From: Isurus oxyrinchus
Taxonomy: Eukaryota
Assembly (NCBI GenBank): GCA_026770705.1
Contig: JANJGN010000053.1
Location: 2,046,001-2,110,000, forward strand
Length of the DNA: 64,000 bases
Direction: 5' to 3'
Part shown: piece after piece, positions 1 through 64,000 of the stretch
How the letters are laid out: each line of letters begins with the position of its first letter
How positions within the stretch are numbered: position 1 is the stretch's first letter
Notes under the pieces: model-generated
What the model was told of the DNA's origin: nothing
Database searches by the model: none
Seen by the model: only the letters and a program-made list of their open reading frames with translations
Translations under genes and position numbers: made by a program

Positions 1-1654
1 CCTGAAAAAAGCTATCAGCCACCCAGGCAAGATGAAGAGCTGGCAGTTTGTTTTTCCCAGAGCTGATCATGCTGTACACGAGAGCGCTATTGATTGGTGA
101 GTGACAGTGCCTAAGGGAAAACTCCGCTATCAGGACTGTTGTGACCCGAGTGAAAGAGGCCACACAGAAGTAGGCCTTGCTGTTAATAATCATACCCTTG
201 GAGCTGGAGTGGATTCAAGTGGTTGTTGGAGGCCACTTGAGAATCGGAGCCTGCTTTAAGAACAGTGATTGAGCACTGCTGGAGCAAGATGGAGTTGTGA
301 GAGACATTAGGACTGAACACAATGCCAAATGTGTGCCGTGGGCTAGCTGAGAAATCCGAGAGACTATCAATGTTGTATCAGCTACTTCAACATAAATAAA
401 TACCTTCTACTGAATACAACTAGCAGTTAATTAAATACTTTCTGACTTTGGTTTGATTTTTTACAGTAAATGTTTTAAAAAGTGTTTTTTTGCCATTTGT
501 CTTCTTCCATCTGGGTCGTTTGGGAAGTTCGCTTCTTTTACGGAGTTGATCCTCAGTGTAGAGAAACACTGTGTATCGGGACTGGACCGCCATCATCCCG
601 GTAAATTTCAGTCGAATGTCATCATGGTGCTGAGAGCAGGGTCACTGGATTTCAGTCTGGAATATGGTAACGGAGTGTAGCTCCAAACTCCTCCCACTAC
701 CACCGCCCCTTATGCACTGATGCCTGAACTGGGCCTCATGTTGACTTCAGACAACAGGGCCTACTTATCGCCCGATTCCCTTTAATTGACCATTGCCCCT
801 GGCGCAGGATGGAACTGTACAGCTCAGGTCAGCCGTCAGCACCTTGCAGAGGCAGTCCAGTTACCGATATACATTCCGTAAAGGGAAAGTGGGATATTCT
901 TATATCTTCTTGAATTTGAACAGTCAAATAATATACATATTTCCTTTCAAACAACCTTCCTGTCATTAGGCCGTTACCATCTGATACACCGAGTAAATTT
1001 GATAACTCGCCACTAGGGCTCCATGTTACACTAAAAATAATTTTACAGTCGGTTCCCTCTGATTATGCAGAGATGAGAATCTCGGGAAGGGTATCCGATG
1101 CCAAACGTATTCAATATAATTTACAATCCATCACAGGACGCAATGAATTCAAATGAAACATTCAGCTGAAAATAAACTACCCAATGTAATTCAAAACGTT
1201 GGCCTTTGCCTCTTTATAAGCGGTCTGAAGTATCCGCTCAGGAACTGAACGGGAGGCGGTGGCTCCGAAAAGATTCGCTACCAGAGATGAATGAGGAGTA
1301 GCCTCGTATTCCTCAAAATAACTTCCGCCGACTGCTGGGCGGAGGACGCTGAAATACTTAGAATTATCACTGTAATGTAGAGAATGGGCAACGTTACATA
1401 TGAGATGATAGCCGCTGACACTAAGCAACACATGCTTTAGTTTTGTGGAGGCGTGAAATTAACCTCATTCTCCTTCCCTGTGAGGATCTGCTGAGCAGAA
1501 CCGCGGCTCACGGGGCCTGTGAAAGGCTAGGATTCCCGCCAATATTCAGCAATTTATTCTGGCAGTGAAATGACTCGGCAGTGAGACATTATTTCAATCA
1601 GCCACATAATCACACAGTGAAATATTCAAAAGATATTAGAAAACACTAACTTAC

Positions 1655-1724
1655 CAGGAATACCGAATCCTGCGAGAATTGGGTAGTAAATATCCCTTAC
1701 ATGTAGAACCGTTGGCCGGATCAT
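1655..1724 (-). CDS. Exon 1 of a GPR139/GPR142-like class A GPCR (short N-terminus subfamily); exon 2 presumably left of the window
   Basis: ATG at 1724 gives MIRPTVLHVRDIYYPILAGFGIP plus one base (G), then donor GTAAG (1654-1650). The YYPILAxxGxP start of TM1 and the phase-1 donor match the other exon-1 copies. Too short for the ORF track. Confidence 0.8.
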
Positions 1725-1792
1725 TTTTTTTTAGAAGGATGCGAGATTTCACTCAGTTTTCTGATTGTATATAAGAACCGTAATTGTTTCCC

Positions 1793-1800
1793 CCTTTATA
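1793..1800 (-). promoter_or_regulatory. Candidate TATA box of the GPCR gene
   Basis: Minus strand reads TATAAAGG about 70 bp upstream of the ATG at 1724. Confidence 0.45.
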
Positions 1801-4029
1801 GGCCAACCTGTTTCCGGGTGATGAAATCAGCTCACTTAATAATTTGTGTTAGTTATAGTCACTTAACAAACAAGCGGGTAATTGACCTCGTCAGAGACCC
1901 CTGTCCGCCAATGGGGAAATTTAACAGCTCAGCACCAGAAACTTCGGCAATTAAAACTAATGATCGGAAAGTATCCCCAGAGGCAATGTGTTCTGCGCAT
2001 GCCATTTTTGAATGTTGAATGGGACTTCCCTCCTGAAGAGTGTTGGTCTCTCGGAGCTTCATATCATTCTGGTGCGATCTTGACTCAGCCATTGCAGAAT
2101 GTAAACGTGTTATGGACTGTAATGTACAACTTAAACTAATTGTATTCTTTGTGGATACCTCGTGATGACTTGGCGCTATTATGACTGGCGATGATATTGC
2201 TCGAACGTTAGTAATACTGGACATCTCCGTGTATTTATGCTTTTGCGTCAGTCATCAGTCCTGGTCTTTACCAAAAAAAACAATAATAGTAGGAAAAATT
2301 AGACAATCATCCGTGCAGATTTTAACTTATCATTATTCATCAAAACTCCACTTAAATATTAAGATGCCCTGCTCCAATTATTTTTGTTCTCAAATACAAT
2401 CATAACATGCTGGGAATACTCAGGAGATCTTGCAGCATCAGCGGAGAGTGAATCTTATTTTGTTTTTCAGGCAATGGTCAGCATTGACTTTTCAGTTTCA
2501 GATTTCCAGCACGCAGCAACACTGAGGAAGCCCCTACACGAGCAATAATTGTTGTGTCCGTGCAGAAAATCATTCCAACATTTCCAGCTGTAACACTATA
2601 ATGTTACTGCGGAGGCCTGTACGTAAAGTAATTCGTGATAACATCCCGCAAAGATCGCTGGGGGTCATCCTGTGCCTCAAGGCAATGTTCCACATTGCCT
2701 GAGTTAATATTTTAATCAGCACTCTGGGCAAAATTGGGAAAGCCCCTATTATATGAATGCTCCAATCCTCTTTTTCCACATTAGGAGCATTTTAATGCTT
2801 TGGCGAAATATCATAGCACAAGTACACTTGGGCACAACCAAAAAAAAAATAAGGAAAATGAAAAGATACTTTTAGGTTGTAACTGCGCTTGGAGAATGAA
2901 AGTGTGTCATGACATATCACTGTACAAATTCTATTACGGCAGATAAATCTATTCATCGCTCAAACTTAATGCAGCAGGAACCATTTTATCCTTGAATAAG
3001 CACAGTTTATATTGACGTTTACACCTGATAACTAAACACAAAGCGGAGTCACAAAATGAAAAGTCAAGCAATGGAGAATATTACTGCTTCCAATTGGCGA
3101 TAGATCGATTATGCATCTCCCCAGTTGACAGCGAACAAAACAGTAATAAATCACCTAAGCACAGTTGCCTTATGAAGGACAATGGTCGCGTTCAAGAGAG
3201 GAAATAAATGTCGCTTTTACACTTGAATGCAGATGCAAGGGGAGATGCGCCAATCTGCCAATAGCAATCAATGTTATCGAAGATATAGCGGGCGGGAGCA
3301 CAAAACACACCTGTGTCTCAATCATGACGAATCACTTAAAATGTGGTAAATTTGTTGTAAAGCAGCCGTTTTTGGTATTTGACAGCACTTAAAACAAGGT
3401 CTCTGCTCTCTTTACCTCGCAACCAGGTGGAAAAACACCTTATGTTTAAGAAGCGAGTGGTCACCAGTGCTTTCATTTAAATGATATTTCTTCATTCTAC
3501 CTGCCATAAGTTAAAGCCATTGTGAGTGGCGAGTGTCATCCGAATTTAAATTGCGTTGGCAGAAGTTGTTACTGGATTTACAGCATCGGAGGTGACGCCT
3601 GTAACAATTTCTGCTTCAATATAATTTTCATTGTCAACCCTGCAGTGACGCATTGAGCTCGTAAACGGTGAACTCGTCTTGCACAATTATCGTTGCTCGC
3701 AAAACAGACCACAGAACGAAAGATGACTGGTATTTCACTCCTACCAGGGTTTGTTCCGTAAAACGACGAAGAAATGGGAGGGGGATGGGGGGAGGGAGAA
3801 TCTTCCGTTTCTCTGAAGCATACAGAAAACCATTGGCCGCAGCTGTCCTTACAGATATTTGTAATAGAGCCAGAGGATGCTGGAAATACTCGACTGGCCT
3901 AACAGCTTCTGTGAACAGAGACAGCAGAGTTAACGTTTTCATGTTATTTATACAATAGGGAATAATTTGCTTTATACCTCCACACAATTTAAGACATGAG
4001 CATAATTTCTCCACCCAGATCGTCTAACC

Positions 4030-4590
4030 AATCTCCTCTCAATCTTCTATTCTCGCAGAAGAACAGGTACCGCTTTGCACATTTATCCACATAACTGAAG
4101 TTTCCCATCCTTGAATCATTCTCGTAAATCTTTTTGAACTATTTCTAAAACCTTCGTTTAAGTTGAACCATAATTTTATGAAGGTTCATTACCTAGTTCC
4201 TTTCGTTCTCTATGCCCTGATTTCTAAAACTGAGTGTTCAGGACGAAGGACTGCTTTCTAAAACTGCCCAGCCACCTTCAATGATTTATGGACATGTACA
4301 CCCACGTCCCTCTGCTCCTGCATCCAATTAGAATTTGGACCATCATTTTATGTCACCCCTCCTCGTTCATCTGACCACATTGTATCGCTTCACACTTCTG
4401 TACATTCAATTTCACCTGCCTTGTCTCTTCCCATTTTTCCGACCTACCTATACCCTATTGAAGTATATTAGTATCCGCCTCACAGTTTGCAATACTTCCA
4501 GTCTTGCACTATCCTCAAATTTTGAAATTATGCCCTGCACACCCATGTCTAGGTTATTGATATATAGCTTAAAATGCAGTGGTCCCACTA
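4030..4590 (-). mobile_element. CR1 LINE ORF2 3' fragment
   Basis: Decayed similarity to the RT C-terminal region of the other CR1 copies in the window. Confidence 0.6.
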
Positions 4591-5089
4591 CATACCGGCA
4601 ACACCAACGCACTCTGCACCCTCACACCCTCTCTCCACGCCCCAGTCAGAAGTAAGGAATGTTTGCTATATGTCATGCTTTAATAGGCTTGAATTCAATT
4701 ATTAAGATGTGGCACAATTGAATTCCAGCTATGCTAAAGAGTAACAATTCAGAATGCCACATGGTTTGAAAAAAAAATGCTTCTTGGAACTAATAATGTT
4801 AACAACAAAGCATAGGTTTAATAATATTCGCGGAATCAAATGATTAATACAGGGGGAGAGAAGGTTAGAGTAGATTAAGGGATGTTATGACAAACTAATT
4901 TGCTTAGAGCTCCTGCACTTCCAAATTCCCCACTTCACCACTGAATTTCCATCAGTCATAGTGTTATTAATAACTACATCAAGTCGTGTTTATATTGCAC
5001 CTCTAAAATAATAGATGTGAGGTCTTGTGGACGCAGCCAGAAACCTTGGTTCCACGTGCCATTCCAGGACTTGATTACCAATAATTAAA

Positions 5090-5860
5090 TTTATTCAATT
5101 ATGGGATGTGGGCTTGGCTGTGTAGGCCAACATTGATTGCCCATCCTTAATTGCCCTTGTGGTGGTGAGCTGCCTTATTGAACTGTCGCAGTCTTTGTGA
5201 CGTAGGTACACTAACTGTACTTTGAGGAAGAGAGTGCCAGGAGTTTCATCCAGTGACAGCGAAGGAACGGTGTTATATGTCTAAGTCAGGATGGTGAGTG
5301 ACTTGGAGGGAAACGTTCAGCAGGTGGTGTTCTCATGTTGCCGCTGCACTTGTCCTCCTAGATGGTCGTGGTCATTTGTTTGAAAGGAGCTGGCTAAGGA
5401 GCCTTGGCGAATTCCTGCAGTGCATCTTGTAGATGGTACGCACTGCAGCTACTGTGCGTAAATGGTGGAGGCCGTGATTGTTTGTGGATGGCGTTAAAAA
5501 CAAGCAGAGTGTTTTGTCTTGGATAGTGTCAAGCTTTTTGATTGTTGTGGGAACTGCACGCATCCAGGATAGCGGAGGGTATGCCATCAAGCCCCTGGCT
5601 CATGCCTTGTAGATGATGGTGGTGCTTTGAGGGATGAGAAGGTGCATTATGTGTCGCATGATTCCTAGCCCCTGTACCTGCTATTTTATTCACTTTAATT
5701 ATATGGCAAAACCAGTTCAGTTTCTGTTCAATAGTAATCTCCAGGATGTTGAGAGAGGAGAACTCATTACCATATTGCCATTAAATTCCAAGAGCAATGA
5801 TTAGATTCTCACTGGCTGGAGATGCTCATTGCCTGCGCTTGATTGGCACGAATTTTACTC
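5090..5860 (-). mobile_element. LINE 3' fragment (same family as 24570-27800)
   Basis: ORF 5372-5590 reads SWMRAVPTTIKKLDTIQDK...LHHLRTVAAVRTIYKMHC; family 3' tail near 5100-5170. Confidence 0.8.
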
Positions 5861-6184
5861 TGCTGATTATCTTTGCCATGACATTGCCCGAGTGATATGC
5901 CTGAGAAAAAGTGATATGGGAATGGATTGGCTTCTCAGCCACGCCAATTATGTGTCACTTACAAGAAGCACAGGAATGAAGTAAACATTGCACCGTTCAG
6001 CATTTTGTTTCATTCCCGACGTGTCTCAGTCTAAAATTTATAACTCATTGGGAGTCCATTGTGCAGCATTTCCAAAATAATGTGGAAGCAGTACATGTTC
6101 TTTGATCTAGCCAGCAGCTGACTGAATGCCTGCTAAGAAATTTGACATGCACTCGGTCGTTTTGCACTGAAGCACCCATCATAA

Positions 6185-8095
6185 GTTTAACAGGTAGGAG
6201 CAGAAGTCGACGATTCGGCCTATTGAGTCCGCTTCAACAATCCGTGAGATCATAGCTGACCTGATAGCCCTCAATTCCACTTTCGCCTTTTCCCATGTGC
6301 CTTTTCCCCGTGACGCTTGATTCCCTTATTGGCTAAAAATCTGTCTGTTATAGCCGTGAACGTACTCACTGATCCATCCTCTACAGAACTAGGTGATGAA
6401 GGAATTAACAGATTCTCTTCTCTGCTAAGAGTAGAAAGCCCTCCTCATGCCTGTCTTAAAAGGGCGACCACTTACTCTGAAATTATGCCCTCTGGTCCGA
6501 GACGGGCTGAAAGGGGAAACCAACCTTTTAGTCTCTACTCTGACATGCCGCCTCAGAATCTTACATGCTTCAAAAAGGCCGCCTCTCAATCTTCTAAACT
6601 GCAATAAATACAGGCCCAGACTGTCCCACCTCTCCTCATAAGAAAATCCCTCCTTACCCGGCATCAACCTAGTGAATCTTCTCTGGTCTGTGACCAATGT
6701 AATGCACCTTTCATTAGAAAAGAGGACGAAAACTGTTCACTTTTTTCTAGGTGTGGTTTAACTATGTTCTTGTATATCTTTGGTAATACTTCTCTATTTT
6801 TATAATCCATTCGCTTTGAAATAAAGGCCAGCGTTCTGTTTCCCTTCCATAATACCTGCTTCCTGCAGCCCTTGTTTATTAAATAATATCCAGCTTCCCG
6901 ATACGCCCAGCCAAGGTGGATAAGCTCACATTTTCCAGCATTATATTCCATCTGCCAAGATTTTACCTACTAACTTGATCTGCCTTTATCCCTCTGCAGG
7001 CTCTTTGTGTCATCATCCCAACTTGCCTTCGTACCTATTTTTCTGTCAGGCACAAAGTTGACGCTGGTACAATCACTTTCCTTATCCAAGTAATTAATAT
7101 ATTTTGTAAATAATTGTGGCGCCAGAACCAATCCCTGTGGCTAGTTAGAGGCTGCCACCCTAAAAATATGCACCTGTCTCAAACCTTTGTCTTCTATTGG
7201 TTAGCCAATTCTTTATCCATGCTACAGTGCTACCCCCAACACCACGGCTTCTTATTGAGTAGCATTATGTGTGGTACGTTATTGATGGCCTTTTTTTTTT
7301 TGCAATCCTGGCATCGTACATCTGCTGATTTCCTTTATCTACCCTGCTTCTTACCTCCTCAATTATTTCTTATAAATTTGTCTGGCCTGATTTCCCTTTC
7401 ATGAAGCCATGCTGAATGTGCTTGATTATATTATGCATTTCTAAATACTCTGCTATTACATCCTTTGTAACAGACTCTAACATTTTTCCAATAACAGGTG
7501 TTAAGCTAACTGGCCAAATCTCACTTGCTTATGTCTCCCTCCCTTTTAAAATAGGGTGTTGAATTGGTAGTTTTCCAATCCTCTTCGAATTTTCCAGGTT
7601 CTAGGGATTTCTGAAATATTACTACTAGCGCATCCACTCGGCCTTTAATCCCACTGGTTTCCATAGTCCTTTTTCTCTCGTGATAGATATTGTATCTATT
7701 TCTGAATCCACAACCCCACCACCCTTTTTTCCCCTTGATTATTTCTTATTTTTTGAATGATATTAATGTCTTCTTCTGTAAAGACTGATGCGAAGTATTT
7801 ATTCAACTCCTCTGCTGTTTCCTTTTTTCCCGTTATTATTTCCCCAGCCTCGTTCTCTAAGGGGCCTATGTTCACTTTGACTTCTCTATTCCTCCATATA
7901 TGTTTAAATAAGCTCTAGCGATCCGTTTTGACATTACTTGCTGGTCTATGCTCCAATTTTATTTTCTCTCTTTTGTTATTTTTTGGTCAGCTTTGTTTTT
8001 TAAAGCATCTCCATGCCTCTGCTTTCCCACTAATCTTTGCCACATTGTATATATTTTTCTTTCAATTTGATACGATCCACAACTTCCTTGTTTAA
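6185..8095 (-). mobile_element. 5'-truncated CR1 LINE (RT region and 3' tail)
   Basis: ORF pieces MEYNAGKCELIHLG, YKNIVKPHLE, QRRFTRLMPG...YEER...RRLRGGL...RTRGH are CR1 ORF2 C-terminal motifs. Confidence 0.85.
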
Positions 8096-8097
8096 CC

Positions 8098-11000
8098 GTC
8101 GAGCCTGCTCCGTCATTCAATATGATTATGGCTGATCGAACAGTCCAATGCGCTTTACTCAAACTATCCCCACAACCATTTACGTTATTGCAAATCCGAA
8201 ATCTTTCAAACTCCTCCTTAAACATTCTCAATGACTGAGCATCGATGGCCCTCTGGGCCAGATAATTCCAAGAATTTACAATGCTCTGAGAAAATACATT
8301 TCTCCCATCTGGGCCTTAAGTGGCTTCCCTCTTATTTGGAATTGTGTCCCCTGGTTCTAGACTCGAAAGCCAGGGGAAACATCCGAACTACATCGACCCT
8401 GTATATTCCTTTCAGCATTTTGCAGGGTTCATTGAGATCACCTCTCATTCTTCGAAACTCTAGTGGATGCAGGGCCAGTTTCCCCAATCTCTCTTCATAT
8501 GATGATCCCGCCAGCCCCGGAAGATGTTTGGATAATTTCGTTGCACCCTCTGTGGCAATGCCATCCTTTCTGTATAAGGTGACCAAAACTGCCCACAGTA
8601 CCGCAGGGGCAGTCATGCAAAGCTTCAATACATTTGAAGCAATTGTTCACTCCTTCTTTACTCAAACCCTCTGCTGATAAAGGATGACATTCTACTCGCC
8701 TTCTTAATTGTTTGCTGCACCTGTATGTTAGCTTTCAGGGACTTTTGGACAAGAACACGCAGGTACATCTACACTTTCATTCTCTTATCGTTTACGAAAT
8801 AATCTGCACATCTGTTCCTCGTACCAAAATGCATAACCTCAAATGTTTCCGCATTATATTCCATCATCCATGTTCTTGCCTGCAAACTAAGTTTATCCAA
8901 ATCTTTCAGCAGCCGCTTTACATTGTCCTCATGGCACACATTAACCCCTAACTTTGCATCATCCATGAAGTTGGAAATATTACATTTGGCCCCCACATCC
9001 ACATTATTGATATATATTGTGAACAGCTGGGGCCCAAATACCGATCCTTGCAGCATTGAACTAGTCAAAGCCTGCCAATGCGAGATGACCTGTTTATACT
9101 TCCTTCATGTTTTCTGCCTGTTAGTAACCGCTTAGAACATGCCAGTATATTCCCCTCATCCATTGTACTTTAAATTCGCTAACCAACCTCCTGAGGGAGT
9201 CTTTATCAAAAGCCTTCTGAAAGTTGCCCATCGACCCTTCATCAATTGTGTTACTAACATCCTCAAAAAACGCCACCAAGCTCGTCAAATGTAATTCCAC
9301 TTTCGGAAATCCATGCTGACTATCCCCAGTCAGATCATCATTAACCAAGCATCCATTTATCACATCATTCAGAATAGATTCGAACATTTTCACCACTATG
9401 GAGGTAGGGGTTAAAGGCCGGTAGTCCCCTATTTTCTCTCTAACACCCTTCATAAATAGTTAGGTGGCATTTTCTACCTTCCAATATTCCAGAACCATTC
9501 CAGAATCTGTATAATTTTCGAAAATGATCACCAATATATCCATTACCTCTATAGCAACCTTGTTCAACACTTTAGATGCAGAATATCAGGTGCCAGTGAC
9601 TTATCAAATTTCAGTCCCATTAATTTCTTCAATACAACCTTCTACCTTATACTAATATCCTTCAGATCCTCATTCTCCTTCGTCCCTTGGATCTCTAATC
9701 CTGGAAGAATTCCTGCATCCTCCTCAGTGAAAATATACACAAAGCAAATATTTAAATTATTTGCCATTTCTTTATTCCTCATTATGAACCAACCTCGTTC
9801 CTCCCAGAATAGACAAATATTAATCTTAGCCAAATTATTCCTTTCCACATTCCAAACTGAAGATTCTATAGACAATGTTTATGCTTTCTTTTTGCGAAAT
9901 TGCATGCATGTTCTATTTTCCATTACTTCACAAGTATGTTGATCCTCCTTTGCTTTATTCTAAAAACCTCTCTGTCCTCAGGTTCACTACTACTTATGGC
10001 AACTTAATTAGCCTTTTCTTTTAAACATATACAATCCTTAGCTTCCATTGCCAGTCATGGCTGAATGACTTTTTGGGTTCTTGCATCTTGAAGGAATGCA
10101 TATATGCTGTAAGCTATGTAGTAGTTCTTTGAAGACTGTCAATTGTCTATCTTCAGTCGTACGTTTTAATGCATTTTCCCAATCCACCGCAGCCAATTGA
10201 ACCTCATGCCTTCCTAATGTCCTTTATTTAACATTAACATCCTTGTTTCAGAGTGAACTACCTCATTTTCAAACACAATGTAAAGTTCTACCATCTCGTG
10301 ATCACTCGCACCTAAAAGTTCCTTAACACAAATATTATCAATTAGCTAATTCTCATCACATAATACTAAATGTAAAATAACCCGTCCTCTATTCCGCTAC
10401 TTCACATGCTACTCTATAAAACCATCCCTGACACACTCCAGAAATTCACCTTTCAAAACATTCATACTCAGTTGGTTGACCCAATCTATATGCAGATTGA
10501 TGTCAGTGAGGATTACTGTATTGTACTACATGCATCTGTCATCTCCTGATTAATACCATGCCCCACAATGCCACGATTGTTTGGTGGCGGGTAAACTGCT
10601 CCAACCAAAGTCTGCTGCTCTTTGCTGTTTCTTCACTCCACCCAACCAATTCTACACGTTGTTCTTCCGATATGAGATCCTGCCTTATTAATGGCCTGAC
10701 CCCATCCCTTATTATGACTGCACCTCCCACTGCATTTACTTTTTGTCTGTCCTTCCTAAATGCTGAATATCCTTGAATATTCAACTCCGAGTCTTGCTCA
10801 CTCTGCAACCATGTTTCTGTTTTGGCAATTATATCATACCCATTTAGCTCTATTGGTGTCTTTAGATCATCGACATATGTGAATGCTGTGGCCCTTCATT
10901 TCGAATGCCCTTAACTTTTTATGTTGACATAATTCGGGATTCGAAGCATACTAATTCTCAAAGCAATGCTGTTTCTCCTGCCTTCTGGTCTCACTACCAC

Positions 11001-12300
11001 TTCCGGTTAGGAAATTTACTTTCTTCCAATTTGGGCCACTCATTAGGTTCCCACCCCCTGACGAGCGAGTTTAAACTCACCGCAACAGTAATAGCATATC
11101 TCCCTTCAAGTATAACAGTCTCAGCCCTGTTAAGATGTAACCGGTCCAGCTTTTACAGGAACCACCTGCCCCAGAGCTGGTCCCAATGCCTCTGAAAACA
11201 GATGGTCTCCCTCCTAAAACAGTTCTCCAGCCACGAATTTAACTGATGTACACTACTTTCCCTATGCTAACTAGCACCGGGCTTTGGGAGTAATCCTGAG
11301 ATAACTGCTTTTGAAGCCCTGCCTTTTAATTCCCTTCTTAACTCTCTGAAATCAGCTTCCAGGAACTCATGCCTGTTCCATCCAATGTCGTTGCTGCCAA
11401 TGTGGAGCACAGATTCTGGTTGATCCCTCCGCCGGAAGGGTGTCCTGTAGCTGCTCCACGGCATCCTTGACCTTGACATCAGGGAGACAGCACACCTTCC
11501 TTGAAGCACGTTTACTGCCGTAGAAATACTTGCTCGATGCCTTGACTATGGAATTTACTATCACTATCGCCTTTCCATTCTTCTTCCTCTGCACCCACCT
11601 CTCCCCACCGTGCAGCTGAGCCGCCCAGAGTGCCACCATCTTGGCTCTGGCTGCGCCCTCCTGAGCCCTCATTAGCACCCAAAATAGAAAACCGATAGCA
11701 AGCAGGATATAGTCAGGGGTCTCCTTCACTACCTGCCTGGATCTCTTAGAATGACTGGCAGTCAGCCATTCCATCTCTGGCTGCACACTTCTGACCTGTG
11801 GTTTGTCCAACTCTCTAAATGTGTTATCCACTTAGTCCTCTGCCTGGAGATAATTCCTTCAGGTATGTTTGTCGTTAACACTTGGTGCGTCCATGACTTC
11901 CAATATAGCGCAGGATGTACCCTTCAGTTCTCTGAGCTGACCTGCCATCCCGTAACTCTAAAATCTATTACACTCGGAAAAAATAATGAGTAGAATAAAT
12001 TACTCGTAACTTACCTCCAATGCACTACAGCTACCTTTCTCTTACTTTGGTTTGCGTTCTTATTATTTTCACTTTGACTTGACTTCACTTTACTCCCCCA
12101 ATTCTAATGTTCCTTAATGAAATCTAAGAAGCTACATATTTATAAATCGTAGATTTTTCTGGTGAATTTTAAGCTATTTAAAAACAGGCCCTAAAAGCCG
12201 CTTCTCACCAGACAATGAGTTTACAGTTTTCCTCTGATTCCTCTACTTGATTTTTCCTTTGACTCAGCGCCTTGCCCGAGTAGAGCTGTGCTTCTCAAGT
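8098..12300 (-). mobile_element. Near full-length decayed CR1 LINE with ORF1 (zinc finger plus SGNH esterase) and ORF2 (EN plus RT)
   Basis: ORF1 starts MAGQL at 11948, with VCCLPDVKV...HIGSNDIG...VISGLLP. EN: LNIQGYSAFRKDR. RT: YRPLTPTSIVVKMFES, SQHGF, FQKAFDK, QGSVFGPQLFTIYINN, FMDDAKLG. 3' tail near 8100. Confidence 0.9.
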
Positions 12301-13022
12301 CCGGGTATCTCCGCCCCCTGAAGGTGAATGTGAACCGCTTTTACCCACCTTACTTCTAATTCACAGTGCAGGTCCAATTCCAAGCTTGAAATGCATCAAC
12401 CCTAGGGCAACATTGCAACACTAATTTTGCTTCAATGTTTGAAGTGATTTCATGCCTTAAATTTAGCATTCCTTCTCAAGTCAAGTTCGGATGAGCAACA
12501 TTCCTAGTTGGGGAAATTGATAAAGAGAGATTACAAAAGATATAAGCCTGTTGATGGAAACAAATGTTGCAGCTTGAGGTTTGCTTTCCGCAGAGTATTT
12601 TCAACACTGAGAGGAAGCAGAACGTTGATGTTGCTGAGCAGCATTGTGAAAAAAAATCGGAAATGTTCTTATAGCTCACTGGTAATCTGAAACTTTGAAT
12701 TTACGAGTACAATAATTCTAACTTCCCAGCTGTCAGCAAAGACTGAGTGTCGACGGTCCTTGGGTCGGTCTTCGGTACCAGTCGGGAAATACAGAATCCA
12801 AGTGACCCTCCCCCTGCTACCTTGATACTGTCTCAAAGAAGCATACTGGAATGATATTTGAGTGTATATTGATTTAATACTTTGCAAAAGTGTCTGCATG
12901 CAAGATAAGAAAGAATCAAGCCACATAATTCTCACTCGAAATACATCTTAGCATTTCCTGTACATACTGTGATATGTATCTGACTGTCGCTGTTAATGAT
13001 CTAATTTGCCTCTTTCTTGCAG

Positions 13023-13940
13023 AGAATCTACTGACAATCATGACTCTTGAAAGAAGAAACTCCGCCCTTTCCAACTGTATCACTGTCTATATTGTGTTTG
13101 GCAACAGCAGATCTACTGGCAATATTTTTTAAATAGAATATCAAATTTTCAGCAATATCTTTGCACATTCATTCCTCTCCAGCACTGTCATTGTTATGAC
13201 ACTGTCAAACTTAAAATTCAACAGGCAGTCCATCATTTTTCGCTGAAGAACCCATCATAAACTGGCACTGAATGTGACTGCCTAATTCGCAATTCAGTTC
13301 CAATTCTAAGCTTCAGTTGTAACTGTCACTGCCCATGATATGTTGACCAAATTTTAAAACATAGCATTTCACTGTGACAACTGCTACAGTGGTCTCTGTG
13401 CTGATCGATTCAGAGAATGTGCCATTTGGTTTGCCGAGAAACACAAATGTTCATTTATTAGCTACTGAACAAACTGAAAAAAACAGAGATCAACAAAATG
13501 ATCATTAAAGATATTCATTGGGGTTCCCGCCCTGGCGTGGATTTTTTTCATCGCCTTCTGCGATAGCGGACTCTGTGCTCAGATGTATTTTATCTTCATT
13601 ACTTAATTTTCTTTTTATATTCTTATTTAAATGTTTGACAATCAAACGCATTTTAACACTTACCAGAGCCCCCAGGGGAGTCCGGGTTCACAACGGTAAG
13701 AATCGGAATGACCCAGAGGTGGAAAATCGAATAAAACCCATTGTCTGCTTATCCACTATATCCAGCAGTTGTATGACCTTGTGGGTGACAGCTGCTGTCA
13801 GCTCTCTAACTAAGAACTGAGCAGTTCATTACCGACCCGATGTTACATCCCTGGCATACATCGCCTCTCAAACAGGTTATATGTTGATTTATCTGAGTTC
13901 CAATGCAAAACATTGTCGTTATAAAGTGACACAAGCTGTC
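13023..13940 (+). pseudogene. Heavily decayed GPR139-like GPCR exon 2
   Basis: Acceptor tctttcttgcAG at 13021-13022, then NLLTIMTLERRNSALSNCITVYIV / LATADLLAIF, IHWGSRPGVDFFSSP, and ORF 13518-13820 CLTIKRIL...NDPEVENRIKPIV...LWVTAAVS (TM5-ICL3-TM6), then TGYMLIYLSS (TM7). Many frameshifts, stops and insertions. Confidence 0.8.
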
Positions 13941-14742
13941 ACCATCTTTTCCTGCAGATAGACCCTATCCATCTGTATGAAAACAAACAGCGTTAATGCT
14001 CAAGCGCTGAAAATCCTGCTTTTCCTCTCAAACATTTCAGGGTCTTTATTAAAATATATTTCAACCAGTTTCCTGATAACCTGTTTTTGCAGTTAGTTCA
14101 GTTTTTAGCAAATCAACATTGTCTAATTGATCTGAATGATTTATTTGTGTTTCCAAGCTTCTGGTCAATGGATTTCATTTAATGCATTTTTAAGTTTAGG
14201 GAGCTGATGGGAGAATATAATAATTTCAATCATGGAGGCTGTGAGAAGTGTTTGAATGTTCACTCCGAACCGCATACACAATACTCATGCACAACACCTT
14301 AACCATTCGGTCGCCAGAGCTGGACAAATCTCAGCACAAAACATCAGGCATAACGTTATGTACAAAACATCAGACAATTGCCCGGTAGCCTTGATTCATC
14401 ACCATCACCTCATCAGTCCTTTTGAAATCTCCCAGTCCATGTAGAAATGAAACTCGTGATTCGTGGAATCCTATCGTTCAGAAGGAAGCCTGTCGGCCCA
14501 TCGAGTTTGTGCATGTTCTTGAAAAGATCTGTCAGTTATGTTCCACAATTCAGCTTTTCCCCATCACCATGTAAGTTAGTTCTATTTAAATCCCAACTGA
14601 ATCACATTTCCCCATCCTTTCAGGTGGAAAAACAAAGTAACGTGAAACCTCGAAATGTGAAATAAACCAGGTTTACCAACGAAGAAACGCAAAAAACGTC
14701 TGTAATGCCTCTTGGTCGACAGTGGGACGCATGTGAAACGTA

Positions 14743-14814
14743 ACCTGTGTAGCTCAGTGGGTGGAACATACGGCTTTTAATCTGATGGTGCAGAGTTCAA
14801 TCGCTGTATAAGCT
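14743..14814 (+). pseudogene. tRNA-Lys(UUU) pseudogene
   Basis: ACCTGTGTAGCTCAGTGGGTGGAACATACGGCTTTTAATCTGATGGTGCAGAGTTCAATCGCTGTATAAGCT is colinear with vertebrate tRNA-Lys-TTT (A box, CTTTTAA anticodon loop, GTTCAA) and is followed by TTTTT. Acceptor and anticodon stems are broken. Confidence 0.8.
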
Positions 14815-15819
14815 CTTTTTGGCTCAAAGTGTTCACTCCCAGTAGAATGAACAATGGACGTTGAATCCTACAAGGAGAAATTAACAAACGGAGAATCATT
14901 GGATTTGCAGAAAAAGATCCAGCACCTCGTAATAATGGAAGTTTCGATCAATTTTAGAATTGTTGTCGAATTTCCACCTACTCTAACTGTGAAAAGTGCT
15001 TCCAGATTATTCTCTTGGTTGGCACAATCGCTGTGGATGAGAGGCAAAAACATGGCACAATTCAAACCATTTCCTGCCGGTGGGTGGAACAGTTTAGCCG
15101 TGTTTAACCTAATAAATCACTTTATCATCTTAGAAATCTAGAGCATATCAACGTCCATTCTTCGATCCTCAAGGAAATGTAAATGTTTGGAAGCCCTGAA
15201 AAGGGGAAAAAATGCAGGAATCAGGGAGAAGGCGTAGGATTGACACTGAGGGAATTCATCCGTCTGTCAGCCAGCACAGACAGGATGGGCCAAATGGCAC
15301 TTCTTTTATGCCGTGCCCATTCTATGATTATGTTGTATCTGCCAATGTGTAGGCGATTAGGTTGAGGTCACTATGGGTTTATTTCAACTGAGAATGGGAT
15401 ATGGGCCCAGGGTAGGGTTGCCGTGAGGTTTGCAGTACATTGGCAGCTTTTAGTATTAATCGTTCTTGGATGAGACCGTGTTTGGTAAGGTCATCATTTA
15501 TTTGTGGAACCTTCTTCTTCAGTTAATTGTTGAATTCTCCGCCACTATTCACTACTTTATGTGAACGTTCTGCACTCCCCCCCCCCCCCCCCCCCCCACC
15601 CCCTTACATCTGATCCTTTGATTGTGGGATCATTTCAAAAGTGATTGTCGGTCTGGACAGGAGATATTAATTTTCATGGCACAAAACCCAACTGTTGTAA
15701 TGGGAGTGATTTAAACAGTGTTTGTAGAAAGCACTAGTTGAGCCTCAGTTAGTGCATCCCGCCTGCCTCTGGGCGCTTCTGTTTATAAACGATGTGATGA
15801 TGTGAAGTATTTTGGAAAG

Positions 15820-16170
15820 AGAGCAGGAAAGATTCACTAGAATAGTCCTGGGATGAGGGACCACAGTTATGATGGTACACTGGAGAGGTTAGGACTGTAT
15901 TCCTGGGCGATAAGAAGGCTAAGAGGAGATTTGATGGAGGGATGAACATCACGAGGCGTATGCGCAGGGTAGACAGGGAGAAACAGTCCCCGTTTGTAAA
16001 ATGTTCAGGATTTTAGAGTACGGAGATAAAGTAGTTTGTTAAAAAAAAGTATAAGTGACACGAGGAAAAACGTTACTCTTCTTGCCAGTAGTTGTTAAGG
16101 CTGGAGAGTGTGCTGGAGGCAGGTTCAAGGGAAGCATTACAAAGGGGATTAGACAGCTATCTGGCTTTAA
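15820..16170 (+). mobile_element. CR1 3' fragment
   Basis: Decayed RT C-terminal sequence (agattcactagaatagtcctggg...gagaggttaggactgtattcc...agaaggctaagaggagatttgat). Confidence 0.6.
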
Positions 16171-16689
16171 TTCCTTGTCTGTGTCCCTGGGTCCAAGGTT
16201 CCAAGTCAGCAGCAATATTTTTGGCAGATCATTCCTGTTCAAAGTTACAAAGAAAAAATATCAAATTGCTCATGCAATCATGAGTAAGGGCTTCTATAAA
16301 GCGACAGTTAGTGGGTAAAATGTCGGGACTGAGCTGTGGGTTAGTGCCTGGAATTGAAGAGAGTTCGGAAGGAGTTCAAAAAGCAAACACAGTTCCAGAG
16401 AAAGAAAATTAAAAGATTGGCAAGGAGGAAGAGTGCGGAGTATGAATGGCGTTCGCCATCTTTCAAATTTTACACAATGAAGCATCCAAAGGGAAAATCT
16501 TTCCTGGGCCAAAGAGCTGCGGTTTAGTGCAGTGAACAGAAAATAGAACTGAAATTAGCAGAATCATGCTGCCTACTGAACGAGAGGAAACATGCTGCCT
16601 ATTGTGGGTAGGCAAGGAAACAAAAGTTGGTGGATGAATGGCAGGATCCTGAAAAGCTGCCATCAGAAACGCAATGGCATGCTCAGAAA

Positions 16690-17150
16690 CTCAAGCACTT
16701 ACATACATATAGAAATACACACACAAACACACACACAATCACTTGCACATGCAAAATCTGAAGCACACGCACACACTTAGGCATAGAAACCCAAAACACA
16801 TACAAATTTAGGCACACAAATGAAAACACACAAAGACGCACACATGCTCTCACACACATGCTTGCACACAAGCACATGTACACATATTACACAGACACAC
16901 AGAAGCACATACTCAGAAAGGCACATTCAACCACAATTACTAACACACCCATACACACAACACGCACCATGATGCATGCAAATGCACACATGATGGAAAG
17001 ACGCACACGTGCACATACAGTCAGATACTCAGAAATGCAACTTTACACACAATTATAGACACATACACGCAGCAGTCTCTTTCACAAGCACACGCAGACA
17101 TGCACACACACAGGTACTCACAATCAGAGACAAATGCATGCACTCACTTA
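16690..17150. repeat. Degenerate (CA)n low-complexity tract
   Basis: Interrupted CACA/CATG runs; produces spurious H/T-rich and C/V-rich ORFs. Confidence 0.85.
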
Positions 17151-17189
17151 TATATTGACAAAGAAGATCCATTAAAATTTGATGTTTGC

Positions 17190-18570
17190 TCAATGTTCAG
17201 CACCATTCGTACTCCTCTGGTATTGAAACAGTGCATGTCCAAATAAAGCACGAATTGGACTAAAACAGGTTTGGGCTGGGAAGTGGCAAGCAACATGCAC
17301 GCCACATGTGTGACAGGAAATGACCGTCTTCAACAAGAATCTAACCATGTCTCCTTGACATTCAATAGCATTACCATCAATGATTATCACTATGTCAACA
17401 TCTGAAGGTTACCACTGACCGGAATCAGATCTGACCTAGCCATATAAGCACTTTGACTAAAAGAGCAGATCAAAGGTTAGAAACAGCGCGACAAGTAACT
17501 CACCTCCCGACTCCCTAACGCCTGTTCACTATCTGCAAGGCACCAGTCAGGGGTGTAATGGAATACAGCCACCTCCAAATGCCTGTGCGGGTGAGGCTCC
17601 CACAGTACTCGTGAATCTTGACACAGCCCAGGACAACGCAGCCCGCTTGATTGGCACAACATCCACAAACATTCACTCCCTCCACCACCGGCGAACTATA
17701 GCAGCATTGCACACCATCTAGTAGATGCACTACTGGAGTTCATTAAGGCTTCTTCGAAAGCACATTCCATGCACTCAACCACTACCATCTGGAAGGCATG
17801 TGCAACAGATAGATGGGAAGACTGCCATCTGGAAGTGCTCCTCTCTCAGCATCCTGAGTTGGAAATATATTGCCGCTCCTTCACTGTCACTGTGTCAAAA
17901 TCCTGGAACTCGCTCCCTGACAGCACTGTGAGTGCACCAACACCGCATGGACCACAGCGGCTCATGAAGGCAGCTCACCACCACCTTCTCAAGGGCTATG
18001 ATTGATAGGCAAGAAATCCTGCCCCAACCAGTGAAGGGCACATCTACAAGGCACAACTCAGGGATGTGCTGGAATACTTCCGCCATCCCCTACTTGTCTG
18101 TTTGGGTGAGGCTCCCACAGCACTGGTGAATCTTGATGCAGTCCAGGACAAGGCAGCCCCACTTGACTGGCACCACATTCATAAGCATTCACTCCCCCAA
18201 CCACTCACGAAAAGTAGCAGCATTACATAAAATCTACATGATGCACAGCAGGAATTCAGCAAGGCTCCTTCGACAGCGCCTTCCTAACCCATGACCACTG
18301 CCATCTGTAAGGACAAGGGAAGCAGATATATGCAAACACCACCACCTGGAAGTTCCCATCCCTCACCATTCTGACTTGGAAATATATCGCCGTTCCTTCA
18401 CTGCTGCTGTGTCAAAATCCTGGATCTCGCTATCTGACAGCACTGTGGATGTACCTACACCACTGTGACTGCAGCGGCTCATGAAGGCAGCTCACCACCA
18501 CCTTCTCAAGGGCACTGAGTGATGGGCAAGAAATCCTGCCCCAGCCAATGAAGGCCAAATCTCATGAAGT
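17190..18570 (+). mobile_element. LINE 3' end with its last ~520 bp tandemly duplicated
   Basis: Two consecutive copies (~17535-18040 and ~18045-18570), each ending gcagctcaccaccaccttctcaagggc... Confidence 0.85.
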
Positions 18571-18589
18571 AAGTAAAAATATATTTATA

Positions 18590-20330
18590 TGCCTGGCAAT
18601 GTTCCGTTTGTGGTCAACGTTACCAAAATGTTAATAGTAAGGCATTCAGCAAAAGCAATGCCATTGAATGTCATCAACCGATGGTTTGGTTTTATCTTGC
18701 TGGAGGTGGTGATTGTCTGGCATTTGTGTGGTACAAATTTCACATGTCATTTGTCAGCTAAAGCCTGAATGTAGTTCACATCTTGCTCGACTTTGACATG
18801 GACTGCTAAAGCAGCTGAGAATTCGTGAATGGTGCTGAACATTGTGAAATGTTCAACCACTCCTTACCTGATAATGGAAGGAAGGTCATTGATGAAGCAC
18901 CTGAGGGCGAGGGCACTACCCTGAGGAACTCCTTCAGTGATATACTGGAACTGAGGTGACTGACCTCCAACAACCAGAACCGTCTTCCTTTGTGCTAAGT
19001 GTGAGTCCAACCAGTAGCAAGTTTTCCCCTGATTCCCACTGAATCCAGTTTTGTTCGCGCTCCATGATGCCTCACTCGGTTAAATGCAGCTTTGATATCC
19101 ATGATGGCCATTCTTACTTCGCCTTGGTAGTTTAGCTGTGTTGCCCATGTTTGAACCAAGGCTGACATGACTTCAGGAGCTGAATGGCCGGAGCCGAACC
19201 ACACTGGACATCGGTGATCAGGTTATTCCTAAGCAAGTGCCACTTGACAGCACTGTTGATTGCCTCTCCAGCATTTTACTGCTGATGGGGAGTAGACTGA
19301 TGTGACGGTAATCGGCTGGGTTGGAATTGCCCTCTTTATTCTGTGGACAGAGCAGAGTTGGGTAATCTTCCAGATTGCCGGGTGGATCCAAATTTTGTTC
19401 CTCTACTGGAACCACGTTTTATACTGCATTCATGAGATGTGGGTGTCATTGGCCAGGCATTTAATTCCCGTCAACAATAGCCATTTTTAAGCAATTTCAG
19501 ATGGCATTCAAGAGTCAACCATATTGCTGTGGGGCAGTATTCACATACAGGCGATACCAGGATTGTAGATGTACTTATTTAAGGGCATTGGTAAACAATA
19601 TGTGTTTTGAAAACAATGGAAGATAGTATCATGTTCACCATTACTGAGAGTAGCATGTAATTCCAGATTTATATATTCCGTAATTAAATTCAAATTGCAC
19701 AAGGTGGGATCTGAACCCAACTGCCCTTAGAATTTCTGTGGGATTCTGGATCACGAGATCTTCAAACTAATGACCAGAACATAGTTCCCACCTGGCTTGA
19801 AAGAGTTGCAGCAAGTTCTACAACACAAGTCTTCAGGACTACTGCCAGAATATTGCCAGGGACCATAGTATTTATCGTTTCCAATGCCTCCATGCATCTC
19901 TTGTTATCACGCAGTGTTTCTAGGCAGCTAATCATGGTGCTCGACATTATAATCCACCAGTTTGTGCCCTTTTAAAGTCCAGTGCATTCTCCAAGTTGTT
20001 TTCAACATGGAGGAGTATTGGTTCGTCAACTGAGTGGGAGAGTGTTTGGGGTTTAGGTGGGTGGACCTTACGTAGCAATTAGCAGGAGAGGACCATGCAA
20101 ATGTTTGACCTGATTTCATGAGACCGCATGAGGTTCAATGTTGAGGGCTTCCAGGGCAGCTCACTCCCGAGAGTATATCACTGTGCCGCTATCTCGTCTC
20201 GTTCTGCCCTGCTGATGGACAGGTCAAACTCAGGGTCTGTAGCAGTGGTTTCTGGGACATTATTCCTAAGTTAACATTCCGTGAGGATGACTCTGTCAGG
20301 CTGCTGCTTGAGTAGCCTGCAAGACCAAGC
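18590..20330 (-). mobile_element. Internally deleted LINE (EN to RT) with a nested tRNA-derived SINE at ~19430-19790
   Basis: ORFs SNPADYRHISLLPISSKMLE and VRMAIMDIKAAFNRVRHHG. The inserted segment matches the head/body of 24570-24860 and ends in a decayed LINE-type 3' tail. Confidence 0.8.
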
Positions 20331-20494
20331 CCTCCACAAAGGCCAGAATCATGGCCAGATAGAGATGTAGAGTGAAACATATTCATTTTTAAAAGGGAAT
20401 TGGATGAAATATAAAGGGGAACAATTTGTAGGAATATGCGAAAATAAAAGACGAATTGTGATTAACCGCATAAATGTGACCATGGAGCGTTTAA

Positions 20495-20890
20495 AACAGA
20501 AGAATGGGGATATTAAAACTGGCAGGTTACGAGACCAGGAAACAATGTAAGGCAGAGGAAACTTTGTTGATGACTGAACGGGATTTGGTGTGAGTTAGGA
20601 TATGGGAAGGAATTTTGGAATGAGCAGCGGCTTATTGTGGCACTGATGATGGCATATTCAGCTGCTGGTCTGAGCCAGAGGTGGTGATGGGTGATATTAT
20701 GGAGCCGGAAGTGGGCTGGATTAGAGTGAAGAGCATAGGATAACTGTTCAGGGTCAGAGTATCATACATGGACTGAACATTCTGGTTCTACCTCAGACCT
20801 TGGACAGGGGGGCTCCTGGATTCGGTAGGCAGGGAGAGGAGTTGTGATGAACAGTGAAGCCAGTAGATTCTATCTTTCCAAAATTCAAAT
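20495..20890 (-). mobile_element. L2-like LINE fragment
   Basis: Decayed match (tgaacgggatttggtgtgagttaggatatggg...) to the similar fragment at 49570-49720. Confidence 0.5.
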
Positions 20891-20953
20891 CATAAGAAGA
20901 GTAATAAAGATATTTGTGGTTTATAAAACAAACAAATGGACAGAGAGACTTAC

Positions 20954-21360
20954 CAGGCACACCAACAATAGCGAAGATAGAATAATAAGCCGCTTGTATA
21001 AGCAGAAATGCTCAATTGATGCGAGTGGCTAATGGCAACTGATCATAATCTGTAGAAAGATAGTACAGGGAATTGGATAAACTGTCCAATGTTGTAGCAT
21101 TCTAATCTACTCTTCTCAGTTTCTGATTGGAACATTCAAATCTAATGATCTCAGTTTCCTGATCCATTGTAGTTACATTCCGATCTATTGTTCTCAGATT
21201 CTGATCTCTCCTCCCAATCCCTCTGGAGCCCCTGATCCCTCTCAGTGTCGGAGGTGATGCTACTGCGGACACGATGAGATAAACATTGAAATGAGTCCTT
21301 ATTAATAGTAGTGGGAAACCCTCCAGTGACCCATTTAGGGTCTGTGGAGACCAACAACAA
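20954..21360 (-). pseudogene. Dead exon 1 of a long-N-terminus GPR139-like GPCR
   Basis: Paralogous to 52704-53154: DQNLRTIDRNVTTMDQ...LRRVD*NATTLDSLSNSLYY...LPLATRIN*AFLLIQAAYYSIFAIVGVP plus G, then GTAAG (20953-20949). Two in-frame stops; TATAAAA on the minus strand at 21411-21417. Confidence 0.85.
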
Positions 21361-21654
21361 TTATTGTCACTGAACAAACAGGTTCCGTTAGCCCTTTCCA
21401 GTCCAATATTTTTTATATTGCATGGAAGTAGAACGGAGAGAAGAAGAACATCAGAACAGCGCGAAAAGGGGCGAGATTTCATGAACTGAGGAGTTTTAAT
21501 AGTAACATGTAAAGCGGCTTGAGTTGGAAAGCCCAGGAGTTATAAAAATTGCGTTATTAGCGGCGAGAGTTCAAAAGCAGAGGAGTTAAAGAAACAGTAA
21601 TAGTCTCATAAAAACTGAGGATACAACAGCAGGACAGAGGGAGGGATTGTGCGA

Positions 21655-22210
21655 CTATTAACTCACCTCCTGATTCTCCAAAGCCCATCCACCATCTATA
21701 AGGCACAAGTTAGGAGGGTGAAGGAATCCTCCCCAATTGCCAGAGTGAGTGCAGCTTCCACAATGTTCAAGAAGTTTGATACAGTCCAGGGCAAAGTAGC
21801 CTGCTGAATTGGCGCCACATCCACAAACATTCACTCCCTCCACCAATGAAGCACGTACGCAACAGTATTTACCATCTACAAGAGGCACTACAGGTATTAA
21901 ACAAGGTTTCTGTGAAAGCACCTTCCAGAGTGATGACAACGACCATCTAAAAAGTCATGGGGAGCAGATAGATGGGATAACAGCTACCCGGAAGTTTCCA
22001 TTCAAGCCTCTCACCATCCTGGCTTGGAAATATATCGACCTTCAATTTCACTGTCACTGGGTCAGAATCCTGGAACTCCCTTCCTAGCAGCAATGTGGGT
22101 GTACCTACACCACATTGCCTGCAATAATTCAAGAAGGCAGCTCACCACCACCTTTTCAAGGGGCAGTGAGGGATGGACAATGAATGCTGGCCCAGCCAGC
22201 TTAGCCCACA
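21655..22210 (+). mobile_element. LINE 3' fragment with tail hairpin
   Basis: Same family as 24570-27800; ends atgctggcccagccagc. Confidence 0.8.
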
Positions 22211-22679
22211 GCAGGAGCATAGTGATAGCAGCTATTTTTTGGGCGGATTTTCCACATTGCTGGGTCGATGCAAGTGTTGTCACTGCATTGGAACAGATTG
22301 GCTCGGGAAACAGCACGAGATTTCAATATTATTGCTGCGTTCTTTTCAGGGTCCAAATCCTTTGCAGTATCCAGTGCCTTCAGCTGTTTCTTGATTTCAC
22401 GCTATGTGATTTGACCTGGCAGAAGACTGGCATCTATGGTAATGTTGACCCCCGGAGGAAACGAGGTGTATCATGCAATCCACAATTCTGGCCGAAGATT
22501 ATTGCAAATACTTCAGTCTTATCATTAGCACTGATGTGCTGGGATCAGTCAGCACTGAGGATATTCCCCAATGTGCCAGTAGCAATCTCTGTGTATCCTC
22601 ATAAATCCTACTTTCATCCACCTCACTGTTTACAACATTTCACTGATCTGTCTCCGTCCTTCCAATTCCTACTGCTACC

Positions 22680-24110
22680 CTCTTTAACTGGCCTAGCCTA
22701 CATGTGACTTCAGGCTCAAACAGTGTTGTAGACTTTTAAATGCTCTCTTAAATGGCTGGCAAGACACTCAGTTGTATCAAACTGCTACAAAGTCACAGAA
22801 AAATCACTGAAATAAGAGGAACCCACCCACCCCCTGCACCCCCGCCCAGCATCGAACTAGTTATGGGGAACAAAAGCCCTGTCGACAATGCAAATTCCTC
22901 CTTACTAACATCTTCAGGCTAGTGCCAAAATTTGAAGAGATACCTCGCAGACCACTCAAGCAAAAGCCTGACATCATCATCCTCACGGAATCATATCTTC
23001 CCGAGAGTGTCATAGACACCACCACCTTGAGATGGTGACACAGCTGGGAGTGATCAACACGGCTGTGGCATCCATGATTTGCCATGGTGCCATGCTAAAC
23101 ATGGGAAAGGGAACGGCATGTGATTAACACGCAATGTCACCCTGTCAGCTGATGAAGCAGTGCTCCTCCATGTTGTAAAACCACTGGGAGGAAGCACTGA
23201 GGGAGGAAAGGGCCTAGAATGTACTCTGTGTTGAAGGACATCAATGTCCATCACCAAGAGTGATTCGGTAACATCACTACTGATCAAGATGCCGGGCCCT
23301 AAAGGACATTGCAGCCAGTCTGGGTCTGCAGAAGGTTAGGGTTAGGGAACCAAAAAGAGGGAGAAACACGCTTGACCTCATTCTCATCAACCTGGCTCCC
23401 GCAGATGCATCTGACCATGAGACTATCAGCAGGACTGGCCAACGCATAGTTGAAATGGAGACAAAGCTCCGACTTCATTTTGAGGATAGATTACATTGTG
23501 TTGTGTTGCACGTCCTTCACACTAAATGGGATAGATTTTGTGCAGAACGAGAAAATCAAGATGGGGCATCCATGAGGCGCTTTGGGCCACCAGCAGCAGC
23601 AAAATTGTACTCGATCACAATCTGCAAACTTATGGCCTGTTGCATCTCCCGCTCTACCATTATAATCAACAAAGGTGATCAACCTAGTTTCAAAGAAGAA
23701 TTCAGGAAGACATGTCAGCAGCAAAACCAGGAATTCCTAAAAAAATAGTTGTCAACCTGGCAAATCTATAGCAAATGACTGCTTGTGCATCAAACAGCAT
23801 AAGCAGCATGTCTTAGAGAGAGCGAAGCGATCGCACTGCCAAAGGCTCAGTTCTTAGCTGTGCGGTATTGCCACACCTAATTGTGCATGGTGGTGGACAA
23901 TTAAGCAACTCACTGGAAGAGGAAGCTTCACAAACATCCCCAACCCCAATAATGGTGGAGCCGAAAACATCACTTCAAAAGATAAGGCAGAAGCATTTGC
24001 TACAACACTCAGCCAGAAGTGCCGAGTGTATGATACATCTTGGACTCTACCAGCGGTCTCAAGGATCGCAAGTGCCATTCTTCAGCCGTTCATATTCACA
24101 GAGATAGGTA
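22680..24110 (+). mobile_element. 5' part of the SINE-headed LINE (SINE body plus endonuclease region)
   Basis: SINE-body sequence (ggcctagcctacatgtgact...cactcagttgtatcaaactgctacaaag) runs into ctccttactaacatc...cctgacatcatcatcctcacggaatcata (EN motifs). Confidence 0.8.
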
Positions 24111-24569
24111 GTGTGGTAAGGAATGTAGATGGACGCATTCAGCGACATGGAAATAAAATTTTATCACCTGCTTAATAATAAGTTTGCAATGTGGAATTCA
24201 ATGTCAGAAAATGTGGAGAACCCTGGGACTAAAATGGATGGCCATTGTTAATTGGGAATAACCATGGAACAGTCAGTCAGATATCTGTACACTGACTGGT
24301 GTCTCTCAGACCCTCTTTCTCAGGGAGGTAACTGTATTCTGTATGGTGTCTCACAATCCCTGTCTCTCTCCCAGGGCGATATCTCTACAGTGACTGTTGT
24401 CTCTCCATTCACTCTCTCTAATAACTTTATCACTAGCATTCTCAGAACTTCACAAATGGATATATTATCAGTTGGGAAAAGGAAAACTGACACAGAGTTT
24501 AAAGTTACAGAGTCACACACAGTACCCTACAATCCCATTTCTGTCTCAATCTGGTTGTTCCAACCAGGG

Positions 24570-27500
24570 GACCTGATGGTGTAGTGGTATTATCAGAGGA
24601 CTAGTAATCCAGAAACCAAGGGTAATGTTCTGGTGACCCGGGTGTGAATTCCGCCATTACAGATGGTAGAATCTGAATCCTAAAAAGGAAAATTGGAATT
24701 AAAAAGTCTAAAATGGCTATTATACCATTACTGATTGTTGTAAAATGTCCCTTTAGGAAAGTAAATCTGCTATCCTTACCTGTTCAGACCTACAGGTGCC
24801 TCCAATCCCACAACAATGTGACAATTAAACGGCTTCTGTAACGTCCATGCAAGCCACTCAACGTTAACAAACAACTACAAAGCCACAAAAAGGAATGCAA
24901 CTGAATGCACAACAGTGCATCGACTTCAGCACCGGAAACAACAATGGCAATCACCACCCTGTCGACCATGCATAGTCCTCCTTACTAATATCTGGAGGCT
25001 AGTGCCAAGATTGGGAGAGCTGTATTACAGTCTAGTCGTTACAAGACCTGTCATAGTCATGCTAACGGAATCATACCTTACAGATCATTTTCCAGACACC
25101 ACCATCACCATCACTGGCTATGTCCTGTCTCACGGGCAGGACAGATCCAGCAGAAGTGGTGGTAAAGTGGTAAACAGTCGGGAGGAAGTTGTCTTGGGAG
25201 TCCTCATCATGGACTCTGGACTCCAAGAAGTCTCATGGTATTAGGTGAAACATGGGCAAGGGAACATCCTGCTGACTATCGGATGCCACCCTTCCTCAGC
25301 TGATGAATCAGTGCTCCTTCAAGTTGAACATGACTTGGAGGATGCAGTGATGGTGGAAAGGGAAAAGAATGTACTCTGGTTGGGGGATTTCATTGTTCAT
25401 CACCAAGAGTGACTCGGTAGCACCAGTACTGACCAAGCTGTATGTATCATAAATGAGATAGCTGCTAGGCTAGATCAAGGGCACATGGTGATGGAACCAA
25501 CAAGAGGGAAAAATATACTTGATCTCATTCTCACCAACCTGCCTGTCAAGGATGCATCTTTTCATGTCAGTATCAGTAGGAGTGATCAACACAGAGTCAT
25601 TGTGGAGACGAAGTCCCACATTCACAATGAAAATACAGTCCATCATGCTGTATGGTCCTGTCACCGTGCTAAATGGGGTAGATTTCGAATAGATCTAGCA
25701 AGTCACGTCTGGGAATCAATGAGGCACTGCAGGCTATGAACATTAGCAGAACTGCACTCGAAAATAATCTGCAACTCATGGGCCAGCATATTCCTCACTC
25801 TACCATTAACATCAATCCAGGGGATCAACACAGGTTCAATGAAGAGAGCAGGAAGGAAGGCCAGGAGCAGCACAAAGCATAGCTGAAAATAAGCTGTCAA
25901 TCAAGTGAAGCTATAACACAAGACTACCTTTGTGCCAAACATCATAAGCAGCAAGTGATGCACAGGTCTAAGGGATCCCACAACCAAAGGATCAGGTCTA
26001 AGCCCTGCTACATCCAGTCATGCGTGGTGAAGAGCAAATAAACAACTCACTGGAGGAGGAGGCGTCACAAGTATTCCCATCCTCAATGATGGAGGGCACC
26101 GATCGTCAGTACAATATACAAGGCTGATTTATGTGCCACAATCTTCAGCCAGAGGTTCTGAATGGATGATCCATCTCAGCCGCATCTGGATTTCCCCAGA
26201 AGTACAGATGCCAGTTTTCAGCCAATTCGATTCATGACACATGATATCAAGCGTCGCTGGAAGGAACTGGATACTGCAAATGCTATGTCCCTGGCAATAT
26301 TCAGGCCATTATAATGACGATGCGTGGTCCTAAGCCTGACACGCCCCTAGCCAAGATGTTCCAGTACAGCTACAATATTGGCAACTACCCGGCTATGTGA
26401 AAAATTGCCCAGGTACGACCTGTACAAACAAATCAGTGCAAATTCTACCCGGACAATTACCGTTCCATCATTCTACTCTCCATCATCAGTATAGAAATGG
26501 AAGGGTTCATAAACAGTGCTATCATGTAGCATGGGTTAGCAAGAACCTGCTCACTGATGTGTAATTTGGCTTCTCGCAAGTGCCACACAGTTCCTGATTT
26601 CATTACAGCCTTGGTTCAAATATGGTCAAAAGAGCTGAGCTCCCAATGTGAGGTAGGAGTGGCTGCCCTTGACATCAAGGAAAAATTTGACCGAACAGGG
26701 CATTAACGAGCCATAGCAAAAATGGAGTCAGTGGGTGTAAGGGGGAAATATCTCCTCTGGTTGGAGTCATAACTAGCACGATGGGAGATGAATGTGGTTG
26801 TTGGAGATCAGTCATCTCAGCTGCAGAACATCACTCCAGTAGTTCCTCAGATTAGTGTCCTGGGCCCAACCATCTTCAGCTTCATTGGCCTTCCTTCCAT
26901 CATAAGATCGGAAGCAGAAACATTCGCTAATTATTGCACAATATTCAGCACACTTCGCGATTCCTCAGACACTGAAACAGTATTCAAATGCAACAAGACA
27001 TGGACAATTATCCAGGCTTGGGCAAAAAAGTGGCAAGTAACATTCTTACCACAGACATATCAGGCAATGATCATCTCCAACAAGTGGTAATATAACCATC
27101 GCCTGTTGATGTTAAAAGGCATGACCATCAGTGAATCCACCCCTTTCAACATCTTCGAGGTTACCATTAAGCAGAAACTGAACTGGACTAGCAATGTAAA
27201 TAATGTGAATACAAAAGCAAGCCAGATGCTAGGGATCGTGCGAAGAATAAATCACCTTCTGACTCCCCAAAGTCTGTCCACCATCTGTGATGTAAAAGTC
27301 AGAAGCATGATGGAATAGTGACCACTTGCCTGGATAAATACAGTTCCCACAACGCTGACGAAGCTGGACACCGTCCAGGACAAAGCATCACATCCATAAA
27401 CATTCACAACATTCACCACCAATGCATAGCTGCAGCTGCATGCACAATCTACAAGATACAATGCAGGAATTCACCAAGGTTTGTGACAGAACAACTTCAA

Positions 27501-27800
27501 ACTCCTTTACCATTACCAGCTAGAAGGACAAGGGCAGCAGAGAGATGGGAACACCAGCACTTGGATGCTACTGCCCAAGTCATTCACCATTCTGACTTTG
27601 AAATTTACTGCTGTTCCCTAACTGTTGCTGGGTCAAAATACTGAAAATCCTTTCCTTACAGCATTGTGTCTGCACCTAGAACACATGGACTGCAACGGTT
27701 CAGTAAGGCAGCTCCCCACCAACTTGTCAAGGGCTACTGTGGATGGGCATATAAATGCTGGCATAGCCAGCGATGACAACATCCTGTGAATGACTGAAGA
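24570..27800 (+). mobile_element. Apparently full-length ~3.2 kb LINE with a tRNA-derived head, no ORF1 and a decayed EN-RT ORF
   Basis: A box TGGTGTAGTGG (24577-24587) and B-box-like GGTGTGAATTC (24641-24651). EN from ~24960: LLTNIWRL...VIVMLTESYL...GYVLSHGQDR, EPTRGKNILDLILTN, SDQH. RT: VPQISVLGPTIF, FANYCT. Tail hairpin GCTGGCataGCCAGC. Confidence 0.85.
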
Positions 27801-27889
27801 ATGAGTCCCTTTTTTCTGCTTCCTTTTCTGCTTTTCTCATTCCAAGGGATGCAGAATGTTAATGGCAGTTGCAGACGATTGTTTCAAAC

Positions 27890-28410
27890 AAGGCCACATC
27901 TGCCTGGAACACTTCGTGCTCAATTAGGTCGCTTCCTTGGATGAGAGCAGCTTCAGCAACGCTTAAGTTCTTGACAGCATGCACGACACGTTATCGCACT
28001 TTTTTCATACTGCATCCACAAATATCCACTTACTCATCCACCAACGGACTTTGGCGACAGTGCATAACATTTAGAAGGTGCAGTACAGGAATTCATGACT
28101 ACTCATCAGCAACACCTTCCATAACTACCACCCCTGCCAATTAGAAGGACAAGGTCGGCAGACTCATGGATACACCACAAACTGGATGTTCCCCTCCATG
28201 TCACTCACATCTTGACTTGGAAATGTATAGCTATTCCGTCACTGCCCCTGGTTTAAACACTTGGAATTCACCCTGTAAGCACTGCGTGTGTAACTAGGCT
28301 ATATGGTCTGCAGCTCTTCAAGACCACCACCTTCTCAAGGGCAATTATGGATGGGCATTAAATCGTGTCCTTGCTGACAACACTCACATCCCTTGGAATA
28401 ATTAAGAATA
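27890..28410 (+). mobile_element. LINE 3' fragment
   Basis: Ends accaccttctcaagggcaattatggatgggcattaaat. Confidence 0.75.
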
Positions 28411-29189
28411 TATATCACCTGCTGCCCCTTTCAGCAATCCCCAGAAGCTGTCGTGAAAGCAGACCATTTGTTTAAGTTAAAATGTATAATTATTGTACTT
28501 GATAATAATTCTAATTGTAACACAATGGGTTTCAGTGGATAACTATATAACAGAACTCAGCGTGCTGGAGAAATTGATTCCTGGACCAGGACACTCTAGG
28601 AAACTCAAAGCACCTGTTGAAAAAACCCAAGAGTTTGTAATGAGAGGAGAACATGTATTTTTTGAGTGAATGTCGTTCAGTTGGTCTTTGCATAGTAAAC
28701 GGATGATGAATATATATTTATTGAAGTTTGACTGTCTAACGTTGACTACAACGTGTTGTCTAGCAGCTACAGTATGAGGGCAATGACTGTCAGACCCCAC
28801 TATAGGCTGAAGGCTCCAGCAAGCAAGATGGGTTACTGAAGGGTACAATTCAAAGCCTAAAGTGGGAGAAGGAAGAATTGCACACTCAGTGCAAAGAGAA
28901 GAGAGGCATCCTTTACATATAGTTTGCGACGGGCAGGGGTTGGGGTGGCAGACTTTCTCAAGAGACAGGGATCTTAACGAACACATTTGATCGTCGATCT
29001 GACTGCAGTGGTTAGGCACTTTGCTTCCAAGTGTACTGGTTTGGACGTTAAGGTGTAGTACACCGTATTGTTATTTTTCCCTCTACAGTGTCCCCGTCAA
29101 AGACTCTCATGACAGGTGCAGGCACAGCACGGGGTTAGAATCAGACTAAATATTTCTCTGCAATTTATTTCCATCTAAATCACACCACC

Positions 29190-30360
29190 TGTTGAAATTT
29201 ATATTAGGTTCCTAAATCTGGAATTTAACGCTCGTGACAATAGTGACCATGAGACCTTTACCGAATCGACTAATTGCAGACGACAGGCTGGGCTGACCAA
29301 GTCCCAAAGATCTTGGCTGCTAAACTGGATCTGAAGTAGGCGTTGAGGAAACCAACAAGAGGGAAGCGCATACTTGACCTCTCCTCAACAACCTGTGTGT
29401 CCAGATGAATCTGTCCATGACGGTATCGCTAGGAGCGACCACAGCACAACACTTGTGGAGACAATTTACCCTTTTCACGTTGAGGATCGCCTCTATCATT
29501 TCGTGTGCCTCTGCTCCATGCTAAATTGGATACATTTCAAACAGATCTAGCAACTAAAAACTGGGCAACAATGAGGTGCTGTAGGCAGCAGCAACAGGAT
29601 TGTAATTAACCACATCTGGTAACCTCACTTTCGACATACGCTCTACTTTACCATGACCACCAAACCAAGGGATTAACCCAGGTTAAATGAAGGGTAAAGG
29701 GAGGCATGTCAAGAGCAATACCAGGCAGACAAAAAATGAGGAGACAACCTGGTGAAGTTACAACACAGGACTACTTGTGTGTGAAAAATATAAACAGCAA
29801 ACATTAGACAGAGCTAAGCGATCCCCGAACCAACTGATCAGGCATAATTCTTCAGACCTCCAAGACACGTTCGTGAATGTTGGTAGACAATTAAACAACT
29901 CAATGGAGGAACAGGCTCCACAAATGATGGAGGAGCCCAGTACATCAGTGCAAAAGATAATGCTGAAGCATTCGAAACTGTCGTCAGCTAGGAGTGACGA
30001 ATGGATGATCCATCTCGGCTTCATTCGGAGGCCCCCAGCATCACAGATGCCAGTCTTCAGCCAATTCACTTTGCTCTACGTGATATGAAGAACCGTCTGA
30101 AGTACTGCATATTGCGAATGGTAAGGCTGCTGACAATATTTAGGCATTGACACTGAAGACTGGTTCTCTGAAACTCAAAGCACCCCCAGGCAAGCTGTTC
30201 CAGTGCAGCTACAACGCTGGCTTCTACCCAGCAATGTGGATACCTGTCCAGTTATGCCCTGTACACAAAAAGCAGGGCAAATATGGTGAGGACAGTTGCC
30301 GTCCCATCAGTCTACTCTCAATCATCAGTAAAGTAATGTAAGGAGTCATCAACAATGCTG
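29190..30360 (+). mobile_element. Internally deleted SINE-headed LINE copy
   Basis: SINE body (aaatctggaatt...gtgaccatga) joined to the EN C-terminus (ccaacaagagggaag...acttgacctc) and CPVHKKQGK...RPISLLSIISKVM. Confidence 0.7.
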
Positions 30361-30364
30361 GGCG

Positions 30365-31390
30365 GCAGGAGGCGACTATTGGGATTTATGAAGGGATCAG
30401 TGTTTGATCCTGATGATACATATCAACGAATTGGATCAGAGAACCAAGTTAATTATTTCCAAGTTTGCTGACGACACAAACCTATGTAGGAATGTGAGTT
30501 GTGAGGAGGATGTTAAGAAACTTCAGTGCGATTTAGTCAAGATGGGTGAATGGGAAAATGTATGGCAGATACCGTATGATGATAATAAGTTGAGGTTTTT
30601 TCACTTCAGAAGGAACAACAGTATAACAGATTATTATTTAAATGGTGATCGATAGGGTAAAGTTGATGATCAAATGGACCTGGTTGCTCTTGTACACCAA
30701 TCACTGAAAAACAAGCGTGAAGGTCAGCAAGCTGTTAAGCAGGCAAATGGTATGTTGGACTCCATTGCAACTGGACTTGAGTACATGAGTAACGATGTCT
30801 TGCCACATCTGTACATGGCCTGGTTGATACCACAGCAGCAGAATGGTGCGCATTTTTGTTCCCCTTACGTAAGAAAAGATATCCCTGGCAAAGAGGGAGT
30901 GCAGCAAATGTGCGCTAGACTGTTTCTTAGTGAGGCAGGATTGTCGCATGAGGACAGGTAGGGGCGTCTATGCCTGTTTACACTGGAGTTCCGAAGATTG
31001 AGAGGGGATTTCATTGAATGTATACAATTCTGACAGGGCTGGACCTGCTGGATAGAGTGATCTTATTTCCTCAGTATCGGGATCCAGAAAAATAGGGTCA
31101 CAGTCTCAGGTTACGGGGCATTTCATTAAGCACTGTGAGGAGAAGGAACTTCTTCACTCAGGAGATGGTGAACTGTGTAATTGTCTACCACAGTAGGCTG
31201 TGCATGCCATGTCACTGAACACGTTTTTGCAAAATCTGAGCTAATTTCTAGACAGTAAATAAGTCAAGGGGAATGAGTAGAGAGCGGGAGTAAGTTATTG
31301 AGCTAGAGGATAAACCATGATCATATTGAATGGGGGAGCAAGCTCAGAGGGCAGAATGACTTATTACTGATCGCATTTCCTGCTTTTGCT
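30365..31390 (+). mobile_element. 5'-truncated CR1 LINE
   Basis: ISKFADDTNL, KLQCDL, QQAVKQANGML, and the CR1 3' tail near 31310-31390. Confidence 0.85.
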
Positions 31391-31409
31391 TGAGTCTGCT
31401 CTGCACCTT

Positions 31410-32340
31410 GCCCCCTGTGTACCATTACTGGGAATGTTTGATTGGGCTATTGTGGCGGGGAATAACTCTGTATCTAAACCCATGCATAAAAGAGCCCTGC
31501 GAGTGATTGATGGGGGCGCTGTTGAGAAAGCCTTACTCACTGCCTAACCCTGTGATATATGGGTGCTTTTAATTGGGGCGCAGTGTGGAGTGCGTTTAAA
31601 TCTATATATTACTCTGTGCTTTACCTGACCACCGATTTATGATGGAAACAGTGTAGAGCAATATTTTCTCTGTACTTAATCTTTGCTGTACCTGCCGTGG
31701 GGTGTTTGATGGGGGCGATGTAGAGACACATTTCTGCTGCATCACACTCTTAGCTGCACGAGTCCTTGGAGTGTTTGAGGGGAACAGCGCAGGAGGACCC
31801 CTAACTCTGTACCTTAATACTCCTTGATCTGCCCTGCGAGTGTTTGATGAACAAAGCCCATGATAGATTCACTTTGATTCTACCCTGTGTTGTGCGTGCC
31901 CCGGTAAGGTTTGATGGGGACAGGGAGATTTAGTCTCTATCTAACCCGGCGGTGTGCCTTGCCCGATTGTAACTGATATGTCAGTGTAGAAGGAGGTTGC
32001 ACCTGGCATGCATGTGTTTGTTGCTGAGGGGAAAGAGAAATGTTTACTCAGTGCTGTACCTGTCCTGGGAGTCTTTGATGGGGACACTGGAGAGGGAGCT
32101 TTTCTCTGTATCCAACCCCGTGCTCTACCTGTCCTGGGAGGGTTTGATGGGAACAGTGCAGTGGAAGCACGGATCGTCATCTAACCTCTTGCTTTGTCTG
32201 TTATGGAAGTGTTGGGTATGGACACTATGGAGGGACATTAACACTGTAACCAACTTCATGTTTTAGCTGTACTGGCAGTTTTTGATGGGGGCAGTATAGA
32301 GGGAGTTTTACTCTGTATCTCACCCCTTGTTCTACCTGTC
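31410..32340. repeat. Degenerate ~68-bp minisatellite, about 14 units
   Basis: Approximate unit gtacctgtcctgggagtgtttgatggggacagtgtagagggagctttactctgtatctaaccccgtgct; an inverted single unit lies near 29080-29160. Confidence 0.85.
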
Positions 32341-34179
32341 CTCTCTCCCTCTCACGTTGGCCCTTCTATCACACTAACACACCCTCACACGGAAGGACAC
32401 TCGTACCAAACACACACATGCACACACACATGCACACACACGGACACACTCCTGGACACATGTGCAGATACACACTGACACACACAGGGGCACACACTCT
32501 GAGACATACAAAGACATGGACATGCATAGACATGGACACATACACAGAGAGCAGAATTTCCTGGCTGCATCATGGTGGGACCCAGTGTGTGTGATTGGAC
32601 GGTCCAGGCAGAAATGCATAGACTACAGTGACTTCCCGAAATTAATGGTTAAAAAGTTAAATGTTAGCAACAAATCAAGGGATATAGGAAGTTTCAAAAT
32701 GTTTACGAAAGTCTGGAATAGCAGGATAAGTGACCGAAATCCACATAGGAATTGATGTGGCCGGTTTTGCATGGCTCGAACAACATTAGAACTGAGTGGG
32801 GTGGCAGGGGGTCCACATGAGTTGTGACTGTTTATTTACCTGAGGTTTAATTTTTCACCAGCCTCACCACATCCTACCACCAACGCACCCCACCCCCCAC
32901 CCCTTCCACAGCCCCCATACACGCAATCCAGAAGTTTTATACCATGCTTGCAGCCCAGAGCCCAGAGTTAAAGTACCTTGTCTATAGCGCTTTCACACAA
33001 ACGTGTCAACTCCTGGTATCTGAGGAAATTAAACAGTTAGTTATAATTACAGAATAATCCATTATTTGGAAAGGGCTGTATGATAAATTGGACAAATGTG
33101 ATATTTTTAAAAAAGCCCAAAGGAATCAGCTCCTCTTTGCCAGTTTAAAGGGGGAGCCTTTTCTGGAGGCCTGAAGAGATGTGTCCAAATTTGGAATGCA
33201 TAGAACAGATGGAGAGAAGGTGGTGAATGGACACACAGTATCTCGGGCGGGGGGAAAGTGTGTTCTTAAATGTGCCAGTGCACTTGTTCGCTCTCCCATT
33301 GGGTTCTTGTTCTGCGTCAAATTCGCCAGCAGAATGTTCTGCAATACAACTTTTAAAACATTTTAATTCATCGACTGAGGCACGTTTCCCAAGGCCTGCA
33401 CTTAAATTTCGAAATGTGACGGTGCTCTGTTAAGACATATTTTAGTCCCCGAATAATTTCTGGGCTAAATGCCCAATGGCACATTAGGCAGGTCAAATGT
33501 GTTGGTAGGGTTGGAAAAACCGTGTGGTTTTTGGAATATGTCAGTTGTTTTACCCCCACCTCAAAATTAACCAGGGAGGTTAGTCCTTTCTGAGGGTTGG
33601 GTAAGGACACATTGATCTGCATAGTGGTCTTGCTTTGCAAACCTTACCTGCAGAATTTCCTGAACTGTAATTGTGGCAACTCTGCCTCAAGTATGTTTTA
33701 CTGAAGACCTGACTGTGGATTGCTTCCAGCCCCCAACACATCACTCTCCACAACCAAACTTCTCTGCATAAATTAATGGCAAATATAAAACATGGCTGCA
33801 GTGTCGAGTGCCCTTATTTAAAACTGCGAGACAGATAAATATTCAGAGCGTATTTCAATCAAAATTCATCCACGAATAGGGAGTAAAAGGGGCAAGGACA
33901 TCGAGATACTTATCAAGAGCAGGAGGGAAGAAAGATAAGCAAATATGGAGGAGCTAGATAGGTACAGACTGAAGGGGAAATAAATATATAGAGAGTGAAA
34001 GAGATGGAGAGGTGAAAGCGCTAGGAGTGGAAGGCTCCCTGTGAATTATTCATGTACAGACAACCACAAATCTGAAATGAGTAGGTACGTGGTTCAGGGC
34101 CGGGATGCAGTTTGGGGGATGGCTAATGTGAGAGAGAAAAGCCTGTATTGAATCTGTACAGGGGGCATTGAATTATAGA

Positions 34180-36020
34180 GCGACAATCCTGGTGTGAGCG
34201 CCCACTTGGGACCGGGGCTGCAGTGAAGTGAGAGGGGCAATCAGGGCTGAGCATCCAACGGGGGGGGGTTTGAAGATTTTGGAGCGGGGCAATTCTGGAC
34301 TAAGCAGTTATTGGGCGGACGTAGGGAGAGGGAGGACGGCTGCAATGAGTAGGAGAGGGCAGGTGCTGGACTGAGCGGGTACAGGATGATATCAGTCATT
34401 GTGCTGATTGGTTGGAAAAATAGCAAATAGATTTCAATCCAGAGAAGTGTGAGGTAGTGCATTTGAGGACGGGAAATGCAGCAAGAAAATAGTTAATGAA
34501 ATGTGAGGATATTGAAAGTGTTAGTAGACGTGAGAGGCATTGAATTTGATGTGCCCAGATTGCTGATGATGGCTGGACAGGTGCAAAAGTTGTTAAAGAA
34601 AGCATATGGAATGCTTTCCTTTATTGGGCAATGTATTTTGAATACAAAAGTGGGAATGTAATGATGGTACGGCAATAGCTGGAATTTTGTGATCAGTATT
34701 GGTCACCACATTTCAGTAAGGACAGAATGACTCTGCAGAGAGCACAGAGGAGATATACAAAAATGTTGCTAGGGCAGCAAATTGCAGCCAGCGCAGACAC
34801 AGTGGACTGACTGACTTGGTTTGCTGTCGTAAAATTTATATGGTTCAATGGAAAAGGAGAGGGGCAGTCCTGGGCTGAGATGGAATGCGTTGGGTATTGG
34901 GTGGTGAATAGGAATGGTGGAGTCCTGGACTGTGTCGATATGCAGTGGTGGATGCAGGGGGCTAGGGGGGTGTGGTGGTGTGGGGCCTGAATATGAGAGC
35001 GACGGTCGTGGACTGAGTTGATATTTGGTGGTGGACGATGAATGGGAGAGACTGAATGATTCCAAAACCGAATGCGAATGGGGTAGCGTAAGATGGGGGG
35101 AGGCAGTCAATGGGTGCAGGATGGAGAAACACCATCAGAATGTTTAGTGTTTTTCTTTAAATCAGGCAATAAATCAATTGCGGGGAATGTCAGGATTAAT
35201 GGGGGTGCGCTCAGATTTAATCAAGAACATCCGAGCTAATGGGTGAGGGAGGTGTTGTGAATGGGGGAGGGTCAGTCCTGGACTGAGTGGGTATATGCAT
35301 GATCGGTTTGCGGTGGGAAGCGAAAGATAGGAGAATACTTCAGAAGAGCTTGCTATGGTGTGGGGTAAGATGGGTGGGAGGGCGGGGGGGCGGAGGGCAG
35401 TGCGTGAGTAAGCAACTTTCCTGGACTCAGTGAGCAAAGCGCAAGGTCTGACTGGATTAATGGGGGAGGGACAGACCTTCACTGATTTCATAGGTGATTG
35501 GGTTTATTTTATTGGCGGTGGAGGGGGGCTGTTGGTGGAGGTGGGATAGAGAGAATGGGAGAGGGGCAGTCCTAGGCTTAGTGAGTATGGTGTGAGGTGA
35601 GAAGATGAAGAGTGAAAAACAGTTGAGATCGAGAGTGTATCGATTGGGGGACTTGAAGGACCTTGAAGGCAGGAGAGAGAATGCCCTCGATATGGGGTGG
35701 GTTATGGTGGTGTCAATTGGAGAATGACAGTCCTGCACTAAGTAAGAATGGGGTGGTGGGGTTCTGAAGGGAGTCAGTGAATGGGAATGGAATGGAGCAC
35801 ACCCATCAGTGTCTAAGTGTTTTTTGAAAAAGGCAGCAAAACACAAGGAGGTAGTCCTCAGAATTAACGTGGCCATGAGGCAAAATGATGGGGTCTCAGA
35901 ATAAAAGGGTTGGGGGGAGGGCTCATAATTAATGGTTCCGTCAGAATTTATGGGGGTCCTAATTATTAATGGGTGCCCCAGAATTAATGTACCACCTTCC
36001 GAATTATGAATGGTCAAAAC
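34180..36020. repeat. G-rich degenerate repeat region with a nested CR1 fragment (~34400-34830)
   Basis: Recurring GGCAGTCCTGGACTGAG-like motif, then a ~20-bp CTCAGAATTAATGGGG-like motif at 35850-36020. Confidence 0.6.
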
Positions 36021-36134
36021 TAATAAATAAGATGATCCTCATAATGAAGTGTGCAGTGGGGGTGGGGGTATTGGCGGGGTTAAATTTGAGGAGGCGCCAT
36101 AAAGTCTAACCAAGAGTCACAAAATAAAGTTTCT

Positions 36135-36780
36135 ATGTGTCAGTCTCTGCCTCTGGGTGTCAGAGGGTCTCTGACTCTGGGTGCCAGAGGGTATCTGTCT
36201 CCCCAACAGTCTCTCTCCCGTTCACCCCTCCTGCTCCCTGTCTCTGTCACCCCATCTCTCACACTCTCCCCCCTCTCTGCCTTCCTCCCTCCCTCTCTGT
36301 CTCTCTAGCCATCTGTCTGCCCTGCCCTCAGTCTCCTGCTTCTTTGTCTGTCCCTCTCCCACCCCGCCGCCCCACTCTCCTCACTTCTATTCCAGTCTGT
36401 CTCTCTCTCTCCGCCCACCTCTCCCCATCTCTCCCCCCCTCTCTCCCATTCCCTCTCTCTCTCACACTTTCTCTGTCACTCTCACTATATCTGTAGCTCT
36501 CAGTTCCATGTACCTCTCTCTTGCTCTTTGCTCCTCATACACACTGACTCGCAAAGCTCAGTCTCTTGCTCTCTCTCCTGCCTCTCCCTCTCTTTCCACC
36601 TCCTCTCTCACCCTCTCTCTCTACATCTATTTATTTATCTTAAGCTCTCTGCATCTCCAATTGTTTCTCTGTCTTCCTCTGGTCTATCTCTCTGTGTTTC
36701 TCTTGCTCTGTCTCCCTCACTTTCTTACCCACTCTCTATCTGTCTCCCCGTCACTCTCTCTTCTTATCCTTCTCATTAAT
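36135..36780. repeat. (CT)n-rich low-complexity tract
   Basis: Pyrimidine-rich interrupted CT runs. Confidence 0.85.
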
Positions 36781-37332
36781 TCTCTATCCAATTCCGCTTT
36801 AACCACCAATGTTCACGCTGAATCAACCCCCACTCATTTAAACTTTGAACTTACCTTACACCCTCTTATTGAACTTACTTTGTCTGACCCCTTCTCCCGG
36901 TGCTCTCTGGGATTTCCCTTCCTTGTTTCCAACAGAGTGATTCCTCCCCAGTCAGTATAAGGCTACGTGACGATGTGCATTCAGTCAGGCCAATGGGAGG
37001 TCAGAGCTGTTGGGAGGTGTTTAGTTTTTTCTCTCCATTCCGATAGGCAGTCTGCCTAATGGGAGTGTGGAGGCTTTCGGATGTGCTTTCAGTCCAATCC
37101 GGGAGTGTTAGCGACGACGGACAAGGCACGCCCGCGGTTTTGTGAGCAGATATTTTAAGATGTGCTTTTTAATTTCCAATCAGTGATGGATATCCTTTAG
37201 GAACAGGTAGCGTGGCCAATGCGAGTGAAGGGCTGTTACAAGGTGTGTCCTATCTGCCCAATCAAAGATCGGAATCCAAGATGGACAGGCCTCCCGACCA
37301 TTTGGAAACTCTCAGTGATTGACTTCTTCTTA

Positions 37333-38230
37333 TCATTGAATGCATTGAAGAATTGGTGTAAAGGGATATTTCAGCCCAATATTCAACTGTTGTCTGAACG
37401 CATTCCGTGTCACCACATAAATCACAGTGTTAATGTAACAGCTCAGGAGTTGCGGCATGAAGCCCAATTCCTGAACAAAGCGATCTAACCATACTGAAAT
37501 AAACCCCAAGAACAACATGCGGTTCCGTACAGAAAAGAGCATCAACATTGACCATAAGAGGGTGAAATTGGCCGAGATCGCAAACAGCAAAATGATGGAT
37601 TTCATTTCGACTCTCCATCCCTGGGTCTCTGGGTTCTCCCCACGGCTGTGAGCCCGGAGTCTCCTGCGGGCTCTGCTGCTCATTAAAGTGTGTCAAACGG
37701 TGAGAACATTGAGCAGCAGAATCAGGACAAATGGGACAGACGGGGTGAGTATCTAATTGGTGAACTTGACTGTTACCCAGAACTGAGAGAACAGAACAGC
37801 GAGTGTGGTATTACAAAACCAGGGGATGTTCACCAGCCGATACCCACCTGTGAACACTAAGAACCAGAAAATATTCTTTAAACAACTCAGCACATTCACT
37901 GTTCCCAGAACCACAGCCGCCGTTTTCTCGCTGCAATATTTACTTTTCCGTTTTGGACAACAAATGGCCACAAATCGGTAAAAGGTGAAAGTAACAGTGA
38001 ACCAGACAGAACTGTCTGTGGCCGCATGAAGCAGGACGGCGTGGATATTACACACGGGGATGGAATACAGGAAATGAAACTGTTCATTGAAAACAATCGG
38101 AATATGCCTCAGTGTCAGGTCCAGGATAACGACCAGTAGATCCGCCATTGCCATGGCCCCAGGTAACAAGTGGCACATTTGGACAGGCCACGGTTTTTAA
38201 ACTTCAGGATCACAATTGTGATTACGTTCA
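37333..38230 (-). pseudogene. GPR139-like GPCR exon 2 (end of TM1 to C-terminus), pseudogenised
   Basis: Acceptor tttcccttgcttacAG at 38232-38231, then NVITIVILKFKNRGLSKCATCYL / AMAMADLLVVILD...SVWFTVTFTFYRFVAICC...KSIILLFAIS...LLSCYINTVIYVVTRNAFRQQL. Lesions: -1 frameshift near 38158, TAG at 37753, TGA near 37695, and a paired frameshift in ICL3. Confidence 0.92.
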
Positions 38231-38959
38231 CTGTAAGCAAGGGAAATAAACATTACAATTATTAATCAGGCAGGGGAAGGGGTTGACAGTCGTTTGTGGA
38301 GCTATTGATATTTTCAAATGCATGATTGAAATTGGTGATCTATTGAAATAAATTGACCTAAAAGAAGAAATGGGAAGGCCGCTGATTCGGGGAAGGAAGC
38401 AGGGGTTAAGAAACAGGAACGAGGTTAGGATACAGAGGAGGTGGGAGGGACATGGGAGCCAAACAATGTAGGGACCGAAAGGTGAGTCGGGAGTAAAGGG
38501 AAAACAGCCGGCCAGGTGCCGCTTGGCGCGCATGTGCAAAATTCAGGGAAGTCCCGCAGTCAATCAAAAGAGCAATTAAGCCCAATAATGGCACAATTGC
38601 CTCCGAGTTTTATTGGTTCATCCAACCTTACGGTTGGTGGAAGGGCTAAACGGTCAGGCGGCCTTTACCTATTGCATTAAATCTCATGCAATGGATGGAT
38701 TAAATCTCCGTTTTGAAATAAAATTCATAAAAACTGTGCTCAGCATTTTATTAGCTATATTTTCAGGTGATTGACTTTGAAGCGTAGATGTTTTACGCTT
38801 TTTAAAACTTTATATGATGATTTTCAGGTCAGAAACTGCCTGAGGCAGCTATCTGCCTTCAGGGAGCTGTGTCACAGCGCTCACTCGCACCCGTGGAAAC
38901 CTCATCGCCGGGCCTCTTCCCTCCCTCTCCTAGGCAGCGATTAAATTTTCAGCTCACGC

Positions 38960-40261
38960 TACTCTCTCCCCACCCTCTCTCTCTATCTCTCAGGCAAACA
39001 CACAGATGCGCATTCTCAGAAACACCCACTAACATAAAGAAACAGACAAAAACACACACCTACTTACATACGCACACACTTAGTCTCAGAGGTACAATCA
39101 CACAGTCAAAGAAACACAGTCCTACACAGTCGCACTCACACTCTCTCTCACATGCATTCCAGCAAACACACGCACACACATACACACAAACATGCGCACA
39201 CACAAACACACACTAACACACATGAATACACACAGAATATCACTGAAACACTTAGGATAGGCACACATACGCACTCACTCACCCTTTCCTCCCTCACTCT
39301 CTCTCTCTCTCTCTTTCTCCTTTTTTCTCTCTCAGGCACATAGACACATGAAGACACACAGGCAAACACACTCGTGAAGAAACGCACACACAGACACAGA
39401 AAAACATACTCAAACAATCTCTCACATAAACGCATTAGCACTCACAAACCCTCACACACTCGGAGTCACAAACCCGCAGAATCACCCACATATGCACTCT
39501 CACATACTTACATAAATCACCCTAAAATAAATCATAAACACACCCATGCACTTACAAACACACACTTGCACACACACACGCTTGCACAACACATACACTA
39601 CAACGCACAGAAATTCAAAAACACTCACAAGTACTGAAAATCAGAAACATAAGAACAAACCCACTCTCTCTCACACACACACACGTGCACCGTCACATAC
39701 TGTCAACCACTCATTTAGCAGCTCATGTGCAAACACACAGAAACACACACACACATACACACAGAAACCCACACAAGCAAGTTCACCGAGACTCACAAGA
39801 AAACACATACCCTCACGCACAGATACATACACACACACACTCAAAAAGACACACCCGTACACAATCATACACTCAGAGTCACACACTCGGTGAAGCATGC
39901 GCATACACACAAAACATCACATTAGAACGCAATGTTCACACGCACACACGCACAGTCACACAGAAATACAGAGACATACACAGACACAGATACAGATGCA
40001 CAAGCACAGATACACACACATAGACACTCTCAAACTCAAGCAGTAATAAACATTCCTACATGGGCATAGAAACAGACACATGCATTCACACACAGACATA
40101 CTCATGAATACACAGATAAATACACACACAGACACAAAGGCACATACGCACAGGAATCTACACAAACAGAGAAACACACACACACAGACATACACAGATA
40201 CACAGGCACACACAGACACACACACTGAAACTCTCAAACTTGAACACAAATACACAATCTC
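38960..40261. repeat. Long degenerate (CA)n/(CT)n tract ending at an assembly gap
   Basis: Interrupted CA repeats over about 1.3 kb. Confidence 0.9.
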
Positions 40262-40397
40262 NNNNNNNNNNNNNNNNNNNNNNNNNNNNNNNNNNNNNNN
40301 NNNNNNNNNNNNNNNNNNNNNNNNNNNNNNNNNNNNNNNNNNNNNNNNNNNNNNNNNNNNNNNNNNNNNNNNNNNNNNNNNNNNNNNNNNNNNNNNN
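40262..40397. other. Assembly gap (136 N)
   Basis: Run of N. Confidence 1.
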
Positions 40398-40569
40398 GCA
40401 ATCACATGTACACTGACAGGGAAAGTGATAAGCAAATCAAGGAAAAAATGAAGAATTTGGGTTAAAGAGACAGAGTATGGGATCAACTTTGAAGTTCCAG
40501 AGAGCTGATAGAGGCTTGATGGGGGACAGAATGTCGTCCCTACGTTTTGTAGTATTCGATGATCCTATT

Positions 40570-41070
40570 TTTGCAGCTGCCGGGAATTACCCTATTTTCT
40601 GATTTTTTCCAAAGCATTTGATAAAGTGCCACATCGACGACTTGTTTACAAAGTTTAAAAACATGCAGTTAAAGGAGGGATTACAGTGAGCCCTGGATAT
40701 TGCCTTAGTGACAGAAAGCAGAGAACAGTGGAGAATGGTTGTTTTTCGAGATTGCAACTACGTGTCCAGGGTATTCCCCAGGTTCAGTGTTGGCCTCAAT
40801 ATTCTGTTGACGTATTTTAATGCCGTGGAATTCTTCACACAGGGATCGTTACAAAGATTTCAGATTGCAGGAAACTCTTAACTGTTAAAATCAGTGAAAA
40901 GGAAAGTAACAGGTTTCAGGAGGGTTGAGGCTTACTGGTAAAATGGAAAGACATATGAACTATATAATTTAACATAAAGAAGCGTAAAGTAATCGATTTG
41001 TGTAGGAACGAGGAAGGAAGACAGCACAAACTAATGGGAAGCAATTTACTTCAGGTACAGGGACAGAGAG
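40570..41070 (+). mobile_element. CR1 RT fragment
   Basis: ttccaaagcatttgataaagtgccacat (FQKAFDKVPH-like) and an attccccaggttcagtgttgg QGSVLG remnant. Confidence 0.7.
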
Positions 41071-41319
41071 ACTTGGGGAGTGGTGGGGCTTTCTGTGTTG
41101 TCGGCTCGGAAAACACAGATCTGACCAATTCCCAGCTTTTGAAAACCTGTACCACCCTCCTAGCACGATGACTGCCACATTTCATTCTCAGAGAGACGTG
41201 GAGGGATAAGGATGGGATTTCCGACTCCCGTTTGGGTGTGGGCACGGGATTGGTCCCAGGAGAACTCGGATGTGGATATTCGAATTTTTTCGTGGGATGT
41301 GACTTTCGCTCGAAATCCT

Positions 41320-41750
41320 ACATTTGTTGTCCTTCGGTAATTGTCGTTGAACTGAGTGGCTTACCAAGCCATTTCACAGGTCACCTAAGATTCATCCACA
41401 TTGCCCGGGGTGTGGAGTCACTTATAATCCACAACAGGCATAGGGGGCATACTTCGTTCCTTAAAAGAGATTTGTGTACCGATGGGTTTTTACAACAATT
41501 GATGATAGTCTCGTGGAGCCATTATTGAGGCTAGTTCTGAATTCCAACCTCTCGGAAAAAGAGTTATACAGTCTCTGGAAGTTAATCCTGTTTCTCTCTC
41601 CACAGATGTTGACAGGCATGCTGAGGTCTCCCACATTTTCAGTTTTCATTTCAATTCAAGATTTATTAACTGAATTTTATTTGCACCAAGTGCTATGGTT
41701 GGATGTAAACCAATGTCCCCGGGGCATGAGCCTGCGCTTCCGGGTTCTGT
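41320..41750 (-). mobile_element. tRNA-derived SINE with a small nested insertion
   Basis: Reverse complement of the SINE head/body at 24570-24860, here ending ...ccactcagttcaa plus a tail instead of continuing into EN. Confidence 0.65.
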
Positions 41751-42409
41751 GTCTCCAGTTGAAGGATTCTGATCTTTGCAGTGTGAGAACTTACTGTTCA
41801 TGTCACTGATGACCGAAGCATTGTTGCCCTGTAAGAAGTCACCTATTAAGAACATTTTGCTTGGTGTACTCTTTAGCAATTGTTGTGCCCACTGTTCAAT
41901 TCCAATGTTGTCCATCCATTCTATCCTCTGTATACGCTGTTGTAACAATAGTTTAATTCTTGTCCTTAAAGTACACAGACTTTTTAAAAAAAAGCATTAT
42001 GTTTCAGCTTGCACAGATCTGTTTGTGACCACAGGAGAAAATTCCAACTGATTCATTCCTCAATCACAGCTCAGAACCACTAACACCCACGACACCTATC
42101 TAAATCTATTCCCCTTCAGACGAGGCAGCACGCTGAACACTCCCACCTTTATCCCCAGAAAGACCACAAGCCAGTTCAGGAAAGCTGCTCGAGGGCCACG
42201 AGAACTGATCTGTATTGGTGACGTGGGACTCGGCAAGTCGGCCTGCCACTTGTCAGGCAATGCTGAGGCCAAAGAGCCTGTGCCATGAAAACCGTTTTGC
42301 CATATTGCACATAAATAGCAGCAACTCTCCTCACTAACAGTACATCCCATTAGGCTAATGACGGGGATACACTGAGTACCTCACATCTTGAGTCATGTAC
42401 TACTCCAGA

Positions 42410-44250
42410 ATGGCAGACCGAGGAATAAGCCAGGAGTCTCAGGAAGAAGCAGCACCCCCGTCAAAGAGCACGGACGGGACATTCTCCTGACTGTGGTAGG
42501 CACACACACACAGAGATATCCAGTTCCCTGATGGATCCAGGTTTCCTCCAGCCACAACAAGTGGATCGTGGGTGAAGATAGTGGACTTCATCAGCTACAC
42601 TAGGGACCACCGGAGAAATTTGCTACCGTGTCCGAACAACTTCTTTGAACTTTTGCACTTTGTTTAGGTGCAGAAGGTGCCCCTACTAGGCATAAAGCCT
42701 TTTATTGCTGCATCGAGCTTGTCGGTATTAGTGCGGCTACATTGTACCTGTTGTTCAGCAGCAGTAAAGGAGCCTGCGCCCATGGCAAAGGTGAAGCAAA
42801 CAATATCAACGATAAAGAATGGCAATGAGGATAATGAACTTTAAACCGCTCGTAGCAATCTCCAATCAAATTGACTCGATGAGACAGCACATCACTGTCC
42901 TTCTTGTCCCTGAAGGGTAAGAGGACGATGAATGCACAAGGGTACAGATGGCCGCGGGTAGGACGTAAAATATTCGTGTTGTTCAACCTGTGGTGGAGAG
43001 TACAATGCACATTTCCAGAATACCATCCAGGGAAGTCATCAGGGTGACACTGAGTTCTCCCTCTCAGTTTCACATGGCCCGAATATTGATGAAGTTGTAC
43101 AGGTGGTGATGTGGAGTATTGGGTGCGTTCTTGGTAGGAGGGGGGAAATGGAGGGCTGAGATTTGGGTTTGGCAGCTCGGTTGGGAATGGTAATTTGTTG
43201 CTCCAAGATTTTGTAGTGTTTAGCCAGGGAGACATGAATGACATCAACCGAGTACAGATTAATGTGTGGAAGGACGTTACTAAGCAAATCGACGTTCTGC
43301 ATGACCTCATCTAATGAATGCCTTACATTTCTCTCACAGATACCAGAGTTGCTACTTGACCCCTGGAGAGGATTCAGGACTCGGACACGAGGAAGAGGAA
43401 GACTTGTCCAAGGAAGCAATATAATCACCATTATACTCAATTTCCCAAGCCTAGAGACTCACTTTCCATTGGGTACTCGTGTGGAATAAAAATGGGGAGA
43501 ACTGGGTGATGAGCAGATCACTGCAGTACAGGAGGAGGTATTAATGGTGCAGGTTTTTGTTCAAATTTCCGCTGCAGGGGGAAGGGCAGAAAGAGGGATG
43601 CACAGCGATACAGCCAGACTGAACCTCCGGAGTCTCAGTTTGGGATTCTGTGCTCAGACAGACAACAGCAGTTGTGGCCATTGAACTGCATTGCCTGAGA
43701 CATTGAGAGCTCATGCACTATGATTGAAGGAGTCCATGGCTACAGTGACCTCGCCCCATCTCTGTTGAGGAACATATGAGGAGCAGTCAAGAGAGTTTCC
43801 GACCTCATTGCGAGCTCATGCAGCAGCAGTGAGACCTCATTCTGTGGCACTAGCTCCGTTGCAGTAATGGGAGAGGAGCCCATGAGCCTGAACATGACTT
43901 TCACATGGGGGTCAGATCGCTGTCTCCAGAGGATGGCAGCTGTGCCCCAGGCTTTGGAAAGCAACTGCAAGGGCTGAGCAGTGCCAACAGGAGCGTGTGG
44001 GATTGATGAATGTTATGTAAATGCCCGCCCTTCTGATTCCTCGCCCCTTGAGTTTGGAATACCATATGATTCATGGGTCCAAGTGAGAGTGGTGGCCCCT
44101 ACACTGATGCAGGAAGTGCAGCCACAGGGAGGGTGCCAACGGGTTCCTGAACGACGAGGTTGATAACCATGATCCACACAGCCATTTAGCCAGATAGGTG
44201 AACATTCAGTCTCCACCTCCTCTGAAGGAACAGGAGGAATATTACATGTA
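42410..44250 (+). mobile_element. Decayed Myb/SANT-like accessory gene of a PIF/Harbinger transposon
   Basis: Near 42440-42600, across frameshifts: EEAAPP...ILLTVV...RDIQFP-DGSRFPPATTSGSWVKIVDFIS, resembling the Myb/SANT-like domain of Harbinger accessory proteins. Acidic segments follow downstream. Confidence 0.45.
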
Positions 44251-44283
44251 TTGTTGCAACTGAGAGGTGTATTGTGAAGTGAA

Positions 44284-44580
44284 TGAGAAGCATTCTGGGA
44301 GACCCAGCACAGTCTTCTCAATTCAGGGAGTTGAGGAAACGGACCCTTGCGCTCAATAGGAGGAATAGCATCCAACAGAGTTCGATAGCGAGAAGAGGCT
44401 TAGAAGGATTCTGACATAAGTCAGCACAGTCACTGCAACTCAGCAGGGGATCGACGAGAAGGACCGTTGCACTCAGCAGGAGGAATAGCATCCAACAGAG
44501 GGCGTAGTGAGAAGTTACTGAGATGCATTCTGGGACAAGTCAGTGCAGTCAGTGCAACTCAGAAGGGTGTGAAGGAGGGC
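44284..44580. repeat. ~120-bp tandem repeat, about 2.5 copies
   Basis: ggaggaatagcatccaacagag occurs twice, and a cattctg...cagcacagtc...actcag block occurs three times. Confidence 0.75.
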
Positions 44581-44819
44581 CCACTGTAGTGTTTCGATCC
44601 CTCCCTCCTCCTCAAATGAAAAGAAAAGAGGGAGAGGCCGTACCTTCAGTAGTGCACCAGACCTGCAAGGGACACTCTTCTGAAAGTGGATTTTTATAAA
44701 AGCAGCTGATCGGTGAGTAAATCCTGGTGAGTATTTTTTAATCTATTAAAGTAATTTAATGCTTTATACTGAGTTTGGAGCTAAATGAAAAGTAGAGAGT
44801 AGTACTGTACTTCCACAGA

Positions 44820-45170
44820 AAGAATGCAGTGAAAGTGCTCCAGCCTGATTCCTGGGATTGCAAGAGTAGATATTTGGTCGACCAGACTTGTATTCACTGG
44901 AGTTCAGAAAAGTGATTGGGGACCTCATTGAAAAGTACAAAGTTCTGTGATGGCTGAACAGACTGGATTCAGAGAAGATGTATACTCTGGGTGGAGGGTC
45001 AGGAACAAAGGGGCACCATCTCAAGATACGGGGTGTGCACTTTTGGACTCAGCTGAGCAAAAACATCTTCACTCAAAGGCTGGAGAACCTGTGGACTGCT
45101 CTACCACAGAAGGCTGAGAAGACCAAGTCTCTGAAAATATTTAAGAAGGGAATGCATTGATTTCTAGGCT
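44820..45170 (+). mobile_element. CR1 3' fragment
   Basis: SGTKGHHLKIRG...FTQRLENLWTALPQKA. Confidence 0.75.
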
Positions 45171-45184
45171 TCTAGTCAGTATTC

Positions 45185-46000
45185 TGCACGTAATGTCCTC
45201 GGGGCCCAGTGGGAAAAGAAGATCGTGGATCCTGCTGGATGCTGCCCTGAGCAGACTTTCAAAGCCTTTTGGCAGAACACCTCAATGCCAGAAACTGCAA
45301 ACTATCATCAAGGCTTTGTCTGGCTGATGATGGTAAAGCCCTCACCGTCAGACCTTTGTTGCATGTATAGAGACTACATCTTCTGCACGTTGCCTTCGGG
45401 GTGGCTGTGATGGAGAAGAGACCAATGTCCGTCTCTTTATGGAATTTTCCTTTAGAAAGAGAGATTCCCTGATTTTTGTCGAGGTTCACCTCGAGCAACT
45501 CATGACGCAGCACTCTGTGCTCTACGAGCTGTTCCCATGGTCAGACAAGGAGACAAGCAACAACAGCTGCAGGCGTATGATAAACTCGGTGAAACACGCT
45601 CTTTTGCCTGCCCGGAACTTGTTGGTTTTCCAGTTCAGTTCGTTGTCCATGACGGAATGTAGCAGGCTGGCACATTCCCATGCTGATAAATATATGCCGA
45701 GGGATGCACTGAAGCTTGGGGTAGACTGCACAGAGGAGCAATGCGGGTAGGTCGCTGTCTAGGTCCTTTGAAAGTACACGGAGAGGGTGGAAACTGTGTA
45801 AAACTTCTGGGACTGCATGCCTGACGGGGAGTATATATTGCAAGCATCAACACTAGTGTGTTTGTGTTGAGGCAATACAGAGTCGGACATACTGTATGGA
45901 GAGAAAAATAAATTCTATTGCAACATCTGTAATATTCAAATTTTAAAAAATGCAACTCACTTTTACACATGTTATGAATGAAGTATTTTGAAAAATAAAA
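45185..46000 (+). mobile_element. Tx1/L1-clade non-LTR retrotransposon 3' end
   Basis: ORF 45439-45750 SVLYELFP...INSVKHALLPARNLLVFQ...TECSRLAHS...RDALKLG resembles a Tx1 ORF2 C-terminus; A-rich end near 45990. Confidence 0.7.
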
Positions 46001-46519
46001 GGAAGAAAACCTGTATAATCCAATGTTTCATACGTTATAGGAAGCTATTCTAACTTAAACTTTATATATACAAAGTTGAAGTAATGCCATTATAAGGAGA
46101 AACAAACTTAAGTGTACCTACTCCGTGATTCTGGTAATTATTTTGACTGGTAACTGAGTAAAGCTGCTCAAGTTAACTGTTTCTCTGGTATGTGTAAAAT
46201 GTCTCATTATTGAATTTAGACACAGATTAGCACGTGTTTCATGACAATGTTATACCTTTCTGTTTTTTTTATAAGATGTTGTATTCTGCTAAGCTGCCCA
46301 CTGTCGTTTAAAGGTTCATTGCAATATAATTCTAGGTCATGGGCTGAATGTGAGATGTTTGTAATTTTATCAAGTTTGCAGTTTACTGCAAGAAAAACAG
46401 AACATGCTGGAAAAACTCAGCGGTCCAGCAGCAGATGAGGAGGGAGATACATGGTTAAACTTTTGCTTCCTTATGACCCTCTGTGGAACCTTCAGGCTCT
46501 TTTACAGTTCACTGAATAA

Positions 46520-46740
46520 GTTTCAAAACAGTCTAAACATGAGTGGCAGATGTGAACAGCCTCCTCCTCAGAACATTGCGCTTATGTGCGATTATCCATC
46601 CGTGTAGATATGGGGTTTGCACGAACATGGGAGCCGGGTCCGGCTCATTTTGAATAAACAAGTTGTGGAAATTGTAAAAGTAACAGGCGCAGGCATGATG
46701 GAACCTCTCGTGTTTGTCACAGACCAATTGCACATTCGAA
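46520..46740 (-). mobile_element. Harbinger (HARBI1-like, DDE_Tnp_4) transposase fragment fused to a LINE fragment
   Basis: NVQLVCDKH...LHGWIIAHKRNVLRRRLFT; the adjacent 46740-46920 reads HKKQDKSNP (LINE). Confidence 0.65.
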
Positions 46741-47289
46741 ACCGCACATTCCATCACTGTGCTGATTATTGGGAGATGGTGGACGGTGTGGTAATTGGAT
46801 TGGATTTGTCTTGCTTTTTGTGTATGCAACAAATCTTGGTAATTTCCCACATTGATGGGCAGATATCAGTATTGGATCTGCAATGGTTTTTTATTCTGCA
46901 TTTATGCAGTGCAGATGTCACTGGCCAGGAGTTTGATGGCAATCCATAATTTTCATTTAAAGGCAATTTCAGGCAATATTCAAGTGTCAACCACAATGTT
47001 CTTGATCTTGAGCCACATGTACGTCAGGCCAGGTAAGGGCAGCAGATTTCATTCCCTTAAAGACATTCATGAACGTATGGCAATTAACATTGGTCTCACT
47101 GGATTATTTCCGTGTGCACTGAACATTAGCCTAGAACTCTGAAAGCAGCGACATTAGCCTCCCACAGCCAGTGGGATACTGTGTACAGCCAGTCCCCAAA
47201 GAGGAAAAACTAAGGAAAGCCAGACTGATGTTATTTCCAGGGAATTGACAAGGATCGACTGTCAGACTCAGCAAGATGAGGTACAGGGG

Positions 47290-47950
47290 CATGAATCGCA
47301 AATGTTAGTATGCAGGCGCTGCAAGTAATTAGGATAGCTAATAGAACGTTAACATTTATTGGGAAGGGAATTTAATACAAAAGTAGGTAGTTTATGCACC
47401 AAAGCGACTTCATCAGGGTTACTGTGTACGTTATTAGTCACCTGTTTTAAGGAAGGATGTAAATGCATTGGAAGCAGTTCAGGGAAGTTTTAGCAGACAA
47501 GTAGCTGATATGGAAGCGTTTGCGGATGAGCAAAGATTGGACAGGAAAGGAGAGTTTTGAAGAGTAATACGTGACTTCCTGGGAGCACATAACATCCTGA
47601 GGGTTCTTGACAAGGTGGATGTGGAGAGGATGTTTCCTCTCAGCGTAGCATCTCGAACTCGGTGTAATTGTTTAAAATAAGGGGTCGCCCAATTAAAACC
47701 GAGACCATGCGAAACATATATATTATTTCATAGAAGCTCTTCAGTCTTTGGAACTCTCGTCCTGTAAAGGTCGTGGAAGCAGATTATTTGAGAAATTTTA
47801 GGGGAGTTGTGGTTACATTCTTTGTAAGCAAATCGGTTATAGTTTTCCAGGGATGCAGATTTCAGGTTAGTATCATGTTAGCCATGTTATTAAATGCCGG
47901 AGCAGGCTGGGGGGAGGGGGGTGCGAATGGCCTACTAATGTTCCATGTTT
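47290..47950 (+). mobile_element. CR1 3' fragment
   Basis: RT C-terminal remnants and the CR1 tail gaatggcctact. Confidence 0.75.
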
Positions 47951-48478
47951 GTAATTCTCTGTGGAAGCACCATGTAGGAGCAATAGGCAAGTCGGGCGAT
48001 CGCACCGGGCAGGGACTAAATGAATATGCAAGGGTAAAGACTTCAGTTTTGTATAGTGTAATCAGATTTCTTATTGGATAAAAATGTAAATCAAAACGCT
48101 TTCGGCCTTGGTTTTTATTACATGATGGTGGCCAAGGTGAAGCTATGATGAGACATGTCATATGCCTGGAGAAATGGAGAATGGGGAATGAATGTTTGTA
48201 AAGGATAATTACCCATTTGGTAAAGTAGCAGACACTCTCCGACTGCATGCCCAGGTCGAAGGCATCCAGGAACTATCCTCCCTGCTTCCTGCTCCGCCAC
48301 CTGAGCTGTCCTCTGGATTCCTTCTGACAATGCGTTCATGATGGTGATGATATTATGGTTGTAACAGGGCACCATGGAATTGGACACTTGCTCCAACATA
48401 TCTTTGGAGGTTCACTCCGAGCGTTTTAGAAATCAGGAACGTTGCTTCCTCATATGGATGATCTGCTCTACGACGTTT

Positions 48479-49300
48479 CTAGTGACTCCATTTCTTCTTG
48501 TGTACATGTGCTACGTTCACGAGCTGTTTTGACGTTTGGCATGGTGAGGTGGAGGGTGTTTTGAGCTCTGTATCGATTGGGCAGCCTTCATCTCCTAGAA
48601 GATACGGCCTGGTTCTCCTTGGAGATACAAAGATGGTGGGAATGGCTGAATGTTTCAGAATGAAGGCATTTTGACTGCCTCCATGATTTTGGGCATTCAC
48701 CAACAGGGTTTAATGTGCATGGCTGCACATAAACCGTACATTATGGCAGCCCACCACCACCAACTCAAGGGCAACTAACCGGTGATGCCCACGTCTGTGA
48801 AAGAATATATAAGAAAACATAATCCTTCTTGGAGTGAGAGTCGCATTTTTCCCCATTGTCACGGGGGCCGAGCAACACCATATACACCATCGCAAATCCC
48901 ACTATGCTGGCAGAACTACTCTACCTCTCATCCCCCCTCTCTCTGCCCTGGAAGATTACAATGTATTCACCTCACCCTGCATCGGTGGTCTCCTTCCCCT
49001 AGTGGATTAATCGATGGACAGCATACTGGGAGTTGATGGATATGTCACCCGCTGTGTTCTGCAATGATCCAGGTCCATAGAAGTTAAGTAGAACTGTGAG
49101 CATAACGGCCACTGACATCATCACCCTCAACTTGGTGTGAGGCTCTATGTTGCGTTGGAGGAAAACAGCACTCTGACCACCTCACCATTGAATCAGAGTC
49201 ACCTCACACGCTACCCCTGGACTAGGCATATGTTGGTAATCTGCTCTTGGAAAACGTGGGATGGATAGGGCAGAGCCACCTCCTCCTCCTGCTTGACAGC
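48479..49300 (-). mobile_element. Harbinger transposase pseudogene
   Basis: VAVMLTVLLNFYGPGSLQNTAGDISINSQYAVHR (N-terminal) and VNAQNHGGSQNAFILKHSAIP...LLGDEGCP (catalytic core); interrupted by a LINE-tail fragment at ~48720-48810. Confidence 0.8.
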
Positions 49301-49779
49301 TCCTCTGCAGCCTATACTTCACTTGTTGGTCATGTAACAAACATAGATACAAAGTAACTATAGTCCACATACCTGGTCCAGAATGGGTTCAACAATCCAA
49401 CCTCCTAATGTATACAGCACGTCCAAGAAACCGTCCAAAGCATCTGCACTAATTTTCCAATCACATAATTGAATTAATTAGGGCAAGGGAGTAATTTGCA
49501 GGATGTTCGGAATGGATAGATGGATACAATTGATTTGAAGTTTGAGACAATGAAGAGTTTCAATCACAGAAATGAGATTATTAAACTTAAGAAGCTGCCA
49601 GACCCTTAATGTAGGTCAGTTATTACAGGGATTATGGATGAACGGGCTTTAGTGTGAGCTAAGAGAAGCACAGCATAGCTTTGGAGGAGCTGAAGTCTAT
49701 GAAGGTCTCAAACAGGAACTGTGTGGCCAGGTTCAAAATGTAATACTCGATGCTGGATTGACCAAATATACAGATGAGC

Positions 49780-52430
49780 GGCAATTCAGCAGCCGAGCTG
49801 AGCTGAGGTGTTGATGTGTGATATTGCTATGGAGCTAGCTAAAACTATTTTCTGAACTTGAGCAGAGCTGAGAGTATATGCACAGCGCTCTCTGAGTGCT
49901 ACTTCAGTGTACTGACTGTGAAGAGACAAGTTTGGTGAGGGTCTGAGATCAGTTAAGGCGGAAGTATCAATAAATTCAGGAAAAAATAACACAATTAAGA
50001 TGGCAGGAAGCTAAATTCGTCTCTACTGCAGCATGTCGGCATTCTTGGAGCTCATTGCAATCTATTACACCACATTGGCAGTAAGTGTCTGCGGCTTGAG
50101 CAGCTTTGGTTCAGGTTAAATTGAGGCGATCAGCATTTTGACACAGCAGGGAAGTGGGAGTTACGTGGACACTTTACTCAAGAAAGCAGTGTGTCTCAGG
50201 TCATCATTTGGTCAGGGACTGGAAGTTGTGACTGCAAGCCAGGCAGGTAATGGGATTAGGAAGCTAGGAGCGAAGGAGCATCAGCCCATAACATTGAGCA
50301 AGAAGTTTTTGTTTTTTTTACAACTTGTATGGACAAGAGTGAGGGCTGTATTATGGACGAGCAGACTGACCATGTGCCATGATACACGAAGCTATCCAAG
50401 TGAGGGGAGCTAAAAGGAATGCAGTCCTTGTAGAGAACAGTATAGTCAGGAGGAAAGGTACTGTTCTCTGCAACCAAGAACGAGGGTCCAGTGGTCTGTG
50501 TTGCCCACCCTGTGCTAGGATTTGTGATATTGCGTTGGGTTAGAGAGAAACTTGTAATGGTCTTTGTATGTACCAATGGCATAGGTAAGTGGTTGTGCAT
50601 TGGGAATTTGAGGAGCTCAGTTCCAAATTTTAAATCAAGCAGAACATCAAATGCAATAATTATGCATTATTGTCTGAACTATGTGCAAATTGCATAGGGC
50701 TAAATATGATGAGAAGATGAATGTGTGCTTCAAAGGCTGGTGAGAGAAGTGGTTTCCGGTTTGCTGGGCACTAGCAACAGTATTCGGGAATAAAGGGGGC
50801 TGTACCTTTAGGGTAAGCTTCGCCTGAACTGTGCCGGGGCCAATATTCTGGCGAACAGTATAATTCAGCAAGTAGAGGGGGCTTTAAACTACATAAAGTG
50901 ATGAAGTGGTCATGTCGGGGAAGTTAACCAAATTGAAGTGAGCTGACAAGGCAACTGATCAGATAGCATTAAAGTTATTGGTAATTAGAGTATCGCAGGA
51001 AGGGAAAGTGATTATTAACTTAAGAAAGGGGCAGGTTTTAGAATAATATTTAAAATAATTAATTAAGGGCTCCGTATCAGATTGATTGCAGCATCCTCAA
51101 TATAACAGTGGAAAGTAGCAAACGTATGAAAGAGGGGAGAGCAAAAACAACAAACTACTTTTGAGAATAACATTAGTAGCAGGGAAAATGCTATAATCTA
51201 TTATAAAGTATGCGATAACAGGACAAATAGAGTTTTGCATGATTTGGAAGAATTCACATGGATTTTTGAAAGGGAAATTATTCTTAACAGACCTGTTGGT
51301 GTTTCTCTGAGTCTATAGCTAGCGGAATAGATATAGGGGTGAGCGATGAATGTTCTACATTTGGGTTTTTAGAAAGCTTTTTGTGACACCACACACGAGG
51401 TCAGTAAACATGCTTAGAGCACATGGGATTCTGGTTAATATGCTGGCATGGATTGTGAACTTATTAACAGGCAGAAATCGGAGAGTATGAATAAATGGGT
51501 CAGCTCCAGGTTGGCAGGCAGTGACTAGCAGGTACTGCAAAGATCAGTGTGTTGGCCCCAGCTATTCACAATATATATCGATGATTTAATTGTGTGTTTT
51601 GAATGTAATATTTACAACTGTGCTGATCATGGAAAACTAGGTGGAAGTGTGAGTTGTGAGGAGGAGACAAATGTGCATCAAAGATATTTGGAGAGGCTAA
51701 ACGTGTAGGTAAAAAAAAAACAATGCAAATGTACTACAAGGTGGAGAAATATTATATTATCCACTTTGGTTGAAAAAAAAACAGAAATGCAAATCATTCC
51801 TTAACTGGTAAGAGGATGGACAGCGTTGGATATCAAAGGGACTTAGGGTACAATCTGCAGCTGCAGCCCCCGTAATCAATGAAGAGGGGTCATGGCATAC
51901 TGGAATTCATTACAAGGGGAATTCAGCATAGAGGTAAAGATATCTTACAGCAATGATATAGAGCCTTGGTGAAACAATACCTAGTTTATTGTTTGCAGCT
52001 TTGTTTTCTGCACCTGAAAAAAAGTATGCTTGCTATAGAGGGAGTGTAACATTGTTTCCACAAACCAATTCCTGGGATGTAGGAATTCTCTAATGAGGAA
52101 AGGTGAAATATCTTGGAATTCAATCCTCTTGCTCAACAGTGGAGGTGCAGGAAGGATGTTTCCCCTGGCTGGGTGTTCCAGAGCCAGGAAACATAAGCAC
52201 ATGAAAACAAATGAGGCAACTATTTAGGGCTGAGATGAAGAGGACTTTCTTCACTCAGAGAGGGTGATTCTTTGGAATTGTCTACCCCACGTGGCTGTTG
52301 AGGCCCAGATGCTGACCATGTCGAAGAATGGAATCGATAGATTTCAAAAATTAAAATTGTCAAGGGATACAGGGTTGCGCAGGAAAATGGTTTTGAACTA
52401 GAGGATCGGCCATGGCCTACACCTATTCGT
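49780..52430 (+). mobile_element. CR1 LINE with ORF1 remnants and a large ORF2 internal deletion
   Basis: ORF1 start atggcagga near 50000, esterase remnant MVCVAHP...VCTNGIGK, RT remnants 51150-52300, and a 3' tail. Confidence 0.75.
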
Positions 52431-52703
52431 GTTTCTTACATTCTTAAATGATGGAAGTGGTAGTGGACATTTCAGGGAAGGAGATAATATGGGGTTGCAG
52501 TTCAGCTCAGTGTGGAATGGAGCATGGAACTGCATCAGATATCAGCCGGGGGTGGGGCGTGAGCGTGTGGAGATTGGATATGGGACCGATTTAGTGACTG
52601 GAACCGAACAGAATGGTTTCAACCTCTCGAAAAGTTAAATGGCAAAGAGATTACTGCAGTTCAACATTGTTTATAGAATAATTAATTCGATAAAGGATCT
52701 TAC

Positions 52704-53154
52704 GCGGGACACCAAGAATTGCCAGGATGGGATAGTAACCTGCTTGAATAACAATAAGCGTGCATTCGATCTGCGATGCTAAAGGCATCCAATCTAGTGT
52801 AAGCCAGTAAAGACTCTGGGATAAACCTCTGCCCTTTGTTGAAGCATTCCAATCTATTTTCCTCATATTCAGATCCATTGCAGGAACATTCAAATCTATT
52901 GCTCTGAAATTCTCATCCATTGTTGTAACATTCCTGTCTATTGTTTTGAGGTTCGGATCCATTTTTGTATAATTATCATTTAAAGTTCTCAGATACTGGT
53001 CACTCCGCTCCCTCTCTCTGGAGGTGCTAATGCCTGTTCGAGTCGGAGGTGATGCTCCTGCTGAAAGAATTGGCGAAAGCATTGAAAGGAATCTCTTATT
53101 ATTAGAAGAGGGAAAGCCTCCAGCGACACAGTTAGGATCCATTGAGACTGGCAT
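52704..53154 (-). CDS. Exon 1 of a long-N-terminus GPR139-like GPCR (open frame; the true start may be an internal Met such as 52962)
   Basis: 150 codons ending IQAGYYPILAILGVP plus one base (C), then GTAAG (52703-52699). Phase-compatible with the exon at 38230 (GVP-L-NVITIVIL). Heptad repeats carry N-X-S/T sequons. Confidence 0.8.
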
Positions 53155-53429
53155 TAATGCCGGTGACTAAGCAAACAGGTTCAGTTAACTCCCTTCAAAG
53201 CAACAGGTTTTCCATCACAATAAAGTAGACCATTTATCTGGCGTAGATGGGATTTATGAGGGTCGTTGAGGGAAAGAATGGTGGAAATAGGGGAGGCACT
53301 GATGATGATCTTTCAATCCTCCTCAAATATGGGAGGAATTCCAGAGAACTGGAGGGTTGTAAACATTCCACCCTGTCTATAACAGAAGTGGGTGGTGGGA
53401 GGGTAAACCCAGGAACTACAGAAATATCA

Positions 53430-54110
53430 AAATAATGTCAGAGAATCATTTGGGAAAGCTTTGAATTGCATATGCTGGGTAGAAATCACTCGAGGCCATA
53501 ATCAAGGCAAATATTATTCATTATTTGTGAGAAAAGGGTTTTCAAATGATCAGGATCACAGATATTTTCATGGAAAATCGTACCTGATAAAATGAACGTA
53601 GTTCACGTCTAAGTATGAAGGGTGATGAGCGAAGTGAGCTTGATGTTCTGATAATGAACACGGTGTGATCAATTGACTATTGATGGATTTGCTATTGAAA
53701 CTTAACGCCGTGGGTGAAAGGGACAGTGACAGAGCGGCTATGACATTATCTGAGAGACTGAAAGCAGAGAGAAGTGGTGAACAATGTTTATTCTGACTGG
53801 AGTAGAGCCGGGTATTCAGGGATTGGTGGGGAGTTTAAAGTGATATTCTTCGGAGGTCGGCATTAGGAACACTGCTCTTTAAGGTGCACAGAAAGAACAT
53901 AGTTTTCTGTCTTATGAAGAGAATTTGCAGATAACAGGACTTTGTATATGTAAACATTAAGGAGGAGAGCAATGATCTTCAGGAGTATGCACACAGATTG
54001 GTGAAATAGAGGGACATGGAGCAGGTGAAATTTAATTCAGGGCATGTGAAGGATACATTTGGGAGCAGGAATGAGTAGAGACAAATAAAACTGAATGGGG
54101 CAAGGTTAAA
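53430..54110 (+). mobile_element. CR1 RT fragment
   Basis: Decayed RT sequence (agactgaaagcagagagaagtggtgaac, gtgaaatttaattcagggcatgtgaagg). Confidence 0.6.
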
Positions 54111-54424
54111 TGGGGGGGGGGTGGAATTTTCCATGCAGTTGTAGTCGGCCGTGTTCCGTTGGGTAAGGGGACAATATGGCAAGAAATTACAAAAAAGGTT
54201 TCCCAACATTGCGAAACCAGTTGGCAATCGGCACTCTGCTTGGCAATAGTGACCAACAGTTCTGTCAGACATCGGCAGGTTCACAGAAATAAATTTGCAT
54301 ATCATTATAAGCAAAGCCCACCAGAATCATCTCCAAGTCTTATGTTTCCTTCTCCATTGTGCAACAGCATAAACAGCGTGAGCACTTGATGGGCTGCACT
54401 TCGAGGTGAACTTTGAGGTGAATA

Positions 54425-56030
54425 AGACCATAAGAATATAAGGTATAGGAGCTGAAGTTTGCCATTTGATTCATTGAGCCTGCTTCACCATCCAATAAGA
54501 TCACGGCTGATCTGATAATCTGCAACTACACTTTCCGGGTAACTCTTGATTCCCTTATTGAATAAAGTCTGTCTATCTGAGCATTGAATCCATCTAATGG
54601 CCCAGCCTCTGATGCCTTCTGTGGCAAAAAAAAAAGGCACAGACTCACCACCCTCTGAGAGAAAAAAATCCTCCTCATCTCTATCTGAGATGGTCTACTC
54701 TTTACTCCAATGTACTGCGCTTTGGTCGTAAACTCTCCCACAAGGGGTAATCAGCTCTTAGCATCTGTCCTGTCAAATTTCCTACTTGTATATGTTTCAG
54801 TAAGGCCTCCAGTAAACTTTGTGTAGGCCCAACCTAAACAAACTTTCTTCATATGAAAATATGCCCACACCTGGTATCACCCTGATGAACATTCATTGGC
54901 CCGCCTCCAAAGCCAATATATCTTTCCTTAGACAAGGGGACCAAAACTGTTCGCAGTATTCTAGGTGTAGTCTAATTCGTGCCTTGAATAGTTGTAGCAA
55001 TATCTCCCTGCTTTCTACTCAATTCAATTTAAAATAAAGGCTAATATTCATTTTGCCTTCCTTATTACCTGCCGAACTTGTATGCATGTTTCAGTGATTG
55101 GGGAGTGGAACTGATGCAAAAGGCCCCCAAATCCCTCTGTACTGTAGCTTTATGCAGTTTTTCATTACTTAAATAGAGTTCAGCCCTCTATTGTTTCTGT
55201 CAAAGTACATTACCTCACATTTCCCACGTTATATTCCTTCTGCCATTTTTTCCACACTCACTTAACCTAACCATATCCCTCTGCAGATTCGTCGTTCCAG
55301 CACAATCGCAGACTGCAGGGGCGCCCATGTAAAGGAGAAATGCAGATTCATTTCCTCTCTGAGTGTGGTAAATCTGTGAATGTTCTTATCTCAGAAGGCG
55401 GTAGGGGCTGGGTCGTTAGGGAAAGTTGGAGCTGAGGTAGTCAGTTTTTTTTTATCAGTAATGGGGTCAAGAGTTAGGAGGAAATACAGGAAAGTGGAGT
55501 TGAGGATTATCAGCTGAGCGATGATCTCATTGAAAGAGCAGACTCAATGAGCAGAATGGTCTACTTCTGCCCCTATTTCTAATGTGCTTATGGCCTTGTC
55601 AACACCATTTGTCTTCCAACCCATTTTTGCATGATCTGCAAACCTGGTGATAGTACATTCACTTCCCTCATCTAAGTGATTATTGTAAATCTTCAATAAT
55701 TGTGGCCCCAGCATTGATCACGGTGGCAATCCACTAGTTACAGGTCGTCATTCTGAAAAAGTGTTCCTTATCCAAACTCTGTCACCCCATTACTCAGGGA
55801 ACCTTTCATCCATGCAAGTATATTACCCCCTAATCCATTGCCACTTATCTTATTATGTTTCCGGATTTGCAGCACTTTGTTGAACGACTTTAGGACATCC
55901 AAATATATTACAGCTACTGGTGCCCCTTTATCTATTCTGTTCGGTACCTCCTCAAAGAATTCCAATAAATTTGTCAAGCATGATTTCCCCTTCATGATGT
56001 CTTGCTGACTCTGATTAAGTTATGCATTAG
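54425..56030 (-). mobile_element. CR1 LINE with a nested opposite-strand CR1 3' end (~55300-55590)
   Basis: MKGKSCLTNLLEFFEEV...VIYLDVLKSFNKV and FFSQRVVSL; tail near 54430. Confidence 0.85.
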
Positions 56031-56289
56031 GCACAGTAACGTTGCACAACACTGGCAAGGGTAGCCTGTTGTATGTCAAAGTTGAGAAGTATATTGTGTG
56101 TTTGTGGGGGAGGGGGCAGTAGGGGAGGCAGCCGGAAGGCCTTCCTGCAGGTGAGGTAAATTTTGGAGTGGGACGGGATGCACTGCCGTTGAAGCATGTT
56201 GTCTGGGCAGGACAGCCCTATATTTGAGGCGAAATGGCGAGGTTGAAGGGCTGCACTGACTTTCCTGGAAGTTCAAAAGCACATTCGTT

Positions 56290-59200
56290 GTTGGGCGTTG
56301 GGGTGGGGGGGAGGGGGCGGGGGGCGGAGCGGGGGGGTTGCAGCGCGTGGGTGGTGGGATAGTGGGAGGAAAGCTGCCACGCCCTAGGAAACCTTGTTTA
56401 ATGTGACCATTTCTCCAAAGCTGACACAGCCCAGACGCTGCTCCATTAAAATGCTTGGAAATGGGCCTACAGCGTATCTGCCCACTTCAGAAAGGCAGAG
56501 GTGTGCAAGTGACATGAAGAGCTCCGGAGCTGTTCACACGTCAGGCTGCAAACTGATAAACCTTTTAGTGGATTGCAGAACAGTTCAGCTACTGAACACA
56601 CTGTACAATCTTCTTGCCAAAGCTGCCCGTTGAGCAGCCTCTTCTGTTGGCTCTCACAACCCCTTGTAACGTCGACATCCCGGTTTGGACTAATCACGCC
56701 TATGGTTCAAGCTAATGGTGCAGCCTTGCAGTTTGGGAAAATGTGTCTGAGGACAGAGCACAGCACGCAGTCCAGTTGATGCAGTTGCGTACAATCGGTC
56801 AGGGGGAGTGCCACATGGGTGGATGGGTTTTCTGGCAGCCATGCAGTGCACTACGCTCTGTCGATCCATGTTGTGGCCATCACTGTCTAGGAGGCATTGT
56901 GGGGCCTTCAGGTTTAATCAATAAATGGTTTTAGAAAAACTAAACTAAGCGGTGTGTTTCTCTCGTTCACACTGCAGGAGGAGTATGTCAGGATCAAGGA
57001 GCCTTGTGAACTAGCCTTATGCCTTATGGCTTGAAGAGAGTGAAGTAGACGGAGACGAAGGCAGCAGAGGCACCTGGCTATGCAGAGGCAGGAGCAGCGC
57101 CTTCATGATTAAAGGGCCATTGGGCCAAAGCACACACTGCTGAAGAAGCAGAATGAGACCTCACTGGCCGGTGCCATGCTAGGATCTATATTCCTCAAAG
57201 TAAGCAGAACCTGCATTGATGATGGCGGTATATGTCCGTGGAACTGGTTAGTTGTATATAATGCCAGCTGTAGGATTTGGCGCCATGGTAATGGGCAGCA
57301 TTCACTACCATGCCCAAGAAAGTTACGGTGGTGCTCAGTTCACCTGTTAGCAGCTCTCTTCAAAGCTCCACAGGTGACATCTGCCTGATATCGCAAGCAT
57401 CCACCCACAAATGTGCCCCTCAGCTCGGGAATGATACTGTAAGGTGGGCACGCCACCCTTTGCTTTCCAACCGGGGCTAGGAAAGCCAGGATGCAAGGCC
57501 ATTTGGACGTTCCCAGATCTTATGATGCCCACAGCTGCAGAGTTTGACTGGCTGCACTCAGATAGCATTCAGATCTCTGCTGGAACACGCAGTCAGCTAT
57601 GGAATAAGCAAGGGACTCCATTTATTGAATTTTCAGCTAGGGTGTGGCCACCAGAAATGCTTGCTGCGTGTTTGTGTATTGTTCCAGGAAATGTTCACGG
57701 CTCCTATATTCTCACACATGCTGCTAGTTTCTCAGTCGATCAGAGATTCAATGCCGTCTCCCAGACTCCACCGCTGTTGCAGGGATGGCTCTTCGGGGAC
57801 AACAGCTACCCACAGAGGACATGGCTGTTGACACCTCTATGGTTGCCTCGCTGCCACAGAGCAAATCTTTAACAAAGTTCATGCTGCAACTCGCAACTTG
57901 GTGGATCAGCAATCAGAATGCTAACTATAAGGTTACAGTACCTGAAACTTTAAGGCTGTGCCCTGCAATATCGTCGATAGGGGGCGTCACGCAACGTTGT
58001 CGCCTGCTGTGAACTTCTACAATGTGGAACTGCAACTGGGAGAGAAGGTGGTGATGAAGGACATGCAGGAGCTGGAGGTCTTCCCTGATGAAGAGGACGT
58101 CAACGGGGATAAGTGTGAGGATGCGCTGGCAGACACCAATGATGGCAATGAGCGTATCCCTCTGGTCAGGCGTGGCAGTCGCAGTAAGGAGGCCCTCGTA
58201 GATTATAGAGCTTGGAGGATGATGGCAGTATGCAGTGATGATTGTCATGGATTTTCACATTGAATCTTTCAGTGCTGACTCCTGCCTGGATAATAGCAGC
58301 AGTCATGCATTCTGTGTTAAGGCTCCTGTCATGAAGGAGCAGTGGAGGCTTGAACAATTGTTCCATTCCAGATGGATAATGTTGACTTGCAGTGATGACA
58401 CTCCATAGATCTGCAAACTTCCTCTCTGACTCGCTGACTCCATTCTGGCTGAGGGCAGCTCACTTACGCTCAGTCATCAGTAACATAGAGATGGGGTGGT
58501 GAAACATTAAATGCTCCTGATGCTGTGCCAGCCTGCACCTAACTCCTACAGGAGCACGGCGTCACCGGACACAGGTACTGACGAGATTTGCATGGGTGCA
58601 GCCCCACCTTAAAGGTGCTCAAAGCACAGAGAGACAATGGACTGAACTTTGTGATGGCGGCGCTGGCAGCAATGACAAGCACCTGTGAAGTGTGAGCATC
58701 AGTAATATGGCCTGGGATAGAAAGGCTGCATCATCACTTTGACCTGTGAGCTGCACATAGCATAGGGAAGATGGCCTGCACTGAGACACCTGACTGTATC
58801 TCGTGCAGGAAACAAGCATTCGCATCTGAGTGACACAAACTCTGTTCATCAGATAAAAGAGATATGAGCATGGAGTCATTATAGGAAACTTTTTTACAAG
58901 ACTAAACTCTGTTCACAAGTGGCTAATACCCGTTCCCAGGCTCTGCAACTATATGTTCTGAGCCTCCCTAATCTTGGACATCCACAACGGTGGTGGAGCC
59001 AAACTGCTGACTTTACACTCTGTCTGTGATTACCTTAGAGGCCATCTCCGGGAGGCCGAGTGTTGGAGGGCAAGGGTCTGCTTTCAGAATGCTGCACTGT
59101 GGCAATTCTACCCTCATCGTTCTGTGGATCTGAAATTGTTGGACTCACAGGAACAGGGAATTCAGATGGGCTGGACACTTGCATAGTCACTTGTGTGGAT

Positions 59201-59960
59201 ACACCCGTGGGATATACCAATTTATGCTGCTCCCTTTGGGTTCCTGAGGGCATTTGGCTGATTCTATGAACATAAGCGGCAGCTGGGCTGACATCGAATT
59301 GCCGAACTCCCCTCTCAATTACTCACTGTTGGATGGCGTCATGAATGGAGTTCATACTGAACATTCGTGCAGGAACAGTAGCGTCTTGGGCCACGATCAC
59401 CTTGGTGGAGTTCATCCTACCTTATTTGCCCTTAACGCACGCCGGCGCTGTTACATCAGCCTGGTGGCGGACAGACTACCCCATCATGCCTTGCAATCTG
59501 AGGAGTGCAGTGGGCATAACTTCCTGATATTCCTGAAGTTGCATTCGTAGATCCAGCAACTGAGTTATGAACAAGTGCAGAGGCTCGTCATCTGATGCGT
59601 ACTCAACAGGCTTCTTGTCCCAACATTCCTCCAAGTGCCAAAGAACTGAGAAGTCCATGCCCCAGCCTGCAGTGGGTCAGACAGTGCGATGTGGTTACCT
59701 GATTGTGATCCAGAGGCTATTCTGGAACTCAGTCTCTCTGCAGTACATCCTTCTGCACCGGTGAGAAGCTTGGTGAGCGAGCTGATGGTTAGTACAATGA
59801 GACCGCATTCAGATTCATTTTCAAAGGTTTATTTGGTACTTGGTTGGAGGCCCTGGGTGTGGACTGCCCCGTCTGTTTCCCAAATGAATCTTCGAAAGTG
59901 ACGAGTTGTAATTAATCCATGGCAGCGGCCTGTAAAGCAGAACACATCACCCACAGCATG
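56290..59960 (+). mobile_element. PIF/Harbinger DNA transposon remnant with transposase pseudogene at ~57030-58220
   Basis: KVTVVL...STGDICLISQ, VPGNVHGSYIL, LQGWLFGDNSYPQRTWLLTPL and an acidic tail. The downstream part may be the convergent Myb/SANT gene (inferred). Ends not defined. Confidence 0.75.
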
Positions 59961-59999
59961 GCTGTCTGTTGGTAATGTCTGGGTCACAGATATGAGCGA

Positions 60000-61500
60000 T
60001 GCCTATGTTAGTTAAGCTTTTGTAGAAGTGGTTTCAGAATTTTTACAGAGATAGCATTGTGGATTGTTTCCATATCGTGTGGTAACAATGTCAAAGTCTC
60101 ATAGTTGCACAAGATGAACAAGAAGGATCGGTGACTTCATGGTTAGTGCAGTTACAAAAATCAGACTTGCAGTTGAAACAGTTATATCAGGCATCTTACG
60201 CAAAAACAGAATTAAACTGTAACCGAAGATGTTATTATATTAAGGGTATGTGTTTTGACAAAATCGAGGCCGGATCATGCCTCCGCAAATAATACTGGAA
60301 TGCGGTGCATGAGATTGTTATCCAGGTTCGTATAGAAATGAGATGCGGAGGATTGTTCTTTAAATTCCAATGTAGAAGCATTTCAGGATTAGAAAAACAC
60401 AGAAAATGATAAGCAGGTTTTATTTTTTGGATTGAATTGCACAGCGATGTAGTCAAATTTTCTAGAACATACCAAACATGTCAGGTAATAGGGAAGCTAT
60501 AAGCAGTGATTATGCCAGCACCTAAAATTCCAATGCCAGCATTTGAACAGCCGTTTACCAGGGTGATTATTGATTATTTATGACCCCTCCCAAAGACGAA
60601 AGTGGAATTCAGAAATTACTGACACTAATGGCTATATCTCACTGGTTTCCTGAAGCCATACATTTACAAAGTATTACAACCAATAAGATTAAAGTATTGT
60701 TAACTATTGATTTACAAGACATGGTTTACCTCAGGAAACGCAATCCGATCAGGGATCGAATTTCCTGCCGCAGCTGTTAAAGGAAGCAATGAATAGTTTA
60801 GGGATAAAACTGTTTAAGTCAATAGCTTACCATTCAAAGTCGGGAGGGGCTTTGGAACGATCGCATCAAACTTTTAAAAACTATGAAAAGAACGGGCTTT
60901 CAGGATTATCCACAGCATTGCGATGGAGGATATCCATTCTTGGCATGCGATATTCCAGACGATCCTACTGCATCACTGATTTTCGGTCCTCTGAAATAAG
61001 TTATGGTTTTATGGTAAGGGGGCACACTTTTGTGATAAATTTTAGCAGTGCAGCTTCAGTTGACATTGAAGTGTCAGAAGTTATTTGGCAGTTTGAAAAC
61101 TGTATTAGCTCGACACATGTTTTGGCAATTACCAATTATGCTACGGAATTTAAGTTGGCCGTAGGCGCAAGTGATATAGGCATTGGGGCTGTAATGCTGC
61201 AAAAGGATCATACAGGAATTGAAACAAAGGATAGGAATTTTTTCACAGAAGCTGGATGCAGAACAGAGAAGATATTCAGAGCTCAGAAAAGAGGCATTGG
61301 GTTTGGTGTTAGAATTGTGACATTTTGAAATTGATGTGGTAAACATTTCATCAGAAATAATTTTTTATACAGACCATGATCCTTTGACGTTTTTAGACAA
61401 ATTTCGAGACAGGTCGAGTCTATTATTACAACCATTTAATCTAGAGCTTATGAATGTGATGTTAGAGAATATATGTTTGCAGAAGCGTGATCAAGACATT
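60000..61500 (+). mobile_element. Gypsy-superfamily LTR retrotransposon pol remnant (integrase followed by RNase H)
   Basis: Integrase: PAPKIPMPAFEQPFTRVIID, WFPEAIHLQSIT, AYHSKSGGALERSHQTFK. RNase H: FKLAVGASDIGIGAVMLQKD, then a YTDHDPLTFL motif near 61370. Confidence 0.85.
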
Positions 61501-61585
61501 TAAGCATAAAGGGGTAACAGGACATTAGAAAAGAACCCTTGACAGCGGATTGGAATAATTTTAATTGATACCAAGCACTCGATCA

Positions 61586-61802
61586 TATAGATAAAAGCAA
61601 AAAACTGTGGATGCTGGAAATCAAAAACAAAAACAAAAATACCTGGAAAAACTCAGCAGGTCTGGCAGCAAATGGGAGCACACTTAATGTTTCGAGTCCG
61701 CATGTTCTGTTGAAGAGTCATGCGGACTCGACATGTTAACTGTGCTCCCTTGCACAGATGCTGCCAGACCTGCTGATTTTTTCCAGGTATTTTGTTTTTT
61801 GT
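61586..61802. mobile_element. Palindromic non-autonomous element (Penelope-like-derived) with target-site duplication
   Basis: Inverted arms at ~61629-61703 and ~61719-61800, flanked by the direct repeat ACTCGATCA (61577-61585 and 61803-61811). Confidence 0.75.
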
Positions 61803-61946
61803 ACTCGATCAAATATATTGTTATGTCAATGCACGCATCTAGTAATGTAATTCTGTAATAATAATGAAATACAGTGTAAAATGGATTGCCAAAACTGAAG
61901 CCATCTTTTAAAAATTATGATTCTCATTTTTTTCCAGGGAGAGTAA

Positions 61947-62759
61947 TGTCATGAACAAATTTTAATGTCTCTAATTTCATTGGAAATTAATTCAAAATAT
62001 AGGTTTACTTGCCGCTTTGCCTTTGTGCTTCACTGTGCTTGTGCTAATTGGATTAATGCCAACTAGCCTGTGTGTTTACACACAGTAATTGGGTATACTT
62101 TATGGAAGATAAAAGGTTAAGTGTACATTGGCATTTATTGTATAATGCATTCAAAGGAGGTACTGAAACCTTCTACCTAGCTGGGAGACGCAAAACAATG
62201 TGTTTTTATCATTGATAAAATTAGTCGGAAGATTTTTTTTTTAGAAGATGTGAATTTAAAAGTCGATTGATGCCATCGGAAAATTACATTCAAGAGGGAA
62301 TCTAGATGTAAGAAGGGAAAGGAGACTTTTGAAAGGTAGCGAGAGGCAATTAAGATTTAAACAACCTGTCAGCTTCCAAATTTGTCTGCAAAGGAAGCAA
62401 ATCGCTAACAATGACATTTTGAATTCGTAAGGTGAAATCTGCTTTGTCTTGTGACTGTATAAATTCTGTGGGTTACTCTTGCCTCAGTGGATATTAACCT
62501 GGGATTGATTAATTCGGAGATTTGTTTAAAAGCCATTAAGCTCATAATTTGTAGAAATGTGTATGCGTTTAATTTTTTGAAAATAATAAATCTTTAATTT
62601 TGATTTATATGGAAAGCCTCTTGAGGACTGGTAGACTTATTCCAGAATTCAGAACAGCATCTGAAACACGCCAAATGAAAACATAGGCAATGATTGTTGT
62701 TTCAATTTAACCTCTAAGATTTAAATAACTCCGTCTTCACCAGCTGCTGTGTCATAACA
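61947..62759 (+). mobile_element. 3' LTR of the Gypsy element
   Basis: Purine tract AGGGAGAG precedes TGTCATGA; the end is TCATAACA (TG...CA, 7/8 inverted match); AATAAA near 62585. Confidence 0.7.
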
Positions 62760-62769
62760 GTGCAATGAG

Positions 62770-64000
62770 CGGATTCTATAAATAATAGTTCTCTGTCCAA
62801 TCAGAATAGTGCATCTGTTACTAATGAACATTTCAATAAGCAGACTATATAGGTGTTGTTTCTTCTGTCCAATCAGCAGATTAAGTATGTAAATCACAAA
62901 TTATTCAATAAACAGATTAAATAAATATTGTTTCTTCTGTTTTAGCAACACAGTAAGTGTTTGATGTATGAAGAGTGCAACAACTGTTTTAAAAAAAACG
63001 TTTATTTTGTCCAATCAGAACAGTAAGTGAACAGCGTAATAAGAAGATTAAATAAACATTGTTTTCGCTGCCCAATTAGCACAGTAAGTGTGTAATTAAT
63101 GAGCAGTGCAATACGGAGATTTAATAAATATTGTTTCTTCTGATCAATTTTCACAGTGGCTGTGCAATTAATGAACAGCGCCATAATCAGATGAAATAAA
63201 TGATGTCTGTTCGATGAATATTATCTTTTTGCCTAATCAACACAGTAAGTTTGTAATTGACCATCATTTCAATAAGCAGGTTAAATAGCCAGTGTTTCTT
63301 ATGTCCACGCAGCACAGCAAGTTTCTAATTTATGAACAATGTAAGATCCAAATTGAAGAAATATTGCTTGATCTGCCCAATTAAAATAATAACTGTATAA
63401 TTAACGTGCAGTGCATAAGCAGATTTAATAAATATTATTTTTTTCGGTTTGTTCATCCAAGTAAATGTGTAATTAATGAACAGTGCCGTAATCAGTGTAA
63501 ATAAATGTTGCATGTTTTGACTAATCAGCACCTGCTGTTTCTTCTCCCAAAACAGCACAGCAGGCGTGAAATTAAAGAACATTGCAAAAAGCAGCTTAAT
63601 TAAATATTATTTGTTCTGTCCAACCAGAACACTAAGTGTGTTATTAATTAACAGTGCAAAATTCAGATAAAGTAAATATTGTTTATTCTGTCCATTCAGC
63701 ACAGAATGTCTATAATTAAGTGCATTAAGCAGCACAAATCAATTGCGTTGGTTATGTCCATTCAGCACAGTAACTGTGTAATTAATGAACATAGCAATAC
63801 GCAAATTAAATAATCATTGTTTTTCTTTCCAATCAACAAAATAGATGCCCAATTAATAAACTGGGCCATAAACAGGTTAAAACAATCTTGTTTGTTCTGT
63901 CCAATTAGCACCGTGAGTACGTAATTAACAAACCGGGCATAATACGAATAAATACATCTGCTTTCCACTGCCCATTCTGCACAGTGAGTTTGTAATTAAT
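62770..64000. repeat. AT-rich ~72-bp tandem repeat running off the window
   Basis: Approximate unit gtccaatcagcacagtaagtgtgtaattaatgaacagtgcaataagcagattaaataaatattgtttcttct, roughly 17 diverged copies. Confidence 0.9.

Follow-up and report, generated by a model that had tools for sequence, protein, structure and literature searches.

The gene for GPR139 has two exons, and passages of PMC7318219 devoted to it put true orthologues at 70% identity from human to zebrafish. In the GPR139 pocket, a polar pair, R6x51 and N7x38, serves Trp/Phe binding (PMC5430874). GPR210 is placed only in coelacanth, gar, and fishes in those parts of Rinne et al. 2019 (PMC6504862) that deal with its distribution, and the paper leaves sharks unmentioned. 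Outside the vertebrates, the nematode srw chemoreceptor candidates descend from FMRFamide/myosuppressin receptors, as sections of two papers have it (PMC2576165; PMC8557429). According to published surveys, cartilaginous fishes have few GPCRs and chemoreceptors (parts of PMC8455134; PMC10869828; PMC6368271); their four olfactory families together average 43.8 complete genes (PMC10869828), and the catshark has 65 genes over all chemosensory families (PMC6368271). A Greenland shark preprint invokes non-traditional olfactory mechanisms.

A Cluster of Two-Exon Receptor Pieces

The window analyzed here is a stretch of 64,000 nt from Isurus oxyrinchus. A family HMM detects exactly five receptor pieces in it, with domain scores of 9.3 to 437 bits compared with at most 3.1 bits in the reversed-window control (Table 1). 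Three are first exons (E1a, E1b, and E1c) and two are second exons (E2a and E2b); all lie on the minus strand except E2a. The five pieces in both orientations and two subfamilies that an earlier note had read from this DNA are thus borne out by the family HMM, the exon-end profile, and the tree. The TM1 exon-end profile locates three exon 1 ends, at each of which a single base precedes a GT; the reversed control yields none. All five junctions are in phase 1 at the identical TM1 codon. The common phase-1 intron claimed earlier therefore holds in phase and codon, but the YYPILA ending attached to it does not hold throughout, as E1b spells YYSIFA at its TM1 exon end.

Table 1. Receptor exons and upstream elements in the window
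Feature	Position	Strand	HMM domain span	Splice junction	Description
E1a	1655..1724	-	1614-1760	last base 1655, GT donor	intact short coding exon 1, subfamily B; 23 codons + 1 base, ATG 1724
E1a TATA box	1796..1801	-			74 bases from shared motif start
E1a shared motif	1858..1874	-			2 mismatches vs. E1b/E1c pattern
E2a	13023..13940	+	12941-13937	first base after AG 13023, phase 1	heavily decayed exon 2, subfamily B, TM1 to TM7
E1b	20954..21167	-	20949-21128	last base 20954, GT donor	coding exon 1, subfamily A; 2 in-frame stops, ~21102 and ~21012
E1b upstream region	21300..21382	-			motif 21366-21382; TATA-like element 75 bases from motif start
E2b	37331..38230	-	37336-38234	first base after AG 38230	exon 2, subfamily A, TM1 to helix 8
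E1c	52704..52962	-	52693-52878	last base 52704	intact coding exon 1, subfamily A; 86 codons + 1 base
E1c upstream region	53097..53179	-			motif 53163-53179; TATA-like element 75 bases from motif start

The pieces spread over 51.3 kb rather than the 53 kb first given. At least four loci, as then proposed, is the simplest count, but three are possible if E1a and E2a are one gene split by an inversion. The exon 2 of E1a would lie beyond the left edge of the window; E1a is closest to P0188, in the second clade, to which E2a belongs, over a match only 23 residues long. Neither the HMM nor the exon-end profile found a plus-strand exon 1 for E2a within the window, and no minus-strand exon 2 for E1b was found downstream within it. 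Because an assembly gap (40262-40397) separates E1c from E2b, we can only infer that E1c probably partners E2b across a 14.5-kb intron. The N terminus of E1c contains a 21/42-base tandem repeat bearing N-x-T/S sequons. Its homologous start is the upper limit in Table 1; position 53154, formerly taken as the limit of the cluster, falls on an in-frame ATG that precedes the TATA-like box.

Three of the five pieces (E1b, E2a, and E2b) are disabled by stops or frameshifts and E1a and E1c are intact exons, in agreement with the earlier claim that most are pseudogenes at varied stages of decay; the 64-kb window contains no complete intact receptor gene. E2a, which groups with P0189 in a clade other than subfamily A (100/87), carries five to six frameshifts and seven stops relative to its two closest references. 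A homologue search with its longest stop-free stretch returned 0 of 148 candidates, and E2a was placed afterwards by local comparison. E2b falls inside subfamily A (100/100) and is 68-70% identical to intact shark paralogues. It has two stops (37753 and 37693) and one to three frameshifts, the number varying with the reference; one lies near 38160, and a compensating pair at 37634/37600 is probable. A sequencing error in a G run could possibly underlie the E2b frameshift, yet the two stops disable the exon as well.

A sixth piece suspected at 42702-43458 from its ORF translation was ruled out, having no GPCR match, and a 72-base array was excluded as a protein repeat by 21-44 stops per frame. 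An Rfam search gave no match. Reverse transcriptase (RT) and RNase H remnants are scattered between the receptor pieces.

A short motif common to the three first exons, with a core that we take to be forkhead-like, lies upstream of each in register with a TATA-like box. The E1c and E1b upstream regions are ~71% identical. Support from an unbiased promoter test was modest, with 7 of 584 null segments matching at k=17, 43 of 589 at k=14, and 87 of 573 at k=20.

Class A Receptors, Probably on the GPR139/GPR142 Branch

Sequence and modeling together indicate that the family is one of class A (rhodopsin-like) GPCRs. The 7tm_1 profile matches a window fragment with E=1.3e-6 and 28.5 bits, slightly below the 30.5 cut-off, and PF00001 is present in all 120 of the best homologues. 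Near-invariant in the homologues are N48, D77, C107, D131, R132, and C186, corresponding to N1.50, D2.50, the DR motif, and the TM3-ECL2 cysteines. The model of an intact homologue, P0013, adopts a seven-helix fold with helix 8 (pLDDT 89.4, pTM 0.87), and every match that Foldseek lists for it is a class A GPCR.

The nearest solved receptor is GPR139, whether by sequence (41 bits), profile (110.5 bits vs. 90 for the next), or fold (7VUG, rank 1). The family is accordingly predicted to belong to the GPR139/GPR142 branch, with GPR139 as its nearest characterized receptor, and the GPR139 intron presumably sits at the same TM1 codon. The pieces are nonetheless not GPR139 copies: orthology is ruled out by the 41-bit score, 21% identity in the structural alignment against the 70% of true orthologues, and the replaced polar pocket pair. 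In subfamily A, 6x51 is L in 74% and F in 21% and 7x38 is F in 91%, and the deep set is mixed. At other GPR139 pocket sites, subfamily A has Y (85%) or F (11%) at 3x33, H5x43 in 97%, and W6x48 in 100%; of these three, only W6x48 is kept across the deep subfamilies. Because the polar Trp/Phe pair is replaced, amino-acid sensing, which the earlier note had named for mammalian GPR139 and GPR142, is not transferable.

A Large Shark Expansion

In a homologue search, 611 of 1015 candidates matched at E<=1e-3. The best 120 of these 611 matches are all from sharks (63 Heterodontus, 27 Rhincodon, 10 Heptranchias, 8 Stegostoma, 7 Scyliorhinus, 4 Chiloscyllium, and 1 Mustelus). One Heterodontus species has at least 63 distinct sequences in subfamily A alone; the prospect of few copies genome-wide, once offered as a refutation, did not materialize. 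At 50% identity, matches with E<=1e-30 form 119 clusters, the representatives of which (the deep set) are presumably of shark origin; clusters at 90% may count alleles, haplotigs, and pseudogene models. Many database gene models are partial or have unrelated N termini, and some, read by eye, are fused to neighbors resembling integrin alpha, MMP, or TRIM coiled-coil proteins. Long intact ORFs with near-invariant core motifs occur in subfamily A in eight named species of seven genera.

In a tree built without GPR139 and GPR142, the expanded shark clade (96/95) has an amphibian clade as sister (100/98), with P0239/P0248 and a clade of ray-finned fishes (P0258) branching immediately outside the pair. 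Nesting within a characterized receptor family, another suggested refutation, was not seen in this tree. The 20 amphibian matches come from 20 different species, and the sister lineage appears, from these sequences, to be single-copy. The window pieces are members of a large shark family carried at NCBI as "probable GPR139," a misleading automatic label. A two-exon gene has been copied many times into deep subfamilies, with continuing copy loss.

The Pocket Diverges Between Subfamilies

Among 54 deep representatives, identity is 0.26 in the pocket compared with 0.50 at other TM positions (lower in 0 of 10,000 permutations); in the amphibian orthologues (n=20) the values are 0.97 and 0.81. Site rates in the shark deep set are 1.60 for the pocket, 1.02 for the rest of the extracellular half, and 0.55 for the intracellular half (p=0.001, 45 of 54 rows sampled), and 0.18, 0.74, and 0.74 for the same classes in amphibians. 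In the shark sets the extracellular half evolves 2.1-2.4 times as fast as the intracellular half, compared with 0.8-1.0 times in the amphibian and teleost controls. Over seven genera, subfamily A has a fixed pocket core, and its pocket evolves no faster than the surrounding positions (0.81 vs. 0.79; rate test p=0.28) in a set gathered by similarity to a query covering TM2-TM5, so that many copies may share one ligand class. These data show an intracellular half that is conserved, a pocket that is rewritten between subfamilies, and outer loops that vary within them; in the amphibian sister the pattern of pocket and intracellular half is the opposite. The lineage expansion, birth-and-death decay, and repertoire-like pattern proposed at the outset find support in family size, tree, and pocket divergence.

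Discussion

The window may best be viewed as a section of a tandem cluster in decay, whose class A GPCRs belong to a shark-expanded family of the GPR139/GPR142 branch. We give an even chance to the reading that the family is a chemical-detector repertoire, shaped by birth and death and probably facing the environment. Numerous receptors, differing in their ligands, would feed one common G-protein pathway, and a common core promoter would drive their expression in one environment-facing cell type, for which chemosensory cells of the nose, skin, or mouth, the gill, and the gut lining are candidates. The weakest part concerns the ligands, which might be water-borne peptides or amino-acid derivatives, because aromatic peptides and amino acids are ligands in the wider branch, but the GPR139 polar anchor is replaced.

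The common upstream motif and the srw precedent from related receptors, as set out in parts of PMC2576165 and PMC8557429, speak for a detector repertoire. Immune receptor families are likewise conserved on the inside and variable on the outside, which speaks against it. On the same side, supplementary files of published papers (12 of 19 and 12 of 24 files in two of them) make no mention of the family, and the top-50 list for "brain & olfactory epithelium" in a catshark organ atlas contains no GPCR.

Formyl-peptide and MRGPR receptors are analogues for immune or barrier sensors, that is, leukocyte, skin, or mucosal GPCRs that would detect microbial or parasite peptides. Such a role would accommodate birth-and-death and a variable pocket equally well, and the fused integrin alpha-, MMP-, and TRIM-like models point the same way; a section of PMC8455134 reports cartilaginous fishes to be without MAS1-type receptors, which would leave the niche vacant. 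However, GPR139 rather than any chemokine or formyl-peptide receptor is the closest solved relative on all three counts (sequence, profile, and fold), and we regard immune sensing as unlikely. A shark immune-cell atlas, in its four supplementary files, also lists no gene labelled GPR139, a weak negative because gene labels may differ.

Branch ancestry and the fixed pocket core of subfamily A would also suit receptors for endogenous peptides or metabolites in brain, endocrine, gut hormone, or reproductive systems, like GPR139 and GPR142. We think this distinctly unlikely: relatives keeping a GPR139-like polar pair seem to have one copy each and a pocket that is conserved, and known peptide receptor families do not gain and lose members so quickly, an argument made for srw in part of PMC2576165. 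Neutral bloat, in which repeated segmental duplication in transposon-rich DNA leaves few functional copies and the rest silent or dying, would account for orphan exons, a window with three of five pieces disabled and no intact gene, the RT and RNase H remnants, and the often partial or misjoined database models. Yet the rate differences track receptor geometry rather than uniform decay, and the long intact subfamily A ORFs with their near-invariant motifs persist across eight species, making such bloat quite improbable.

The family is apparently undescribed, masked by a misleading automatic name; no description of this shark expansion was found in the literature searched, which took in few subscription journals. 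Whichever tissue it serves, it changes the shark GPCR tally. The question of shark olfaction can now be tested on existing RNA-seq, and the apparently single-copy amphibian sister is a handy gene for finding the ancestral ligand. It is possible, if doubtful, that the detector repertoire constitutes a seventh vertebrate chemosensory GPCR family and the largest shark smell or taste repertoire, drawn from the GPR139/142 peptide-receptor branch in parallel to nematode srw; this would explain how sharks with many olfactory neurons manage on ~44 canonical olfactory receptors.

Comparison with Known Systems

The shark family resembles GPR139/GPR142 in its two exons, in the W6x48 kept family-wide, and in the aromatic 3x33 and H5x43 kept in subfamily A, but R6x51 and N7x38 are replaced and many copies and pseudogenes stand in place of one conserved gene. 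The sister of the shark expansion, the amphibian clade (P0240, Pleurodeles), is among the uncharacterized GPR139/142-like subtypes of bony vertebrates, which Rinne et al. 2019 possibly named GPR210A/B; these subtypes differ in having one match per species, a conserved pocket, and K/R6x51 with N7x38. The OR, TAAR, V1R/ORA, V2R/OlfC, T1R, and T2R families share clusters, pseudogenes, lineage expansion, and a variable pocket with the shark family, but represent another GPCR branch and are absent from the best 60 PDB profile matches. Nematode srw likewise expanded by birth-and-death from FMRFamide/myosuppressin-type receptors, and its members are proposed in part of PMC2576165 to be detectors of environmental peptides; PF10324 (Srw) is found on 16% to 87% of members in the atlas look-alikes. 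The srw family nevertheless had an independent origin in nematodes, making it a convergent parallel, of which the shark family is not a member.

Receptor Pieces and Exon Structure

Six-frame scans and translations of the window revealed three exons ending in TM1 (first-exon pieces E1a, E1b, and E1c) and two large exons (second-exon pieces E2a and E2b). The receptor cluster claimed in the earlier note is real and was correctly seen: a profile HMM trained on 61 full-length homologues picks out these five places and no others, and the reversed window reaches 3.1 bits at most. With a wider HMM made from 62 rows of the family, no sixth receptor piece in the window exceeded 4 bits. When the end of exon 1 was searched for with its own profile, the window gave three sites, all with a single base and then GT after them, and the reversed control gave none. 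All five junctions are in phase 1, bearing out the single phase-1 TM1 intron that had been proposed. In a search of 50%-identity representatives, counted by eye, 27 of 150 matches start at query residues 45-47, which correspond to the split codon, and 12 of 150 at the first Met after it; thus, the TM1 intron position looks, from these sequences, to be common to the whole family.

Frameshift-aware alignment showed E2b, E2a, and E1b to be disabled and E1c to be open, while E1a is an open exon of 23 codons. The earlier description of the pieces as mostly pseudogenes therefore stands (three of five), and no complete intact receptor gene is present within the 64-kb window. E1c and E2b probably once paired, with 14.5 kb between them, a pairing made less certain by the intervening N gap, which may hide further sequence. 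The exon-1 repeat unit of subfamily A (E1b, E1c, and E2b) encodes N-glycosylation sequons, and its copy number ranges from 0 to 4 across 66 scorable homologue N termini.

Features of the window and their coordinates
Feature	Position (strand)	Description
Exon-1 donor junctions	1655, 20954, 52704	Phase 1
Exon-2 acceptor junctions	38230, 13023	Phase 1
N gap	40262-40397	136 bases in presumed E1c-E2b intron; AC-rich simple repeats either side
Subfamily A exon-1 repeat	52836-52969, 21140-21207	21/42-base tandem repeat
Transposon remnants	60711-61328 (+), 8772-9104 (-), 18998-19222 (-), 57768-57851 (+)	LTR-type RT/RNase H piece, two RT fragments, one gene-model-matching piece
Interspersed repeat copies	5.1-5.8, 17.3-18.6, 21.6-26.5, 27-30 kb	Several
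Tandem duplication	44286-44567	119-base unit, 1.9 copies, 80% alike
Hairpin-like element	61620-61809	190 bases; nested inverted repeats (51-base arms 88%; inner 31-base arms 87%)
AT-rich array	62750-64000	Degenerate 72-base tandem array, ~11 or more copies, 60-76% alike, non-coding

A Shared Upstream Motif and Other Elements

A motif was first spotted by eye in all three exon-1 upstream regions. When a 17-base pattern derived from the sequences upstream of E1b and E1c was searched on both strands of the 64 kb, one further site was found at ≤2 mismatches, against 0.06 expected; it precedes E1a, which belongs to the other subfamily. Allowing 3 mismatches added one unrelated site (expected 1.28). 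The best window in an unbiased test was this same motif, with null exceedances of 7/584 (k=17), 43/589 (k=14), and 87/573 (k=20). The motif, which we presumptively labelled forkhead, aligns TATA-like elements in register (offsets 74, 75, and 75) and is a probable shared core-promoter element.

The 72-base array contains homeodomain-like TAATTA (9), forkhead-like (13), and CCAAT (8) motifs, an enrichment inflated by repetition, and may represent an ancient satellite or an enhancer of the cluster. The hairpin-like element is probably a MITE and has no Rfam match. The gene-model-matching remnant aligns with its model outside the receptor portion; PF13359 is also found in that model.

Relatives and Extent of the Family

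In the final 49-row tree, E2b groups with Scyliorhinus, Mustelus, Stegostoma, and Rhincodon sequences (99/95), a placement suggesting that the window derives from a shark of this kind, and E2a lies in a separate subfamily, in agreement with the two subfamilies described earlier. The expanded clade (96/95) has an amphibian clade as its sister (100/98). The named shark sequences occupy two subfamilies of the 50%-identity representatives, and the window supplies a third. The E2b ORF matched 611 of 1,015 candidates at E≤1e-3 (proteins of 259-2000 aa, clustered at 90%). The best 120 of the 611, from which taxa were taken, are all from sharks (Heterodontus 63, Rhincodon 27, Heptranchias 10, Stegostoma 8, Scyliorhinus 7, Chiloscyllium 4, and Mustelus 1), with no ray or chimaera names among them; they are spread over many different contigs, and most bear the name "probable G-protein coupled receptor 139". 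The 50%-identity representatives matched numbered 119 at E≤1e-30, 229 at 1e-10, and 1293 at 1e-3. In three gene models (P0133, P0136, and P0185) a family member is fused to sequence that, by eye, resembles an integrin alpha, a TRIM-like coiled coil, and the hemopexin region of an MMP; such fusions may point to what lies next to other clusters.

In a further search, among the 120 of 223 matches listed, 20 are amphibians from 20 species and 97 are ray-finned fishes, with no repeated species seen among the latter; the other 3 were left out of the sets. The amphibian sister (P0240, P0270-P0289, P0381, and P0383) is an apparently single-copy orphan GPCR retained in frogs, one salamander, and one caecilian. 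Both its pocket (0.97) and its ECL3 (0.92) are near-invariant, and we saw no description of it. By sequence, profile, and fold the closest solved receptor is GPR139, yet it is remote. An intact homologue is predicted with confidence to adopt a 7TM fold. The nearest Atlas clusters, a lead only, are "probable GPR139" chordate clusters, followed by invertebrate FMRFamide/Srw-like receptors.

Evolution of the Ligand Pocket

Three of the pocket positions used here were assigned by standard class A numbering. The GPR139 pocket positions were mapped by offset from conserved anchors, most of them as given in PMC5430874. Across 54 divergent family representatives (the deep set), the 22 pocket columns show a mean identity of 0.26 versus 0.50 for other TM columns; this set has diverged further than the controls, its loop alignment is uncertain, and some of its members may be pseudogene models. 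The corresponding values are 0.97 versus 0.81 for the 20 amphibian orthologues, 0.87 versus 0.81 for the 97 fish orthologues, and 0.81 versus 0.79 for 117 subfamily A sequences. The same picture comes from tree-based site rates over TM2-7, tested against a null drawn only from the extracellular half: pocket sites evolve faster than that null in the deep set (p=0.001, 45/54 rows) and more slowly in amphibians (p<0.001), with no difference in subfamily A (p=0.28, 45/117 rows) or fish (45/97 rows). Extracellular positions evolve 2.1-2.4 times as fast as intracellular ones in each shark set, against 0.8-1.0 times in each control. Variation in subfamily A is located in ECL2, ECL3, 6x58, and 7x31, and its pocket core is fixed.

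Interpretation and Comparison with Known Receptors

The family has duplicated, acquired subfamily-specific pockets over a conserved intracellular half, and continues to lose members. Such an arrangement would let many ligands converge on one downstream pathway in one cell type, and we give even chances to this reading, in which the cells are most likely environment-facing. Three observations count against the environment-facing reading: the fixed pocket core of subfamily A; the lack of expression evidence for the family in term searches of the supplements of PMC11372145, PMC13188829, PMC12286861 (12/19 files), and PMC8455134 (12/24 files); and the absence of any GPCR from the top 50 brain-and-olfactory genes of the catshark atlas (PMC11979771). 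Immune or barrier sensing is a possible but rather unlikely role for the same receptors, recognition of endogenous ligands is more doubtful, and neutral bloat is slightly less probable again.

The proteins are already public at NCBI under an automatic name; no paper on the shark expansion was found in searches of the open literature, although an earlier mention may exist in subscription journals or in supplements, those of bioRxiv included. The window cluster is mostly dead, and the interest lies in the wider family, a birth-and-death GPCR repertoire built on a branch for which no such repertoire is known among vertebrates. According to the available parts of PMC7318219 and PMC8557429, GPR139 and GPR142 respond to Trp and Phe, and protostome sisters of their branch bind aromatic amidated peptides; nematode srw genes are a birth-and-death offshoot of related receptors (PMC2576165, in the part available). 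The amphibian and fish relatives retain a basic 6x51 and N7x38, as in GPR139, whereas the shark family lacks both.

Follow-up and report, generated by a model that had tools for sequence, protein, structure and literature searches.

The DNA analysed here, a stretch of 64,000 nucleotides from Isurus oxyrinchus (hereafter the window), contains a LINE that appears to begin like a SINE, with a tRNA-like segment followed by a non-coding body. This raises the question of whether the SINE-like start is part of the LINE or an accident of this locus, and, if it is part, what it does.

Architecture of the element

Self-comparison of the window reveals one complete member of the family (copy 1) and 10 further fragments, lying between 5.1 and 30.4 kb, which are 66–73% identical to it. 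The features of copy 1 and its 3′ flank are as follows.

24567..27803, + strand: copy 1, full-length but decayed LINE assigned to elasmobranch Zenon, 3237 bp (window self-comparison, tblastn and reads)
24567..24660, + strand: tRNA-like head, with A box, anticodon-like hairpin, long variable-arm-like segment and degraded B box
24661..24862, + strand: non-coding body, common to the short copies (nhmmer and pairwise shuffle tests)
24863..24974, + strand: LINE-only linker, a basic leader open in the endonuclease frame; also present in protein P0153
24975..25733, + strand: APE-type endonuclease, 2 stops (PF14529, E 0.01, below cut-off; tblastn with P0005, E 3e-22, and P0007, E 3e-21)
26278..27390, + strand: reverse transcriptase (RT) region, frameshifted and with 7 stops (PF00078 under the cut-off at E 5e-4; tblastn with complete APE–RT proteins, E 1e-38 to 1e-44)
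27729..27803, + strand: 3′ tail, common to the short copies, with a decayed A-rich end (shuffle tests)
27810..27815, + strand: T6 run in the 3′ flank, the first strong Pol III terminator, possibly there by chance (terminator scan)

For the Pfam searches copy 1 was read with X at stop codons, as an endonuclease block (24951–25733) and an RT block (26296–27390). Searched against 1.84 billion representative proteins, the RT block gave 43 matches at E ≤ 1e-30; the best full-length relatives are 935–983 residues long, and P0005 and P0007 carry both APE and RVT_1 domains. In tblastn, the alignments of two full-length relatives, P0005 and P0011, begin at 24975 with the first endonuclease motif of these proteins and reach 27390. 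Since this motif aligns at about 24975, the endonuclease starts 408 bp into copy 1, close to the 390 bp estimated in the first-pass annotation, which had placed A- and B-box-like motifs and about 300 bp of SINE body ahead of it. The longest stop-free run 5′ of the endonuclease is 54 codons; as that annotation had claimed, there is no room for ORF1, and the element has a single ORF with an APE endonuclease and an RT. Copy 1 is dead, with nine stops across the endonuclease and RT blocks in addition to frameshifts. No target site duplication was found at its flanks.

The protein search returned no long relatives of the copy 1 endonuclease, and no intact full-length elasmobranch ORF was present among the proteins retrieved. 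The closest named matches of relative P0003 are from Mobula birostris and Scyliorhinus torazame, and the ESM Atlas matches are generic APE–RT clusters only. Scans of metagenomes with a DNA pattern and with P0156, a scan of GTDB, and a scan of viral sequences with P0155 each gave no match; 35 matches of the DNA pattern to viral contigs were dismissed as chance, blastn/tblastn support being found in 0/35.

The head contains an A-box-like TGGTGTAGTGG at 24577–24587, which we take to differ from the A-box consensus at one position, an anticodon-like hairpin at 24598–24610 with the loop CTAGTAA, and a B-box-like GGTGTGAATTC at 24641–24651 with three mismatches. The distance from A box to B box is 64 nt, longer than in a standard tRNA. 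The same loose scan finds 24 A/B box pairs across the window, so the motifs are weak on their own. ARAGORN predicts no tRNA in the window, and the Rfam tRNA model gives the head 14.1 bits (E 4.9), below its gathering score of 29. The description of the head as tRNA-derived thus holds for the A/B-box layout, which suggests such an origin, and finds no backing in a significant tRNA match. At gathering level Rfam gave no matches, and no ribozyme family in the element. Folding z-scores are −0.01 for the head, −0.44 for the tail and −2.23 for the body.

Two identities for the body were considered and dropped on comparison by eye rather than by computed alignment: a Deu domain of the SacSINE1 kind (it is unlike EbuSINE2 and SINE2-2_CM) and, likewise by eye, the 66-bp Meta domain (it is unlike BivaMeta-SINE1 and BivaMD-SINE1). 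Four short body motifs are absent from two published sequence supplements.

The head is common to elasmobranch Zenon elements

A body motif from the window matches the consensus table in the supplement of PMC13343379 (Stuart et al. 2026), a study which reports Zenon elements from five elasmobranchs, the coelacanth and hagfish; none of them has ORF1, and all end in a poly-A tail. By sequence comparison we assign copy 1 to elasmobranch Zenon (CR1-Zenon), a single-ORF LINE of the CR1 group. Its 3237 bp compare with 3244–3314 for the five main Zenon consensuses and 2886–3314 characters for all consensuses. From the A box on, copy 1 and CarCar_Zenon-1 are identical at 67/79 nucleotides, ungapped and counted by eye, above the roughly 80% looked for in a member of the family; the B box of CarCar_Zenon-1 is a perfect GGTTCGAATCC, and over the first 400 nt the two are colinear, also by eye, through body and linker.

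The same head and body start all seven elasmobranch Zenon consensuses, which come from five species, both sharks and a ray, and all seven run from the body into the same linker; neither head nor body is found in the three hagfish and coelacanth Zenon consensuses (each compared by eye over the first 400 characters given in the supplement). Six B-box-type 10-mers gave six matches within the first 400 characters of a sheet of at least 910 rows, and all of these are elasmobranch Zenon rows; the B box is intact in 6/7 elasmobranch consensuses and degraded in that of the ray, HypSab_Zenon-1. P0153, which comes from an independent source and is 58% identical, passes from the body end through the linker into the endonuclease within one protein. 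Because every elasmobranch consensus starts with it, the head is a property of the family and not a local chimera, and the head–endonuclease junction is fixed in all seven. We looked for an ORF1, for a different 5′ UTR and for a junction confined to this locus, and found none of the three.

That the other vertebrate Zenons do not have the head suggests a possible gain, but the nearest relatives of elasmobranch Zenon are crustacean elements and not the hagfish and coelacanth Zenon (PMC13343379). Table S3 of the same study lists intact ORF2s as 0/2313, 1/1419, 3/612, 0/59, 1/294 and 0/396 for six of the seven elasmobranch families; its entry for the seventh is garbled. The family and its lack of ORF1 are therefore already published, and the latter, as a property of all Zenon elements, is not a novelty here. 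The head lies in these public data without comment: in its available form the main text of PMC13343379 has no mention of tRNA, promoter, polymerase or Pol III, and one of SINE, in the title of a reference; neither the head nor a partner SINE is described there. In the open literature searched, mostly as titles and the starts of abstracts, with Repbase, Dfam and subscription journals outside its scope, neither a tRNA head on a shark Zenon nor a Pol III-transcribed LINE is described.

Further junction-bearing copies and short derivatives

Two other copies of the LINE in the window carry a junction with the endonuclease, and three short elements carry the body without it.

22676..24087, + strand: copy 2, starting inside the body and with the body–linker–endonuclease junction (nhmmer and self-comparison)
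29185..30360, + strand: copy 3, a post-head segment joined to the endonuclease interior (self-comparison and shuffle test)
19430..19790, − strand: short element with head, body and LINE tail (nhmmer E 3e-5, shuffle tests)
41290..41762, − strand: short element with partial head, body and LINE tail (nhmmer E 1e-8, shuffle tests)
46900..47097, − strand: third short element, with body and LINE tail, the head lost (nhmmer E 1e-6, shuffle tests)

The junction annotated at 22680–22990 is confirmed at 22676–22908, where nhmmer, with the first 425 bp of copy 1 as the query for body copies, gives E 3e-12 and the identity to copy 1 is 73%. No relationship is seen between the 5′ flanks of copies 1 and 2 (29/500 shuffles reach the score). 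In copy 3 the junction corresponds to about position 25429 of copy 1, with about 700 bp absent. The claim of a deleted junction near 29190 fares less evenly: the 5′ part of this copy (29185–29256) matches the short copy at 19480–19790 with a score reached by 0/500 shuffles, whilst its score against copy 1 is reached by 104/500, and neither of two nhmmer searches detects it. As one of the two pairwise tests supports it and nhmmer misses it, this is the weakest of the junction items.

For the short copies annotated at 19430–19790 and 41320–41750, with a body and a LINE-like tail, nhmmer and the shuffle tests agree, and the element at 46900–47097 is an addition to them. These copies are non-coding and have one structure, in which the terminal ~70 nt of the LINE follow the body directly. 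Their tails match the LINE 3′ end at 28300–28420 with scores reached by 0/500 shuffles for each of the three, and match the tail of copy 1 with scores reached by 0, 15 and 1 of 500 (19430, 41290 and 46900 copies, respectively). The 3′ ends of the short copies are A-rich, and that of copy 1 is a decayed A-rich end. The copy at 41290–41762 has an insertion of ~100 bp in its body, which is moreover ~17 nt longer than the bodies of the other two, such that the body-to-tail junction occurs in two variants ~17 nt apart; the copy at 19430–19790 sits between two same-strand pieces of a Zenon LINE copy. The short non-coding element consists of the Zenon 5′ end and, attached to it, the final ~70 nt of the LINE, and the SINE-like elements and the LINE accordingly share both ends, as first proposed. 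Both derivations put forward for this, capture of a SINE by the LINE as its promoter and internal deletion of the LINE to yield the SINE, would leave shared ends of this kind.

Representation in raw reads

Raw reads with the same species label (1.9 Gb) were mapped at 80% likeness and depth was summed per bin. On copy 1 the depth is ~1044 over the head, 252–328 over the body, 1357–2583 over the linker and endonuclease start, up to ~12,000 over the RT and 1704 in the tail bin, compared with ~76 in the 5′ flank and ~8 in the 3′ flank. The Zenon family, linker included, is thus highly repeated, since these depths far exceed those of the flanks. The body bins are the lowest of the element interior, which may reflect deletions in copy 1. 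Read depth alone does not prove linkage of head and ORF.

Contigs with 28–37 differences span the flanks of copy 1, suggesting that a paralogous locus exists, and the single contig which bridges body and endonuclease may derive from such a paralogous copy. The 15 joints shown, out of 652 in the reads, do not include the one from body to tail, and the reads mark no sharp start site. Contigs from two runs guessed to be RNA also map to the element; they cannot show transcription.

Pol III terminators are depleted on the sense strand

The shortest sequences that work as Pol III terminators in assays of mammalian SINEs are TTTT (T4) and TVTTT (PMC8466645). Both were counted on the sense strand of 10,353 bp of Zenon family fragments, 11 decayed fragments being used for the ancestral state. 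T4 runs number 10 against 21.4 expected (P 0.002) and TVTTT 8 against 21.3 (0/500 shuffles as low); for either motif combined the count is 16 against 37.8, whereas the corresponding A and C motifs occur about as often as expected. In a control LINE family from the window, which we take from its motifs to be CR1-type, T4 occurs 10 times against 10.9 expected and TVTTT 20 times against 10.9; this control is one family and 3.6 kb (3,573 bp).

Nine of the ten T4 runs can be aligned, and all nine are absent at that site in the other copies, whilst the tenth is unaligned; the run at 25560 is broken by a G in 92% of reads. For TVTTT, five of the eight can be compared, all five being private to one copy, and three cannot. 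The one T4 remaining in the majority string is a tie artefact. The ancestral element, as inferred from these decayed fragments, would have had no internal T4 or TVTTT on its sense strand. By eye, in the first 400 nt given in the supplement, T4 is visible in none of the seven elasmobranch consensuses and several times in the hagfish and coelacanth starts.

Part of the deficit could be due to codon bias, because T3 runs are depleted too (12 against 29.4 expected in the majority string) and phenylalanine in the RT block is mostly TTC (12:1). Tested in its present state against a synonymous-codon null, copy 1 has 2 where 5.4 are expected (P 0.06; zero would give P 0.0025), and under dinucleotide shuffles it has three T4 runs against 4.1 expected. 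The deficit is supportive of Pol III transcription and is not decisive.

A possible Pol III promoter within a LINE

We consider it somewhat probable, at about 55%, that the head is a working internal Pol III promoter of the Zenon LINE, and in that case Zenon may be transcribed by a polymerase to which LINEs are not usually assigned. TFIIIC and Pol III would start at nucleotide 1 and would read 3.2 kb through a sense strand purged of T4 and TVTTT, with transcription ending at a flanking T-run (in copy 1, T6 at 27810). RT would prime on the common 3′ tail, and a full-length copy would then carry its own promoter. Selection against internal terminators would be direct, because a transcript stopped early, without the 3′ tail, leaves no copies. 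An internal deletion that keeps head and tail would at once be a working SINE. The 64-nt A-to-B spacing, the non-significant Rfam tRNA score and the degraded HypSab B box count against a Pol III promoter. The processivity of Pol III is regarded as poor, and SINEs are 100–700 bp (PMC10886601).

Protein would be made by cap-independent initiation on the Pol III RNA, or from occasional Pol II read-through transcripts. Ahead of the endonuclease motif, copy 1 offers no in-frame AUG that could be used, the sole one preceding a stop. An ATG kept in 6/7 consensuses corresponds to position 24895 in the linker of copy 1 and is, by eye, out of frame both there and in HypSab. IRES-type initiation has been proposed for the LINEs R2 and L1Tc, whose RNAs are expected to be uncapped (PMC3383444).

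The principal competing account, which we think rather unlikely, accepts the head as fixed and treats it as a passive or secondary 5′ UTR, with Pol II transcripts that either begin at a body promoter or result from read-through, a T deficit owed to codon bias, and boxes that look intact in the consensuses because the abundant short SINE copies, to which they are necessary, have this region in common with the LINE. It accords with the general view of LINEs as Pol II-transcribed (PMC10886601, PMC5786205), and with T3 runs and TTT codons that are low as well and a synonymous null at P 0.06. The deficit is nevertheless specific to T motifs, includes TVTTT and is absent from the control LINE, and the T4-free starts of the seven elasmobranch consensuses stand against the several T4 runs of the hagfish and coelacanth starts. 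The 5′ ends of the consensuses were made by automatic extension (PMC13343379) and could have been shaped by SINE copies; copy 1 itself, however, bears the whole head. A division of labour is less probable still: Pol III would make only a template RNA, a 'giant SINE', and protein would be supplied in trans from capped Pol II read-through of copies within host transcription units. The rarity of intact ORFs among long copies (0–3 per family) fits this scheme, as do the short derivatives, whose mobilisation means that activity in trans exists, and the AUG situation described above, in which the upstream in-frame AUG is of no use in copy 1 and the conserved ATG lies in another frame in both copy 1 and HypSab. 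Capped read-through RNA would meet the same lack of an AUG, though, and long-term retention of the ORF is easier with a cis preference.

The remaining two accounts place the head outside the element or the junction outside the family. Target-specific LINEs exist, and the short copy at 19430–19790 lies amid LINE pieces, as it might if Zenon targeted a fixed site, the body end of SINEs already in place. We regard this as very improbable: no remnant of a SINE tail follows the 3′ end of copy 1, eight body-less fragments (5′-truncated copies) lie outside SINEs, and the consensuses of five species share a start point and pass smoothly from body to linker. A local chimera multiplied by segmental duplication might be suspected from three junction-bearing copies within 8 kb and from the contigs that hint at a paralogous locus, yet the copies are 66–73% alike, as dispersed fragments are, and have no common flank; the same junction in the consensuses of five species refutes it.

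Taken with its further parts, the preferred reading, of a head working as Pol III promoter, extends to a more tentative picture, in which shark and ray Zenon would be an autonomous coding element with a promoter of tRNA origin, transcribed along its whole length by Pol III, translated cap-independently, free of terminators over 3.2 kb since before the shark–ray split, and giving birth to SINEs by internal deletion.

Comparison with known systems

PMC10886601 gives as a rule that LINEs are transcribed by Pol II and SINEs by Pol III. If the preferred reading is true, that rule would be broken by a LINE which numbers thousands of long copies in each genome, has a SINE promoter and avoids terminators. 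Zenon would also be a natural vertebrate case of a long Pol III transcript with coding capacity, whose mode of translation would need explaining. SINEs could moreover arise along this route with no template switching.

The nearest systems are the elasmobranch Zenon families themselves (CarCar_Zenon-1, RhiTyp_Zenon-1, ScyCan_Zenon-1, SquAca_Zenon-1 to -3 and HypSab_Zenon-1), which have the structure of copy 1; only copy 1 is decayed. The hagfish and coelacanth Zenon (EptBur_Zenon-1/-2 and LatCha_Zenon-1, which is CR1-5_LCh) are also ORF1-less, but within their first 400 characters have T-rich starts without the A/B-box head. Amongst tRNA-headed SINEs of cartilaginous fish, SacSINE1 (Deu, L2 tail), the CmiSINEs (CORE, L2 tail) and HE1 (V-SINE) have been described (PMC5499810, PMC4824008); the short element here has a Zenon tail in contrast to the L2-type tails reported for SacSINE1 and the CmiSINEs, and a body that by eye does not resemble the Deu and Meta sequences compared. 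In bivalves, Zenon is known to share its tail with SINEs (PMC11481361).

Small-RNA-derived Pol III promoters on retroelements other than SINEs, as proposed here for the Zenon head, are found in the TRIMp3 elements Cassandra, Helenus and Ajax, which, unlike Zenon, are non-coding, of LTR type and 311–1263 bp long (PMC10886601). R2 and L1Tc are coding non-LTR elements with RNA expected to be uncapped; they rely either on an HDV-like ribozyme in a transcript shared with the host or on a Pol II promoter (PMC3383444), whereas the Zenon copy has no ribozyme match.

A parallel in structure is with the bipartite-LINE SINEs (Bov-tA, AfroSINE, SINE2_Gav and CoeSINE4), which, as here, have a 5′ part and a 3′ tail in common with a LINE (PMC5786205). 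In those the tRNA head was added to the deleted derivative and the LINE is without it, whereas here an autonomous LINE of the CR1 group bears the head. In the same survey the LINEs contributing to SINEs in this way are only RTE and Vingi, with bipartite derivatives from RTE, Ingi, Vingi and R2. RTE-1_DAn and elements related to it are LINEs with a tRNA-like sequence that matches many SINE2 families, in a different clade from Zenon (PMC5786205); as a possible precedent they lower any claim of uniqueness. A LINE whose 5′ UTR is the body of a SINE was predicted by Kojima in 2018, and found there only for RTE and Vingi (PMC5786205); elasmobranch Zenon has this arrangement in a LINE of the CR1 group.

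Repeats of the window

Between 5100 and 30400, 11 fragments of the Zenon family lie within 25 kb, with both strands represented. The short element at 19430-19790 (-), a SINE-like copy composed of the head, body and LINE tail of Zenon, is flanked by two same-strand pieces of one LINE copy of its own family. These pieces and the other repeats and sequence features are:

6200-9600 (-) and 51400-56050, pieces of a LINE family other than Zenon
17531-18045 and 18042-18562, Zenon tail in local tandem duplication (79%)
20300-19844 and 19412-18658, LINE pieces on the same strand flanking the short element
22247-22546, Zenon piece, inverted
24250-24375, CT-rich minisatellite with units of 30-47 bp
40262-40397, assembly gap of 136 N inside an AC-rich stretch
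62756-64000, AT-rich array of tandem repeats (period 72 bp), reaching the window end

The second LINE family, whose fragments served as the control, is presumably of CR1 type, judging by its RT motif. A 205-codon frame at 60711-61328 (+) is probably an LTR-retrotransposon remnant; its match to RT_RNaseH_2 (E 1e-6) falls just under the cut-off.

Flanks of the full-length copy

The CT-rich minisatellite lies immediately upstream of copy 1, the decayed full-length Zenon LINE, and is very abundant among the reads (depth ~4800). Read contigs covering both flanks of this copy carry 37 differences (24397-24739) and 28 differences (27738-28000), which suggests that the entire locus has a paralogue.

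Motifs in the linker and behind the head

An ATG in the linker (24895-24897) is present in copy 1 and in six of the seven published elasmobranch Zenon consensuses (PMC13343379); it does not share the endonuclease frame, as checked for copy 1 and the ray consensus HypSab, and may start a short overlapping uORF. Directly 3′ of the tRNA-like head, at about nt 115 of the element (window ~24680), 6/7 of these consensuses carry, by eye, an AATAAA, of which copy 1 retains a decayed version. Such a motif behind the head is awkward for a Pol II mRNA but harmless for Pol III.
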